A stretch of DNA of 64,000 bases from contig OZ024743.1 of the NCBI GenBank assembly GCA_964016885.1, positions 88,474,001 to 88,538,000 on the forward strand. Direction: 5' to 3'. Position 1 is the first letter of the stretch; every line of letters starts with the position of its first letter. Of this stretch, positions 1-64,000 are shown piece by piece. Source of the DNA: Eledone cirrhosa (taxonomy: Eukaryota). Both the position numbers and the translations under genes were made by a program. The notes below the pieces were generated by a model that saw only the letters and a list, made by a program, of their open reading frames with translations, had not been told where the DNA came from and did not search any database.

Positions 1-1454
1 TGAGCCTATAATTCAAATGTGCAGCCTTGTCACACTACATCATATTAATTCAACTTAAAAATTACATTAGCCCTTTTGCTATCAAACCAACCAAAACTGT
101 CCCTCATTTTATGGTATAGAACTGTTTGCTTGAAAGTGTTCATATTTATCTGAAACCCTTCCATTATAATTCTATGTAAGAAACTTTGTTAGATTATCTT
201 CCAAATACTATCTATTACTAAATATTTCCAAATTTTTTTATTCTTTTCAAAATTATTTGGAAATCCTGGACAGTGTCTTTCATTAGACATCATCATCATC
301 ACCATTTAATGTCCATTTTCCATTCTTGCATGGGTTAGACAGGTCCTCCACGTCGAGAGACAAATCTAGCGAAAATTGGCCACGCCGTATCTTACTCAGA
401 TGGGACTGTAAATTTGGCTGGGAATTTTACAGCTGGATGCCCTTCCTAGCACCAACCACATTTACCGTGTGGAATATATTAAGAAAAGTGTGGAATACTC
501 AACCACTTTGCATGTTATTTCAATGAGTAAGTTGATCAAACATTTGGATGCTCAATGAGAAAGTCCATCATCATTACTCACTTTGGTACACCAAATGTAA
601 GAATGAAGAAATATTAACCTATTTGATACCAAACTACTGCTGCTTCTACATTAGAAAACTGTTTTAAAGTGTATAGCATCATCATCATCACCACTTAAAG
701 CTTATTTTAAATCTTGCATGGGTTAGATGCACTGTGATGTACTGATGTTAGATTGGTTAGGTAATCATGTCTTCTCATACATTCCATTTTTAGCTTGGTT
801 TCTATGACTGGATGCCATTCCTAATCTCAACCATTTTTCAGAGTGTACTGGGAGCATTTTAAAGGTTGGACTGGGTGCTGTGTATATTTATCTAAAAATG
901 TTTCACCATAATTTTATGTAAGAAATGTAACATCTGGTCTAGTCACAAGGTTAACTGTAGTATCTGGTATGGTCACAAGGTTAGTTGTAACATCTAGTCT
1001 GGTCACAAGGTTAACTGGATTGACATTGTGTACACAGACACTATATCGAAGCCCACCAGATGAAATGAGTCTGTAATTCAAATGTGCAGTCTTGTTACAT
1101 TGTGTGATGCTGATTAACATTGGGTATACAGACGCTATATGTAAGCCCACCAGATGAAATGAGCCTAATTCAGACATGCAGCCTTGTTACAATATGTCAT
1201 GCTGATTTGACTATGTGGTGTCTTTGGTAAACTATCTATTACCTTAGCCTTGGATTGACATTTGGTATACAGATACTATATGGAAGCCCAGATGAAATAA
1301 GTCTGTAATTCAGGCATGCAGCCTCATCACACTGTCTCATGCTGATTCAACTTAAGAATAATATTAGGCTTTTTGATATCAAACCACCCAAAACTGTCCC
1401 TGGTTTTATGATAAAGAAGTTTGTTTGAAAGTATTCATATTTATCTGAAACCCT
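1..1454. repeat. Locally duplicated degenerate repeats: ~110-120 bp units at ~1010-1350, and 1-158 duplicated at ~1298-1454
   Basis: The motif 'gtatacagac.ctatat..aagccca..agatgaaatgagcct.taattca..atgcagcct' recurs three times. The first 158 bp align with 1298-1454, including the end of a TTAA-type MITE. Confidence 0.7.
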
Positions 1455-1690
1455 GTAATTAATGTTACAGATTAACTGTAACATCTGGTCTGGTCACAAG
1501 TTTAACTGGATATCTGCTCTGGTTAACTGTAAATCTGGTTTGGTCACAAGATTAGTTGTAACATCTGGTCTGGTTACAATGTTAACTGTGACATCTGGCC
1601 ACAAAGAGAGCTGTGGCATCTGATCTGGACACAAGACTAATCCTAATATCTGTTCTGGACCTGAGGTTAAAATCTGGTCTGGGCATAAGA
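925..1690. repeat. 30-bp minisatellite (catctggtctggtcacaaggttaactgtaa) in two blocks, ~925-1020 and ~1460-1690
   Basis: Tandem units are directly visible. They explain the VTRPDVTTNL repeats in the minus-strand ORFs. Confidence 0.85.
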
Positions 1691-1815
1691 TCAATGCTAC
1701 TTCTGACATTCAATTTCATATGTACCAATACAATATGTTAATTAATCCAAAAGTTGTCTCACAATAAATGAGATAAAATATTAATTAAATATTTAGTCAA
1801 GAATTGATCCCTTAA

Positions 1816-2024
1816 CCTTTTAGCATTTAAACTGTCCAGAATTCTCTCACCTCCTTCTGTTCAAACCGGCCGTAACCTGACACTCATACTGATGTTAAGG
1901 TATTGTTCTCAAAATAAACAATCCCAAAATCTCATAGATTTAATATTATGAGATAGTTATGTGAGATAAAGTTTTTACCATGAAAATACAATAGTATATA
2001 TAGAGTAATGTAAATGCTAAAGGG
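1816..2024 (+). mobile_element. piggyBac-like MITE, family A
   Basis: TTAA|CC(C/T)TTTAGCATTTA ... TAAATGCTAAAGGG|TTAA terminal inverted repeats with a TTAA target duplication; three more copies in the window. Confidence 0.85.
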
Positions 2025-2107
2025 TTAAATATAGGGAAGTGTTTGACACTGGTCCCTATTTTTTGTAGGGAGCAAGAAGCCCTAGAGTAATTAGAGAGAA
2101 CTAAAGA

Positions 2108-2460
2108 GGTGTGAAGTTGTTAAATGGGCAGAATCAATAGAGCATCAGACAAAATACCTCACAGCATTTGTTCCAATTCTTGACATGCCCAGTTCAAATC
2201 CTGCTGAGGGCAATTTTGCTTTTCATCATTCCAAGGTTAATAAAAGAATAATTTCAGGGTGGTGAATTGGCAGAATGAGCAAAACATCAAACAAGATGGT
2301 TTGCAGTAATTTTTTCAGTTTTTAATTCAAATCCTGCTAAGGACAATTTTTGCCTTTCATCTTGCCAAGGTCAATAAAATGAAGTAATCAGTTCAGGGTG
2401 GTGAAGTGGCAGAATTGTTAGAACATCAAACAAAATGCTTTATAGTATTTCTTTTGTATT
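2108..2460 (+). mobile_element. Tandem cluster of tRNA-derived Meta-domain SINE copies
   Basis: Head ggtggtgaattggcagaat, box B gttcaaatcc, and core tttgcctttcatc...ggtcaataaaat, repeated head-to-tail. Confidence 0.75.
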
Positions 2461-2519
2461 TATTGTAAGTACTCAGGTAGGTGTGGCAAATATGTGTGCA
2501 CTTAGCAGACAAGATGGTC

Positions 2520-2725
2520 TTCTTCTTCTTCTTCTTCTTTGTCAACTTATTCTTGAGAGGGTTGTGGGGGAAGAGTCCTCAAACAATCCTTACAGAAGCA
2601 ACCATCTCCAATTGATCTGGCTGGATCTCCAAGCGAGACCTGCCAAACTCATAGATGTTATCCAACCATCTCGCTCAGGGTCTACCCCTGAGACTCCTGC
2701 TGGCTGGTTTTGCTAATAAAATCTG
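2520..2725 (-). mobile_element. 3' fragment of a second RTE/BovB-like LINE family
   Basis: Reverse complement matches the 3' part of 29280-29786 (GRP..RWLDNI) and ends in a (GAA)n tail. Confidence 0.6.
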
Positions 2726-3399
2726 TCCACCACATATGGTGCCTTATAAAAAAAACCTGAAGGTAGACAACAAAGAAACAGCACTATCATCTATATTTTC
2801 CCTGCTTGCATGAGTTAAATAAGTTGTCATGTTCTGAGGGACACGGAGAAGGATGGGCTCAGCCAGGTTTAAAGAAATACTGTATGCCACTATGGGACCC
2901 CTCTGTCTCTATCAAGACTTATGGGTCCATACATACATATTCTGAAGCTAGACTAATTAGGTGACCATGTTTTACACATATGTTCCATTTTTGGCTTGGT
3001 TTCTATGGCTGCATCCCCTTCTTACACCATACACTGGGAGCATATCTTCTATGACTGGACGCCTTTCCTAACACCAACCTTTTTACAGTGTGTATGAGGA
3101 ACATTCTATTGTCATTCTGAAACTAAAAGGTCCATGGGAAGCACATTGCTCTTGTTGGGGCAGTCACAATGGAAGCCTTTATTGACATGATGGCACAGGG
3201 AAGGGAAAGATGCACACATCATTCCCTTCCTTGTGCAAAAAGTGGATCAGCAGTCAGCTGACCTGTACGATGTTCCCATAACCCTAACTGTAACAATGGG
3301 TTCACTAAAAACAAAACACCAGGAAGGAAAGTTTAGTCTAGACTTCCACCATGACCATCACCACTATCTGAATGTTCAACAATGAAGATTTTAATCTAT

Positions 3400-3690
3400 T
3401 TATCTGTCTGTCTATCTATCTATCTATCTATCTGTCTGTCTGTCTGTCTATCTATCATTTTACACGTTTTTATTGTATGTAAACTTCCTCCTTTGTATTT
3501 GTCCCCTTCTTTTGTGCCCCTGTGGCTAATAAAGAAACATATCTATCTATCTATCTATCTATCTGTCTGTCTGTCTGTCTATCTATCATTTTACACGTTT
3601 TTATTGTATGTAAACTTCCCCCTTTGTATTTGTCCCCTTCTTTTGTGCCCCTGTGGCTAATAAAGAAACATATCTATCTATCTATCTATC
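3400..3690. repeat. ~130-bp tandem duplication built around (TCTA)n/(TCTG)n
   Basis: 3449-3541 is repeated almost exactly at 3579-3671. Confidence 0.9.
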
Positions 3691-4329
3691 CCTTTCTCTG
3701 TCAAACAATCTATTTGTCTGTTTCTCTGTCAATCTATCTATCTAAATGGAGTGACCAATGTTATCTCAGAATATCAAAACCACAAATTATGCAGGGCCAA
3801 ACATGTCATAGGATTCACAGAGACCAGTTGTTGAGTGGTATTCAAGAGATGGGAAGAAACCACTTGGAAGACATCAAAGACAGTGCAAAATGACATAGTG
3901 AAATAGTGTGGGTCAAAATGGGAGAGAAGGTTGCAATCATTGGAAGAATGGACACACATTGTGACTAGCAATGTATATGTCATAAAAGTCATAAACAAGA
4001 AAATGGGCAAATAAATAAGTTTTAATTGCTAGAAATTTGATACTCAAATTTCTTTTTTCTTTCTACAAGAACAAATTTAGAAATTTTCCACCACACACAC
4101 AATTTATATTTATATTAATACAAACATAATAGTATATATGTAACAGTATATGATTGTATAAAATGTGATGCAGTACTGGGGATTGTATATGTAGATGAGA
4201 TCAACTAAATAACATATATATGTGATTTTGTAATATATTAGTTCACATAAAATAAAATTGTGTATTATATAATACCCTTGCAAGCAGGGAAAAGCGGACG
4301 TAAAATGAAATGATGATGATGAATACATA

Positions 4330-5193
4330 TGTTCTGAAAGTACAGTAGACAGAGTGAGAACAGATGGAGAAAGTTCAGGGGGCTACTATGGCTACTAGCT
4401 ACTAAAGGTTTCCCCATCAAAATGAAGGGCAGATTGTATGATGCGCATATATGAAAAGCAATGCTGCATGGTAGTCAGTAAGACCTGAGCATTGTTTGCA
4501 GAGGACTTACAAAAATTAGGAATAAATGAAGCTTACATGCTCTAATGGATGTGTAATAAATAGTAATACACATGAATGGTGAAGCATAAATGAACTGAGA
4601 GTGAAACTAGCCATGAGAGAGATCAGATGTAGTGTGCAGGAGAGGAGATTGCATTGGTATGGACAAGTGATGTGTTGAAGAATGACAGCTATATAAAAAG
4701 GTGCAGGTGCTCAAAGCTGGAATTAGATGATAAAAACTGACCTTGTACAATTGCACTTCTTAAAGGCGATGGCAGAAGATCGAGATCTCTGGTGTTTTGC
4801 AGTAATACAGAGGACATGCTTTCCCATATGCATGGGTTGAAACATACATTTTCTATGCACTACCTTCCATCCCCACCCCCATCCATACACCTCCTACGTC
4901 CTAACACCCCACCTTTCATCCATGTCCCTACAACCTCACCCATCACCAGATAAGTGTCCCACCTTAGATCTATCTCTCCAATCCCCACATACCCCAGCTC
5001 CCAGTCCATACTATAAAGTGGTCATTTTGGTACCACAACAAAAAGCACCCAGTCTGCACTGTTAAGTGGTCGTGTAGGTGTCACGACAAAAAGTGCCCAG
5101 TCTACACTGTAACTGCAGTTGGCGTTTGGAAGGGCATCCAGCCATAGAAATCATGTCAGTGTGGAAAAATGGACGTTAAATAGTGATGATGAT
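4330..5193 (+). mobile_element. Degraded 5'-truncated RTE LINE copy
   Basis: Homologous to 13395-14085 (KGFSLKMKGRLYDAC...WYGHVM region plus 3' UTR) with stops; (ATG)n tail. Confidence 0.85.
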
Positions 5194-6234
5194 ATATTTA
5201 TATATATACGTACATACACTCACACAATATATATATATATATATATATATATACAGCCATTTTTATATTATATAATCACCGATATACGTTATTATTTAAT
5301 TTATCTTATCTATATATACAATTCTACCGCAGGTGATAACGAGACTAAGGCACTGGAGCAACTAAGCATCCTTACAGACATTACCTAATACATGGTTAAG
5401 GCGAGCCGCCAACGATAACAATAGCTTTATTGTCAGCGACTCAGCTCCTCCAGATGGAAAAAATAGTTTGTCGATAACTATTTTTTAAATAGATTTTTTA
5501 TTTGTTAGAGCGTTGGATAAAATGGTTCGCTCGCGGTATTTAGGTACGGTTTTTATGTTCTAAGTTCAAATACTCTCGCGGTCAACTTTATTTTGCATCC
5601 TTATGGGTCGATAAAATAGAGTAAGTACTGAGTCTTTTTAATCAACAGTCCCATCCCTGATCTCAACATTTTTTACCTAAATTACAAACCAAAATTCGGC
5701 TGGGAGTAAACATAATTTACTACAAGTGAGAGAGTTCTCCCACACTGTCGTATCATTTATCTTTCTTTCTCATGTTTTACAATTCCCCTTTTCTATCTGA
5801 TACAGTTTTTTTTAAAACCATCAATCAACACTTTTCTCATTTGCTCTTCAGAATTCACCTTAAATCTTAGTTACCATCTCCTGTACTACCTGAAACCACA
5901 TTAACAGTGAGTGAGTGAGTGATTATTATTTATTTGGCTTTTATTATCTGCCCCTGACAAAGCGGTAGTCTCGCCTGCTAGCTGCTAGATGTCACCACGT
6001 GTATAAAGAGGTGATGTCGCTTAAATGGAGATCTAGTCATAACTGTAGTAAAAAAAAAAGGTTGCGGCGTTAAACAGGCAACAAATAATGGGGCTTTTTA
6101 TTAACAGATCGCTTACAAGGCTGTTCCAGGACAACTACCTTCCTTTTAAGGAATGCGCTGTGACCGCACTAGTATAGCAACCAGAGAAAGAGGGAAAAAG
6201 AGAGAGACAATATTGAAGTGAAGTAAAGAAAGCT

Positions 6235-6529
6235 GTTGTTTTCTAATTTAAAGCACAAGCCCAGCAATTATACGGAGGTAGTACAGTCGATTATATTGAC
6301 CTCAGTATTGAATGGTACTTTATTTTATTGACCCCCAGAAAGGCAAAGTTGACCTCGGCTAGGTTACTTTGTCCAGCGCTCTAAGTGATCCAATCAATTC
6401 ACCACTTTAACAATGATTTCTAATTAAGACACAAGGCCGGCAATTTGGGGGAGGAGAAGTCAATTAAATCGACCTCAGAAGGATGAAAGTAAAGTTAACC
6501 TTGGCCGGATTTGAACTCAAATACCTTAA
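6235..6529 (-). mobile_element. Tandem Meta-domain SINE fragments
   Basis: gcacaaggccagcaatt ... gaaaggcaaagttgacctcggc ... gatttgaactc is the reverse complement of the SINE body. Confidence 0.7.
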
Positions 6530-6729
6530 NNNNNNNNNNNNNNNNNNNNNNNNNNNNNNNNNNNNNNNNNNNNNNNNNNNNNNNNNNNNNNNNNNNNNNN
6601 NNNNNNNNNNNNNNNNNNNNNNNNNNNNNNNNNNNNNNNNNNNNNNNNNNNNNNNNNNNNNNNNNNNNNNNNNNNNNNNNNNNNNNNNNNNNNNNNNNNN
6701 NNNNNNNNNNNNNNNNNNNNNNNNNNNNN
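6530..6729. other. Assembly gap (200 N)
   Basis: Run of N. Confidence 1.
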
Positions 6730-7060
6730 CTCACCCTGCCTCTCTTACTATGCCACTTTCTCCTTACCCCCTTCCTCACTTCCTCAGCCTATATCACTTC
6801 CCCATCTCTCACTTCATTACTTTCTCTCTCCATCATTCAATCATTTCCTCATCGTATCTTTCTCCTTCTCTCTCACTCCATTACGTTTCTTCAATCTCAC
6901 TCTCTCTGTTTTTCTCACTCCCTCACTTTCTCTCCGGCTTCCATATTTCTCTTCCTTACCGGCTTTTTTTATTTCTCCTTTTCTATTCTTTCTCCTGTTC
7001 ATTTCCTCCTACTTTCCTCTTCTCATCCTTACAACTCCAACCCTCTATCTCTCTCTCTAT
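6730..7060. repeat. Polypyrimidine (CT-rich) low-complexity tract
   Basis: Almost exclusively C/T on the + strand. Confidence 0.85.
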
Positions 7061-8746
7061 TTAACCACCAAGATATTTGCGCTCGTTTTCTCTCCGTCAA
7101 TTATCTATTCCCCATCCTTCCCTCCACGATACATTATTCTTTCACTTTCAATAAACGATGCTTGCAATTGCAAAATTTCTTCACAATAATATTTCCACTG
7201 CGTTATCTCTTCTTTTCCCGCAGCTACGGCAGGCAGTTCTATACTTTATCTATTTACCTGTTTTCTTTATAGCTGCCCTGCTCTTCCGCCGCCTTCCTAG
7301 CAATAATATTTCCTTACGTAAGCATACAGACATATTCAGATTTATGAGGCAGCAAGGAGAGAGAAAGAGCAGATTATGTGAGGTTTATCTCTACCTAAAG
7401 GGATATGTATTTGGGAACGGGCTATCGGTTCACACCCCAGGGAGTTTCTCTCTGCACCATTCTCATTTATACAATTATAATTATCTTTAATAGATTCATT
7501 AGGAATTAAATTAATGTGATGAATTTTCGTTAAAAATTGTTGTGTCGATCAAGCCAGCACCAGATTAATTTTAATTAAAGTAAAAGTGTATGGGAGAACA
7601 AGATAAAGATTATCTTCAGCTAAATTTAAGTTCTAATATTATTCAAAGAGCTATTAGTCACCATGTGTAAAAATTCTCTAAGGATGTTATTTTTTTACCA
7701 TTATTGTTTGTTAATTTTCGAAAATTACTACAGTTCCTTCCTTTGCAAGAAAATTTTCCTAATTTTTATTAAGTTTTCTTATGGCTATGAAAGGTTGGGG
7801 AAGAAAGAAAGAAAGAAAGAAAACCTTGCTAACGGACAAATCACATTGTATCAGTCCATGTTGTAGAGAAATAAAACGGAAAATCGATGCCATATAATAA
7901 TATATTGAACTATTTATGGTTCTTCGAAAGAAAAGGAGCCCAAAACAATTTAAATGTCTAGAAGAACGAAGAAAAGGAGAACCAATTCAATCGCTGACCT
8001 AAAGAGATATTACCCTATGTTAAAATTCCTTTTAATATAGACATAAGGACAGAAATTTGAAGAGAAGGGTTAGTAAATTAAATTGACCCAGTACTTCACT
8101 TAATTCTTAAGTTGTAAGGGTGCTTCAAATCTGTCAGAGCCTATCCTCTCTCCAGGTCTAAACATGGCCAATTTCATCCAGAGATATAGAAGAAAAATTG
8201 ACTACAGTACTGGACTGTTACCTTTTTTTATCAACCTTGAAAGAATGAAAGGCAAAGTTGACCTTGGTGAGATTTGAACTCAGGGCTAAAATGAATACTT
8301 CAAAGCATTCTATCTGACATTCTAATGATCTGCCAATTTGCTGCAATATAGTAAATATTGTAGAGTAAAGAAGTTCCTTGGAATGAACTATGTGAGTTAA
8401 TTTTTGACTCCCAGCTGAAGTCAATTCACTTCAGTCAAGTTGTAAAGTGAACATTTAAATGTTTCACTGAAATGTATTCAGCAATAAATCTATGAATAAC
8501 TGAGCTACCAGAGATGTGTGTGTAAGAGAGAGAGAGAGGGGGAGTTTGATGAGGCACTAGAAAGAAGTAGAATTTTCAAATGAATTGTTTAATTGCAAAT
8601 AAATGATGATGATGATGAAATATTGTTTTCTTCTTTCCTCTAAGAGAGGGGAGATGTGTGGGATAGAAGACTAAAACAATTGAATTTAAACAGAAAATAA
8701 TCCATTATGACATTAAGATATATTTAGAGGCAATCTATTCCATGTG

Positions 8747-9025
8747 AAGGCAGTGAATTGGCAGAGATGCTAGACATAGGATAGAATGCTTTGCAGTATT
8801 TGTTTTGCTATTCTGAGTTCAAATCCTGCTGAGGTTAACTTTCTTTCATTCTTTCGATGTCACTTGTTTCTCTATATCTCTTTCTCACTTCCTCTCTCTC
8901 TTTCCATTTCTCTGGAAGAAATCAGCTATGTTCAGACCTGGAGAAGGGATGGGCTCCACCCAGATTAAAATATCACTATGGCACCCCTACGACTCCATAA
9001 GGTTTTACAGGTCCATACATACATA
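8747..9025 (+). mobile_element. Meta-domain SINE, subfamily with an alternative 3' tail
   Basis: SINE head and box B followed by gaagaaatcagctatgttcagacctggaga...ggcacccc...gtccatacatacata. The same tail occurs reversed at ~28375-28710, 54810-55080 and 57030-57315. Confidence 0.7.
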
Positions 9026-9694
9026 TTATTTTCAGTGTTGGCAGATTGACAGAATTAGTAGAGTATTGGCAAAAATGTCTCATAGTATTTTAGCTACACT
9101 CCTTTTCATTCTGAGTTTAAATCCTGATCAGCTTGATGTAGCTTTTCATCCATCTGAGGTCGATAAAATAAGTACTAATCAAATACTAAAATCTAACAAA
9201 TTGACTACATACGCCTTTGAAAGAGATGCCTGTGCATGGTCACAGTCCAATAAGTAACTGTAGTAGATGGAGACTTCTGGTGTTCTTGGCCCTAGGACCA
9301 CCTCCCTACTCATCACAATTGGCATGGAGTTGGCTGCCCGCAGGTATGAGCCATGAAAGCTGGAATGGCTCTTCCAACATGTCTTCCTCACCATCCTCCA
9401 AAGAAAAGCTTTCTCTATTCTGTCCACTGAAGCTGTGGGGCAGCCACCACGTGGGCCCCCATTTGCTTATAATAGTGAGAGATGGGGAGCGAGAGAGATG
9501 GAGGCAGTGACTATACCAGCATTGCTGAAGTATTTTAAGTTAAAGGTTAAGTGATTTTACGATAAATAGATAAATATCACTTATTCATTTTCCTATACCA
9601 CCAACATTCAAAAGCAAAGCCCTGATGATTTCTTTTGAACGAAACAGTTCTAGTCTTGTAGAACCTATTTCTATATTAAACATGATATATATAT

Positions 9695-9732
<38 letters not shown>

Positions 9733-9919
9733 TTTATATTATATATGTGTAGCATCATCTCATTTAACATCCATTTTCCAACTAGCAAAAATTGAACAGG
9801 TCATCATTGACCAAGTCACTATCAATACTGAACCAGAGCTACTGATTTCATACTCTACAGAGTGCACCATCTATTTCATAACAGCATCAGCAGTAGTGAG
9901 GTAGAGTCCTCAAGCACAC

Positions 9920-10130
9920 CTTGTAGCAGGTCCTTTTGGAAGCAACCATCTCCAATTAATCCGGCTGGATCCCCAAGCGGGATCAGCCAAACTCATGGAT
10001 GTTATCCAACAATCTTTAGCCCTTACTCTCCTGCCAGTTGGTTTTGCCCCAAAAATCTGTCTATCGATTCTTTCCCTAGACCCTCTGACTAAATGTTCAT
10101 AGTATCGGAGCTGTGATCTCTCAATACAGA
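9920..10130 (-). mobile_element. 3' fragment of the second RTE/BovB-like family
   Basis: Reverse complement aligns to 29525-29760. Confidence 0.6.
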
Positions 10131-10339
10131 TGTTTCAAAAGTAATTAATTACATTGCTAACTCTCCAAACAACCTTCTGCTGTATAAGTCTTCTACCAAT
10201 TATGCAGGTTCCATTGATTCCCAGGAACTCTCAGTCACTGATTAGTAGCTAAGATATAAACATAGAGATAAATATGGATTTCTTAAAATAGATCCAGCTT
10301 ACTGTGTTTGACAAAAAGATATTTTAACAACAAACTGGT

Positions 10340-10710
10340 TAAATGGTGGTAGTAGTAGTGGGTAGTGATGAAATGGTGGAGATCGTGTGATGGTGGAGAT
10401 GATGTGATGCTGAGGACGGTAATGGTGTGATGATGATGGTGATAGTGGTAGATGGTGTGGATAGTGATAGTGTGATGATGGTGATGGCATGATGATGTTG
10501 GTGGTGATGGTGGTAGTGGGTAGTGGTGTGATGATGTGGATGGTAATGGTATGATGATGGTGGTGATGATAGCAATAATAGTGGGTAGTGATGTGATGGT
10601 GGTGATGATGGTAATGGCATGATGATGATGCTGATGACATGATGGTGGTAGTGATGATAATGATGGTAGTGATGGTGATGATGATGGTAGTAGTGATGGT
10701 GATGATGTAA
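10340..10710. repeat. Degenerate (ATG/GTG/GTA)n trinucleotide tract
   Basis: Continuous tgatggtgatgg-type sequence; source of the His/Thr/Ile-rich ORFs. Confidence 0.9.
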
Positions 10711-11627
10711 TATGGTCTGGCATAAATTTTAATGTTTACTAAAAGAACAACTGATGGTTTTACCTTCATTTTGACCTTGCTATCAATTGTATTGATTTTC
10801 TGGGGGTTTTTTCTTTCTTTTTTTAGCCAGTTCATGTGCCCTGCACTCCGATTAGCTAAATAAATTGTTTGATAAAATTATTGAGAGTAAAAGCTATCAG
10901 AAGATGAATGTTCTAGAGTTTAATCAGCAAGCTGATAATAGTTGTTTATCTTATTCTATGCACTACTCTAGTGTAATTGAAAAAGTCAATTACTTGAGCT
11001 TTTTATGTTAACAGTTGTCTGACAATAGATGTAGAGAAAGTGAAGTGAATTGAAATGAAACAATTACACTCGAGAAACTAGTTAGACACAATTCATTGAA
11101 AAATTAACTACACCTGCCAAACAAAGGGTCAGGAAAACTCTTTAGCTGTGTCAAAGACATGACAATTTCCCTAGCTTTGGTGCCATGAAAAATGTTACAT
11201 CTTGCTTACGTACATTCCAGCTTCAGCATAGTTTCTAGAGCTGCATGCTCTTCCTCTCACCATAGTGTTGGTGAACTACATGCTAAACACACCCAATACA
11301 CTCTGTAAAGTGGTTGGTGATAGGAAGGCCATCCAGCCATAAAAAAAATTACCAAAGAGAGGGTTGTGAGGACTTTTCAGTTGTGTCAAAGATATTACAA
11401 CTGTGGTGCTGGTAATATATATGCAGTGACATAGCATGAGTGTGTGCCGCCAGGGGCAGCCCTTCAGTTTGCCCCCCTCACAAAAATTACATATTGCTCT
11501 TAATATATATATAACTCTTAAAGTTATATATATATGGTAACATGAATGGACCTGTTATTTTTATCAAAAGACATTTTTTCCAATTCCACCCCGCCCGTCC
11601 ATTCAATATATCTTATTTCTCATTCTT

Positions 11628-11663
11628 TCTTCTGATGAAGGTTTAGCATCCGAAACGTCAAGA
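11628..11663 (+). ncRNA. Minimal type I hammerhead ribozyme motif (Penelope-like)
   Basis: tctt-CTGATGA-a-gg(tttagcat)cc-GAAA-c-GTC-aaga: stem I tctt/aaga, short stem II, palindromic ACGT stem III, GUC cleavage triplet. Confidence 0.7.
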
Positions 11664-11744
11664 CCCTCTTCCTGCTATTTCAAGCATTAACCTAATATAT
11701 TCCTTCCATATACTGTACCGATTGTGTTGTTATTTACCTTTTAA

Positions 11745-11781
<37 letters not shown>

Positions 11782-11784
<3 letters not shown>

Positions 11785-13922
11785 CTGAAAGCAAACCTGC
11801 TGTTGGCGACAGACGAAGTCTGTGGCTGGAGCAGGCCTGTAGGCAGGAGGAGAGTAACATGGTGGTGGAACAGTAAGGTGGAGGGGTCAATTAAGGCCAA
11901 AAAGCAGGCTTGGAAAGTATGGCGGGATGGGGGAAGTAGAGAAGACTATCAAGTGGCCAGGAGGGAAGCTAGGAGACAAGTGTACTTAGCAAGAAGGGAA
12001 GCTGAGGAAAGAAAGTTCAAGCATGTTCTACAACGCGATGACCAAAAACGTGAGGTGTTCAGGATTGCTAGGCAATGCGTCAAGGAAAACCGTGATATTG
12101 TCGGGGAGAAGTGTGTACTAAACGACGATGGCACACTTGCCATCACCGACGCTGATAAGAAGGTAGCTTGGAAGTGTCACTATGAAAGGCTACTAAATGA
12201 GGAGAATAAATGGGAGAAAGACAGTCTCCCCCATATCGACCCAATAGAGGGACCAGCAGTGTTAGTCGAGGGGAGTATAATAAGTAAGGCAATCAAGGAT
12301 ATGAAGACGGGTAAGGCGGCTGGGCCTTCGGAAATAGTTGCTGAGATGCTGAAGGCATCTGGCACGGTGGGACACACCATGGTCACCCGCATAGTTAACC
12401 AAGTCGTACAGAATGGGGTTGTTCCGAAGGACTGGCATAGCAGCATCATCGTTAACTGTTATAAGGGTAAAGGAGACGCCCTAGATAGGAGTAACTATAG
12501 AGGCATTAAATTAATCGACCAGGTCATGAAGGTCACGGAAAAAGTAATAGCGCAACTAATCAGAGAGAGAATTGACCTAGATGAAATGCAGTTCGGGTTT
12601 GTGTCAGGCAAAAGTACCACAGACGCTCTTTTCATAGTACGACAACTACAGGAGAAGTACCTAGCTAAAGGTAAACCCCTCTACTTAGCTTTTGTCGACT
12701 TGGAGAAAGCCTTCGACAGAGTCCCCCGCTCCATTATCTGGTGGGCTCTTAGAAAACTAGGCATTGACGAATGGCTTGTGAGGGCTATACAAGCCATGTA
12801 TAAAGAAACAGTCAGCAAGGTTAGAATTAACAACGAATATAGTGAAGAGTTTAGCGTAAAAGTTGGCGTCCATCAGGGCTCTGTTCTCAGCCCACTACTA
12901 TTTATTATTGCCCTTCAGGCTATAACAGAGGAGTTCAAGACAGGCTGCCCATGGGAACTCCTATACGCAGACGACCTGACACTCATAGCGGAATCAATGG
13001 CCGAGCTAGAGAAGAAATTCCAAACATGGAAGCACGGCCTAGAGTCAAAAGGACTTAAAATTAACCTGGCTAAGACCAAAGTACTAGTTTGTAGGAAAGA
13101 AAACAAGGCGGCGGTCCCTTCTGGGAAATGGTCGTGCTCGGTGTGTAGGAAAGGCGTAGGTAGAAACTCCATTTTATGTCCTAAATGCAAAGTATGGGTG
13201 CATAAAAGATGTAGTGGGATCACAGGTAAGCTAACTAAGAACATAGATTTTACATGTGGCCGGTGCTCTGGTGCAATAAGTAGCAGCAAGTGCCCACAAA
13301 ATACTAGCTCTTTCAATTGCGCAGAGGGTTCTATAGAAATAGTGGACAGCTATTCCGTTACCTGGGCGATAAAATCAGCAGTGGGGGAGGGTGCTCTGAA
13401 AGTACTGTAGCTAGAGTCAGAACTGGTTGGAAAAAGTTCAGAGAGCTTATACCACTATTAGCTGCTAAAGGGTTCTCCCTAAAAATGAAAGGCAGGTTGT
13501 ACGATGCCTGCATACGAACAGCAATGCTGCATGGCAGTGAGACCTGGGCATTGTGTGCAGAGGATATACGCAGACTAGAGAGGAACGAAGCTTGCATGCT
13601 CCGCTGGATGTGTAACAGTAATATACGTGAACGGCAAAGCATAAACGAACTAAGGAAAAAATTAGAGATAAGAGGGATCAGATGTTGTTTACTCGAGAGA
13701 AGGCTACGTTGGTATGGACACGTGATGCGCATGAAAGTCGATAGCTGTATAACAAAGTGCAGGGCAATAAAGATAGACGGTAGTCACGGAATAGGCAGAC
13801 CTAGAAAAACCTGGGACGAGCTGATAAACTCCGACATCACACACTTACACCTCTCCAAGACAATGTCACTGGACCGAGACCTTTGGCGGTACTCAGTAAC
13901 AGAGAAGACCCGCCTTACCTAA
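11782..13922 (+). pseudogene. RTE ORF2 reverse transcriptase with inserted PHD-type finger, broken by a 2-bp insertion at 13351-13352
   Basis: ORFs 11722-13410 and 13317-13922 join if the extra 'ta' in gacagcTAttccgttac is removed; the copy at ~24690 reads gacagcttccgttac (DSFRYLG). Confidence 0.9.
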
Positions 13923-14085
13923 ATATATAGTAAAACCTACTCCAGCCAGTAGGCATCTCTAACAAAATACACCCCACCCCCAGGCTTTTCAGTTGTAACA
14001 ACTTCCCTGGTGTTGATGTCTCAAAAAGTGCACCCAGACGATATGCTAGCAGGAAAAATGGACATTAAACAATGATGATGATGAT
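11782..14085 (+). mobile_element. RTE-clade non-LTR retrotransposon, 5'-truncated (no endonuclease domain)
   Basis: RT motifs KAAGPS, YKGKGD..NYRGIKL, QFGF, AFVDLEKAFDRV, GVHQGSVLSP, YADD; C-terminal RLRWYGHVMR...GRPRKTW; 3' UTR ending in (ATG)n. Begins directly after a (TA)n run. Confidence 0.95.
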
Positions 14086-14526
14086 AACCATTCCTTTTCT
14101 ATATGACTCAACTCGATAAAATAATTTGAAATATTGTCCCAATGTAAATGACTACAATAGTCAATCATTATCAATAATAGTTAAGAAAATAGAGCAAAGT
14201 ATTGGAAATTGTTACTGTTCATTTTTTTTACCAAATCAAGGAATATTTTACTCAACGTATTCAGCTATTATCTATAGTTATTTGCAATGTGCTTTCACAT
14301 TGCATGGCACCTTAGGCAAAATGTCTTCTACTATAACCTCAGGTTGATCAATGCCTTGTGGGTGAATTTGGTAGTTGGAAACTGTAAGGAAGTCTGTCAG
14401 AGTTTATACATATGCACCCTCATATATATACACACACACACAAATAATGAATCAAAACATATCAAATATGTTTAGAATTTTGTGTTTCTCAATAAGAAAG
14501 CTGAATAGACATTATCTAGAGCCATA

Positions 14527-15123
14527 ATAACCAAATACAGAGATATATGTATATATAGAGAGAGAAAGAGCCATATATCGTAGAAGAAACACAGTATATT
14601 GGATATATACCAAATACATATTCTATAGAAGAATATGTACACAGTTGGAATCATAAAGGAAACCTTATAGCGCTATTTCATACCTGGAAAGTGTGGCTAA
14701 AAATCAATTTATGTAATCGATCATCGAGAAAAAAATCAATCAATATAATCGATCATCGAAGACAAACTATCGATTATGATTAAACCACATGAGACTCAGG
14801 TACTCATCAGAGGTTTAGTCTCACCATTCTAAGGGAAATATAGAACGAGTACCTGAGTCTCATGTGGTTTAATCATAATCGATAGTTTGTCTTCGATGAT
14901 CGATTATATTGATTGATTCTTTTCGATGATTGATTACATAAATCGATTTTTAGTCACACTTTCCAAGTATGAAATAGCGCTATAAGGTTTCCCTTACGAT
15001 TCCACCTTAATACATATTCTTCTATAGAATATGTATTTGGTATATATCCAATATACTGTGTTTCTTCTACGATATATGGCTCTTTCTCTCTATATATATA
15101 CATATATCTCTGTATTTGGTTAT
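14527..15123. mobile_element. Fold-back/MITE-like element with ~280-bp inverted arms and a 41-bp spacer
   Basis: 14527-14805 is the near-exact reverse complement of 14847-15123. Confidence 0.85.
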
Positions 15124-15224
15124 ATATAGTCTGCGGTGCCGGAACCGGGTAGGCCACAAATCATGGTAATACTCTAAACATGGAAAGAAAAAAGAGTCGG
15201 TACAGGAAGGTATAATCCCGACCT

Positions 15225-15238
15225 GCGACATCTAGTGG
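15225..15238 (-). promoter_or_regulatory. CTCF-like motif
   Basis: Minus strand CCACTAGATGTCGC, one mismatch from CCACTAGATGGCGC. Confidence 0.35.
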
Positions 15239-15346
15239 TTGCGGCTTGTATTCGACAATCCTTTACAAAGTGTGTGCGTGCGTGTATATATATATATATA
15301 TATATATATATTGCAAGCAGCAAACAGCCACAGGAAACAAGTACCA

Positions 15347-16192
15347 CCAATTAGCAGCGGAGGTGGGTGTTCAGAAAGTACAATAACTAGGGTAAGAACG
15401 GGATGGAAGAAGTTCAGGGAACTACTGCCACTGCTAGCTGCAAAAGGCTTCTCCCTCAAAATGAAAGGCAGACTGTATGATGCGTGTATATGAACAGCAA
15501 TGTTACATGGTAGTGAGACCTGGGCGCTGATTAGAAAGAAACGAAGCCTGCATGCTCCGATGGATGTGAAATAGTAATATATGTGAACGGCAAAGCATAA
15601 ATGAATTGAGAGAGAGACTGAGCATAAGAGGAATCAAATGCTGTGTGCAGGAGAGGCGGTTGCGTTGGTATGGACATGTGATGCGTATGAAGGATGACAG
15701 CTGCATAAAAAGGTGCAGAGCACTAGAAGTCAATGGAAACCGCGGAGTGGGAAGACCCAAGAAAACCTGGGGTGAGGTGATAAAAGCCGACCTTACCCAA
15801 TTACACCTCTCAAAGGCGATGACACACGACTGTGACCTCTGGCATCACGCAGTAATACAGAGTACTCGACCTCCCATGGGTACAAGCTGAAGCATATAGA
15901 CAATATGCCCCCACACCCTCCCACTGCAAAGTGGTCGTGGAGGTGCTACGGCAAAAAAGCACCCAGCCCACACTGTAGAGTGGACGTGTAGGTGCCACGG
16001 AAAAAAGCACCCAGCACTCACTGTAAATGAGGTTGGTGTTAGGAAGGGCATCCAGCTGTAGAAATCAAGCCAAAATCAGTTCCTGTATGAGCAAGGCATG
16101 GTCAGCCGACTGGAGACTGCCCACAATAGGACAACCCGTCTAACCCATGCTAGCATGGAAGAACGGACGTAAAACGGTGATGATGATGATGA

Positions 16193-16196
<4 letters not shown>
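15347..16196 (+). mobile_element. 5'-truncated RTE LINE, subfamily 2
   Basis: ISSGGGCSES...RLRWYGHVMR...; internal deletion and stops; complete 3' UTR and (ATG)n tail; nearly identical to 26978-27845. Confidence 0.92.
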
Positions 16197-16245
<49 letters not shown>

Positions 16246-17721
16246 TACACAAAGTGTGTACGAAAGAGTAGGCATAACACTTAACAGAAATAGATGTGTG
16301 TGTATATACAGATAGAATTTGTGCATAGACATAATTATTATGTCCACCTGGGTGTATATTACATTGTTTACAAATAATAATACTCTTGAATTAAAATACT
16401 ATCGCCAGTATTTCAGAATTTAATTATTGGTCATGTCTTTTTCTAACATAATTACTCAAGTTTCTATTTCCGATCAATTGACCAGTTAAAGTTAAAACGT
16501 GTCAGCCATACAATTTTACAATTATACCATTCGGAAATCAAAACGTTTATTGAAAATATTTTGATGAAGATAGATCTATTTATAGACATCTCTTACAGAT
16601 ACGAACTTAAAGATAAATTGTGAAAGCACTTATATAAGATCGATGTATTTGTAAGGTTTGTTATAAAAGTGACACCAGTAGTAGCCATATTATTAATGAT
16701 TCAATTATCTTGTGTACATATTTTTTATTATTTTGCTACTGGCGAACTGTGGGTGACTTTTGTCAGTTTTATTATTGCATTGTTGTTTTGAGTTTCTTAG
16801 TTCTTGGTCGTCCCCTCTTCCACGGTGTATAGCAATTTAGGGTTGCTATTATTTATTGCTAAACTATGAAATTATAACATATCCTATAGCTGAATGCGGT
16901 TCTAATTGTTTTTCTGTCTGTAATTTCTTCATTCATCTTAGAATGGCGCAGAGTCTAGGCGTGTAAAACAAAATGTTTTGCAGTATTTTTTCTCGGTTCT
17001 GTGTTCCTAGTTGAAACCCTGTTGTGGCCTACATGGGTGGTAGACATAATCTGTCATCCGGTTTTAACATCATCCCTGTCACTTTCATATTTTAGGCGGA
17101 GCATTCTCTGTTGTAAGCATTCGAACAAGGTCCCTAGTTTGGAGATGCCTTCTTGCTCCTCATTAGTCTCGGAAACACAGAAAAGAGTCACGAGCACTTA
17201 TCCCACCTTCTACACAGTTAATAAACACATTTTTCTGTTTTGCCTTGTTTTCGTTCATTGTCTTGTCTTTTTATTAATTTCCCAAGTTTATTATTACTAA
17301 TCTGTGACATACATGTTTTCTCCCCCCCCCCCCATACTATCAATGATATATATATATATATATATATATGAGACGTATAGAGATTGTTTTAGCAAGAAGC
17401 TAACGGCATTCTATAACATATATGCGACTATAACGTCAAGATGGGAAAAGTAGTTAACGTAAGATTTAGGAAAAATAACTCAAACTCATCTCAAAAGAGA
17501 ATCAGGATACAAATTCATCCACAGAATTTAGTAAAATCCATGGAAAAATCTATAGACCTTTAACTCATGATAAAACAAAGTTTGAAACACTTATCCTTCA
17601 ATTTGGAATAACATCAAATGCTCTGTATAGTCTTAAAAGACTATTTCATGAAAACTTTCAGTGGAGATGGTCACGGTTGGAATATCATTCATCAGCAGAG
17701 CTCAACAGATATATATATATA

Positions 17722-18463
17722 CAGGGTGTCCAAAAAAATTTGACATCATTTCGCAGGCCAATAATTTTGGCAATTCTTGTTGAAATAACCTCAAATTTTC
17801 ACAGAATGTATAGAAACAGATCAAGATTTTATATTTAATGTTTTATATTTTTATATTTTCAGGTTGAGAAATGCCGTTCACTTCCAAAGCAAAGTCATTT
17901 TGCGTCTTGGAATATGCTCGAACACAGTCACCCAAGACTGTGTAGCGTGCTTTCAATGCAAAAGTTGGAAAAAGTTACCAACTGGCAAACAAATTTGGAC
18001 CTGATACCAAAAATTTAAAGAGGAAGGCTGCTTATGCAGGGCTAAAGGATCTGGAAGACCATCATCAACATCAGAAGAGAAGGTCGAGCAAGTTCGTGAA
18101 AAACTCTAGCGAAGCCTCAAGAAGTCCGCAAGGAGAACAAGTTTGGAAACCCAGATTCCTCGAATGACGGTTTGGCGTATCCTGAGGATACTGTTTGCCA
18201 GTTGGTGACTTTTTTTCCAAATTTTGCATTGAAGGCACGCTGCACAATCTTGGGTGACTGTGTTCGAGCATATTCCAAGACGCAAAATGACTTTTCTTTG
18301 GAAGTGAACCGTATTTCTCAATCTGAAAGTATAAAAATATAAAACATTAAATATAAAATCTTGATCTGTTTCTATACATTCTGTGAAAATTTGAGGTTAT
18401 TTCAACAAGAATTGCCCAAATTATTGGCCTGCGAAATTATGTCAAATTTTTTGGGACACCCTG
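17722..18463 (+). mobile_element. Tc1/mariner-derived non-autonomous element with ~270-bp inverted arms
   Basis: TA|CAGGGTGTCC ... GGACACCCTG|TA. Disrupted transposase N-terminus from 17871: MPFTSKAKSFCVLEYARTQSPKTV...KFKEEGCLCRAKGSGRP...SARRTSLETQIPRMTVWRILR, resembling DUF4817-type HTH transposase starts. Confidence 0.9.
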
Positions 18464-18666
18464 TATATTGTTATATTTGGGGAGGGTCATATTGGTATAT
18501 TGTTATAACATTGCCATAAATAATAATAAAACACACTCACTGTTTAGTTTGGTTTGGATTGGTTTTCGCTTCTGTATATTTTATATCCCTATAGTTAATT
18601 TAGCTGGCAATCAATATTTATCACTGACTGACCAACAGTTAACAAATATAGATATGAATATATATA

Positions 18667-18718
18667 TAGTCTATCAAAGTTCTTTCATCACACACCTGTG
18701 ACATCATCAGTGGTACTA
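18667..18718 (-). ncRNA. Degenerate type I hammerhead motif
   Basis: Minus strand tacca-CTGATGA-t-gtcaca(ggtg)tgtgat-GAAA-gaac-tt-tgata: good stem II, imperfect stems I and III. Confidence 0.5.
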
Positions 18719-19729
18719 TTATGTTTTCTCCCGTTATATTGTAATGTCTATTCTATTATACACGCACACACGCAGACAGACCTCTCAACTCCCTCCATCC
18801 GACAGGAAGATCGCCCGCCCATGTTGGGGTGGCTGAGAGATGTCTTCTTTTGTGAAAATATGTATAGCTTTCATTATGTAAAATCTCCCCATTTTGCCTC
18901 ATTTCTCCCCATCTTGGGACCCTTTTATTCATGGTACTCCTCGTTTGGGTTTTTAGAGGTTGCGGTCTGTAAATACTATGGTGACTTTTTCAGGTAAGAT
19001 CCCCACTTGTAGAATTAAAATCTGTATACAATATTGTTCAATAAATAGTAGGGCAAAGCTCTTAACAACAAAAGGTTGTTTACAAGATTTAGAAAGAATA
19101 ATAATTATCATCTGTGAAATATTAATTACGTCCAAGCTTTTCAAAAATTAACTGTTCATTGTTGTTAACGAAACGGTAGGCGACATCACTCAATCAAAAA
19201 AGTATTTATAATAATATAATATTTATAAAGTTTAGATTAAATTACATGTTTAACGATTAAATATGTCATTTTTCTCTTTCAATAACTGAATTACAAAATA
19301 AGACACGAATTGTTTAATGATACTGAAATTTGATAGAGAAAAGTTCTGCTCAATAAGTGTGAAGCAGCAATACCATTAACTATAATTATCGTAGAATAGG
19401 AATATTTTCACATGCCAACATCGATAAAACACTTTAAACCAATTTGCTAAAGGGAAATGTAACGTTTAATCTCACAGTTTTATAGGAGTTTTCATTGCAG
19501 TCAACTCATAACTATAATTTTAATTATTGGCAACGCTAAATAATTTTACATACATATATACACACGTACGCGCGCGACACAGGCACATGTAAACAACATT
19601 TGTTTTATGTTGGATGGTTTGACTAATAGGTAGATCTAGTCATTCCGATTAGCAGATTGTGATGTAATTAGCATAAGCACTCGACGTATGCGTATCATCC
19701 ATCTGGTTGCTGCAGGAACGGAATTAAAT

Positions 19730-20155
19730 ATTTTAATGAAAATACAGGATTCTAATATAATCCTTTAATGTGGCACTATTAGACAATATGTATTTCTATG
19801 GCCAGCATACGACATCAGACTATGACGCAAGGCATTCAGTGATGTCATCAGATGTGATGAACATAAATGATTTAGTTCAGTAATCCCTACTGGGTTACAG
19901 CAAAATATAAACAAAGAATTGATGTGGAAGCGGTCCGGCTAGCGATGCGATCACTACGATTGACGGCCTCATAATCCAGTAGGGATTACTGAACTGAATG
20001 TTTTAAATGTTCTATGTTTATTACATCCGATAATGTTGCCGATTGTCTTGCATCATGATCTAATGACGTAAACCGGCCAGAGAAATGCGCATTGTTTAAC
20101 TGCCACATTAAAGGAATATATTGGAATCCGGCCTTCTTGTATTTTCATCGAAGTA
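19730..20155. mobile_element. Old, diverged fold-back element
   Basis: agttcagtaatccctactgg (~19875) pairs with ccagtagggattactgaact (~19976), and tcctttaatgtggca (~19761) pairs with tgccacattaaagga (20101). Confidence 0.75.
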
Positions 20156-20625
20156 TATATATAAACAGAACTATATCAATTTTTTATTTGTTTTATAATT
20201 AACTTCGCTTTAACTTTTCGTGGTTACTCTGTTTAAAATATTGATATTTTTTTTCACATGTTAGAAAATCTTAGTTACAGTAATTGAGTGACAATTTTAG
20301 AACATCCCCGCCTTCTTTTATATTTTTTCATAGTCAATAAAAAGTATATTGGCATTTTTATTTATTTATTGCTATTTACAATGAAATGATAGATTAAGAC
20401 ACTAGTTTCTTTTAGTGTGTTCTATGCAAGCACTTCCTTAATATTTCCTATACTTTTAAATTCTGTGGTGCAGCATTGTTTTAAAAATAAATCTAAAAAT
20501 ATATATTAAAATGTTAAATTATTATTATTCTTTTATTTTATTTATTTTATTATTTTATTTGTTTTATAGCAAAACGTAATGGCCACATACAGGTTTCACT
20601 TGCCAGAAACTTACATCTTTTGTTA

Positions 20626-21528
20626 TCTATATATATAAAACTGTGGTTGTCTGTCTGTCTATCGATTTTTGGCACACATCTCCTCTTAGAATCTCTCACG
20701 GAATTGCACCGAAATTGCTATACTTGTACATTGAGCCCTAGCGAAGACATCGGAAAAAAAAAATTTCAAATTGACCCACCCTATGTGACGAAATCGAATA
20801 TAATGTATCGATTTTTGAGCGTAAGTTATCAGTTATTTCCCTTTGTTCTGTTTACATTGAGCGTCTTACGTAAAAAATTACGCTGGCTTTCTCAGCGTTT
20901 AAAATGACATTAACAGTTGTCGAGCCAGCAAAATATTGACCTGCAAAATTCATCAGTTCGAACACTAAGCTTCCGTTTTGCTTCATTTCCATTTAAAAGC
21001 ATTTTAAAACAATATTTTTACTTGAAAACAAGTCTATTTAAAGACTACGTAAAACAAGCAAATATTTCGTCGTTAGGCGTGCAGACAGACAGTCGTGCAG
21101 AGAGGTGATATACGCGTGCAGACAGATAGTCGTGCAGAGAGGTGATATAGGCGTGCAGACAGATAGTCGTGCAGAGAGGTGATATAGGCGTGCAGAGAGG
21201 TGATATAGGCGTGCAGACAGACATAACTGATAATTTGGTTACGCTAATGTTTTTCTCTGCGTTGCAGTGTTTACATTTTCGATCTTTGTTAATAAATAAC
21301 CAGTGCAGTTTCTATCCCCAGCATCCTCTTTTGTTATAACATTCGGGTTATCGTTATGTTTTCTTAACTTCATAAGGCATATTGTTGGTTGAGGGAATAT
21401 TAATCAAAAACACCACATGCAAGTCTGCACAGTAGACACTACAGTTTTTAAGCCAAGAAAGAAACTTAACATTGTAACTTTAACACAGCTACTGAGCGAC
21501 CCCGAGCAACGCCGGGCTTTACTGCTAG
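20626..21528 (+). mobile_element. Non-autonomous Helitron
   Basis: A|TCTATATATATAAAA 5' end, subterminal hairpin CCCGAGCAACGCCGGG (21501-21516), CTAG|T 3' end, no TSD. Confidence 0.85.
21074..21223. repeat. 37-bp minisatellite inside the Helitron
   Basis: taggcgtgcagacagatagtcgtgcagagaggtgata three times plus partial units. Confidence 0.9.
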
Positions 21529-21851
21529 TATTGGATAAAAATGGAAATGTGCCTAACTTCAACGCCATTTTTCTGGATTAGCAGACTTAATCTCCTGGAA
21601 CGTCACATCTGGAATTGATGTTTTTTGAAACTTGCACTTAATTGGTCAGCTGAATCTCACTCTTCTGATTGGATGATTCAAATTTCTAACAGATTCTATG
21701 ACCAATCATTTGGATCAGTGATGCGCAACCGTTTTTCGTCTGAGGCTTAAAGATATATTTTTATTTTATATTTGTCGGTGGCCAATCTAAAAAGCCGACT
21801 ATTTAGAGTTATGACATTCTTCTGAAACTCAGTAAATAAATAAAAACACTC

Positions 21852-22190
21852 GGAGGCACATGGTTTAGTGGTTAGAGCATTGGCCTTGCAATCGAAAGGT
21901 TGTGAGTTCAATTCTCAGACCGGGTGATGTGTTGTTTCCTTGAGCAAGACACTTTATTTCACATCGCTCCAGTTTACTCAGCTGTAGAAATGAGATGATA
22001 GGGACTGGGGTCCCTATCATTCCACTGCAAAGTGGTCGTGGAGGTGCCACGGCAAAAAAGCACCCAGCACTCACTGTAAATGAGGTTGGTGTTAGGAAGG
22101 GCATCCAGCTGTAGAAATCAAGCCAGAATCAGTTCCCGTCCCACCCTTGCAAGCAGGGAAAAGGGACGTAAAATGAAATGATGCTGATGA
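21852..22190 (+). mobile_element. Full-length CORE-type SINE with RTE-derived 3' tail
   Basis: tRNA head (tggtttagtggttag, gagttcaattc), CORE-like ccttgagcaagacactt...cagtttactcagctgtagaaatg, tail identical to part of the RTE 3' UTR. Confidence 0.88.
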
Positions 22191-22281
22191 CTCGGCTAGA
22201 TCTCTATCTGAAAATTCAAAACTATGATATTATTTTGTTTGTGAGTGTGTGTGTATATATATGCATATATGTAAGTGTATG

Positions 22282-22363
<82 letters not shown>

Positions 22364-22898
22364 TGTGTGTGTGTGTGTGTGTAAGATTCCGACCGCGGCG
22401 TCAAACGATTTCGGCTTGTATGTTCAGCAAACCTTTTAAAGGAATTAGTGGTATTCCCGGTCTCAGAACCGCAGACTCTCTCTCCCTATATATAAAGTAT
22501 GCGCAGGGACATGGAAATACTCGGTTTGGTGCGTTTAGCCCACTGGGAGTGAAAGACTCTTAGTTCTTGTTAGGTCATTATTCTAGGAGAAGGAAAACTC
22601 TCATGTAAATCCTGCGACAGCCAATAATATTGACTTCTTCTTTTGGGGTACTTGTCACCGTTGTTCAGAGAGTGAGATTGGTCCAGTACATTGGATTTTC
22701 TTCGCTTAAAAAAGCTTCAAACGTGTGTTGCGTGAGCATGACCTGCTTTTTTCTTTCTTTCGCTGCAGCATATGCAGAAAGGATTCTAAGTTCTTGAAAG
22801 GGCTAACAAGTTATATTCGTGCAACCTATGTATGAGAAAAAGGTCAAGGGTGACAATTCTCGACACTGAAATATATATATGTATATATATATATATAT

Positions 22899-23178
22899 CA
22901 GTGGCGAAGGGTAATCTGGAAAGCAGGGTATGCAGTCCAATCGCCATGGCAGAAAGTGGGGCTGTGCAGCCATACACACCCCCTAATTCCCTCTAAACGA
23001 TCCTCCCGGTCAAAGCCGCATGTAGTGTTATCTAGTGTGTGTGTGTGTTATCTTTTTATGTGTCTACGATTTAGTAAGCAGCCAAAATTCTGCTTGCTTC
23101 AACCGACGCAATTGATCAACTCAAGATTCTATAACGCATGCACTGCATGCGTTGCATGCACGCACCCTTCGCCCCTTG
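22899..23178. mobile_element. MITE with CAGTGGCGAAGGGT-type terminal inverted repeats
   Basis: cagtggcgaagggt ... acccttcgccccttg, between (TA)n runs. Confidence 0.6.
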
Positions 23179-23200
<22 letters not shown>

Positions 23201-23214
<14 letters not shown>

Positions 23215-23656
23215 GTATATGTACATACATATATGTATACAGACGTACAGTAGTATGTATATATATACATACATTTATCGTTTTCGGTGCACCCGGTCGA
23301 CTAAACTCACTCAATATGCAAATTAGGATGCTCAGCCGTTAATATGCATAAGGAAAGTATATACTTTCAGACGTTCATCCATCTGGCAGGAAGGTATACG
23401 ATGCTGACGATAGCTAATAAGCTTGAAACTAGTACATCGTTCCTGTGTCAGTGTTGAACAAAAAGGTGACGTGGTTGCCTAAATACTGTACGGCGTAATT
23501 CGGGCTGTTTGTTTACAAACAGACAAACCGAGCATTATAATAAATGTTCGGTAAACCGATTCGTGCATATATATATGTGTGCATGTATGTATATATATAC
23601 ATACTACTGTACGTCTGTATACATATATGTATGTACGTATACATACATACTTACAT
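23201..23656 (+). mobile_element. ~455-bp element bounded by 74-bp inverted repeats and carrying a hammerhead motif
   Basis: 23201-23274 and 23583-23656 are reverse complements (2 mismatches) and include the non-microsatellite core tacagacgtacagtagta. Confidence 0.75.
23387..23445 (+). ncRNA. Type I hammerhead ribozyme motif with extended stem I
   Basis: cagga-aggtat-acgatg-CTGACGA-t-agc(taataa)gct-t-GAAA-ctag-TA-catcgt-tcctg: 6-bp stem I plus a 5-bp extension beyond a bulge, palindromic ACTAGT stem III, GUA triplet. Confidence 0.75.
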
Positions 23657-23707
23657 TTAAGTAAGTGCCGTACTAAGAGTGAGAAATGAAATTTCGTTTC
23701 ATTCTAT

Positions 23708-23737
<30 letters not shown>

Positions 23738-23738
<1 letters not shown>

Positions 23739-24909
23739 CATCATCATCATTATCATCATCATCATCATCATTTAACGTCCATGTTCCACGCTTGCATGGG
23801 TTTGGACGAGAGTTTTCCCACTTGAGGCAAGAGTGGTTGTCTTGCTCGCCTAGGACTGTCTGGCGGGTTTTCTACAGCTGGATGCCCTTCCTAACACCAA
23901 CCACATTTACAGTGTGGAACTGGGAGGTTTTTACCGTGTTACCTACACGGCCACATTACAGCGTGGACTGTGTGTTTTTTTTGTCGTGACACCTACACGA
24001 CCTCATTTGTTTCGGGCTGGATGTTGTGACACCAACATAACTTTACATTGAAAGGGGTGGTGTGGATGGGATGGGGGTAGTGGGACGGGGGTGTATTTTG
24101 TTAGAGGTGCCTACTGACTGTAGTAGGTTTCACTTTGTACTTAGGTAAGGCGGGTCTTCTCTATTACTGTGTAGCGCCAAAGCTCTCAGTCCAGTGACAT
24201 TGTCTTGGAGAGGTGTAAGTGTGTGAGGTCGGAATTTATCAAGTCGTCCCAGGTTTTTCTGGCTCTGCCTACTCTATTTTTATTGCCCTGCACTTTTTTA
24301 TACAGCTGTCGTCTTTCATGCGCATCACGTGACCATACCAACGTAGTCTTCTCTCAAGTAAACAACATCTGATCCCTCTTATTCCTAATTTCTCCCTTAG
24401 TACGTTTATGCTTTGCCGTTCACGTATATTACTATTACACATCCAGCGGAGCATGCAAACTTCGTTTCTCTCCAGTCTGCACATATCCTCTGCGCACAAT
24501 GCCCAGGTCTCACTGCCATGTAACATTGCTGTTCGTATGCAGGCATCATACAGCCTGCCTTTCATTTTTAGAGGGAACCCTTTAGCGGCCAATAATGGTA
24601 TAAGCTCTCTGAACTTTTCCCATCCCGTTCTGACTCTAGCTACTGTACTTTCAGAGCACCCTCCCCCACTGCTGATTTTATCACCCAGGTAACGGAAGCT
24701 GTCCACTATTTCTATAGAACCATCTGTGCAATGGAATGAGTTAGTATTCTGTGGGCACTTGCTGCTACTTATTGCACCAGAGCACCGGTCACATATAAAA
24801 TCTATATTCTTAGATAGTTTACCTGTGATCCCACTACATCTTTTATGTACCCATACTTTGCATTTGGGACATAAAATGGAGTTTCTACCTACTCCTTTCC
24901 TACACACTG
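23738..24909 (-). mobile_element. 5'-truncated RTE LINE beginning at the PHD finger
   Basis: ORF 24269-24937 matches 13138-13775; (TCA)n tail at 23738-23770. Confidence 0.93.
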
Positions 24910-24940
<31 letters not shown>

Positions 24941-25449
24941 TCTATATATATATATGTGTGTGTGGGTCTGTACATTTTAATTTAACTTTTTAATTATTAT
25001 GTATTTCATTCCTTGAGCTCATTAAATTACAGGGGATTAACGCGAGTCTTTAACTCCATTTTTTCATTTGATATATATATAAGGTATATATTGAGTTAGA
25101 AACTCAAAATAGTCTCTTACAGTTAAATAGCTCAAAGAAAGAAGTTTTTCTGAGCCATGTAACATAATTGAATATAAAAGAGAGATAAACACAAATACAA
25201 ACACACATGTGTTCAAATTGTAAGGGACCAAGTTCATATATATATATTTCAATCCCATATATTTTCATTGTTTGACCCGAATTACTTGATCGTTTTTTTG
25301 GCTGTGCGGATGTTTGTTTAACCATCATCTCAGTGTGTTTGGCCTTTAACGTATGTTGTAGCTCTGATTCATCTGAATTATCGAGCGCTTGCCACACATC
25401 TTGGAAGTTGTTTTTCGTTAATTCCTAAGCCGAAATACGATTCTCGCTA

Positions 25450-25451
<2 letters not shown>

Positions 25452-25534
<83 letters not shown>
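25452..25534. repeat. (TA)n microsatellite, ~40 units
   Basis: Direct reading. Confidence 0.95.
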
Positions 25535-25539
<5 letters not shown>

Positions 25540-25680
25540 AGTTTATGTTGGTTGTATACCAACACCTCAGTTTGCAGGCTGGAGCACTCGACGAAGTGCG
25601 CAGGTTGGTTTGGTTACTCCGGAGTAGTGTAAAATAAAGTTAAATAAAAGTCAAATGATTAAAATTTAGCTTCGTTTATT

Positions 25681-25735
25681 ACTGCTATATATATTTCAGT
25701 GACAGCCATCTTTGGCTGTGACCTCTTCAGGCAGT
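25681..25735 (-). ncRNA. Type I hammerhead ribozyme motif, intact core
   Basis: Minus strand actgc-CTGAAGA-ggtcacagcca(aaga)tggctgtcact-GAAA-tatat-ATA-gcagt-AATAAA: perfect 5-bp stem I, ~10-bp stem II, palindromic stem III, AUA triplet, then a poly(A) signal. Confidence 0.82.
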
Positions 25736-25819
25736 TTGAGTTAGTATGGTATAGACAAGTACATATGTTGTTTAGGTGTATAATATTGCCTGATAAACCT
25801 CAGAACCGACTTCTTCGGG

Positions 25820-26030
25820 ACATGCAGACACCTTAGAGCCGGGACCTTTCTCAAGACATATGGACAGTAGCAACACAAGAAAATGTGAACTCTCCTCAAG
25901 CTATAGGGACTTCTACAGAACATGAAAACACCTCTCGGCCAGACTTCCCTCAAGCTATATGGGCAGTAACAACACCCTAGGTTGTGAATTCCCCTCAAGC
26001 CATAGGGAACAACCCAGGCTGAGCAGACAC
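25820..26030. repeat. Degenerate ~99-bp dimeric repeat next to the hammerhead
   Basis: ctcaag(c/a).ata.gg recurs at ~25850, 25896, 25949 and 25994 with alternating spacers. Confidence 0.6.
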
Positions 26031-26977
26031 CATGATAGCCTAGAGATAGAATCGGACACAGCCATTATAATTTGGCCAACATCTATATAACACAAACACT
26101 TTTTAATTTACTAGATTTCTGATTTTCAAGTTCCAATCTTAAATCTTGATTTCTCTTTATTATGGGTTTAGATGGGTTGTGACATACTGTGGCTGGACAG
26201 GTCTGGTGATTGTGCCTTACTCATACACACCACTTTTGGCTTGGTTTTTAGGGCTGGATGCCTTTTCTAATGCCAACCATTTTATAGTGTGTATTTGGAG
26301 CATTTTATCATGATTTTGGCACTACCACTTTACAGGGTGAACTAAGTGTTTTTTGTCATGATACCAGCACCACCAACTTAGAAGGTAGACTGCGAGCTTT
26401 TTATCATGGCAACTACACTACCACTTTACAGTGCAGACTCAGTACTTTACATCTCGACCCCTGTAAGGATGAAAGGCAAAGCTAACCTTGGCAAGATTTG
26501 TAACTATATCTCGCTTCTGATGAGCATATCAGGCAAAAGACCAAATATTTCTGAAGTACTGAGAAAGAAAAAGAACACTTTCAGATATGTATAGATCAAA
26601 ATAATTTATAAAAATCAACAGATATAATGTATTGTAATTTTTTTTTTACTTTTGTTATTTGATTATTAAAATATCTGTAAATATGAGGCATATTTTTTAA
26701 AGATAATAAATTAAAGCAATGGGAATAATATTTTGTCTGGATATTGCTTTGAGTTCTTCCAATTAAGAAGAGTAAAATACAATTTATTAAAATCTTAGTG
26801 TGATAGACGAAATGTTTGATTAGAAATACATTAGGCAACAATGTATTTCATTTATCTACATATTATTTGAACTCTTGTATTTCGATCTAATAATTATGCA
26901 CTTGAGATAAATTAAGTTTGCTTTTAAATAACATATGGTGCAGATGTCAACACTTTAGTATAATTCTATTCACATTG

Positions 26978-27845
26978 GACCGAATTAGCAGCGGAGGTGG
27001 GTGTTCAGAAAGTATAATAACTAGGGTAAGAACGGGATGGAAGAAGTTCAGGGAACTACTGCCACTGCTAGCTGCAAAAGGCTTCTCTCTCAAAATGAAA
27101 GGCAGACTGTATGATGTGTGTATACGAACAGCAATGTTACATGGTAGTGAGACCTGGGCGCTGGAGGTGGAAGACTTACGTAGATTAGAAAGAAACGAAG
27201 CCTGCATGCTCCGATGGATGTGTAATAGTAATATACGAGAACGGCAAAACATAAATGAATTGAGAGAGAGACTGAGCATAAGAGGAATCAAATGCTCTGT
27301 GCAGGAGAGGCGGTTGCGTTGGTATGGACATGTGATGCGTATGAAGGATGACAGCTGCATAAAAAGGTGCAGAGCACTAGAAGTCAATGGAAACCGTGGA
27401 GTGGGGAGACCCAAGAAGACCTGGGATGAGGTGATAAAAGCCGACCTTACCCAATTACACCTCTCAAAGGCGATGACACACAACCGTGACCTCTGGCGTC
27501 ACGCAGTAATATAGAGTACCCGACCTCCCATGGGTACAAGCTGAAGCATATAGACAATATGCCCCCACACCCTCCCACTGCAAAGTGGTCGTGGAGGTGC
27601 ACGGCAAAAATAGCACCCAGCCCACACTGTAGAGTGGACGTGTAGGCGCCACGGAAAAAAGCACCCAGCACTCACTGTAAATGAGGTTGGTGTTAGGAAG
27701 GGCATCCAGCTGTAGAAATCAAGCCAAAATCAGTTCCTGTATGAGCAAGGCATGGTCAGACACTGACCACAACAGGACAACCCGTCTAACCGATGCTAGC
27801 ATGGAAGAACGGACGTAAAACGGTGATGATGATGATGATGATGAT
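26978..27845 (+). mobile_element. 5'-truncated RTE LINE, subfamily 2, open frame to the stop
   Basis: ORF 26918-27514 from DRISSGGG onward; full 3' UTR and (ATG)n tail. Confidence 0.93.
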
Positions 27846-28911
27846 TCATGTTAATTTTTAAATTATGCTGACAATATATTAAACTAAAATTATTTATTGC
27901 CACTGTGAATATGATTATGGAATTCAATATCTTTATCACAGATCAGCAAGATTGTTTTTTTTTGTTCTGGCTCATTAACATTTTTTTCTATTGTTACTCA
28001 TGACCCATATGTATATTATATCACAGCTTACATATAACAATTAAAAAAGGTCTGAAGACCATAGACAACAACACTTCAGTGGTTTACTTGTGAGCAGCAA
28101 CACACCTGTTGCCAATCTTTGATCTAAGTTATATGTATTTCACTCATTCAAACAACCAGTAGGATTTTGAACTAAATTGAGTAATATTTTTATTTAAATA
28201 GTTTCCTTTGGTTGCTGAATTCCAGAAGACTGCCATATTTTCTTTCAATGAATTGAACTATCCACTATCCTAAATGTGGAGTTATTTCTTTGCATTTATT
28301 CAGACGATACCAGTGAAATAATGTTTGTTCATTTAAAGATAATAGTTTTTGTTGGTGCCATGAAACAGTTCATGAATATATGTAAAAACCTCTAACTCCT
28401 GATGAAGTTGTAGGGGTGCCATACAGCGTTTCTTGGGCATTTTAAACATGGTGGGGTCCATCTCCTTTCCAAGTCTGAGCACAGCTGATTACTTCCAGGA
28501 AAAGGTAGAGAAAGTGATAGAGAAGAAGTGAAAACTTTGAAGAATCAACCCCAGTACTAGACTGTTGCTTTTTTTATTTACCTTGAAAGGACGAAAGGCA
28601 AATTTAACCTGCGCAGGTTTTGAATTGAAAGTGTAGAGAGCTGAAAAGAATATTGCATATTACAATGCATGTTATTTAATGTTCTAACGATTCTGTCAGT
28701 TTGCTGCCTGAACCTGTTCATATATTATCATAAACTTTCAGTGTTTACACTGTAAGATTTTGATATATCCTCATGTTACAAAATCTACTATTACTATCAC
28801 TTAGGGTGGTGGATTGGTGGAGTCATTAGAATATTGGATAAAATGTCTTGAAGTTACAGACTCTTTATTTTCTGAGTTCAAATCCTGCTGATGTTGATTT
28901 TGCCTTTCAGC

Positions 28912-30017
28912 CTTCCAGTGTTGATGAAATAAAATATCAATAAACTATTAGGGTAATAACAATTGATTGTTCTCCAGGTCCTGCTAAATTTCTGTTCTTT
29001 TATTTATGTAGGAAATTATTATTGTCTCTAATGTATTAGTTATAAGAATTAATGCTACTCTCCCTAATTTTATTAACCCTTTTCTTACTGAAACACACTG
29101 CCTATGATTTTCAAATCATTTTGAAAATAATCAAAAGTTTGGGAGAAGACTGCAATATTTTCTTCCAATGAACTGAACTATCCACTATCCCAAATGTGGA
29201 GTTATATTTTTGCATTTATTCAAAGGATACCAGGGAAATGATGTTTGTTCGCTTTAGAATTGCAGTAATGTGCCGACTTCAGCATACAGTAATCAGAAGA
29301 AGGGATGTAGGTGAGGTGTAAAAGCCAAACTTTCCATCTTCAATTCAGTATTCATGCCAACCCTTACCTATGGTCATGAATCTTGGGTAATGACTGAAAG
29401 AATCCAATTGCGAATAGAAATGGCTGAAATGAGATTCCTCCGAAGGGTCTTTGAAGTAAAGTTCTCAATAGAGTGTGTAGCTTGGAGATCTGAGTCACTC
29501 CAGGTAGAGCTGCTACTTCTCCAAATTGAGAGATCACAGCTCCAATACTTTGGGCATGTGGTTAGAATGTCTCAGGAAAGAATCACTGGACAGATTTTAC
29601 AGGCAAATCCAACTAGTAGGATACCCAGGGGTAGACCACAAACAAGATGGTTAGATAACATCCATGAGTTGGCTGGTCTTGCTTGCTTCGGGATTCAGCT
29701 GGATCAGTTGGAGAAGGTTACTTCTGACAGAACCCGCTGGAAGGGGTGCTTGAGGAGTCTGCTCCCATGACCCTCTCAGGAAGAATCTTCTAGTATTGAT
29801 GAAATAAAATACCAGTAAACTACTAGGGTAAACACAATTAATTGTTCCCCACCTTCCTGCTAAATTTCTGGTCTTGTATTTAAGTAAGAAATTATTATTG
29901 TCTCTAGTGTATTAGTTATAAGAATTAATGCTACCCTCCCTAATTTCATGAACCCTTTTCTTACCAGAACACATTGCCTATGATTTTCAAATCATTTTGA
30001 AAATAATCAAAAGTTTG
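28912..30017. repeat. 230-bp direct duplication (28912-29141 and 29787-30017) flanking an insertion
   Basis: The two segments align over their length. The insert holds a copy of 28224-28330 plus a LINE fragment. Confidence 0.8.
29280..29786 (+). mobile_element. 3' fragment of an RTE/BovB-like LINE (second family)
   Basis: PTLTYGHESW...AEMRFLRR...RSQLQYFGHVVRM...RGRPQTRWLDNI. Confidence 0.85.
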
Positions 30018-30385
30018 AAAGGATTTAGTAATTCTCGTTATTAAGATGGTGTTTGGAATAAAGCATAAAGTTATAATGGAAGAAGGTTTTTAGATAAATA
30101 TCATCATCATCATGTTCCCACAACTGGTGCATCCATTCTAGATGTGTCATTGGTGCAGTCAATTGTTGAGGTGCCACTCTAAACACTTTTGCAGTCAGTC
30201 ATCACCATTGATCTCCATCATGCGTGGAGGGGTCTCAGTGTTGTGACCAGTCCCATCTTTGATGTTGTTAGAGCAGGATTTTCTTTGTCTGTCTCTTTCT
30301 CCCCCCCCCCCCCCCCCTGACTGTACTCTGAAGGATGATTTTGGACAAGGAGTTGTGGTAGGATATAAATATAGAAATATAGATA

Positions 30386-30539
30386 CCGTATTTCCTGTCG
30401 TTGAAGACGCTACTTTTTTCCTAAAATAAGTCTAAAAAATCTACCATGCGTCCTGGAAGCCGAAAGTTGTTCGTTATTTTTTTTCAAAAATTAGGGTGCT
30501 TCCTCGAGGACGAAGCATCTTCGGCGCAGGGAAATACGG
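30386..30539. mobile_element. Tc2/pogo-type MITE
   Basis: TA|CCGTATTTCC ... GGAAATACGG|TA with extended imperfect inverted repeats. Confidence 0.8.
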
Positions 30540-32081
30540 TACTTTAAAACAGGCAGTTTTATACCACAGAACCATAGCTGGTTTGATATCAAAAGTATTA
30601 ATTTTAACTTTCTATCTAGCTGAAGGCAATGGAGTACTGCAAACAATAGAGTACCAGACTCAATGTCTCACATCAAATCCTGAGGTAACCACTGTTGCTT
30701 TTCATTAAATTTAATTGATTTTTATTCTTTCTTTCTGAATTTGTGCCTCCTAATCTCTGTCAAAATATGCCTATGTATATCTTTTCTACAAACATTAGTA
30801 TATTGTGCATAAGTTAGAAATCCAGATATAATATACTAAACCATTAACACAACAGCTGTAGTTTGTTGTAGATTAAAGTTGTGAAGTGTTTTTACTAACA
30901 GCTTCCAACAATATTTACTTTTACTCTCGCTCTCTTTATTAATATTATTATTACTAGATGAGGACGTCTTCTATCTCTTCTGTCACACACACACTCTCTC
31001 TCTCTAAACAAATGACGTTCCTTTTCTCTATCTATGTACCTCTCTTTCACTTATTGCTTCTCCTCTCTATATATAGATGAGGGTGACGTCGTAGCTTTCT
31101 GTCTATCGATTCTTTCAGTCATCAAGTGATATATTCATAAAATATAGTCCTGTTAAGGAAGGGAATTGGCAGAGTTGTTTGAGCATCAGACACAATACTT
31201 TGCTGTATTTATTCCAGCTCCTTCTAGGGTCAATGTGTAAAATATCAGTCTAGGGTGCTGACCCAATGGAATCATTTGTGCATTAGATTTGTCCCCGCTC
31301 TTTGCATTCTGAATTCAAATCCTATCATAACTCACTAGGGTGGTAGGATTAATCTGTCATGCAGTTTAACAGCACCACATAGCACTTGAGTGTCTTTAGC
31401 AAAGTATATTCCAGCTAGATCTTTAGTTTTAGGATACCTCCAGAAATTTAGCAGGAAGGTGGGGAACAATCAATTGTATTTACCTCAGTATTTTACTGGT
31501 ATTTTATTTCATCAACACTGGAAGATTGAAAGGCAAAATCAACATCAGCAGGATTTGAACATAAAGAGTCTGTAACTAAATACTTCAAGGCATTCTACCA
31601 TCAGTTGTTATATAAAATTATGATGTAAGGTTTTTAGATAAATAAAAACATTTTACAACAAACTGTTTTTTTTCTTATCATAAACCCATTTCCATTTTGT
31701 TTATTATCAAAAGGGTCAAGCAAAGTTCTTATAAAAAATGATGATGGAAAGTTTTTAGATAAATATAAACACTTTAAAGTTTTGTATCACAGAATGAGGG
31801 GCAGTTTGGTATTAAAAATGTTAATATAAATGGTAGTGAGATGTTAGTTTCAAAATAATGGTGATGGATATCTAGGTGTTAGGTAATGTCCTTAAGGGTG
31901 CCTGGTTGTTCCGGTGCCTTAGCCCCATCATCACCCACAGTAATGCTGCAAGCATGTTGGCTTGCCTCAAATTTCCGTTGACCCTTGTGGTGCGCAGCCG
32001 AATGTCGCACTTGATGATGACTTAATGGTTGTTTTTCTTTCCTTCTCTTTTTCTCTCGCTTTGATCATATATTTGTGTCAT

Positions 32082-32412
32082 CGCCGAGGTTAACTTTGCC
32101 TTTCATCACTTACGGGGTCGATAAAATAAAATACCAGTAATGCACTGGTTAATTGCTGGCCTTGTGCCAAAAGTAGAAACAATTATAATTGGGTGGTGGA
32201 TTGGCGGTAATCGGTAGAGCGTTAGACACAATGCTTTGAGGCATATAGTTACGGCCCTTTACGTTCTGATTTCGAATGCCGCTGAAGTTAGCTCTACCTT
32301 TCATCCTTACAGGGTCAATAAAATAAAGCACCAGTAATACCCTGGGGCCGATTTAGTCAACTTTCCCCGTCCCTTCAAATTGCTGGCCTTTTTCCAATTG
32401 TAGAAACAATTA
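32082..32412 (+). mobile_element. Two tandem Meta-domain SINE copies
   Basis: gccgaggttaactttgcctttcatc...ggggtcgataaaataaa.taccag...attgctggccttgtgcc...agaaacaattat twice; the second has a full head. Confidence 0.85.
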
Positions 32413-32608
32413 TATTTGTGAGGTTCCTAGCAATAATTAATTGTATTTATGTGTTTATATTTTTATTCTGCAAGAATTATAAACAATTTGTAATGTTATT
32501 TATACAACTGTGAATAATAAATGATTTTAGACTCCAAATATCAATTGAGTTCTCACTAAGTGAAGCAGGAGAATTTGAGCAAGCTAATAAAGTCAAATAT
32601 TTATATGG

Positions 32609-32918
32609 TATAGAGTCGGATATGGCCTACAATAAAACTGAAAGTTACCTGATTTTTCGCCAAAATTTATCTTTGTTTAACATTTTGAGCTTTATCTTTG
32701 TTTGTTGCCATATAATTTTAATATTCCGTAAATTGGGGACGTTGGTGTTAAGAAAGTTTTCATAATGAATAATGGTGTTATCACCTACGATTTAATGATT
32801 TAATTAAAATTGCTGTTTCCTGACATTCCCTTTCATTGTATTGTTGGTTTAAATTTACTTTCAATTTCATAAAAAAAATTTTTTTCTTGTTGGCTGCCAT
32901 ATCCGACACAATTCTATA
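32609..32918. mobile_element. Putative MITE
   Basis: gtcggatatggc (32615) and gccatatccgac (32896) form a perfect 12-bp inverted repeat with imperfect extensions. Confidence 0.55.
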
Positions 32919-33520
32919 GGAAACCGAAGCCTCTATGCGGTCATTGTACCTGTTAGAAACTGCCGATGATTAATTCTTTCGACTTTATCGTCTTTAAATG
33001 GTCGAATATACTAGATAACACAGTTCTGGATGAAATATGTCCTTATGTAAGCCACCCGTCTCTCGATAAAAAATAGACAGAACGGGGGGCATTTTTGCAA
33101 ATAAATATCGTCTGGTTGCAACAGATATGACAAAATTCAATGAAAAAACAAAACAAAAACAAGATTCAATCTTGTTTGCTGTTTACAGTCTATATCTTTT
33201 TGTGTAAGTTTAATCAATAGGCGTTTTTGAGGACTCGGCCCCGACGATCCAAACAGGAGTAAGGTGGGCAAAGAAGTTTAATCAATAGAATGCATCTTTT
33301 AATATCAAGATAAACTAATCGAAAAATATCTAATGTAAAGAAACTTTTCTCTAAATATTATATATTATCCAAGTGCACGATGAATAGATCACAAATTCGA
33401 TCGCTCTTCCACTCTGCTCCGCCGTGCACAATCTGGAGAGATGGTCATAATTAGACCTTGAAAACTTAGGTAGCGCTTTTTGTTCCTTGTGTGAAGATAA
33501 ATAAATAGTGGTAAGAAACT

Positions 33521-33745
33521 CCCAGGAGAGCTGGATAGCAGGTCTTCAGAGAAGACCCTCACTTCCCAAGCGAGTGTTTCGGCCCTTAACTTCTTACACC
33601 GGGCCGCATCAGGTCATGACTCCTGGGTGCCCTTCTGCTGACATTTAGCCATTTGGATATGGGAGACTTGCTGTGTATTTAAACTGTATGGAGATTTAGT
33701 TGAAAGTGTCTTCAAACTGGAACTCCTCTCCGTTTCCTCTGCTTT
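33521..33745 (-). mobile_element. Penelope-like element 3' remnant: GIY-YIG-like C-terminus followed by a hammerhead-like structure
   Basis: With one frameshift the minus strand reads about QRKRRE.F..KTLSTKSPYSLN, resembling the R..RE.FWI..L.T..P.GLN end of PLE endonucleases. It is followed by CTGATGC-ggccc...gggcc-GAAA-cact...agtg. Confidence 0.6.
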
Positions 33746-34549
33746 CAAATATATATTATATAGATATAGAAGCGTCGCTTCTATTTCTATTTCAATTCTA
33801 AAAAATTTCGCTCGCCGCGTTCCAAACTTATTCCCTTTGTTGATATAATATTAGAATAATTTTAACATGTCATAAAGATGATTATAAAAGTATGTGATGT
33901 TTTATTTGTTTACACAGAAATACGAATAGACTGAGAGTTAACGTGTTTGGAATAGGAAATTAGTTGATTTATGCTGAGAACCGCGCGCTTTTTTTTTCAT
34001 AATGAAAAGGCTACAGCCGTTGAAGACAGCTCATATTTCACTCACAAGTTGGTGTTATCAGAAATTTTGACATAAATTGAAAACATGCCTCATTGGACAA
34101 ACAATAACTAACTATATCATATACACCTAAATACATATATCAGTGTACGCATTTTAGTGTATGTACATGAATATGCAGTATATATTATAAGCGAATTAAC
34201 TTCAGTGAAAAAGTTAAGGAAAGAACTTGAGTGAAAGCAGAAACGCGGGAACTCTTGACTTGTGTTGTTTAACCTTTTGTAAGTGTCGTAACTTTGTTAA
34301 AACTTCACAAAGAGGGTGAACTGAAGCTAAAGAAATCTTTATTAGCTTTATAATTAATTTTAAAAGTATTTTCTTTGAATGAATGGGGAAGGAAAAGTTA
34401 ATGAAACTCATTAGAAGCGCTCTGAATGCTCGACACGGTGTATGGGGCAACACAAGTTCCCACTAACTTTTTGTAACTCGGTATAACGAAGGGGGTACAT
34501 ATATGTGATACCTACAAAATAGGATAATTTAATTTTTTTATGGGGCTAA

Positions 34550-34665
34550 TATGTAAATTTATGCAAATGAGCTTACGTCATACATAAATTATGCTAATGA
34601 GACCCGGAAGTGGTCGCTGTCACGTGATCGCACAACCTTCAAAGTTGAAGACGCCATATTTCACA
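34550..34665 (+). promoter_or_regulatory. Probable Pol II proximal promoter
   Basis: Octamer ATGCAAAT (34561), CRE-like TTACGTCA (34573), ATGCTAAT (34591), ETS CCGGAAGT (34604), E-box TCACGTGA (34620) and YY1 CGCCATATT (34652) within 100 bp of non-repetitive, CpG-retaining DNA. Confidence 0.75.
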
Positions 34666-35002
34666 TCATAAACGGTGTGGAGAAAAAGAGGAAAGGCGTG
34701 AGACGTGAGGTTGAAAGTAGTAAAAAAAATATATACATGTATATATTTCTTTGTATATGTACAATATAGTGCTAGTAGCAACAATGATAAGCGAGAGTGC
34801 GGTTGTGCTTAGGCACAAGTATTGAAGTGTGTATTGACCAGCTTACACCGACATATATATTTATATATATATACGCACACACATCACAGTGCACGAGTTT
34901 TGTGTGTGTTGGCTGAAATAGACAAGAAACACCAGGAATTCGGTTTAGTAAAGACCAAACAACAACAAATATAGAGGAAATCTAAACCTAAACAAAAATC
35001 AG
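34660..35002 (+). other. Putative non-coding first exon (start approximate)
   Basis: Lies directly downstream of the motif cluster and ends at CAG|GTATAA, followed by T-rich intron-like sequence. Confidence 0.45.
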
Positions 35003-35272
35003 GTATAATATTGTATTGTTTGCTTTCTTTGATGGCTGTTCTCTCTGTTGGATATGGAGAGAGAATTAAAAAAAGACAAGAAAAATAGTGATAAATTTTT
35101 TTGGCAATCGGAGTGGTCCACTGCTGACGGTCTCTCTATCTTTCCCCCTCTCTCATTCCAACTGGCTGCCTTTTCTCAGCTACTTGCTCCATTGCTTAAT
35201 TGCTTGCTACTTCGTTTTCCTTGCACTTTTGGTTTCTTTGTATTATACATACATGCCCTCCTTTTTGCTCTC

Positions 35273-35314
<42 letters not shown>

Positions 35315-35965
35315 TGTATACACACATTCTACACAATGCAAATTGACTGGAACGAATAAAAACAAGAGTTGATTCCTGCCGAGTCATCTTCACCACCTTC
35401 ACACACTGAAACAAACAAACACACACACAGTGGTAATCATGTTTGTATGTATGTTCTCCATGCCATATAATAACTACTACCTCTGCATGTAGCATTCATT
35501 CATTTCAATAGTCGGCTTCGGCTTTTCCCTGCTATATGCCATCCATTTATTCAGGCTATCTACTTGTACACACTTAAATCCTACCATACCTTCCTCCACA
35601 CACTGGCTTATGAATGAATATGCTGCCTTCGCTCTAATTTAACGTGTTGTAGAAGTAGAGGCGGGCAAGCTGTTCCACATTTGGCAGCAGTGATGGTGAT
35701 GATGGTGTGTATATATAGATATATTATTTATATAATGAGAGGGAAGTAATTTGATTGAAGTGGAATATTGAGAAAAGTTTTCAATTGATATTCTCGGGTA
35801 TGTTGAGAGTTGATCTACTGAACACGTTGTCTCTCTGATCATATATATATATATATAAGTATTAAGTTGTTAAACAATATTCGATGATTATGTCAAAGAA
35901 TGAGTTTTACAGTAGATTGGAAGCACTCAACGGGAAATCATTTTCAGGAGTATGTCATGTATCAT

Positions 35966-36018
35966 ATTTTGTCTAATGAGGACGTACTGTTGTACATCCG
36001 AAATATGAATAATAAAAT
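35966..36018 (+). ncRNA. Degenerate type I hammerhead motif
   Basis: attttgt-CTAATGA-ggacgtac(tgtt)gtacatcc-GAAA-tatgaata-ataaaat: stems I and II present; G5 is mutated to A. Confidence 0.55.
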
Positions 36019-36049
36019 GTAATTGATCATAAGAACATCTATTTTATTA

Positions 36050-36052
36050 ATA

Positions 36053-36098
<46 letters not shown>

Positions 36099-36327
36099 CA
36101 TGCGTGTCTACATATATATGCCTACGAGTACGCTGAGATACAACCGGTCCGTCAACTCATTATTATATATATGCGTGTGCATATATATGCGTGTGCATAT
36201 ATATATGCGTGTGCATATATGTGTGTATATATATATATATAGGCATGCGCGTGTGTGTGTATATATATATGCATGCGCGCGCGCGTGTATATATATATGC
36301 ATGCGCGCGTGTGTGTATATATATATG

Positions 36328-36380
<53 letters not shown>
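36050..36380. repeat. Compound (TA)/(TG)/(CG) alternating purine-pyrimidine tract
   Basis: Direct reading. Confidence 0.9.
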
Positions 36381-36382
<2 letters not shown>

Positions 36383-36705
36383 CAGTTGTTTATTTAATGA
36401 ACTCTAGGAAAGCAGTACTGGTGGGAGTTTTATTCGTTCCACAAGGCATCACACTTTAGTTTTAATTCCTTCCACATCTAATTTAGAACCCCACTCCCGA
36501 TTTCAACAAATCCTGCTGCCCGCTCCACAAACAACTTTCATCTCTCCATATCTTCTTTATTGCCAGGAACTTGTAAATATATCAATGTCGTTTCCCTCCT
36601 ATTTTGGAACAAAAGAAAACAACAAAAATATTATCATCTCTGCCTATTGGATATTCACCGCAATAGCAATATATTTGCCTTCACCTAAACAAAAACAAAC
36701 AAAAC

Positions 36706-36742
<37 letters not shown>

Positions 36743-39700
36743 CCATCATTTATTTTATGTTGCACATTAAACTAGTCATGCTCATCGTTTATCAAATGTT
36801 TACATATCTTCCTACCTTCTAGAAAGTTCCCAGTCCCTGCCGCCGCCATCATCACTTCACTATATACCATCAAGTACATGTTCATCTTGCATGACACTTT
36901 ATAAAACTCCCAGCGCCCATACTATTATGATCCGTTGATTATTTCTCGTTATTTGATGTTGAGATGTCTCATCTGAACATATAAACAAATGAATTACGAT
37001 AGTGTAAAGAAATAAAGATTTGTTTTAGTGGGTCAATCAATCATCCTAGCTAGACATTATATTACAGCCAGTCCACCACCACCACTGTTCTACAGCTTCT
37101 TAAGACGAAATCACACAACACTCTCCTTGCCCAGAAGCCATGAGACAGCCATGCCGAGAATTATAGATTTTATACAACTTTCAGCTTACGAAAACATCAC
37201 TTGCCATAAAGCAATTAATAAATATATAACACCGAGATTATTTAATTGGATTGATTTACTAAAACTTTACAACTTCCCCATTTCATCGGTTCAATTGATC
37301 AGCAAACCTTTGTTCCAATTTTTTAAAGAAAAAAAAAGTCTAATCTATTCTCACCACGCCATATTTTGTTGTTTTTCTTTCGTGAACTATATTTGTTACA
37401 CAAAGGGATAGTGCTTGTAGCTAGGCGAATGCCTTTCATAGGAGACGAGACAATAGCCAATTTCAATGAATGCTTTTAGTGATTAGCGGCAAAAAATAAA
37501 TTATCGTATACATTTTATGAAGTTTACAACAGATCGACTTAGATTTATGCAGGAAACCTGACTAGAAAAGGAGGAATTTAGCTGGATGAGAGGACAATTA
37601 TATATTGAAAAAAAGAATAAAAAAGTGTCAATAATTGAAACTTATATAGGTCGTATATTGATCAAGACATTTTAGTACTAAATCCACCACTAAATGGCTT
37701 TTTACACACTGATGCCTGGTTTTCAATCTGCCGTTTCACCATTTTTAAAGCACTTTTTTTTTATTGTTATGAATTAAAAATTGGTTCTTATCATTTATTA
37801 ATTTTATGGATACGTTTCAACGACATTAGGCTGGTTTGAAGCAAGCTAGCTAAGCAGCACTAAAATATGCTAGTCATCAACATAGGTGGTTTTATGCGAT
37901 CTAAGAGTGTGATGTAAGGTGCAAAAGTGTCTCCTTCTTCTTCTTTAGTTTGTGTGACTAACAAGATCACATTCACTGCTAGCTTCCACCATCATCGGAT
38001 GTAGGAAGCTGAACTCAGCATATATCTCTGTCTTTCTATTTCTCTCTCCATGGAATACTGCTACCCGACCGCCGGCATTTAGCCGTCATCCATTAAGCAG
38101 GTATTTTTAATCCCACTCCCTCTAACCATTTTAATTGTGTTATTTCTATTTTTAAACGGTTTCCGGATTTTTGTTTTGAATATCAGCGATTCAGATTCTG
38201 CAAATAAATTTCTTTTATAATTTTTTTAAAGCAATATAAAAATACTTTAAGAAACTCAATAAGGTATATTAATCCAGTGTATTTATAAATGTATTTATGT
38301 ATTAACAATTTACGTCCGCTTTCCATGCTGGCATTTACATGAATAAAGAACATGCATTTCTTATAAGAGTTGTTCGAATGGGAAATGGACAGAGAAAACC
38401 TCTCCAAGGTAGGAATCTGGTAGAGTTATTGCTGTCCCCGCCTCCTTCTTGTTGCATCTCTTTGCAGAATTCCATCCAGGTTACCTCAACGTGACTAAGA
38501 CGGTGTGACATGATCTACCTACGACATTGGTACTCTGCTTGACAGCATTAAATGGCGTGTTTATTATACGTTGCTGTCTATCACCACAGATCCCATATAA
38601 CTTATCTGTCGTCCCTGGCAGAAGGAACATATTGTTGCAGAACAGACAAGAGTATCTGCATTTTTGGAATCAACTTCAACTGGAAACTACCACAACTTTG
38701 TTGTTATAAGCTCCATTCCACCGAACAGCCAATATTTTTGACCACATGCCCAATATAATAACTTTCGTTTAAAAACAAAAGATTCATCTATTTCCAAGAA
38801 CCGTCTAACTTCACCCTTGGCAATATGACAGACAACTTCCCATCAACTTGGCTCAAGTAATTTCAGAAGTATTATATTTATCGCTTTTATCATTACGTAT
38901 CCGTGCGGAGAGATGGGCCTTTTGAACATCCCTTTTACACGAAAACCATCATCATGTTTCTGAACCCTGTTACTTGACCATAATCAAGGCCAATGTGGTG
39001 CTGTTTTGATGGGAGGTGTGATGTTATTGTGCTTGATTGAAATCACCACCACCTGATAATTTGATTAAATTCATATTTCAAAAGTATTAGTCTACAAAAT
39101 AATGAAACTAATGTATAATATATATTGTGATGTTTCACTTTTCTAAAAATTAAAAAAAAAAATGTCTCAATGTATTAAATATGAAAATGTAAACAAAATA
39201 TATTTTATATACACAAAAATATTTTCGATATTAGTAGACACGTATTAAAAAAAAAAATATGAAGCAGCTGTGAATTTTTTAAAAACTTTGATTTAAAAAA
39301 AAATGTTGATTCTGATTCTCTGATGTTCAAAGAATATAAAACCCGAAAACCGGTTTTTCTATTGTTTTGAAGGCATATGAAATAGGGATAAGTGCCGCTA
39401 CTTAAACCTAACTTCCTTCTATTTAAACATTTAGTCATCTTCATTTCCATGGATATATATTCACTACAGTGTCACTCTTCAAATGACTTTCATGTTGTTG
39501 ACATCAACCGATGTTTCGATTCTAGAATGTTCTTTCTAAACCTCTTCTCATTGATTACTACAACCTGCAATTTTTTAAAAATTATTATTTTGGAGATCGT
39601 TTAATAGTCAGGTGTGTTTATTATCTATGTACGTCCTCGCTCTCTTTCTCTCTTTCTCTCTGTGACTACACACACGCATATATATACGTATGTAGGCACG

Positions 39701-40387
39701 CACACACGAACAAAGAATCACACATACACATTCGAACACACAGACACAGGACATGGATACAGTCTGATATATAAACACACACACACACACTCACTGACAT
39801 GTGTACATAGAGAGGTCCATCTGATGATATTACAGTGCTTTACTGTTTCCTTAACCATATCGTCTCCATCATCACCTTTCTAAGCTATTTACTGACCACC
39901 TCGCCATTAAAGTACACCACACATTCACCCACATTGTTGTCAACCTTTACTTCTCCACTTCTTTTATTTTATCGCTCGTATTCTTTTTTGTCTCTCTCTC
40001 ACCATACCTTTTTTTAAAATTTCATTACCAGCTCTCTCTCTCTGTTTCTTCTTTCCCCTCTCATCGTCCTAGATAGATGTCTCAGCTGACACTCGTGCAC
40101 GGTAAAGGCATGAGCACCATTGTCACCCTACCTATGCTACTACTACTACTACGTCATGGTTTCATGCATTTATTTATAAACGAAAACATTTGCAGTATTG
40201 CTACTACCAGCATTACCATTAGTTTCTCAATTGTGAGTCTTCTATATCGCCATGCTTTCCAATGTTAGTCAACAATTGATGTGTTAACACATAAATACAC
40301 ACACAGATATCATGTTAGCGTTTGGTACACACACAAAGAGTAATCATACATTTGTATACTATAAACACACACACACACACACAGAGA

Positions 40388-40975
40388 CAGTGTTATTGTC
40401 CAGGTACCTCTATAACAGTACTGTGGTAGGCAGTGTTTTATTGTCCAGATACCTCTATAACTGTACTGTGGTAGGCAGTGTTATTGTCCAGATACCTCTA
40501 TAACTGTACTGTGGTAGGCAGTGTTATTGTCCAGATACCTCTATAACTGTACTGTGGTAGGCAGTGTTTTATTGTCCAGATACCTCTATAACTGTACTGT
40601 GGTAGGCAGTGTTATTGTCCAGATACCTCTATAACTGTACTGTGGTAGGCAGTGTTATTGTCCAGATACCTCTATAACTGTACTGTGGTAGGCAGTGTTA
40701 TTGTCCAGATACCTCTATAACTGTACTGTGGTAGGCAGTGTTATTGTCCAGATACCTCTATAACTCTACTGTGGTAGGCAGTGTTATTGTCCAGATACCT
40801 CTATAACTGTACTGTGGTAGGCAGTGTTTTATTGTCCAGATACCTCTATAACAGTACTGTGGTAGGCAGTGTTTTATTGTCCAGATACCTCTATAACTGT
40901 ACTGTGGTAGGCAGTGTTATTGTCCAGGTACCTCTATAACTGTACTGTGGTAGGCAGTGTTATTGTCCAGGTACC
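40388..40975. repeat. 43/45-bp minisatellite, ~13.5 units
   Basis: cagtgtt(tt)attgtccagatacctctataactgtactgtggtagg in near-perfect tandem. Confidence 0.97.
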
Positions 40976-40989
40976 CCGAGTACCTTACC

Positions 40990-41690
40990 ACAGCCATGTA
41001 GCTACATGACTGTTTTGTTGTAACCACATGTCTGATTCTGTTCTGTTGTAACCACATGTCTGATTCTGTTCTGTTGTAACCACGTTTGTGTGTCTGTTCT
41101 GTTGTAGCTATGTGTTTGTGTATGTTATGCTATAGCCACATGTTTGTGTGTTCTGCTATAACCACATATTTGTGTGTTCTGCTATAACCACATATTTGTG
41201 TGTTCTGCTATAACCACATATTTGTGTGTTCTGCTATAACCACATATTTGTGTGTTCTGCTATAACCACATATTTGTGTGTTCTGCTATAACCACATATT
41301 TGTGTTTTGTTGTAACCACATTTGTGTATCTGTTCAGTTAAGAGCACGTTTTGTGTATGTTCTGTTGTAGCCGCAAGTTTGTGTTTTGTAACCACGGTGT
41401 CTGTTTTGTTATAGCCACATGTGTGTGTGTGTCTGTTTGTGTTTGTAGTAGCCACATGCCTCTCTTCTGTTGTAACCACGTTTGTGTATCTGTTTTACCA
41501 TGGCCACTTTTTTATGTCTGTTTTACCATGGCCACTTTTTTATGTCTGTTCTATTATTGCCACGTTTGTGTTCTGCTGTTGCCATATGTCTATCTGTTTC
41601 GATGTAGCCACATGTTTATGTCTCTTCTGTTGTAAGTGTATCTGTTATGCTATAACCACATGTTTACATGCGCGTTCAGCTACAACTGTG
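40990..41690. repeat. 26-bp minisatellite with a homogeneous core (~41150-41305) and degenerate flanks
   Basis: ctgctataaccacatatttgtgtgtt units. Confidence 0.9.
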
Positions 41691-42089
41691 CAACGTGTAT
41701 TAGATATTCAGATATTTATTAACTCCTTTACCATCACTATTGAGTAGTTGATTCACAACCACCTGTCTTAACAACCCACTCACACACAAGGGACGTAATT
41801 CAGTATTGTTTGTCAATTGCGTTGTGTACTAGAATACCTTTCTATTTAATTGATACTTACACACTTCTGAGAGAGCATTGATTTCTTGCATTTCCTTACT
41901 TATCTTGTCTTATAAATGGTGTATTTCTATAACTCACACGCAGTAATAATAAATACAAAGACCAAAATCAAAAGAGGGCTTGATAAAGGCTGTGTGTGTA
42001 TATATATATAGCTTTAGATTATTCTGCTTAGGGGGAAAGCAGAAATTCTTTCCTTAAACTTTTAATCTATACTAATAATATATATATGT

Positions 42090-43925
42090 ATCATCATCAT
42101 TTAATGTCTATTATCCACGCTAGCATGGCTTTCACGGTTTTGTCCCATTAAAGGTAAGTTGGGTCGGGTGACCGTGTCTTGCTCATATATATATATATAT
42201 ATAATTTAATGTCCACTCTCTCTGTTAGCAAGGGTTGCGGAGCTACTGACCTCCCAGATAGAGATGGAGATGTTTCCGCATTTCATTTACGGTTCTATGT
42301 GCCACCAAGTACATTTTATCGTGGCACCAGCACTAGGTAGGTTGTCATGTCTTTGACACAACTGGTCAACTGGTGGATCTTACAAATCCTTAGTTTAGCA
42401 ACCTTTCTACAGCTGGATGCCCTTCCTGTCACCAACCACTTTACATTGTGTAGTGGGTATATTGATAGAGGAATAGCTAAAGAGTGGTAATGAAGGGGGT
42501 GCACAGGGGTAGAGTGAGTGTGATAGGGATGGTATCTAAGGGGTTTAGAGGGGGGGGGGGAGCTCTGGAAGGTGTATGAATGGGGTGGTGCAGTGGTAGT
42601 GAGGATAGCTTCTAGTGAGTGATAGGGAAGAGGGAGGGACAAAGATGGGTCAGGTCACATTGTATGCATGTGGCTGGGTCTTCATCATCAGCACAGCAGT
42701 CCTCTGTTATCTATATTGTGAGGCTTAGTTTTTTAAGGTTGCTCTTCACTACCTCGTTTTAAGTCTTCCTAGGTCTGCTGCTTTGACGGGTCCCAGCTAC
42801 TGGGATTTCTCTGCATTTCTTTATGCAGCTGCTATCTTCCATACATATCTCATAGCCGTACCAATGCAGTTAATTCTCTTGCACACTACATCCAATTCCT
42901 CTAGTGCTGAGTTTTTCTCTCAATCTCTTCTGCAATGTTGTTCATATGCACTAACATTGTACATCCATTGGAGTATACTATATTCCATTTTTTCCAACCT
43001 TCGCAGGTCTTCTTTGATCAAGGCCCAAATTTGAATATGTATATATACGAGGAATTTTGGTAAAGTTTATATGCATTTTTTCTTCTAACTTATATTTTAG
43101 ACTTAGCTTCGTTTAATTGATTATTTGTCTAGTTAATTTCTACGGGCTAAAAGGAATGACTAGATAAATTTTATCTGACTGTTCCTCGTGGAAAATAGTA
43201 TCATTTGTCTATTATTTCTTCATAGTTACATTTTAAACTTATAGCCTCGTTTAAATGATTATTTATCTGGTTGGTTTCTATGGACTAGGGTGAAGAAAAT
43301 CTGGGTATATTTTATCTAATAATTCTTCAAACTTGCAATTTTATCATCATTTTACGTCCGCTTTTCCCTGCTTTTCCTATATATACATATATATACATAC
43401 ATACAGGCCTTTGCAGATCAAGACGAAAGCTAGAATATAGCACCTTACATCTAGCTATAAATTTCTTGTAGTTGCCTCACTAAGAAGAGGACATTGATTG
43501 TACTCCTTCCTGACACACAGCCTGGTTGTCTCTTATCTTAACTAATATGATTATTTTCCTTATCACTTGTGTTAAAACTCTTCCTGGTACTTTCTTTACT
43601 GGATCTTATCAGTTTAATACCTCTAGTTGCTCCTTTCCAGATCACCATTTCCCTTGTAACATTTAATGATTATACCACAATGTCTTTCATTGAGTATGGC
43701 ACTATCATGTAATACATGGTTTACTATTTACAGTGAGCTCTATTTCATCAGATGTTTGCAACATTTCACTAATTGTTTCTGATGGTCTGGTGGCTTTTAC
43801 TTTTTTCATAACCCTTGAGGACCTCTTTGACCATATAACTACCAACTTTGATAGTTGGTTCCTCTGTTGAGTGTACTGGGGAAAGTCCCTCTTCCTGCCA
43901 TTCATCCTCCACATTCAGTATCCTC
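42090..43925 (-). mobile_element. Old fragmented RTE LINE (3' part ~42090-43030; RT part ~43405-43925)
   Basis: Minus strand shows decayed KATRPSETISEML, VRQLQE, LAFV.DL.KA, the C-terminal region and the 3' UTR motif ggaagggcatccagctgtagaa. Confidence 0.7.
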
Positions 43926-44595
43926 TTAGTATACACACACACTTGTATGTATATGTGTGTGTATATACAGATGCCACAAAATGTATCTATGTTTCTATAC
44001 CATTTATAAAACCGTCAGCAGTGACATTGTCTGTGTCCCACTATAAACAATACCTACAGCAGTATCGTGGTCCAACAAACGTTAGTTGTATATCTATCAA
44101 CCATACTTAAATAAAGGAATTTGCATCTGGTGGGATATTTGACTGTAGAAAGCCTGTCTGAAGAAGTCCCATCCTGACCCATGCAAGCAAGGAAAAAGCA
44201 GACCTGAAAACCTGCCAGATAGTCCTATACGAGCGAGACATGGTCACCTGACCAATCTTGCCTCCAGTGGGACAACCCCCGTCTAATCCATGCTAGTGTG
44301 GAAGATACATTAAAAGATGATGATGAATTATATATATATAGTGAGTGTGATATGCAGCAAATTGGCAGACATTAGAACGTTAGATAGAATGAATGCTTTG
44401 CGGTATTCATTCTGGCTCCTTCGGTTCAAATTTGGCCGAGGTCAACTTTGCCTTTCATCATTTCGGAGGGTGATTTTTCTTTCTCTGTTTCTCTTTCTCA
44501 TTTACTCTCTTTTGCTTTCTCTTTCCTTTAATAGAAAAAAAAATCAACTGTGTTCCAATCTGGTCTATACAAATATATATATATATATATATATC

Positions 44596-44924
44596 TCATC
44601 ATCATCATCATAGTCTGCTTTTCCCTGCTTGCAAGGGTGGGACGGGAACTGATTCTGGCTTGATTTCTACAGCTGGATGCCCTTAACACCAACCTCATTT
44701 ACAGTGAGTGCTGGGTGTTTTTTTGGCGTGGCACCTCCACGACCACTTTACAGTGGAATGATATGGACCTCAGTGCCTATCATCTCATTTCTACAGCTGA
44801 GTAAACTGGAGCAATGTGAAATAAAGTGTCTTGCTCAAGGAAACAACACATCACCCGGGCTGAGAATTGAACTCACAATCTTTCGTTTGCAAGGCCAATG
44901 CTCTAACCACTAAGCCATATGCCT
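44596..44924 (-). mobile_element. Full-length CORE-type SINE with RTE tail
   Basis: Reverse complement of 21852-22190. Confidence 0.88.
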
Positions 44925-44951
44925 ATATATATATATATATATATATATATT

Positions 44952-46012
44952 CGTTTAACGTCCATTTTCCACGCTAGCATGGGTTAGACCATGTCTTGCT
45001 CATACAGGACTATCTGGCAGGTTTTTTACGGCTGGATGCCCTTCCTAACACCAACCACATTTACAGTGTGGAACTGGGAACTTTTTACTGTGTTACCTAC
45101 ACGGCCACATTACAGCGTGGACTGTGTGTTTTTTGTCGTGACACACCTATACGAGCTCGATCTCATTTTCTCGTGCTGTTGGTGGGAGTGGGAGGATAGG
45201 GTAGGGGTAGTGGATTGGGGTGTATATTTGGTTAAGAGGTGCCTACTGACTGTAGGTTTCACTTTGTACATAAGCAAGGCAGCTCTTATGTATTACTGCG
45301 TAGCGCCAAAGATCTCGGTCCAGAGACATTGTCTTAGAGAGATGTAAGTGTGTGAGGTCGGAATTTATCAGATCATCCCAGGTTTTTCTGGGTCTACCTA
45401 CTCCGTAACTACCATCAATTTTGATCGCCCTGCATTTTTTTATGCAGCTGTCTTTCATGCGCATCACGTGACCATACCAATGTAGTCTTCTCTTAAGTAA
45501 ACAGCATCTGATCCCTCTTATTCCTAATTTCACACTTAGTTCATTTATACATGCATGCTTCGTTCTTTTCCAGTCTGCGCAGGTCCTCTGCACGCAATGC
45601 CCATGTCGCACTGCCATGTAGCAGTGCTGTTCGTATACAGGCATCATACAATCTGCCTTTCACTGTTAGAGAGAAACCTTTTGTGGCCAACAGCGGTATA
45701 AGCTCTCTGAACTTTTTCCATCCCGTTCTGACTCTGGCTACTGTACTTTCAGAACACCACCACTGCTGATTTCGTCACCCAGGTAACGGAAAGTGTCTAC
45801 TATTTCTATAGAACCATCTGGGCAATAGAAGGAGCTAGTATCCTTTGGACACTTGCTACTTATTGCACCTGAGAATTGGCCACATATAAAGTCTACGTTC
45901 TTAGATAGTTGACTCGTGATCCCACTATATCTTTTATGTACCCATACTTTGCATTTGGGACATAAAATGGAATTTCTGCCTACTCCTTTCCTACACACTG
46001 AGCATGGCCATT
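44952..46012 (-). mobile_element. 5'-truncated RTE LINE beginning at the PHD finger
   Basis: KWPCSVCRKGVGRNSILCPKCKVWVHKR...; frameshifted; 3' UTR present. Confidence 0.92.
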
Positions 46013-46379
46013 TATATATATATAAAATCATTTAGCATCTGCAAGAACTATTTGTAAAAATTTTGCTATAGTGCTCAAATGAGTTAAGCATCAGCTGAAC
46101 ATATATTTGGTGTAAGTTCTAAGCAGTTTGGCTATATTATCACGTACAATTATTATTATTATGTGATTAATGGGTATAATTAAATTCCATGTTCTGCTCA
46201 TTAAATATATTTACTAATAAAGAAACTCTTATACAATATTTGGAAGAATATGTTTACAGCCATGAAAACTGTACCAAGAAGATTTGTTGGAATTTGTCCA
46301 GGTTGCTTTTTATCTAAACAGAATACACACATTCACTCACAGTGGATGTTTATAATTATAGCGTCTCTTAAAACAACTC

Positions 46380-46580
46380 CTAAGTGCCATATCTCTTCAA
46401 AACTTAACCCATAAGTGCCATAGTGTCTTCAAAACTTAACCCATTAGTAGCAGTGTCTCCCCAAACTTACCCCGTAAGTGGCATAGTATCTTCAAAACTT
46501 AGCCAATAACTGCTGGTGTTTTCAAAACTTAACCCATTAGTGGTAGTCTCCCCACAATTTACCCCATAAGTGGCAGTCTA
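46380..46580. repeat. ~30-32-bp degenerate minisatellite
   Basis: caaaacttaacccataagtgccatagtgtctt, about 6 units. Confidence 0.8.
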
Positions 46581-46661
46581 CTATACAAAGTTTTTCATGC
46601 TTGTAATAGTGAAATGAATAATTCAAATTTATGGATTAATCACTGGAAGGGTGGTACTAAT

Positions 46662-48370
46662 TTCAGGTGTGGCTATGATTTAGCATAGTTCAGGTGTGGC
46701 TGTAATTTATCGTAGTTCAGGTGTGACTGTAATTTAACATAATTAAGGTGTGGCTATGATTTAGCATAGTTTAGGTGTGGCTATGATTTAGTATAGTTCA
46801 GGTGTGGCTGAAATTTAGCATAGTTCAGGTGTGGCTGTAATTTAACATAATTAAGGTGTGGCTATGATTTAGCATAGTTCAGGTATGGCTATATGATTTA
46901 GCATAGTTCAGGTGTGGCTGTAATTTAACATAATTAAGGTGTGGCTATGATTTAGTATAGTTCAGGTGTGGCTGTAATTTAACCTAGTTCAGGTGTGGCT
47001 GTAATTTAACCTAGTTCAGGTGTGGCTGTAATTTAACCTAGTTCAGGTGTGGCTATGATTTAGCATAGTTCAGGTGTGGCTGTAATTTAACCTAGTTCAG
47101 GTGTGGCTGTAATTTAACCTAGTTCAGGTGTGGCTATGATTTAGCATAGTTCAGGTGTGGCTGTAATTTAACCTAGTTCAGGTGTGGCTATGATTTAGCA
47201 TAGTTCAGGTGTGGCTATGATTTAGCATAGTTCAGGTGTGGCTGTAATTTAACATAGTTCAGGTGTGGCTGTAATTTAGCATAGTTTAGGTGTGGCTGTA
47301 ATTTAACCTAGTTCAGGTGTGGCTATGATTTAGCATAGTTCAGGTGTGGCTGTAATTTAACCTAGTTCAGGTGTGGCTATGATTTAGCATAGTTCAGGTG
47401 TGGCTGTAATTTAACCTAGTTCAGGTGTGGCTATGATTTAGCATAGTTCAGGTGTGGCTGTAATTTAACATAATTCAGGTGTGGCTATGATTTAGCATAG
47501 TTTAGGTGTGGCTGTAATTTAACCTAGTTCAGGTGGCTATGATTTAGCATAGTTCAGGTGTGGCTGTAATTTAACATAATTCAGGTGTGGCTGTAATTTA
47601 ACATAATTCAGGTGTGGCTGTAATTTAACAATTAAGGTGTGGCTATGATTTAGCATAGTTCAGGTGTGGCTGTAATTTAACATAATTAAGGTGTGGCTAT
47701 GATTTAGCATAGTTCAGGTGTGGCTGTAATTTAGCATAGTTCAGGTATGGCTATGATTTAGCATAGTTCAGGTATGGCTATGATTTAGCATAGTTCAGGT
47801 GTGGCTGTAATTTAGCATAGTTCAGGTGTGGCTGTAATTTAGCATAGTTCAGGTGTGGCTGTAATTTAGCATAGTTCAGGTATGGCTATGATTTAGCATA
47901 GTTCAGGTGTGGCTGTAATTTAACATAATTAAGGTGTGGCTATGATTTAGCATAGTTCAGGTATGGCTGTAATTTAACCTAGTTCAGGTATGGCTGTAAT
48001 TTAACCTAGTTCAGGTGTGGCTGTAATTTAATCTAGTTCAGGTGTGGCTATAATTTAACATAGTTCGGGTGTACTGTAATTTAGCGTAGTTCTGGTGTGA
48101 CAGATATAATAGTTCAGATGTGACTGTCATGAAACATACTTCATGAGTGGCTGTGATGTGACATAGTTCAAGTGTGGCTGATGTAACATAGTTTAGGTGT
48201 GTCTGTGATGTAATACAATTCAGGTGTAACACAATTGAGATGTCTGTGATATAACATATCAGTTGTGACCGATGTAACATAGTTCAAGTGTGACTGATGT
48301 AACATAGTTCAAGTGTGACTGATGTAACACAGTTCAACTGTGACTGTGATGTAACAGTTCAGGTGTGACT
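46662..48370. repeat. 27-bp minisatellite, ~50 conserved units decaying toward 48370
   Basis: ttcaggtgtggct followed by atgatttagcatag or gtaatttaac(c/a)ta(g/a). Confidence 0.97.
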
Positions 48371-49287
48371 ATTGCAACAATCTAGACAGCCTCATATTGA
48401 AATACTTATGTTCCATAATATAGTGGGATTAAGGTAAATTATTGAATGTTTAAGCGATAGTCGTTGATGAACAGATGGTATGTTCTGTAAAGTGGTTGTT
48501 ATTAGGATGGACATCCAGTTGTAGAAATCATGCCCAACATGGAAGATATAAGCAAGACATGGTTTCTTCAACCTGCCTGTCTAGTACCATTTCAATTCCT
48601 GCCATCATGGAAATTGAAAGTAAAATGATGTTAATGGTTTTTAATTATATCAATACTATTGCATCATAACATGTTATGTATATGTCTGCAATAGAGAACA
48701 ACCATTGCATATTGTATATACTCATTTATAAATAAGTTGCATGTTTTTCCCTTGAAAGTATGAAAAACCAGCATGCTACTTACCTACTGGACTTAGTCTT
48801 TACAAATGATATGGTAGAAAATTGAGGTGACTGACCTACTGGACTTTAAAAGTCTGAATATAGATTATATGGACATTGCATAATAAATGTTGTATATAAA
48901 ATTGAGGTATGACTTAGTATACATTGTAAAAGTTGTTTGGAAAATAGAAGTGTGACATGTCAATAGAACAACAAATGTTGCTGTCATAGAGGCCCACATG
49001 GTATTGACAATCCCAGCTGCAGCAACTGCATGTAATGGCATTATCTACCAGTGTGATCAGTGTCCTTTTCACAAAGAATTTGCTTTACTTCAGCAGCTAA
49101 CATCAGCTTCCCCTCTCATCTTTCTTTAGTTTTAGCCTCCATTCCTTTCTATATCAGTATATCTTACTCATCTAACAAGGCCAATCCATGTTATTTGCTA
49201 ATCTTTGCTAAAACAATAATTGATGATAGTGTCTAGCCCTCATATTTCAGTTATCTGTATACAGGAGTCCCAATGGACAACCGGTTT

Positions 49288-49835
49288 TAACTCTTTCGTT
49301 ACCGTATTTCTCAGGAAAGACATTGCTTATAATTTTCAAATCCTTTTGGAGTTAATAGAGAATTTTGAGCGATTTAGTAATATATAACTTTTTCTTTTAT
49401 TAAGCTGGTGTTTGAAATATAACTTAAAGGTTCTGACATAGAATTATGATGGAATTTTTTTTTTTTTAGATAAATATAAATACTTTTAAAACATACATGT
49501 ATGTAAAGTTTGTATATTGAATATAATACAATGTTTACTAATAAACATTTGAAAGCCTTTAGCTATGAATTTTAAAGATGGTGACTGGCGTCACCTACTG
49601 TGTTCCAGTAGATGCATGGAAGGTAGGTGATGCTAGCCACCACCTTTAAAATTCATAGCTAAAGGCTTTCAAATATTTATTTGTAAACATATATATTATT
49701 CAATATACAAGCTTTACATACATGTATGTATACAGCTATATTGGAGAGAACACCTCAATTCTACTTTTAAAACAATTTTGTAACATAGATAGAACCAGGG
49801 GTGGTTCTTTTTTTTTTGGTATCAAAAGTGCTACA
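49288..49835 (+). mobile_element. TTAA-type MITE family B, interrupted by a fold-back insert
   Basis: ttaactctttcgttaccgtatttct ... ggtatcaaaagtg. The same family occurs at ~65-290, 29073, 29950-30600, 31600-31830, 50490-50716, 57510-58140, 59175-60076, 60335-60555 and 62050-62205. Confidence 0.65.
49491..49729. repeat. Fold-back hairpin with ~108-bp arms
   Basis: 49491-49598 is the reverse complement of 49623-49729 with few mismatches. Confidence 0.88.
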
Positions 49836-52069
49836 CTTCTTATTGCCTGGAAAATATGAGATGAAGAACTGAGCCTCAGATAGTCCGCTACCAGCATATT
49901 AAATTCATAACTGAACTCACCTTGTTGACTGCTGGCTAAACTTGAAACATCTCAAATGCAGCAGATTATGATGATTCGTGTATGCCACATCCCCATTTTC
50001 CATACCATATATTTTGAATTGGGGTTTGTAGGTCCAGTAGTTAAGTTACATGGTGGTTTTTCACATATTTTTGTGGATGAAAGTGTGACATATATATATA
50101 TGGTAATTAGTGTTTCCTTTAAATGTGAGAGGAAAAAATGAAATAAAATGTACAGCTTGCATCTATGCAGGTTTAGCTGGTCTCCTACAAGGTTATATCC
50201 CAGAGGAGGTTTCTTGAGTGTTTTAATGATAACGGTTCTAGTTCTATCTTGAAAAATAACATGAAATGAAGTGTCTTGCACATGAACACAACATGCTGTT
50301 CAATCCAAGAATTGAACCCATGGCCTTATGATTGTGAGTCTAACACCCTAACCACTATGCTACCTGCTTTCACTCTTTTAGAATTTGCAACCTTATCTTT
50401 ACGTAAGATATTATTTTCAAATATCCTTTTTTTTTTATTTTAGATCAGTTTTGTTTGTTCTTTCTTATACCATAAATAATCTATCCTCATTAATCCTTTC
50501 CTAATTGTATTTGGAATGAAAGACACTGCTGGTTTTTAAATAATCTTGAAAAATAATGAAGAATTTAGAGGGATTTAAGTAATATAGCTTTCTCGTTATC
50601 AAGCTGGTGTTTGGAACATAAAAATCTGATAGGTTTAATTATCAATACTTTAAAACAACAGCTCAGTATCATAGAACCAGGGGTGGTTTCAGGTGTTTTG
50701 GAATTAAAATAGTTAATATGCTTTAAAGGATTTTGTCTAAATTCTTGAGATGAGGTATTATCATTATTATAAATTGATTTAGTCAGATTAGTGTCCTTGC
50801 TTTGTTTCCAACTTTCTTCAGATCCCTGTTGTCTTTGATGGGGGTTCTTGGCATTTTAAACCTGAAGATGGTCAGAATGTATAATGGTTGAAACTAGACT
50901 AGAACAATATTAGTCCAAATGAATCATCATCACCGTTTTATGTCCACTTTTCCATGCTTGCATGGTTTGGACATGTCTTTTCCAGCTTGTTATCCTTCCA
51001 CTCGTTGCAGTTCTTTGTCATTATTTCTATGAGCTTCATCGATTTGGGATTGATTCTCACCATCTATGCTTAGGTCTTCTGCTGCAGTTTCGTTCCATTG
51101 ACATTTTCTGGCACTTTTTACCTAATGCACATTAACATTGCACATCCATCAGAGCATAAATCTATAATAATGCATTGAAGGTGTTTGCAATTTGCTATTT
51201 TATCTGCATCTTCAGCTTGTTTATTTACTTGTCTAAGACTCAACATTCTTCGTCATATCACAAAAAATATCAATTCCTATTGTAATATGTTAAAATTTCA
51301 ACTCTTAATGTCCTGTACCACATGAAACGACATAGGCAAGATATTTAAAAAAAATACAAAACAACACTATGACCGCATCACATGAAATATTGAAGTCTAA
51401 TACATCAAATTTTCACACTCTGTTTACTAGTAAACATACTATAAACATTTGAATTAAGAAACCCATTTTTAGATATTTTCTGCTAAATCATTAGAGGTTG
51501 TTAAGAGTTATTTATTCATTATACTAACCCAACAAAATGAATGTCTGTTACAAATCAGTTCATTGTTCCAGATATACCATCCTTCTGATTTTCAGAGGAG
51601 GCAATGTGGTAATCTGAGCAGAGTGTAGTGGATCCATTTTATTGTGGTACCATTTTTGTCTTGCTCACTGCAAGTCCAAAGAGTCCTCTCTACTTTGCAT
51701 TGACTGCATTCTTTCAAAGTAAATGACTCAAAGTGTAGACAGAATGGAATAATAGCTAGGAGGTATCAAAAGCTGTCAACTATTTCTAGTTAGTTCTATG
51801 AGTGTTTGCAGTTTATTTTGCATGTAACCTTGCTGTGAACCACTTCTGAGCATGTATCACAAAGTGTACTGTTTTTATCAGACTACTTGTAAATACCCTT
51901 ATATTATGTAGGTCCATGTACACTGGGTACATCTTGTGAAATTTCCCTGATGGGTCCCATCTTCCTCAATTTGTAAAGATTTAATTTTTTTTACTAGTTT
52001 GCTTTGAGTCTTTTCAATTTCAGGTTTTGCTTTCATGTCTGAAATTTCTTTTGCGATTTCATTGTTAGA

Positions 52070-53170
52070 GCTAGATGAACTTGGAAACAGGGCAACCTGG
52101 AGGAGAAGGATATGGAAGCTGAAAGAGCCTCGGCCAGTAACAAATTAAGAGAGATTTTGCTTGACGCCTACAACACTAAGGAAGAACAGATAGACATTCA
52201 ATATAGAAGAGCATTGGGAGTTCCTGAAAGATAATCTACTGAAGGTGACATGAGATCTGTGGATGGAGCAGGGCTACAGAGAGAAGGAGAGTGACTTGGT
52301 GGTGGAACAATAAGGTAGATGAGACAATTAAAGCCAAGAGACAGACATGGAAGAATGTGGGAAGCAGGGTACACTACATAGTGGCCAGGAGGGAAGCTAG
52401 ACAAGTATACTTGGCAAGGAGGGAAGCAGGGGATTAAAAATTCAAGCATGTTTTGCAGCATGAAGACCAGAAACTTGAGGTATTCAGGATTGCGAGGCAG
52501 TGCATTAAGGAAAATTGTGATGTCAATGGTGAGCCATTGATTACTGAATGAGAATGCATAGGAGAAAGAGACCCTACTCCAAGTGGATCCTACAGAGGGT
52601 CCAGCTGTATGAGTCAGCAGCAGTGTAATAAGTAAGGCAAGGATATGAAGACCGGGAACGCTGGCTACAAAAGGCTTTTCCCTCAAAATGAAAGGCAGAC
52701 TGTATGATGCATGCATACATACAATAATGCTGCATGGTAGTAAGACCTGGGCGCTGTGTGCAGAAGACTTGTGAAGATTGGAAAGAAATGAAGTTTGCAT
52801 GCTCCGATGGATATGTAATAGTAATATACGTGAATGGCAAAGCATAAATAAGCTGAGAGAGAAATTAGACATAAGAGGGATCAGGTGCAGTATACTAGAG
52901 AGGAGATTGCATTGGTATGGACATGTTATGCATATGAAGGATGGCAGCCCACACTGTAAAGTGGTCATGTAGGTGTCAATACAAAAAGCACCCAGTACTC
53001 ACTGAAAATGAGGTTGGCATTAGGAAGGGCATCTAGCTGTAGAAATCAAACCAAAGTCAGTTTTGTATGAGCAAGGTGTCAGCTAACTTGGCATTTCTCA
53101 TAACAGGACAACTCCTCTAACCCATGCTAACATGGAAAAATGGACATTAAATGATGATAATGATGATGAC
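52070..53170 (+). mobile_element. Degraded, internally deleted RTE LINE
   Basis: RRRIWKLKEP linker, ICGWSR...WWN, then a jump from DMKTG to ATKGFSLKMKGRLYDAC; 3' UTR and (ATG)n tail. Confidence 0.85.
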
Positions 53171-53520
53171 TGATTCTGCTATTAGAACTAGGCTGCCATC
53201 AGCATACAGGTCTTGAAAAGTATAATAAACAAAAAAGGGCTGAGAACTGAGCCCTGATGGACCCTTACCTGCATGCTAAATTCATTGGTGAACTTCTGAT
53301 TCATATTGCTGGCTGCTCCTCTACGTGGTTTGTGTGGCTTTAACAAGTCATTTATCTACCACTAGATCACTGCGCATGGAACCCTACCTTTCTGCAGCTC
53401 AACAAATATTAAGTACAGGGGCTTTTAGCTAAGTACTTCCACAGTTGTCTCACTAGGAAGATAGCATTGACAGTATCTCTCTCTGACATTAAGCTGAGCC
53501 GCACCTCAATATGGCTAATG
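53171..53520 (-). mobile_element. Decayed RTE RT fragment
   Basis: Minus strand VHQGSVLSP...LYAD and VRQL..KYLAK. Confidence 0.7.
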
Positions 53521-53854
53521 ATTGTACTTTAATTGATACTTATGTGTGGTTGAGAGTGTGAAGGCATATGGTCTAGTTGTAGTGTTGTATTCAATCATAT
53601 AACAGTGGGTTCGATTCCTGGATCAAGTAGCATGTTGTTTTCTTAAGCAAGACACTTCATTTCATGTTGCTTTTTATAAGACTGGAACTCCTATCATTAT
53701 AATACTTTAGAAACTCCTTATGAGATACAACCTTGTGGGAAGCCAGTTAAACTTACATAAGTACAAGCTATGAAATTTCAGTATTTTTAAACTTTGATTA
53801 TTCATCTAATTTCTACTTTGAAACTCTACAGCAAATAAGTCAGATATGTTTTCT

Positions 53855-54470
53855 AATTTTTGCACAAGGCCAGCTATTTTTGAGGGTGGGGAGTTGATTG
53901 TCGATCTCAGTATTTGAGTGGTATTTTATTTTATTGACCTTGGAAGGATGAAAAGCCAAGTTGGCTTCAGCGGGATTTGAACTCAGAACATGAAGTGCTA
54001 GAACAAATATTGTTAAGCATTTGTTAGTTGCTGTAATGACTAATAATCTACTACCCCCGATATAATAACAATTGCCAATTTAGGCACAAGGCCAGTAATA
54101 TGGGGTAGAGGATATTTGAATAAATTGATCCTGGAAGGATGAAAGGCAAAGTTACCTCGGTGGGATTTGAACTCAAACTCTAGAAAGTCATACTGCGAAG
54201 TATTTTGTCTGATGCTCTACTGATACTACCAATCCATCGCCCTTAAAATGATATAATGATAATGGTTTCTGATTTCAGCACAAGGCCAAACATTTTTGGG
54301 GGAGAGGAAGTAAATTAAATCAACCCCAGTACATTGCTGGTACTATATTTTATCTACCCTGTAAGGATGAAAGGCAAAGCTAACCTCGGCCGAATTTGAA
54401 CTGAGAACGTGAAAGGCCATAACTACATGTCGTTAAGCATGTTGCCCAATGCTCTACCGGCTCTGCCAAT
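53855..54470 (-). mobile_element. Three tandem Meta-domain SINE copies
   Basis: gcacaaggcc...ggatgaaaggcaaag...gatttgaactc repeated three times. Confidence 0.85.
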
Positions 54471-55954
54471 CTGTGGTGTGTCAGATTTAATGTCAATATT
54501 TGTTGTCTGCTTTAATGTGTAGACTATTGAAAGTTAGATTTCTATAATACATTTAACCAGTCAAGTGGGATATCTCGAAGGTGTTTCTACTTGATTTTGT
54601 TGACAATAACACTATTTTCTCTCTTGCAGTCAATATTATTTATAGAGAGGAGGAGGAGATGGTAATTGCTATCTGATGCTACTAAGATAAAGATATAATG
54701 CTTGCATCAACCTAATCTACTACAGGCACACAATTGATTTCTCTAGCAGCTTTGGATCCAAATCTGTGCTGAATTAACCTCTTTTGCTGAACTAGTAGAA
54801 GCCATGTAATTGTATGTATATACGGACACATAACTCCTGATTGAGTTGAAGGGGTGCCATTATGACATCTGGCGTGTCTTGGGCATGTTAAGCCTGGCTG
54901 AGCCCAACTCCTCTCCAGGTCTGAACATAGCTGATTTCTTCCAGAGAAAGTGAGAAAGCGATATAGAGGAAAATCGACCCCCGTACTGGACTGGTACTTT
55001 TTTTTTATCAAACTTGAGAGCCAAAATGAAGACTGCAATACATTTTACCCAACTTTCTAACTCTGCCAATTGGCCACCTTTCACATAATAATAATTCTGG
55101 GTATTTTCTGAAGAGACTCACCACATTAATAATAACTTTTTCACTATCAAACCTCTAAGACACATCTCTGTTTATTTTCCAAATATCATATGAAAACAGA
55201 AATATTCTTCTTACATCTCAGGCACAAATGTTTTAACAATTACATTTTGCTTGGACACTGTAACTAGGGATGGATGTAAACAAAACAAGTTAATAATTTA
55301 CTCCAAATCACTAGAGCTGCATCAATCACCGATATTTTGATATTTAGTTGATTGCAAATGAGGCATAGCGCTGGCTGTGGTCAGGTATTTTGTTAGATCA
55401 TAGGAAAGTGACTATTTATAATTATGTCTAGATTATAAGAGGTGACTAAAATTGGTGGTGTGCCAATATATGTTTACAGGTTTAAACTGAATGAATATTC
55501 TGCATATTATTGCTACTAGTGAAAGAACATGGCCTAGTTAGTGTGTTGGACTCATGACCATAGTGTTGGACTCATGACCATAGTGTTGTGGGGGTTTGAT
55601 CCTAGATCAGGTAGCATGTGTTGTTCTTCAGCAAGGCATTTCATTTCACATTGCTTTTCATGATAGAACTCGTGCCCTTAGAGAAACCTATGAGATGCAA
55701 CCTAGTAAGAGGCTAGCTAAACCTGTATAGATGTGAGCTGTAAATATAATTTCTTTCACATTATTCCTAGCTATAATTGATAACTCTTTATGGGTGTATA
55801 TTTTTCTGAAACTCTACCAGCCTCACCGTTATTTTATGTCTGCCATATATGCTGGCATGGGTAGGATAACATTTTAAAGGTGCTAACAACACTTAGGTTT
55901 CTCAGGTGGTCACCAATTTAAGTGCTACCAATTAATGTGATATGGCTGTAGTGT

Positions 55955-56480
55955 ATTTACTGTCATAACAAAAAGCATCCAGTCCACTCTGTAAATTAGT
56001 CATGCTGTTGCCATGACAGTAAGCACCCAGTCCACCCTGTAAGGTGGTTGTACTGGTGCCACGACGAAAAGCATCCAGTTCACCCTATAAGGTAGTTGTG
56101 CTGGTGTCAAGACAAAAAGCATACAGTTCTCCCTGTAAGGTGGTCGTGTGGTGTCATGACAAAAAGCATCCAGTCCACTCTCTGATATGGTCGTGATAGT
56201 GTCACAACAAAAAGACTCAGTCCACCCTGTAAGGTGGTTGTGCTGGTGCCTCAACAAAACGTACCAAGTTGACTCTTTAAGGTCGTAGTGCTGGTGCCAT
56301 AACAAAAAGCACCCAGTACATGCTGTAAAGTGATTGGCGTTAGGAAAGGCATGCAGCTGTAGGAAACCAAGCCAAGCATAGAACATATGAGTAATACATA
56401 GTCACCTAACCTGTCTGACCTCATAACATGACTCATCTAATCCTTGCAAGCATAGAAAATAGTTACAGTGATGATAATGA
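55955..56480 (+). repeat. Tandemly expanded ~44-bp unit of the RTE 3' UTR followed by the normal LINE terminus
   Basis: aaaagcatccagtccaccctgtaaggtggt.gtgctggtg.ca repeated about 8 times, then ttggcgttaggaaaggcatgcagctgtag ... (ATG)n. Confidence 0.8.
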
Positions 56481-57814
56481 TAATTTCATATTTTTTTTGT
56501 AAACCTATGACTACACCCATTGTTTATGTTGTAGCTGGAAATGTAGTAGCAGTATAACTGGCTCTTTCTACTTATCTCCTCATAGCATCAAAGTTTCTAA
56601 AAATAAGATTTTAGAAAACATTTTCTCATTATTTGTCTTCGACCCCCACCCTATTGATTGAGAACACCTATCAATGAAGACACTCCCATTGTGACCAATG
56701 TCTACCAGCATTACATTAACCAGTGTCCTTTTCTTAAGATGGTAGAGGAGAGATTTGGCTGCTATATCTGGCAATTCATGGCTCCCTCAGGTGTAACTTA
56801 AGGTCATTAGTTTGGTCTTGATTCACTGAGCAATACTAAGTTAAAAAAGATGAGCTTCTTGTGGATAAATTGTGAGGAATTATAGTGAGAAATGGTGGAA
56901 GATTTGATAGAAAGAATTCTGAAAAAGCTGTAATTAGTTTTGTTGTTGAACAGCAGGTTAACACTGGCGGGCTAGATTATGGTGGAAAACATCTAGCTTT
57001 TTAAAAATTTTTTTTTTTTAAATTTAAAATGTATATATATGGACCCATAACTCCTGACAGAGTTGTTGGGGTGCTGTTGTAATATGCAGTATGTCTTGGG
57101 TATTTTAAAACCCTGGTGGAGCTCATCCCCTCTCCAGGTCTGAACACAGTTGATTTCTTCGAGAGTAGGAGTAAAAGAGAAATATAGAGGAGGAACTTTT
57201 TTTTATTGACCTTGAAAGGATGAATGACAAAGTTGACTTTGGCGGGATTTAAACTCAGAGATCCAGAACAAATACTGCAAGCATTCTATCCGTCATGCTA
57301 ACGATTCTGCCCAATTAAATGTTGTAACTAGGAGTAAAATACCCCCCCCCCCCCCTGAAGACAGTAAGGAGATATTTCTAGCAGATTGAGTGAGCATTTA
57401 GAGTCTCCCACATTAGATTTTGTAGTCAATTCTATATTTATGTAATTTAACTGATTTTTGTAATGCCATTTGCCGTGGATGCTTTTTTTTGTCTATTCTA
57501 ACTTCAAGCCTCTTTCATTATTATATTTCTAATGAAAGACACTGCCAATAATTTTGAAATAATTTTGGAAATAGTCAAGAATTTGGATCAGTTTAATAAT
57601 GTAACTAATGTTTACATTATTAATCTGGTGTAGAGTGGTAGATTAGCAGAATTGTTACAGCATCAGACAAATGTTATGGGTTCTTTATATTCTGAATTCA
57701 AATACTGCTGAGGTCAACTTTACTTTTCTTCCTTTTAGGGGTTGATAAAATAAAGTACCAATTTAGCCTTCCTCAAATTGCTGGCCTTGTGCCTAAATTA
57801 GAAATCATAATTAA

Positions 57815-58019
57815 CCCTTTAGCATTTACATTACTCTATATATATTGTATTTTCATGGTAAAGGCTTTACCTCACATAATATTGAATCTATGAGATTTTG
57901 ATATTATCTATTTTGAGAATAATACCTTAACATTAATATGAGTAGCCAGTAATGGCTTGTTTGAACAGAAAGAGGTGAGAGAATTCTGGCCGGATACAGC
58001 CGGGTTAAATGCTAAAGGG
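57815..58019 (-). mobile_element. piggyBac-like MITE, family A
   Basis: TTAA|CCCTTTAGCATTTA ... TAAATGCTAAAGGG|TTAA. Confidence 0.88.
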
Positions 58020-58297
58020 TTAAGCTGGTGTTTGGAGCATAGCCCTAAGTTCTTACATAAACTTATGATAGGTTTTAAAATAGTTTTGTATCATAAAAAC
58101 CAGGGTTGATTTCAGGTGGTTTGGCATCAGAAGAGTTAAAATATCTTAATATATATTTTACCTTTTATAAATTCCATTTGAGATTCATTTGTTATATTAT
58201 ACACTGGGTCCAATCCATCCCAGCATGGAAAACAAAACAGCGTTAAATGATGATAGTGGTGGTAATATTATTCAACATCATAAGAGTGGTAGATTAT

Positions 58298-58642
58298 GGA
58301 GGCACATGGCTTAGTGGTTAGAGTATTGGCCTTGCAATCGAAAGGTTGTGAGTTCAATTCTCAGACCGGGTGATGTGTTGTTTCCTTGAGCAAGACACTT
58401 TATTTCACATTGCTCCAGTTTACTCAGCTGTAGAAATGAGATGATAGGGATTGGGGTCCTTATCATTCCACTGTAAAGTGGTCGTGGAGGTGCCACGGCA
58501 AAAAAGCACCCAGCACTCACTGTAAATGAGGTTGGTGTTAGGAAGGGCATCCAGCTGTAGAAATCAAGCCAGAATCAGTTCCCGTCCCACCCTTGCAAGC
58601 AGGGAAAAGCGGACGTAAAATGATGATGATGATGATGATGAT
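58298..58642 (+). mobile_element. Full-length CORE-type SINE with RTE tail
   Basis: Near-identical to 21852-22190. Confidence 0.88.
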
Positions 58643-59248
58643 AAGGGAGATTTGATGTTGTGTATTACATGTATCTGGTTTTTGTAATAGGTACACTATA
58701 TACCTGCATATCATTAAAGATGACTATAAAGGGTTGGCAACAGGAAGAACATCCTGTCCAGCCCATGACAACAGGGAAAGAAGGTGGCTGTAAAAACAAT
58801 GTCAATGAGGTTTCATTTCATATCTATATTGCTTTAAAGAACTGTATAATTGTGGAGCTTTGTACTGTATATAGATCTCCATTACGTTTGTGTGTGTCTT
58901 TGTTTCATTTTTGATATTGCTAGTGCTGTTAGTGACATTTGTTGTCCTGCATAAGAAGTCTTGCTGCTCAGATTTGATGTGTAAAGATATGAACCTTATA
59001 AAAGAAACAAATGAGGGTTGGCATCAGGAAAGACACATGTCTGGTTGTTGAATATTGCCTCAAAACATCTCATTTGACCCATACCTGTATGGGGAAATGG
59101 CTGTAAAACTGAGATGATGCTGTACATCATTGTCAGCTATGGTTGAGTCTAACAGCACAAATTGTACATTGGAGTAAACCTTGTTAAAGACATTTTCTAT
59201 GATATTCAAGTCATTTTGAAAATTATGAAGAATTTGGAGGGATTTATA

Positions 59249-59628
59249 CTCTCTGGTCCCAAGTAATAGGGGGGGGGGGGGTGTTGGAAAATTGATAATT
59301 TTTCTAGGTTGTCTCCATTGATTTTTTTTAGTCGTTTAGTTTATATATTGAGACCCCAACTCATCCTATTTTATAACGTATGGGATTTCTTGTAATATTC
59401 TTTTTTTGTCATGTGTAATGTTTTTTAATGTCTAAAGAAAATTAATTGTTGCAAGAATGCTACCACTTATAATACAATTTTGGTGGAGATAGATTAGCAA
59501 AATTTAATAAGCAGCGGGGTGGGTTGTTGTTGGTGATGGTGTTGGAATAAGAGTGGTGGGTGGTGGAAAAAATCTGAAAAATTAATAAGGGGGTGGGACG
59601 ACGACAATGATTATCCGGGACCCAGGAG
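59249..59628. mobile_element. TA-flanked MITE nested in a family B element
   Basis: TA|CTCTCTGGTCCC ... GGGACCCAGGAG|TA imperfect TIRs; family B sequence resumes on both sides. Confidence 0.65.
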
Positions 59629-59875
59629 TAACTTTTTCACGATTAAGTTGGTGTTTGGAACATAACTTAAAGGTTCTTACATAAAATTATAATGGAAGGT
59701 TTTTTAGATAAATAAAAATATAAACATTGCCATGTTATCCTGGTTTTGAGAATAGGTGTTGTATCCCTACATGTTGTAAGGGTTGGCATCAAGAAGAGGA
59801 TCTCGCTGTAAAACATTGATCTCAAACCATCCTGTCCAGCATGTAAAAGTGAATGTAAAATGATAAACGCTTTAA

Positions 59876-60018
59876 CCCTTTAACACTTAAACTGGCCGTA
59901 ATATTTATGTTAAGGTATTGTTCTCAAAATAAATATCAAAATCTCAGATTCAATATTGTATGAGATAAAGCCTTTACCGTGAAAATACAATAGTATATAT
60001 AATGTAAATACTAAAGGG
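59876..60018 (+). mobile_element. piggyBac-like MITE, family A, internally deleted
   Basis: TTAA|CCCTTTAACACTTA ... TAAATACTAAAGGG|TTAA. Confidence 0.82.
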
Positions 60019-61571
60019 TTAAAATTAAATTTTGTATCATAGAACCGTAAGGCAATTTGATATCAAAAGTGTTAAACATTAAATATTTGCTAAATTTGCC
60101 TAGATTGAAGTCAACATTTCTGTGTCTTTTATTGTGTGTCACTAATATTTAGTTTTCTCACTGCTGCTATAATGCCATAATACCATTCTGAAACTAAGGT
60201 ATACATGGTAAACAATTTGAGTTGTTGTTTAGCTCCAAGTCAACTCTGGTCAAAGGTGTTCCAGTCATAACCATCCTGTCATTTTTTCAAGCTCTACATT
60301 TAGCACTAGCACTGTTATTATTTAATGTCTTTCCTTAACCCTTTTGTGACCACTTTTCTAATGAAATACACTCTATTTCAGTTAATTAAGAATTTTGGAG
60401 GGATTTACTAAAATTATTTCATTACTAAGATAGTAACTTAACATGGTTTTATATAAAATTATGTGGGAAAATTTTAATTTAAAATAGGACCTCTATAGAA
60501 TTGGTGGCTTTATGTCATAGAACCAGAGCTAAGTTTTTATGAAAAAGATTTAAAACAGTATAAAACTTAAGGGTGACTTGGTTTATATTTCTACACAGTT
60601 GAGTAGCCTCAGAAGCTCCCTTAACATCTGTATTAAAAAGTTATGATGGTATATAAGTTATTTATGCATAATTTGAACTTGGTGAAAATCATCAAAATAT
60701 TAACCCCGAATATAAGCTGACCTCTCATTTTACCATCTATTTTTATATTCCTTGGCTTATATTTGAATATCATCATTATCATCATCACCAATTAACGTCC
60801 ATTTTTCTAGTGGTGATGTGTATATGGTAAATTTCTCCTTATCAAGCTAATGTTTAGAACATAACAAAGGTTCTTACTTAAAATTCTGATGGAATGTTTT
60901 TAGATAAATTATATTTATCTAAAATGTTTATAAAAACAATTTTGTATTGTAGAACCAGGGCCAGTTTCAGGCATCACTGTTCTGGTTGATTTGATGATGT
61001 ATTAACAGTTAACAAACAGAATGTTACAAATATTAATAAAGATGATTCTTTGTATTGTGAATGCACAAGGCTTTAGTTGTTGGTGTTGTATTTGTGAACA
61101 TTAAGTTGAAGGTTCAATTCCTTGACTAGTCTCATAATATAAAACGGGACAGTTTTTTTTATCATGGGACTAGGGGTGGCTTCAGAAGTGTTTATATCAA
61201 AAGGTTTTCTTAGTTACTAAAATGTCTGGATTCACTGAGGACTTGTGTGTGTTTAGTGATAAATTAACCATATGATTCATTTCTCTAGTACCAGCAGTAT
61301 TTTTGACAATACTTGCTATATCTAATTATTGTTATTAACTTTGCAGTCGTAGTAATATGTAATTTTCTAATTTAATGAATATCCACGTGGTTAGGGCATT
61401 CAGTTCACAATCGTAATATGTGTTCGATTCTAGGTGACATGTTCTTGAGCAAGAGACTATATTTCATGCTGCTCCAGTCCACTCAGCTGGCAAAACTGTC
61501 TTACCTGCAATTCAAAGGTCTGTAGCCTTGTCGCACACATTCATGCTGAATCACTCGGAGAAGTACTTTAA

Positions 61572-61782
61572 CCCTTTAGCATTTACATTACTCTATATAT
61601 ACTATTGTATGTTTGTGTTAAAGGCTTTACCTTACATAATTATCTCATATAATATCAAATCTACAAGATTTTGATGTTATTTATTTTGAGAACAATACCT
61701 TAACGTCAGTATGAGCGGCCAGTTTGAACAGAAAGAGGTGAGAGAATTCTGGCTGGATACGGCTGGTTTAAATCCTAGAGGG
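61572..61782 (-). mobile_element. piggyBac-like MITE, family A
   Basis: TTAA|CCCTTTAGCATTTA ... TAAATCCTAGAGGG|TTAA. Confidence 0.85.
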
Positions 61783-62247
61783 TTAAGGGTGCACATGTTA
61801 ATAGAATGCTCAGTCACTTATTTCAAAAGCTGGCCGTTCCATTGTTTAAACAACTGGAACACTTGTTAGAATTGACAGCAGTCCCACATAATTTATCTGA
61901 AGATTTATAAAAACTGTTAATTCTCTTTGGTAAGCTGGTATTCAGTAAAACTGAATTGTTTAACATGTGAACTTGGAAATTTTCTCTCTGAATGAAAAAG
62001 TCGGTCTATATTTTTAGCTCCATTTTATCCTATGTCTCATGAATATTGCTCAACCATTTCATTACTATATTTCTAAAGAAAGACACTGCTTTTGAAAAAA
62101 AAAAAGAAAGAAGAATTTGGTGGGATTTAGTAAATGTAACTATGATATTTGAAACATGACTTAAATGTTCTTATATAAAATTATGATGGAAGATTTTTAG
62201 ATATAATCATTTTTCAATCATCAATCACTAAATCAATATCATTATTA

Positions 62248-62690
62248 GGTTGACTTTGCCTTTCATCCTTAAGGGGTCGATAAAATAAAGTACCAGTAAT
62301 GAACTGGGTAATTGCTGGCTTTGTGCCTAAAGTAGAAACAATTATTATTCCCAGTTACGTCCCTTTACGGTCTGAGTTCAAATCCCGCCGAGGTTCACTT
62401 TGCCTTTCATCCTTACGGGGTCGATAAAATAAAGTACTAGTAATATACTGGGTAATTGCTGGCCTTGTGCCAAAAAAGTAGAAACAATTATTGATGAAAT
62501 CATAATTAATTGTTTCTACGTTAGGCACAAGGCCAGCAATTACCCAGTGCATTACTGGTACTTTATTTTATCGACCTCGTAAGGATGAAAGGCAAAATCA
62601 ACCTCGGCGGGATTTGAACTCAGATCGTAAAGGGACGTATCTATGCTGGAAAGCATGGCGTCCGACCCTCTACCGATACTGCCAAATGAC
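62248..62690. mobile_element. Cluster of young Meta-domain SINEs: two + copies and one - copy, tail-to-tail
   Basis: 62354-62490 and 62507-62639 are reverse complements separated by ~16 nt. Confidence 0.88.
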
Positions 62691-63408
62691 CTATAATTTA
62701 AAAAAGTCACTCTAAAATATTAATTTTAGCTCACAAAACACACACACGCATATGCATTCTTATATACATACAAATATACACACACATGCATACAAACACA
62801 CACATATGCATGCATATTCTCTCTCTCTCTCTCATACATAATCTTTTGCTTGTTTCAGTCATTAGACTGCAGCCATGCTTGGGCACCACCTTGAAAAGAT
62901 TAATCAACCATATCAACCCCAGTACTTATTTTATTTTTTCAAGTTTGGTTCTTATTTTATCAATTGTTTTTTTTTTATCTTACAGGACAGAAACAAACAA
63001 AATGTAGCCATACACACATGCAATCATATATATACAATGGCATTCGATAGTTTCCATCTCTCAGAAGCCATTGGTCAACACTTGGCTATAGTAGAAGACA
63101 TTTGCCCAAGGCACCACTATATATTTTAAAATAACTTAGCCATCCCTGATTATGTTATCTAAAAAGTAACTTATTATTGTAAATAACTCATTAACTAATT
63201 TGATGAAAATGGTTATAAAACTGTTCTAAATTGTTAACATTGCTAGATATACTATAAACCATTTCAAGTTTTTTATTGAAAAGTATCCATTTTCATCTCT
63301 GAAAGCCAGCACATATGCATTTAAAGAGGCATGCATGTATGTTATAAACATACCTCATGCGAGCACACATGCACACGGTTACTCTATTCTTTTCCTTTCT
63401 CTCTCCAG

Positions 63409-63506
63409 GTGTTATCCTTCTCCATGGTTGGACTGTGGATAACAAATAGATTCTTACATTAACAACTTCAAGTACTTCTAACTAGTACTTAAAGATGTCA
63501 TCTGCT
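63409..63506 (+). other. Putative exon containing a start codon (ATG 63495; M-S-S-A, then intron)
   Basis: Strong acceptor ttcttttcctttctctctccAG, donor GTAAGT at 63507, aaagATG context with A at -3. Four codons are too few to identify the gene. Confidence 0.55.
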
Positions 63507-64000
63507 GTAAGTATCTTTCAGAATTGTTTCTCACACTCTTGCATAGTCTCCAGTGCTTCCTAACATTTTCTTACTAACACCTGTTATCTTGCATTGTCTG
63601 CAGTGCTTCCTAACATTTCCTTACTAACAAGTTATTGACTAATTTCTAGTTTACTAAATTGTGTATTTTAGTCAGTCTTATCTTGTTCAATTGGAATAAT
63701 TGTCTTAATGGTAGAGATAACATGTGCAAGAGAGAGGAAAGAGAAAGCTTTATAGAATGTGAATGTTGGAGTTTAGTTATGGTTATCAGTAAAACCAGTT
63801 ATGTTAGTCACTGAAGGAATCTGTTTTTATATTTATGATACAACATAGTCTGTTAACAATAAACCAGGTATAGTTTATATGAAGCATTGTGAGATATATG
63901 GCTATAATTTTTAGGAAAAGCCATAGCAATGCAAATAATACAAGAGTGAAAACTAGAGTAGAGCTAGAAAACCAAAACGGTTTATATTTTTCATATTTTG

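Follow-up and report, generated by a model that had tools for sequence, protein, structure and literature searches.

The 64-kb window, by which we mean the whole stretch of DNA that was analysed, appears to hold five to six ordinary repeats of the Penelope or retrozyme type together with the broken tail of an R2-group LINE. The relatives of this tail share a conserved, rearranged hammerhead that probably cuts the RNA of the element about 90 nt from its 3' end. By sequence comparison, all hammerhead core bases are present in these relatives, in a non-circular order.

A rearranged hammerhead motif in the tail of an R2-group LINE

The tail and the parts of its motif are located as follows.

33497..33757 (-): 5'-truncated 3' end of a non-LTR retrotransposon of the R2 group (HERO-like, REL-endonuclease), 'family A', with ~80% identity to other copies
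33533..33639 (-): non-circularly permuted hammerhead motif, matching model R1 with 35.5 bits (E 3e-7), a score that is not independent as the training set of R1 includes the window copy
33638-33631 (-): P4a
33630-33606 (-): P5 hairpin
33605-33601 (-): stem II, 5' strand
33600-33596 (-): stem III
33595 (-): H17 (A), with the predicted cut at 33595/33594
33594-33590 (-): stem I
33585-33581 (-): II'
33580-33578 (-): GAA
33577-33573 (-): III'
33554-33550 (-): I'
33549-33543 (-): CUGAAGA
from 33542 (-): P4b

Longer family A copies (L063, L089) continue into sequence that codes for zf-RVT and a REL domain and resembles P0059, and the LINE has RT, then a zinc knuckle, then a restriction-like endonuclease in one ORF, as is typical of the R2 group. 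The PD..ELTVPWE..K stretch of its protein, homologs of which were found in fish and lancelet, is presumably the REL domain. The tentative assignment to the HERO clade is based on accessions BAC82598/BAC82599, which we take to be HERO-Fr/HERO-Tn; AAN12398 we take to be Zebulon.

The original prediction had listed 33553(-) as a core variant of a type I hammerhead, but this site belongs to the LINE tail and has another topology. No core exists at 33612-, where the window copy reads CUGAUGC: the family has CCUGGAUGC at this position, which forms the 3' side of a hairpin. The genuine CUGAAGA of the family A motif lies at 33549-33543, 3' of GAAAC. In the window copy 12 nt that comprise the 5' strand of IIIb and one side of the K-turn are missing, as are one G of P5 and 3 nt of P4b, and this copy is therefore likely dead.

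Sequence comparison of the LINE motifs gave the strand order P4a-P5-II-IIIb-III-H17-I-linker-II'-GAA-III'-IIIb'-I'-CUGAnGA-P4b. The partner strand of stem II is located upstream, A9 continues into helix P4, the helices P4, P5 and II abut without spacer, and III and IIIb are separated by a GA/GA motif that has a 3-nt bulge. Among 45 unique LINE motifs, obtained with a descriptor that tolerated one core mismatch, CUGAnGA is present in 45/45 and GAAAC in 43/45, H17 is C in 22, U in 16, A in 6 and G in 1, and the stem II pair adjoining the core is G-C or G-U in 43/45. K-turn letters occur in 40/45. In most cases a palindromic hexamer forms the P5 loop, which holds a palindrome in 34/45 motifs (7.2 expected).

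The LINE motif thus contains the complete hammerhead core (C3 U4 G5 A6 N7 G8 A9, G12 A13 A14, A15.1-U16.1, H17). What it lacks is the linkage of A9 to 10.1, directly or via 1-2 nt, as the connection runs through P4 and P5. A canonical stem II located 3' of CUGAnGA was ruled out, the bases after A9 pairing with 11.1 in just 4/45 unique motifs, and pairing of a CCUU after A9 with AAGG holds for family A alone.

Comparative support for the motif

A pattern written in the permuted order had 113 exact matches in the genome, compared to 2 for the reversed control. These matches span several families in which stem I differs yet pairs, although this pairing was outside the demands of the pattern. We also analysed 80 metagenome loci that had been selected by REL-domain protein homology alone. 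The structure descriptor matched 42 of them in sense and 0 in antisense orientation, and 0/800 shuffles; the full descriptor matched 49 and 0, respectively. Model R1 matched 68/80 loci, all in sense orientation and 33 of them outside its training set, although these 68 loci are not 68 species because many of the contigs carry a common assembly prefix.

In an alignment of 40 LINE motifs both partners change in 34/39 pairs, with a covariation score of 0.681, compared to 0.203 for shuffled and at most 0.148 for slid alignments. Overall 90.5% of the cells are paired, and the stems adjoining the core, which show two-sided changes as expected for hammerhead stems, are paired to 96% (I), 95% (II) and 94% (III), all of these percentages being inflated because the descriptor that selected the motifs required 4/5 pairs in stems I, II, III and P5. 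Rfam hammerhead models gave no match at gathering score in 8 LINE-motif loci of the same genome, nor did 8 metagenome loci show one at E<=1. In viral contigs the permuted pattern occurred in 104 stretches in a chance-like manner (3 with 4 stem I pairs, none with more), and no relatives of the protein were found there.

Many family A copies start at the predicted cut

Many genomic copies start at the predicted cut, which suggests that the LINE motif likely cuts its own RNA. In family A, 11/30 copies have their 5' end at -2..+2 of the predicted cut (two of the 11 being one locus). Of 238 matches the first 100 were examined; in 48 of these the 40 nt upstream are missing, and these short copies start at -4..+5 in 45 cases and at -8..-10 in 3, with none beyond to -40. 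A second set, anchored 40 nt further downstream, served as control (67 non-satellite rows among 100 listed of 301); here the number of 5' ends per nt was 2.8 at -2..+2, 0.5 at -10..-3 and 0.05 at -30..-11, and comparison of the 10 nt on either side of the site yielded 24 vs 4 ends (p=1.8e-4). Truncations were also frequent at +3..+27 (33/67 in the control set), so that the signal is a peak combined with a cliff rather than a lone spike. Two fold-back inversions and several internal jumps are joined at position 0, too.

Copies frequently lie head to tail, such junctions being present in L524 and L525 as well as in 10/49 metagenome loci. In the younger family B the 5'-end signal is weak, about 2-4 of 23 matches being short as judged by eye, and its partial tandems start at -25, -32 and ~-520, not at 0. 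Target-site duplications around 31 short copies showed no clear enrichment (3 vs 2.3 for at least 7 nt, 2 vs 0.3 for at least 9 nt).

Type I hammerhead repeats in the window

We ran a descriptor for type I hammerheads on the 64-kb window, using 40 local dinucleotide shuffles as control, a comparison that the original prediction had proposed. Four strict matches were obtained (cores 11632+, 23404+, 25730- and 17695-), the shuffles having a mean of 0.15 and a maximum of 1. The motifs predicted at 11628(+), 23387(+) and 25681(-) correspond to the first three, and 17695- had been absent from that list. Bare CUGAnGA..GAAA occurs 13 times in the window, with 6.5 expected from 100 shuffles (maximum 14); bare cores are therefore weak evidence. 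An Rfam search of the window returned no hammerhead match at E<=5.

The repeats and their hammerheads are listed below; copy numbers, here as above, are candidate counts and exact-pattern counts (113, 238, 23).

11503..11745 (+): short repeat with minimal type I hammerhead, 3341 candidates, 88-95%
11628-11663 (+): its hammerhead, core 11632-11638, stem I UCUU/AAGA, bulged A, palindromic ACGU
17346..17709 (-): copy, truncated at its 5' end, of a very young tandem retrozyme with 629-bp unit, 1916 candidates, 99-100%
17702-17620 (-): its hammerhead, core 17695-17689, 7-bp stem III
17722..18463: MITE-like element with ~270-bp terminal inverted repeats, located at a TA with a hammerhead-bearing repeat on either side
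18464..18757 (-): 3' repeat of a probable Penelope-like element, 4709 candidates, core 18710-18704, stem II, weak stems I and III
23272..23738 (+): non-autonomous repeat with 438-bp unit, 1325 candidates, 95-97%, partial tandems, inverted 5' pieces
23398-23440 (+): its hammerhead, core 23404-23410, palindromic ACUAGU
25535..25790 (-): short repeat with inverted partial copies and (TA)n tail, 966 candidates
25735-25681 (-): its hammerhead, core 25730-25724, palindromic AUAUAUAU
35841..36055 (+): ~220-bp repeat, then (TA)n, 1640 candidates
35965-36019 (+): its hammerhead, G5A in the window copy

Judged from their sequences, the hammerhead-bearing repeats of this list, which are short, high-copy and mostly (TA)n-tailed, are Penelope-type or retrozyme elements, a known kind. 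The families of 11632, 17695, 23404, 25730 and 35973 are multi-copy and have the arrangement CUGAnGA-II-GAAA-III-UH with a closing stem I. The core is present in 28/30 copies of the 11632 family, 30/30 of 17695, 24/30 of 23404 and 26/30 of 25730. Stem II is weakened in the window copy of 11632, which has (TA)n at 11745-11782. The 7-bp stem III of the 17695 hammerhead is predicted to fold as a monomer, and the longest ATG ORF of this family has 45 aa. No RNA sequence set was listed as containing the 629-bp family.

The other predicted sites fared unevenly. The motif at 35966(+) belongs to a real family, but its window copy (35973+) reads CUAAUGA instead of CUGAnGA; since 26/30 family copies keep the core, we regard 35973+ as a G5A relic, and the window copy is likely inactive. 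The one at 18667(-), identical to 18710-, has core and stem II, with stems I and III being weak here as in the majority of the family. The site at 17131-17170(-) (17166-) reads CUAAUGA and lacks GAAA, and a core is present in 0/5 rows, i.e. four related copies and that of the window. At 50862-50900(+) the core letters exist, but the stems are broken and neither a homolog nor a second copy covers the motif. Of the announced six to eight type I motifs this leaves three of the four strict matches and the 35973 family, with 18710- as a weak case and without 33553(-) and the unsupported 17166- and 50862+. A further candidate, 26517+, was rejected as no repeat family extends over the motif. Family comparison confirmed that the stems belong to different repeat families, and the postulated layer of ribozyme-bearing retroelements is partly borne out by several unrelated short high-copy families, each with a type I hammerhead and most with a palindromic stem III.

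The anatomy of the type I families is Penelope-like: they show tandems that are partial, 5' pieces that are inverted and ends of (TA)n, and one family has a GIY-YIG-like ORF upstream. In longer copies of the 18710 family the repeat is preceded by coding sequence that looks RT-like and GIY-YIG-like, the motifs having been recognized by eye in L202 and L206; for this coding sequence the Atlas lead was 0.96, with GIY-YIG on 15% of one cluster, and Pfam and homolog searches were blank. Non-coding tandem units that each carry a type I hammerhead, the anatomy of non-LTR retrozymes, are found in the 17695 (629-bp units) and 23404 (438-bp) families; in the 11632, 25730 and 35973 families only partial tandems or inversions occur. 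The PLE-like ORFs found close to type I copies (L012, L027, L113, L117, L124) are neighbours that do not continue into the repeats, and Pfam gave no match for them.

Alternative explanations

The LINE tail might be a non-catalytic structure with a hammerhead-like fold that is recognized by RT/REL, the short copies resulting from RT stalling or a host nuclease. We consider this unlikely, as stem II is present with its upstream partner and G10.1-C11.1 is kept, as N7 and H17 vary just as catalysis permits, H17 avoiding G, and as the 5'-end cliff lies on the predicted bond, where the partner strands would already have been copied and no helix would block RT. In its favour, most family B copies span the site, the 3' end past the site is retained in the inserted copies examined, and A9 runs into P4, not into stem II. 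According to the available text of Eckert et al. (PMC10085705), known hammerheads have no A9-10.1 insertion over 1-2 nt, and the LINE junction, in which A9 is not linked to 10.1, could therefore be non-catalytic.

Even less probable is a separate SINE-like master transcript that starts at the site, with the motif cleaving rarely or never in vivo. It would fit the strong step being restricted to family A and the 48 short copies among the first 100 of 238 matches, but upstream flanks vary from copy to copy, the starts scatter over -4..+5 with a downstream tail, as predicted for run-off from one RNA end, and inversions and jumps to upstream element sequence are joined at 0. That every motif of the window, 33553(-) included, is a type I hammerhead of the Penelope type, as originally predicted, holds for 11632, 17695, 23404, 25730 and the family of 35973 and has next to no probability as a general statement: at 33553(-) the letters CUGAUGC arose when a hairpin strand lost one base, the type I frame offers no stem I, the element itself is a LINE of the REL type, and structure descriptor and covariation refute the type I reading. 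We prefer a rearranged hammerhead in the LINE tail.

Comparison with known systems

The LINE motif has in common with permuted hammerheads of type SGC (HRIMA-1 and variants), as described in the available text of PMC10085705, the cyclic order S, G, C, a short stem I-stem II linker, a pseudoknotted core and all core bases. In contrast to type SGC, which keeps its three blocks S, G and C intact and in this order, its block C is split, with CUGAnGA and its stem II strand at opposite ends and joined via P4 and P5, a split that Eckert et al. 2023 assumed to be impossible in the same available text. Moreover, its stem III includes a K-turn-like motif, its P5 loop is palindromic, and its host is an animal LINE. 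A term search of the text and supplement of PMC10085705, as available, did not find 'HERO' and found 'retrotranspos' in one reference title only.

Hammerhead-bearing repeats like those of the window have already been published for animal genomes (PMC4209133, PMC7229834, available text). The type I hammerheads of PLEs and non-LTR retrozymes described in the available parts of these papers and of bioRxiv 10.64898/2026.07.22.740005 resemble the five families of the window in their palindromic stem III, the bulged base after A9 in some, the many unrelated families per genome, tandem or inverted arrangements and thousands of copies. The 17695 family differs from the units described there by its length (629 bp vs about 220-390 bp) and its stable 7-bp stem III, and the LINE motif differs from all of them in not being type I.

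The family A LINE resembles the HERO clade and Zebulon (R2 group) in coding for RT, zf-RVT and, C-terminally, a PD-D..K-type domain in a single ORF, in its dispersed insertion and in its partial tandems, the latter being a feature of Zebulon elements. HERO elements are described as REL-bearing and non-site-specific, occurring in fish, lancelet and sea urchin (PMC3636483, PMC9004415, available text). In the searchable literature, which leaves subscription papers, Repbase/Dfam notes and bioRxiv supplements outside, we found neither a report of a ribozyme in HERO/Zebulon elements nor a paper describing the rearranged hammerhead topology. In R2 and RTE an HDV-like ribozyme occupies the 5' end (PMC3636483, PMC7650587, available text), which would likewise free LINE RNA from read-through transcripts. 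The LINE motif, however, is of another ribozyme class and lies at the 3' end, so that it would act on a next copy only in tandem arrays.

Proposed mechanism and implications

A farther-reaching model, somewhat more likely than not, is that HERO-type LINEs across animals bear an active seventh hammerhead topology, characterized by a split core block, a five-helix junction, a built-in kink-turn and a kissing-loop dimer site. It would cut the 3' tail, the cut in many fish falling precisely between the final codon and the stop codon, control which RNA is copied and make unit-length or circular templates. The GA/GA motif may form a kink-turn that bends stem III back and joins the far ends of stems I and II, and the core would cleave 3' of GUH. 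Stems I, II, III and P4 would keep the 3' piece after the cut, on which the RT of the element could still prime and run off at the nick, giving short copies that start at the cut; long copies would derive from uncut or religated RNA. Where copies stand in tandem, cleavage would release RNA of unit length from read-through transcripts, a role that the 5' HDV ribozyme plays in R2, and the palindromic P5 loop might let two RNAs kiss. Speaking against this mechanism, a PLE hammerhead studied in vitro needed protein and was dispensable for insertion, according to the available text of PMC11167929.

If true, this would establish a hammerhead topology beyond the six thought possible, place a non-circularly permuted ribozyme in animal genomes and constitute the first 3'-end hammerhead found, within the searchable literature, for an APE- or REL-type LINE. 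As genomic copies would record the cut, the in vivo role of retroelement hammerheads would become testable from sequence. R2-group elements are under development for gene insertion, and for this reason it matters how the ends of their RNA arise.

Type I hammerhead families of the window

The assembly around the window comprises 3.0 Gb in 1796 contigs. The window has a GC content of 35-40%, is rich in (TA)n and contains no evident host ORF of notable length, its long ORFs being LINE fragments. One LINE family, with RT (Pfam RVT_1, E 1.5e-32) and a PHD-like finger (PHD, E 1.6e-6), is present as several fragments.

LINE fragments and other repeats of the window
11647-13922(+), 24269-24910(-), 26906-27514(+), 45243-46013(-), 52198-52998: fragments of this LINE family
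14527-15123: MITE-like element, 200-270-bp terminal inverted repeats
17722-18463: MITE-like element, 200-270-bp terminal inverted repeats
21852-22151(+), 44684-44945(-), 58298-58597(+): repeat with weak tRNA match, three copies 92-98% identical, probably a tRNA-derived SINE
40388-40975: minisatellite array, 43 bp
41010-41339: minisatellite array, 26 bp
46662-48227: minisatellite array, 27 bp
55961-56336: minisatellite array, 48 bp

Using a descriptor for the core, a stem II of at least 2 bp, a palindromic or hairpin stem III and a stem I of at least 4 bp, we found four strict type I matches, compared with an average of 0.15 per shuffle (40 shuffles, made in 1-kb blocks); tolerating one core mismatch gave five versus 1.0 (15 shuffles). 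Three strict matches (11632+, 23404+, 25730-) had been named in the original prediction, and the fourth (17695-) had been overlooked. The surrounding repeats have ~1000-3300 first-look genome candidates each, and the core is kept in 24-30 of 30 fetched copies. The family of 35973+ is real (26/30 copies intact), but its window copy is mutated (G5A), and 18710- keeps core and stem II, whereas stems I and III are weak throughout its family. No repeat family supports the putative weak relics at 17166- and 50862+, and an Rfam search of the window matched none of the listed hammerhead motifs.

The type I repeats are 220-630 bp long, non-coding where tested and mostly end in (TA)n. Some contain inverted 5' pieces, and head-to-tail or partial tandems occur (a 438-bp unit; a 629-bp unit at 99-100% identity). 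In the 18710 family, the longer copies continue into RT-like and GIY-YIG-like coding sequence, for which Pfam and homolog searches gave no match. PLE-like ORF fragments neighbour type I copies at five genomic loci (L012:2358-3263, L027:2663-3259, L113:2558-3076, L117:1713-3068, L124:2-625) and are candidate autonomous partners, although they do not run on into the repeats and gave no Pfam match; we take their motifs to be RWK, GIY-YIG-like and LYGLPKIHK. At 17346-18757 two hammerhead-bearing repeats and a MITE-like element adjoin at TA sites, which suggests that local clusters arise from microsatellite targeting. PLE clades have been described as showing a bias of this sort (PMC8557442). Genomes with thousands of type I motifs, spread over many unrelated families and acting as dimers with low activity, are known from PMC4209133 and PMC7229834. 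The type I families of the window belong to this known kind.

A permuted hammerhead motif in a LINE tail

The motif at 33553(-) lies in the tail of an R2-group LINE, family A. Copies of 33497-33757 elsewhere in the genome are ~80% alike, and the longest reach coding sequence matching the zinc-knuckle and C-terminal domain of the RT polyprotein P0059 (E 7e-21 and 6e-12). A 30-copy alignment gave the family sequence GAGUGU-A-AGAAG, linker, GGGCC-GAA-ACACUC ... CUUCU-CUGAAGA, with the cut site first, then GAAA, and CUGAnGA last. CUGAUGC, originally read as a core variant, was rejected, since in this alignment it results from the loss of a single base in one strand of a hairpin. The window copy, without helix IIIb and part of P4, is likely dead. 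We assign the clade name HERO from accession names and published definitions, not from a tree. The definitions are those given in PMC3636483 and PMC9004415.

A pattern for the permuted order that did not demand pairing gave 113 genome matches versus 2 for the reversed control. They span several families in which stems I and II differ yet pair, and at least five sit 3' of RT or REL-type coding fragments. Two have unusual stems (L396, G000:C3:104554053, with a 9-bp stem II; L403, G000:C4:346005793, with an 8-bp IIIb); no REL ORF was seen within 5 kb upstream, and they are possibly non-autonomous relatives. At L409 (G000:C9:34894471) the motif is apparently doubled in tandem with ~100-nt spacing. 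A fragment of family B, a younger relative, has 272 homologs, the best being fish proteins (75-79% identical), with lancelet proteins lower down; the family-B REL fragment at L406:619-1140(-) shows this identity to several fish, which is high if the host is a distant one and not itself a fish.

Structure of the LINE-tail motif

From 203 metagenome loci we took the best 80, chosen by protein homology alone. A simple descriptor placed the motif 3' of the ORF in 42, with 0 on the opposite strand and 0/800 in shuffles; the full descriptor gave 49 sense matches and 0 on the other strand. A covariance model trained on 40 sequences matched 68/80 loci, all sense, 35 of the 68 belonging to the training set. 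Of the 12 unmatched loci, six have <50 nt beyond the protein match on its 3' side, whereas L498, L515, L517 and L518 have at least 300 nt there and still gave no match. The 40-row alignment is 90.5% paired, with two-sided changes in 34/39 pairs, covariation in every helix and a covariation score of 0.681, compared with 0.203 after shuffling and no more than 0.148 after sliding. Its rows were preselected by a descriptor that requires most of the pairing, and relatedness among sequences inflates shuffle tests; the variety of pair types within each column is therefore the more telling evidence.

Removing two mis-parsed matches and two duplicates from the 49 left 45 unique motifs, all with CUGAnGA intact and 43 with GAAAC. 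H17 is C in 22, U in 16, A in 6 and G in 1, and the first stem II pair is G-C in 38 and G-U in 5. GA/GA with a 3-nt bulge, which we take to be a kink-turn from its consensus, occurs in 40/45, and the P5 loop has a palindromic hexamer in 34/45 (7.2 expected; six different palindromes). The bases that follow A9 can pair with 11.1 in no more than 4/45 motifs. The partner strand of stem II is thus located 5' of the cut block, and only P4 and P5 connect A9 to G10.1.

In L524 (a 610-bp piece and a 3.6-kb unit) and L525 the 3' end of one copy is joined directly to the next copy's 5' end, as in 10/49 metagenome loci. The stop codon is upstream of the predicted cut in 45/49 metagenome loci, and in L485 it begins immediately after the cut. 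Among 136 proteins compared, 16 have a C-terminal peptide resembling the translated 5' half of the L485 motif; those of the 16 that carry a species name are from fish, and their DNA presumably contains the motif.

5' ends at the predicted cut and a proposed mechanism

Cleavage of the RNA after H17 would leave a 3' piece whose copies are expected to start at the cut. With the 3' piece only as query, 11/30 copies start at -2 to +2 relative to the cut. Using a pattern starting at +5, 48 of the first 100 matches (of 238) lack the 40 nt upstream and start, tallied by hand, at -4 to +5 (45) or -8 to -10 (3). For a control set the anchor was shifted to ~+36 and 33 satellite rows were removed from 100 listed matches; the remaining 67 copies, ten of them shared with the earlier sets, have 0.9 ends per nt at +17 to +27, 1.6-1.7 at +3 to +16, 2.8 at -2 to +2, 0.5 at -10 to -3 and 0.05 at -30 to -11, and 13/67 extend past -30. 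Ends within 10 nt on each side of the cut number 24 versus 4 (p=1.8e-4). The predicted-cut base is also the joining point of two fold-back inversions (L623, L642) and of jumps into element sequence that lies further upstream (L608, L621, L633, L651). Against a cut signal count the few short copies of family B (about 2-4/23, judged by eye), its partial tandems beginning at -25, -32 and ~-520, and target-site duplications, for which no clear enrichment was found around short copies.

Satellite arrays (G000:C1:15896511-15915309, L574-L603; G000:C2:2.83-3.09 Mb) consist of an amplified 42-nt segment from the tail of family A (I'-CUGAAGA-P4b), and a 32-mer gave 2957 exact matches. Short duplications of this segment, found in 6/40 dispersed copies, apparently arose via shared GUUUCUU microhomology.

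Judged from sequence, the LINE-tail motif is probably a self-cleaving RNA. The kink-turn would fold back stem III and thereby bring together the distal ends of I, II and IIIb. The core, open on one side, would be closed there by P4 and P5, and the 3' tail would remain bound after cleavage. RT primed on the tail would run off at the nick, giving short copies, and passage of an uncut or religated bond would give long copies and partial tandems. Dimerisation through P5 is predicted, and that unit-length or circular RNA is freed from tandem read-through is slightly less likely than not. The main rival, a non-catalytic protein-binding fold, draws on the strand after CUGAnGA sitting in another helix; the upstream partner of stem II and the 5'-end cliff at the predicted cut speak against it, and we consider it unlikely.

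Relation to known hammerheads

Rfam gave no match to the motif in the own-genome and metagenome loci searched, and titles and abstract openings on hammerheads, HERO/REL elements and non-circular permutation contain no report of it. Eckert et al. (PMC10085705) describe six block orders and take block C as uninterruptible, whereas here the A9-G10.1 link runs through P4 and P5; their text and supplement nowhere mention HERO or retrotransposon hosts. Core insertions described in the excerpts of PMC3088659 are only 1-2 nt. The original prediction as written is mostly known biology; the motif at 33553(-) leads to a new hammerhead variant in an unexpected host.

Follow-up and report, generated by a model that had tools for sequence, protein, structure and literature searches.

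A stretch of 64,000 nucleotides from Eledone cirrhosa (the window; GenBank assembly GCA_964016885.1, contig OZ024743.1, positions 88,474,001 to 88,538,000 of the forward strand) contains what is very probably a damaged head-to-head insertion of a Hydra-clade Penelope-like element in a TA microsatellite. On its minus strand lies a terminal arm with a hammerhead motif, which meets, at 25788, a plus-strand piece made up of the end of the element's open reading frame (ORF) and 3′ UTR sequence. The other hammerhead arm probably disappeared after insertion. The anatomy of the locus, and the copy number, the two fixed 3′ ends and the subfamily structure of its family, were observed directly. The features are given below, with c denoting the predicted cut site (c+56 lies 56 nt past it) and L043 a natural copy of the element that served as reference.

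25453-25535 (no strand): (TA)n microsatellite, 41.5 copies by TRF, the typical insertion target of the family
25527-25788 (minus): inverted pLTR arm in its long form, extending 103 nt upstream and 159 nt downstream of the cut site and matching positions 1-262 of L043
25527-25629 (minus): optional "tail" of 103 nt, bounded by the fixed 3′ ends c+56 and c+159; where copies are in tandem, it forms the 5′ UTR of the following ORF
25675-25680 (minus): AATAAA, directly after stem I and upstream of both 3′ ends of the family
25681-25735 (minus): type I hammerhead with a 5-bp stem I, an intact core, a long stem II and an 8-nt palindromic stem III
25788 (no strand): head-to-head inversion junction, with one shared G
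25790-25870 (plus): end of the RT-GIY-YIG ORF, 26 final codons and a TAG stop, whose translation matches the C-terminus of the family ORFs
25808-26008 (plus): 99-bp dimer, with 45- and 54-nt subunits starting CTCAAG at 25850, 25895, 25949 and 25994
25871-26162 (plus): first 292 nt of the element 3′ UTR, which breaks off at 26162, about 860 nt ahead of the expected start of its own hammerhead arm

We read the locus as two pieces joined head to head at 25788 because positions 1-262 of L043 match it in inverted orientation and positions 2906-3279 match it forward. The forward arm matched this part of the reference only, and the remainder is missing from the window. The final few bases of the inverted arm blend into the TA tract. 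This arm was 98.8% identical to its nearest copies, with a median of 97.3% over 119 matches. The window copy has private bases at 25572 and 25740. At about 97-98% identity to other copies, the arms mark the insertion as young. The exact junction at 25788 had one match in the genome. When the genome (3.0 Gb) was searched with positions 25536-26100, 1,188 candidates were returned, of which 40 were scored; apart from the window itself, 39 of 40 matches ended at or near 25788. Contigs of one study (three sets, of a kind not on record) showed loose ends at 25788 and 26162, where they continued as family sequence; among the contigs listed from these sets, none covered the entire stretch including the junction. 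The ORF end at 25790-25870 includes the conserved N and the CxH motif. The two halves of the 99-bp dimer, each about 99 bp long, are 74% identical to each other (E 7e-11 when compared within the window). The dimer crosses the ORF stop codon into the 3′ UTR and is a fixed feature of the family. The initial annotation had placed this repeat in one unit with the hammerhead. Its two copies are indeed present, but on the hammerhead strand they are antisense ORF end and 3′ UTR.

On the minus strand, stem I is formed by ACUGC (25735-25731) and GCAGU (25685-25681), and the core CUGAAGA occupies 25730-25724. Stem II comprises 26 nt (25723-25698) with ten positions, including a G·U pair at 10.1-11.1 and a C·C mismatch at position 4 (25720/25701). 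It is followed by GAAA (25697-25694), by the palindrome AUAUAUAU (25694-25687) and by A17 at 25686, which puts the predicted cut between 25686 and 25685, where it had been annotated. The type I signatures CUGANGA, GAAA and UH are represented by CUGAAGA, GAAA and UA within 25730-25686. In the lowest-energy fold of a 71-mer (z = -2.3 against 300 shuffles), stems I and II paired beside the core and stem II was closed by the G·U; the fold was weaker with longer context. In a relaxed scan across the window, 25681-25735 was the sole motif having an intact core and all stems. Rfam gave no hammerhead family at the gathering score in the entire window, and none at E up to 10 in 24500-27500. The motif is real and not a product of chance: the 42-nt hammerhead core had 4,051 exact matches in the genome, against 0 for the reversed control. 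The minus-strand hammerhead, the AATAAA directly after stem I, the TA microsatellite and the link to Penelope-like elements all held as initially annotated. The description of this hammerhead as the best preserved is true within the window only and not genome-wide, where at least 4,051 cores are identical.

A 32-place pattern that bars T at 11.1 had 1,654 matches, a count that is not strictly comparable with the 4,051 because core and pattern differ in length. All 100 of the matches listed had C at this place, that is, the canonical G10.1-C11.1 pair. Ten loci of this G-C subfamily were 83-95% alike to L043 and had other differences in common. There are two large subfamilies, with G-C in about 1,650 older copies and G·U in at least 4,051 younger copies, and the window copy belongs to the latter. 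CpG decay was considered as the origin of U11.1 and ruled out, for the mirror G-to-A change was present in only 77 copies and U11.1 co-occurs with other subfamily differences. Therefore, U11.1 is a subfamily trait and not decay after insertion.

Folding predictions, which leave out tertiary contacts and proteins, placed the active fold of the monomer about 4 kcal/mol above an open form (-12.6 vs -16.7). Stem III of the monomer was not stable, having 2 bp (A-U and U-A) with a pair probability of 0.08-0.25. The palindrome permits a dimer with an 8-bp stem III, and the need for a dimer test, already raised in the initial annotation, is borne out. Among the dimers predicted for the window sequence, a misfold had the lowest energy (-43.8), below that of the active form (-37.8). 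In the G-C subfamily, by contrast, the active dimer itself came out lowest (-44.6). The probability of stem I dropped to 0.05 in a 295-nt context. Passages of the published work report no monomer cleavage and low dimer cleavage for PLE hammerheads (PMC4209133) and, for the element PAc, two internal RT starts, protein-assisted cleavage and insertion for which cleavage is unneeded (PMC11167929). We predict that the hammerhead is inactive or very slow as a monomer and would cut only as a dimer through AUAUAUAU, probably with the help of protein. The G·U at 10.1-11.1 need not be fatal because it is present in published Hydra hammerheads (File S2 of PMC8557442).

We also looked at the genomic copies for a footprint of cleavage. 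Foreign bases just before the cut site were seen in 14 matches, against 2 at c+9, and 12 of the 14 were true junctions exactly at the cut site, at 9 loci. Another 9 copies join a TA tract at the cut site. A start profile made by eye gave about 12-13 starts at c+1 and 9 at c-1 (90 rows), and 8-11 each at c+6, c+7 and c+8 among 100 of 133 matches listed. A scripted count (30+30 loci) gave 2 at +1, 4 at -1, 3 at +7 and 4 at +8, with 7 and 12 indel variants dropped. Together, starts at the cut site numbered about 20 among more than 5,700 copies (<1%, partly counted by eye), without a clear excess over nearby positions. The apparent enrichment at the cut site vanished because the wider profile showed similar counts nearby. 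Cleavage is predicted not to fix the ends of genomic copies. In L151/L152, L157, L158/L159 and L161/L162, inverted pairs were found with both arms starting at or within a base of the cut site. Such pairs are suggestive of cleaved templates, and microhomology explains them equally.

Could the window copy itself be transcribed on the minus strand and cleave in vivo, alone or in trans with sister RNAs? Its core and stems I and II are intact, its palindrome can pair with any sister transcript, the G·U is shared with published Hydra hammerheads and with two of 11 related clusters (see below), and the 12 exact junctions at the cut site point the same way. However, its strand has no partner arm and the family sequence upstream of c-103 is gone, its predicted dimer is misfolded while that of the G-C subfamily is active, its stem I scarcely forms in longer context, and positions c+6 to c+8 have roughly as many junctions as the cut site. 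We consider such cleavage very unlikely. Without a partner on its own strand, the window copy is most likely an inert passenger. It had been ranked as the top candidate for self-cleavage, a rank that no longer seems warranted for one of at least 4,051 identical cores, in a subfamily with a weaker predicted fold and with the partner arm gone. A copy of the G-C subfamily or a full tandem copy would be the better substrate for a cleavage test.

The three natural copies L031, L034 and L043 have the order pLTR-ORF(-pLTR). In L031 and L043, the ORF and its 3′ UTR are bracketed by two hammerhead arms, and the cut sites of L043 are 4,135 nt apart. The ATG of the ORF in full-length copies is at c+209, i.e. 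209 nt past the first cut site. In 28 of 29 other loci, a hammerhead segment followed downstream on the same strand as the ORF, usually after some 860 nt. The ORF contains RT followed by a C-terminal GIY-YIG endonuclease (L031 4332-6431, 700 aa open, with YRDD and VYG...YIG). Its N-terminal part sits in another frame in the copies examined, and no unbroken full ORF was present among 20 long loci. At E <= 1e-10 there were 678 relatives, nearly all of them unnamed. Three pieces of the ORF matched no Pfam family at E <= 0.1. Reading frame by frame, we found the RWK and DKT motifs in L031 and L043. The natural copies have a CxCx5C linker (CNCRNPESC), a CxxC (CKLC) and a CxH (CRH), which flank the catalytic E and N. 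The CCHH pattern is absent from them; a single Cys lies between the equivalents of GIY and YIG. As in EN+ Penelope-like elements, the pLTRs occur as partial tandems, the inverted arms are truncated and the tail is present on one side only. Of the 89 sampled family ends, 88 were followed by a TA or CT microsatellite. The Hydra clade is defined by RWK, DKT, CxCx5C, CxxC, CxH, the lack of CCHH and a (TA)n target (Craig et al. 2021, PMC8557442, section 11). Judged by these motifs, we assign the element to the Hydra clade of Penelope-like retrotransposons, where it appears as a new family of a known clade. Other Hydra-like families adjoin copies of the element, at L037 6813-7850 (minus), L050 5323-6726 (minus), L041 and L046.

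The ends of insertions were surveyed at 60 loci, taken in order of position from the exact 42-nt core matches and comprising 95 arms. The 3′ ends fell at c+50 to c+62 in 48 arms and at c+145 to c+170 in 41; two arms ran into the ORF and four ended elsewhere or were unassigned. At the other side, 36 of the 95 5′ boundaries were at c-160 to c-175, at a 9-bp hairpin. Every head-to-head pair in these loci combined one short and one long end (30/30, binomial p 2e-9 against one half). Score-ranked loci followed the same rule in 13 of 15 cases, the exceptions being L009 and L076. Per 165 nt, arms differed by a mean of 2.1 mismatches within a pair vs 4.4 between loci (23 pairs). The window arm has the long form, so we infer that the lost arm would have been a short one. 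The AATAAA lies before both 3′ ends and therefore cannot end the copied RNA; with poly(A) at 0 of 89 ends, this role was ruled out. It may be used in other transcripts. The tail of the initial annotation proved to be an optional 103-nt extension that runs, in full-length copies, into the ORF start 209 nt past the cut site.

Very short two-arm insertions, with about 330 nt between the cut sites, were observed at ten loci (L053, L059, L065, L074, L099, L102, L116, L126, L146 and L147). Their junctions sit at a single 9-bp hairpin located 167-169 nt upstream of the cut site, a junction hot spot. A 12-nt palindrome in the 5′ UTR of L043 starts 3 nt past the short end (window 25627-25616); it did not fold in L031, which carries a change in it. 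Right past the long end, the 5′ UTR has the start of a hairpin unlike this palindrome.

Inverted arms and a tail on one side have been described for PLEs, and in the Anolis element PAc the tail is explained by two internal starts of reverse transcription. A scheme that accommodates the present ends can be drawn from the family and from published work on another clade. The endonuclease of the element would cut the TA tract. Reverse transcription would have two internal starts on the RNA, c+56 and c+159, and the two products would join back to back. One arm would carry the 103-nt tail and the other would not because products of the two starts are joined in this way.

The initial annotation had instead proposed a complete non-autonomous, non-coding unit, SINE-like or retrozyme-like, in which the 99-bp dimer, hammerhead, polyadenylation signal and tail were moved together by Penelope proteins. 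The parts do stand in that order, and short hammerhead-only pairs of the family are abundant, but the reading is extremely unlikely given pieces that meet at an inversion junction unique in the genome and at or near which 39 of 40 other scored matches stop, a dimer that is antisense ORF and UTR at a locus carrying an ORF end, and ends devoid of poly(A). No short tandem (retrozyme-like) array was seen in 60 loci sampled out of thousands, and same-strand neighbours occurred in 5 of the 60 only, three about 4.1-4.2 kb apart and two about 500 nt apart, none forming an array. A similar junction, shifted by about 10 nt, is present at one further locus, L002. However, it retains its forward hammerhead arm and is therefore an ordinary inverted insertion.

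With the locus read as a damaged head-to-head insertion, its hammerhead can be compared with those of related families. We scanned the fetched loci and the window with a descriptor that placed no constraint on position 4 of stem II or on the symmetry of stem III. The 292 hits formed 11 clusters at 85%, which are not independent events because the clusters are related and the hits include repeats from overlapping loci. All 11 clusters had a mismatch at stem II position 4, C·C in eight of them, and all 11 had a self-complementary 8-nt stem III, the sequences of which differ; other stem II pairs swap. The G·U at 10.1-11.1 occurred in two clusters. Decay as the source of the C·C was ruled out, since the position-4 mismatch is kept in all 11. 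This pattern supports a dimeric ribozyme that would be functional at the level of the lineage. Lunse et al. reportedly dealt with dimers of PLE hammerheads and may describe the stem II mismatch. The window has a second hammerhead, of another family, on the plus strand at 35967-36012, with a broken core (CUAAUGA) and located before a (TA)n at 36055. Its stem II is likewise mismatched at position 4.

The surroundings of the locus are rich in repeats. On the far side of the TA tract, a piece of a different repeat family occupies 25256-25452 (86% to L225, itself flanked by TA tracts) and is probably a second insertion in the same microsatellite. Related to this piece is an array of tandem units of about 615 bp at L133 2121-4825, which starts at a TA tract and in which no standard hammerhead was detected. 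Fragments of LINE reverse transcriptase, which we take to be RTE-like, lie at window 11647-13922, 24269-24976, 26906-27514 and 45243-45659. Minisatellites were found at 40388-40975 (43 bp), 46662-48227 (27 bp) and 55961-56336 (48 bp), and the 48-50-bp repeat family is also found next to the element, past 26162. By eye, no host gene was recognised among the 37 open frames of at least 110 aa in the window, a reading that short exons would escape, and several of these frames resemble LINE fragments.

Among known systems, the Hydra clade (e.g. Hydra-1_Obim; Craig et al. 2021, PMC8557442) shares with the element the motif set, the (TA)n target, a type I hammerhead near the 3′ end, an inverted 5′-truncated arm and a one-sided tail. 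However, the unit of the present element is 4.1 kb, whereas those in the cited passages are generally <3 kb (a tendency and not a criterion), and its tail is 103 nt, against 30-40 bp for PLE tails there. The hammerhead sequence also differs: the 3′ strand of stem II had 0 matches in the supplement, in which Hydra-1_Obim, the one cephalopod family listed (2,507 bp), has a different hammerhead. The main-text passages of that paper make no mention of a long stem II with a position-4 mismatch.

Metazoan PLE hammerheads with a minimal or small palindromic helix III, as described in passages of Cervera and de la Pena (2014, PMC4209133), are similar in being type I with a 5-bp stem I, a long stem II and a palindromic stem III that favours dimers. 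They are mostly single dispersed motifs from truncated PLEs, and opposite-strand pairs 100-700 bp apart occur as well. In contrast to them, the window fold has no extra base between A9 and 10.1. G10.1-C11.1 is called "highly conserved" there, whereas the window copy has G·U and an internal C·C mismatch. The Poseidon element PAc of Anolis, in the passages of Frangieh et al. (2024, PMC11167929), likewise ends at two fixed 3′ positions, which delimit a tail past the hammerhead, has an AT-rich target and shows no sign of cleavage defining the ends. However, it belongs to another clade, its ORF starts inside the hammerhead and not 209 nt past the cut site, and its tail is shorter. Animal non-LTR retrozymes (passages of bioRxiv 10.64898/2026.07.22.740005; see also PMC7229834) have a type I hammerhead related to those of PLE pLTRs, but every unit of these tandem repeats contains a hammerhead, whereas the window locus has a single motif and an ORF remnant.

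The properties of the family raise a speculative reading, which we regard as unlikely: the hammerhead may be mainly an RNA pairing module, in which the palindromic stem III and the unpaired position-4 base would hold two template RNAs together while both DNA ends are primed. If this were true, each end would be primed at its own fixed site, giving the strict insertions of one short and one long arm. Cutting would then be dispensable, and therefore the G·U subfamily with the weaker ribozyme could have become more numerous. The locus itself matters little, and the cheap in vitro tests now at hand are enabled by properties of the family and not by the window copy. With two subfamilies that differ at one core-adjacent pair, with ends fixed to the base and with a stem II mismatch that has been kept, the family offers a natural comparison for the question of what role the hammerhead plays in Penelope elements.
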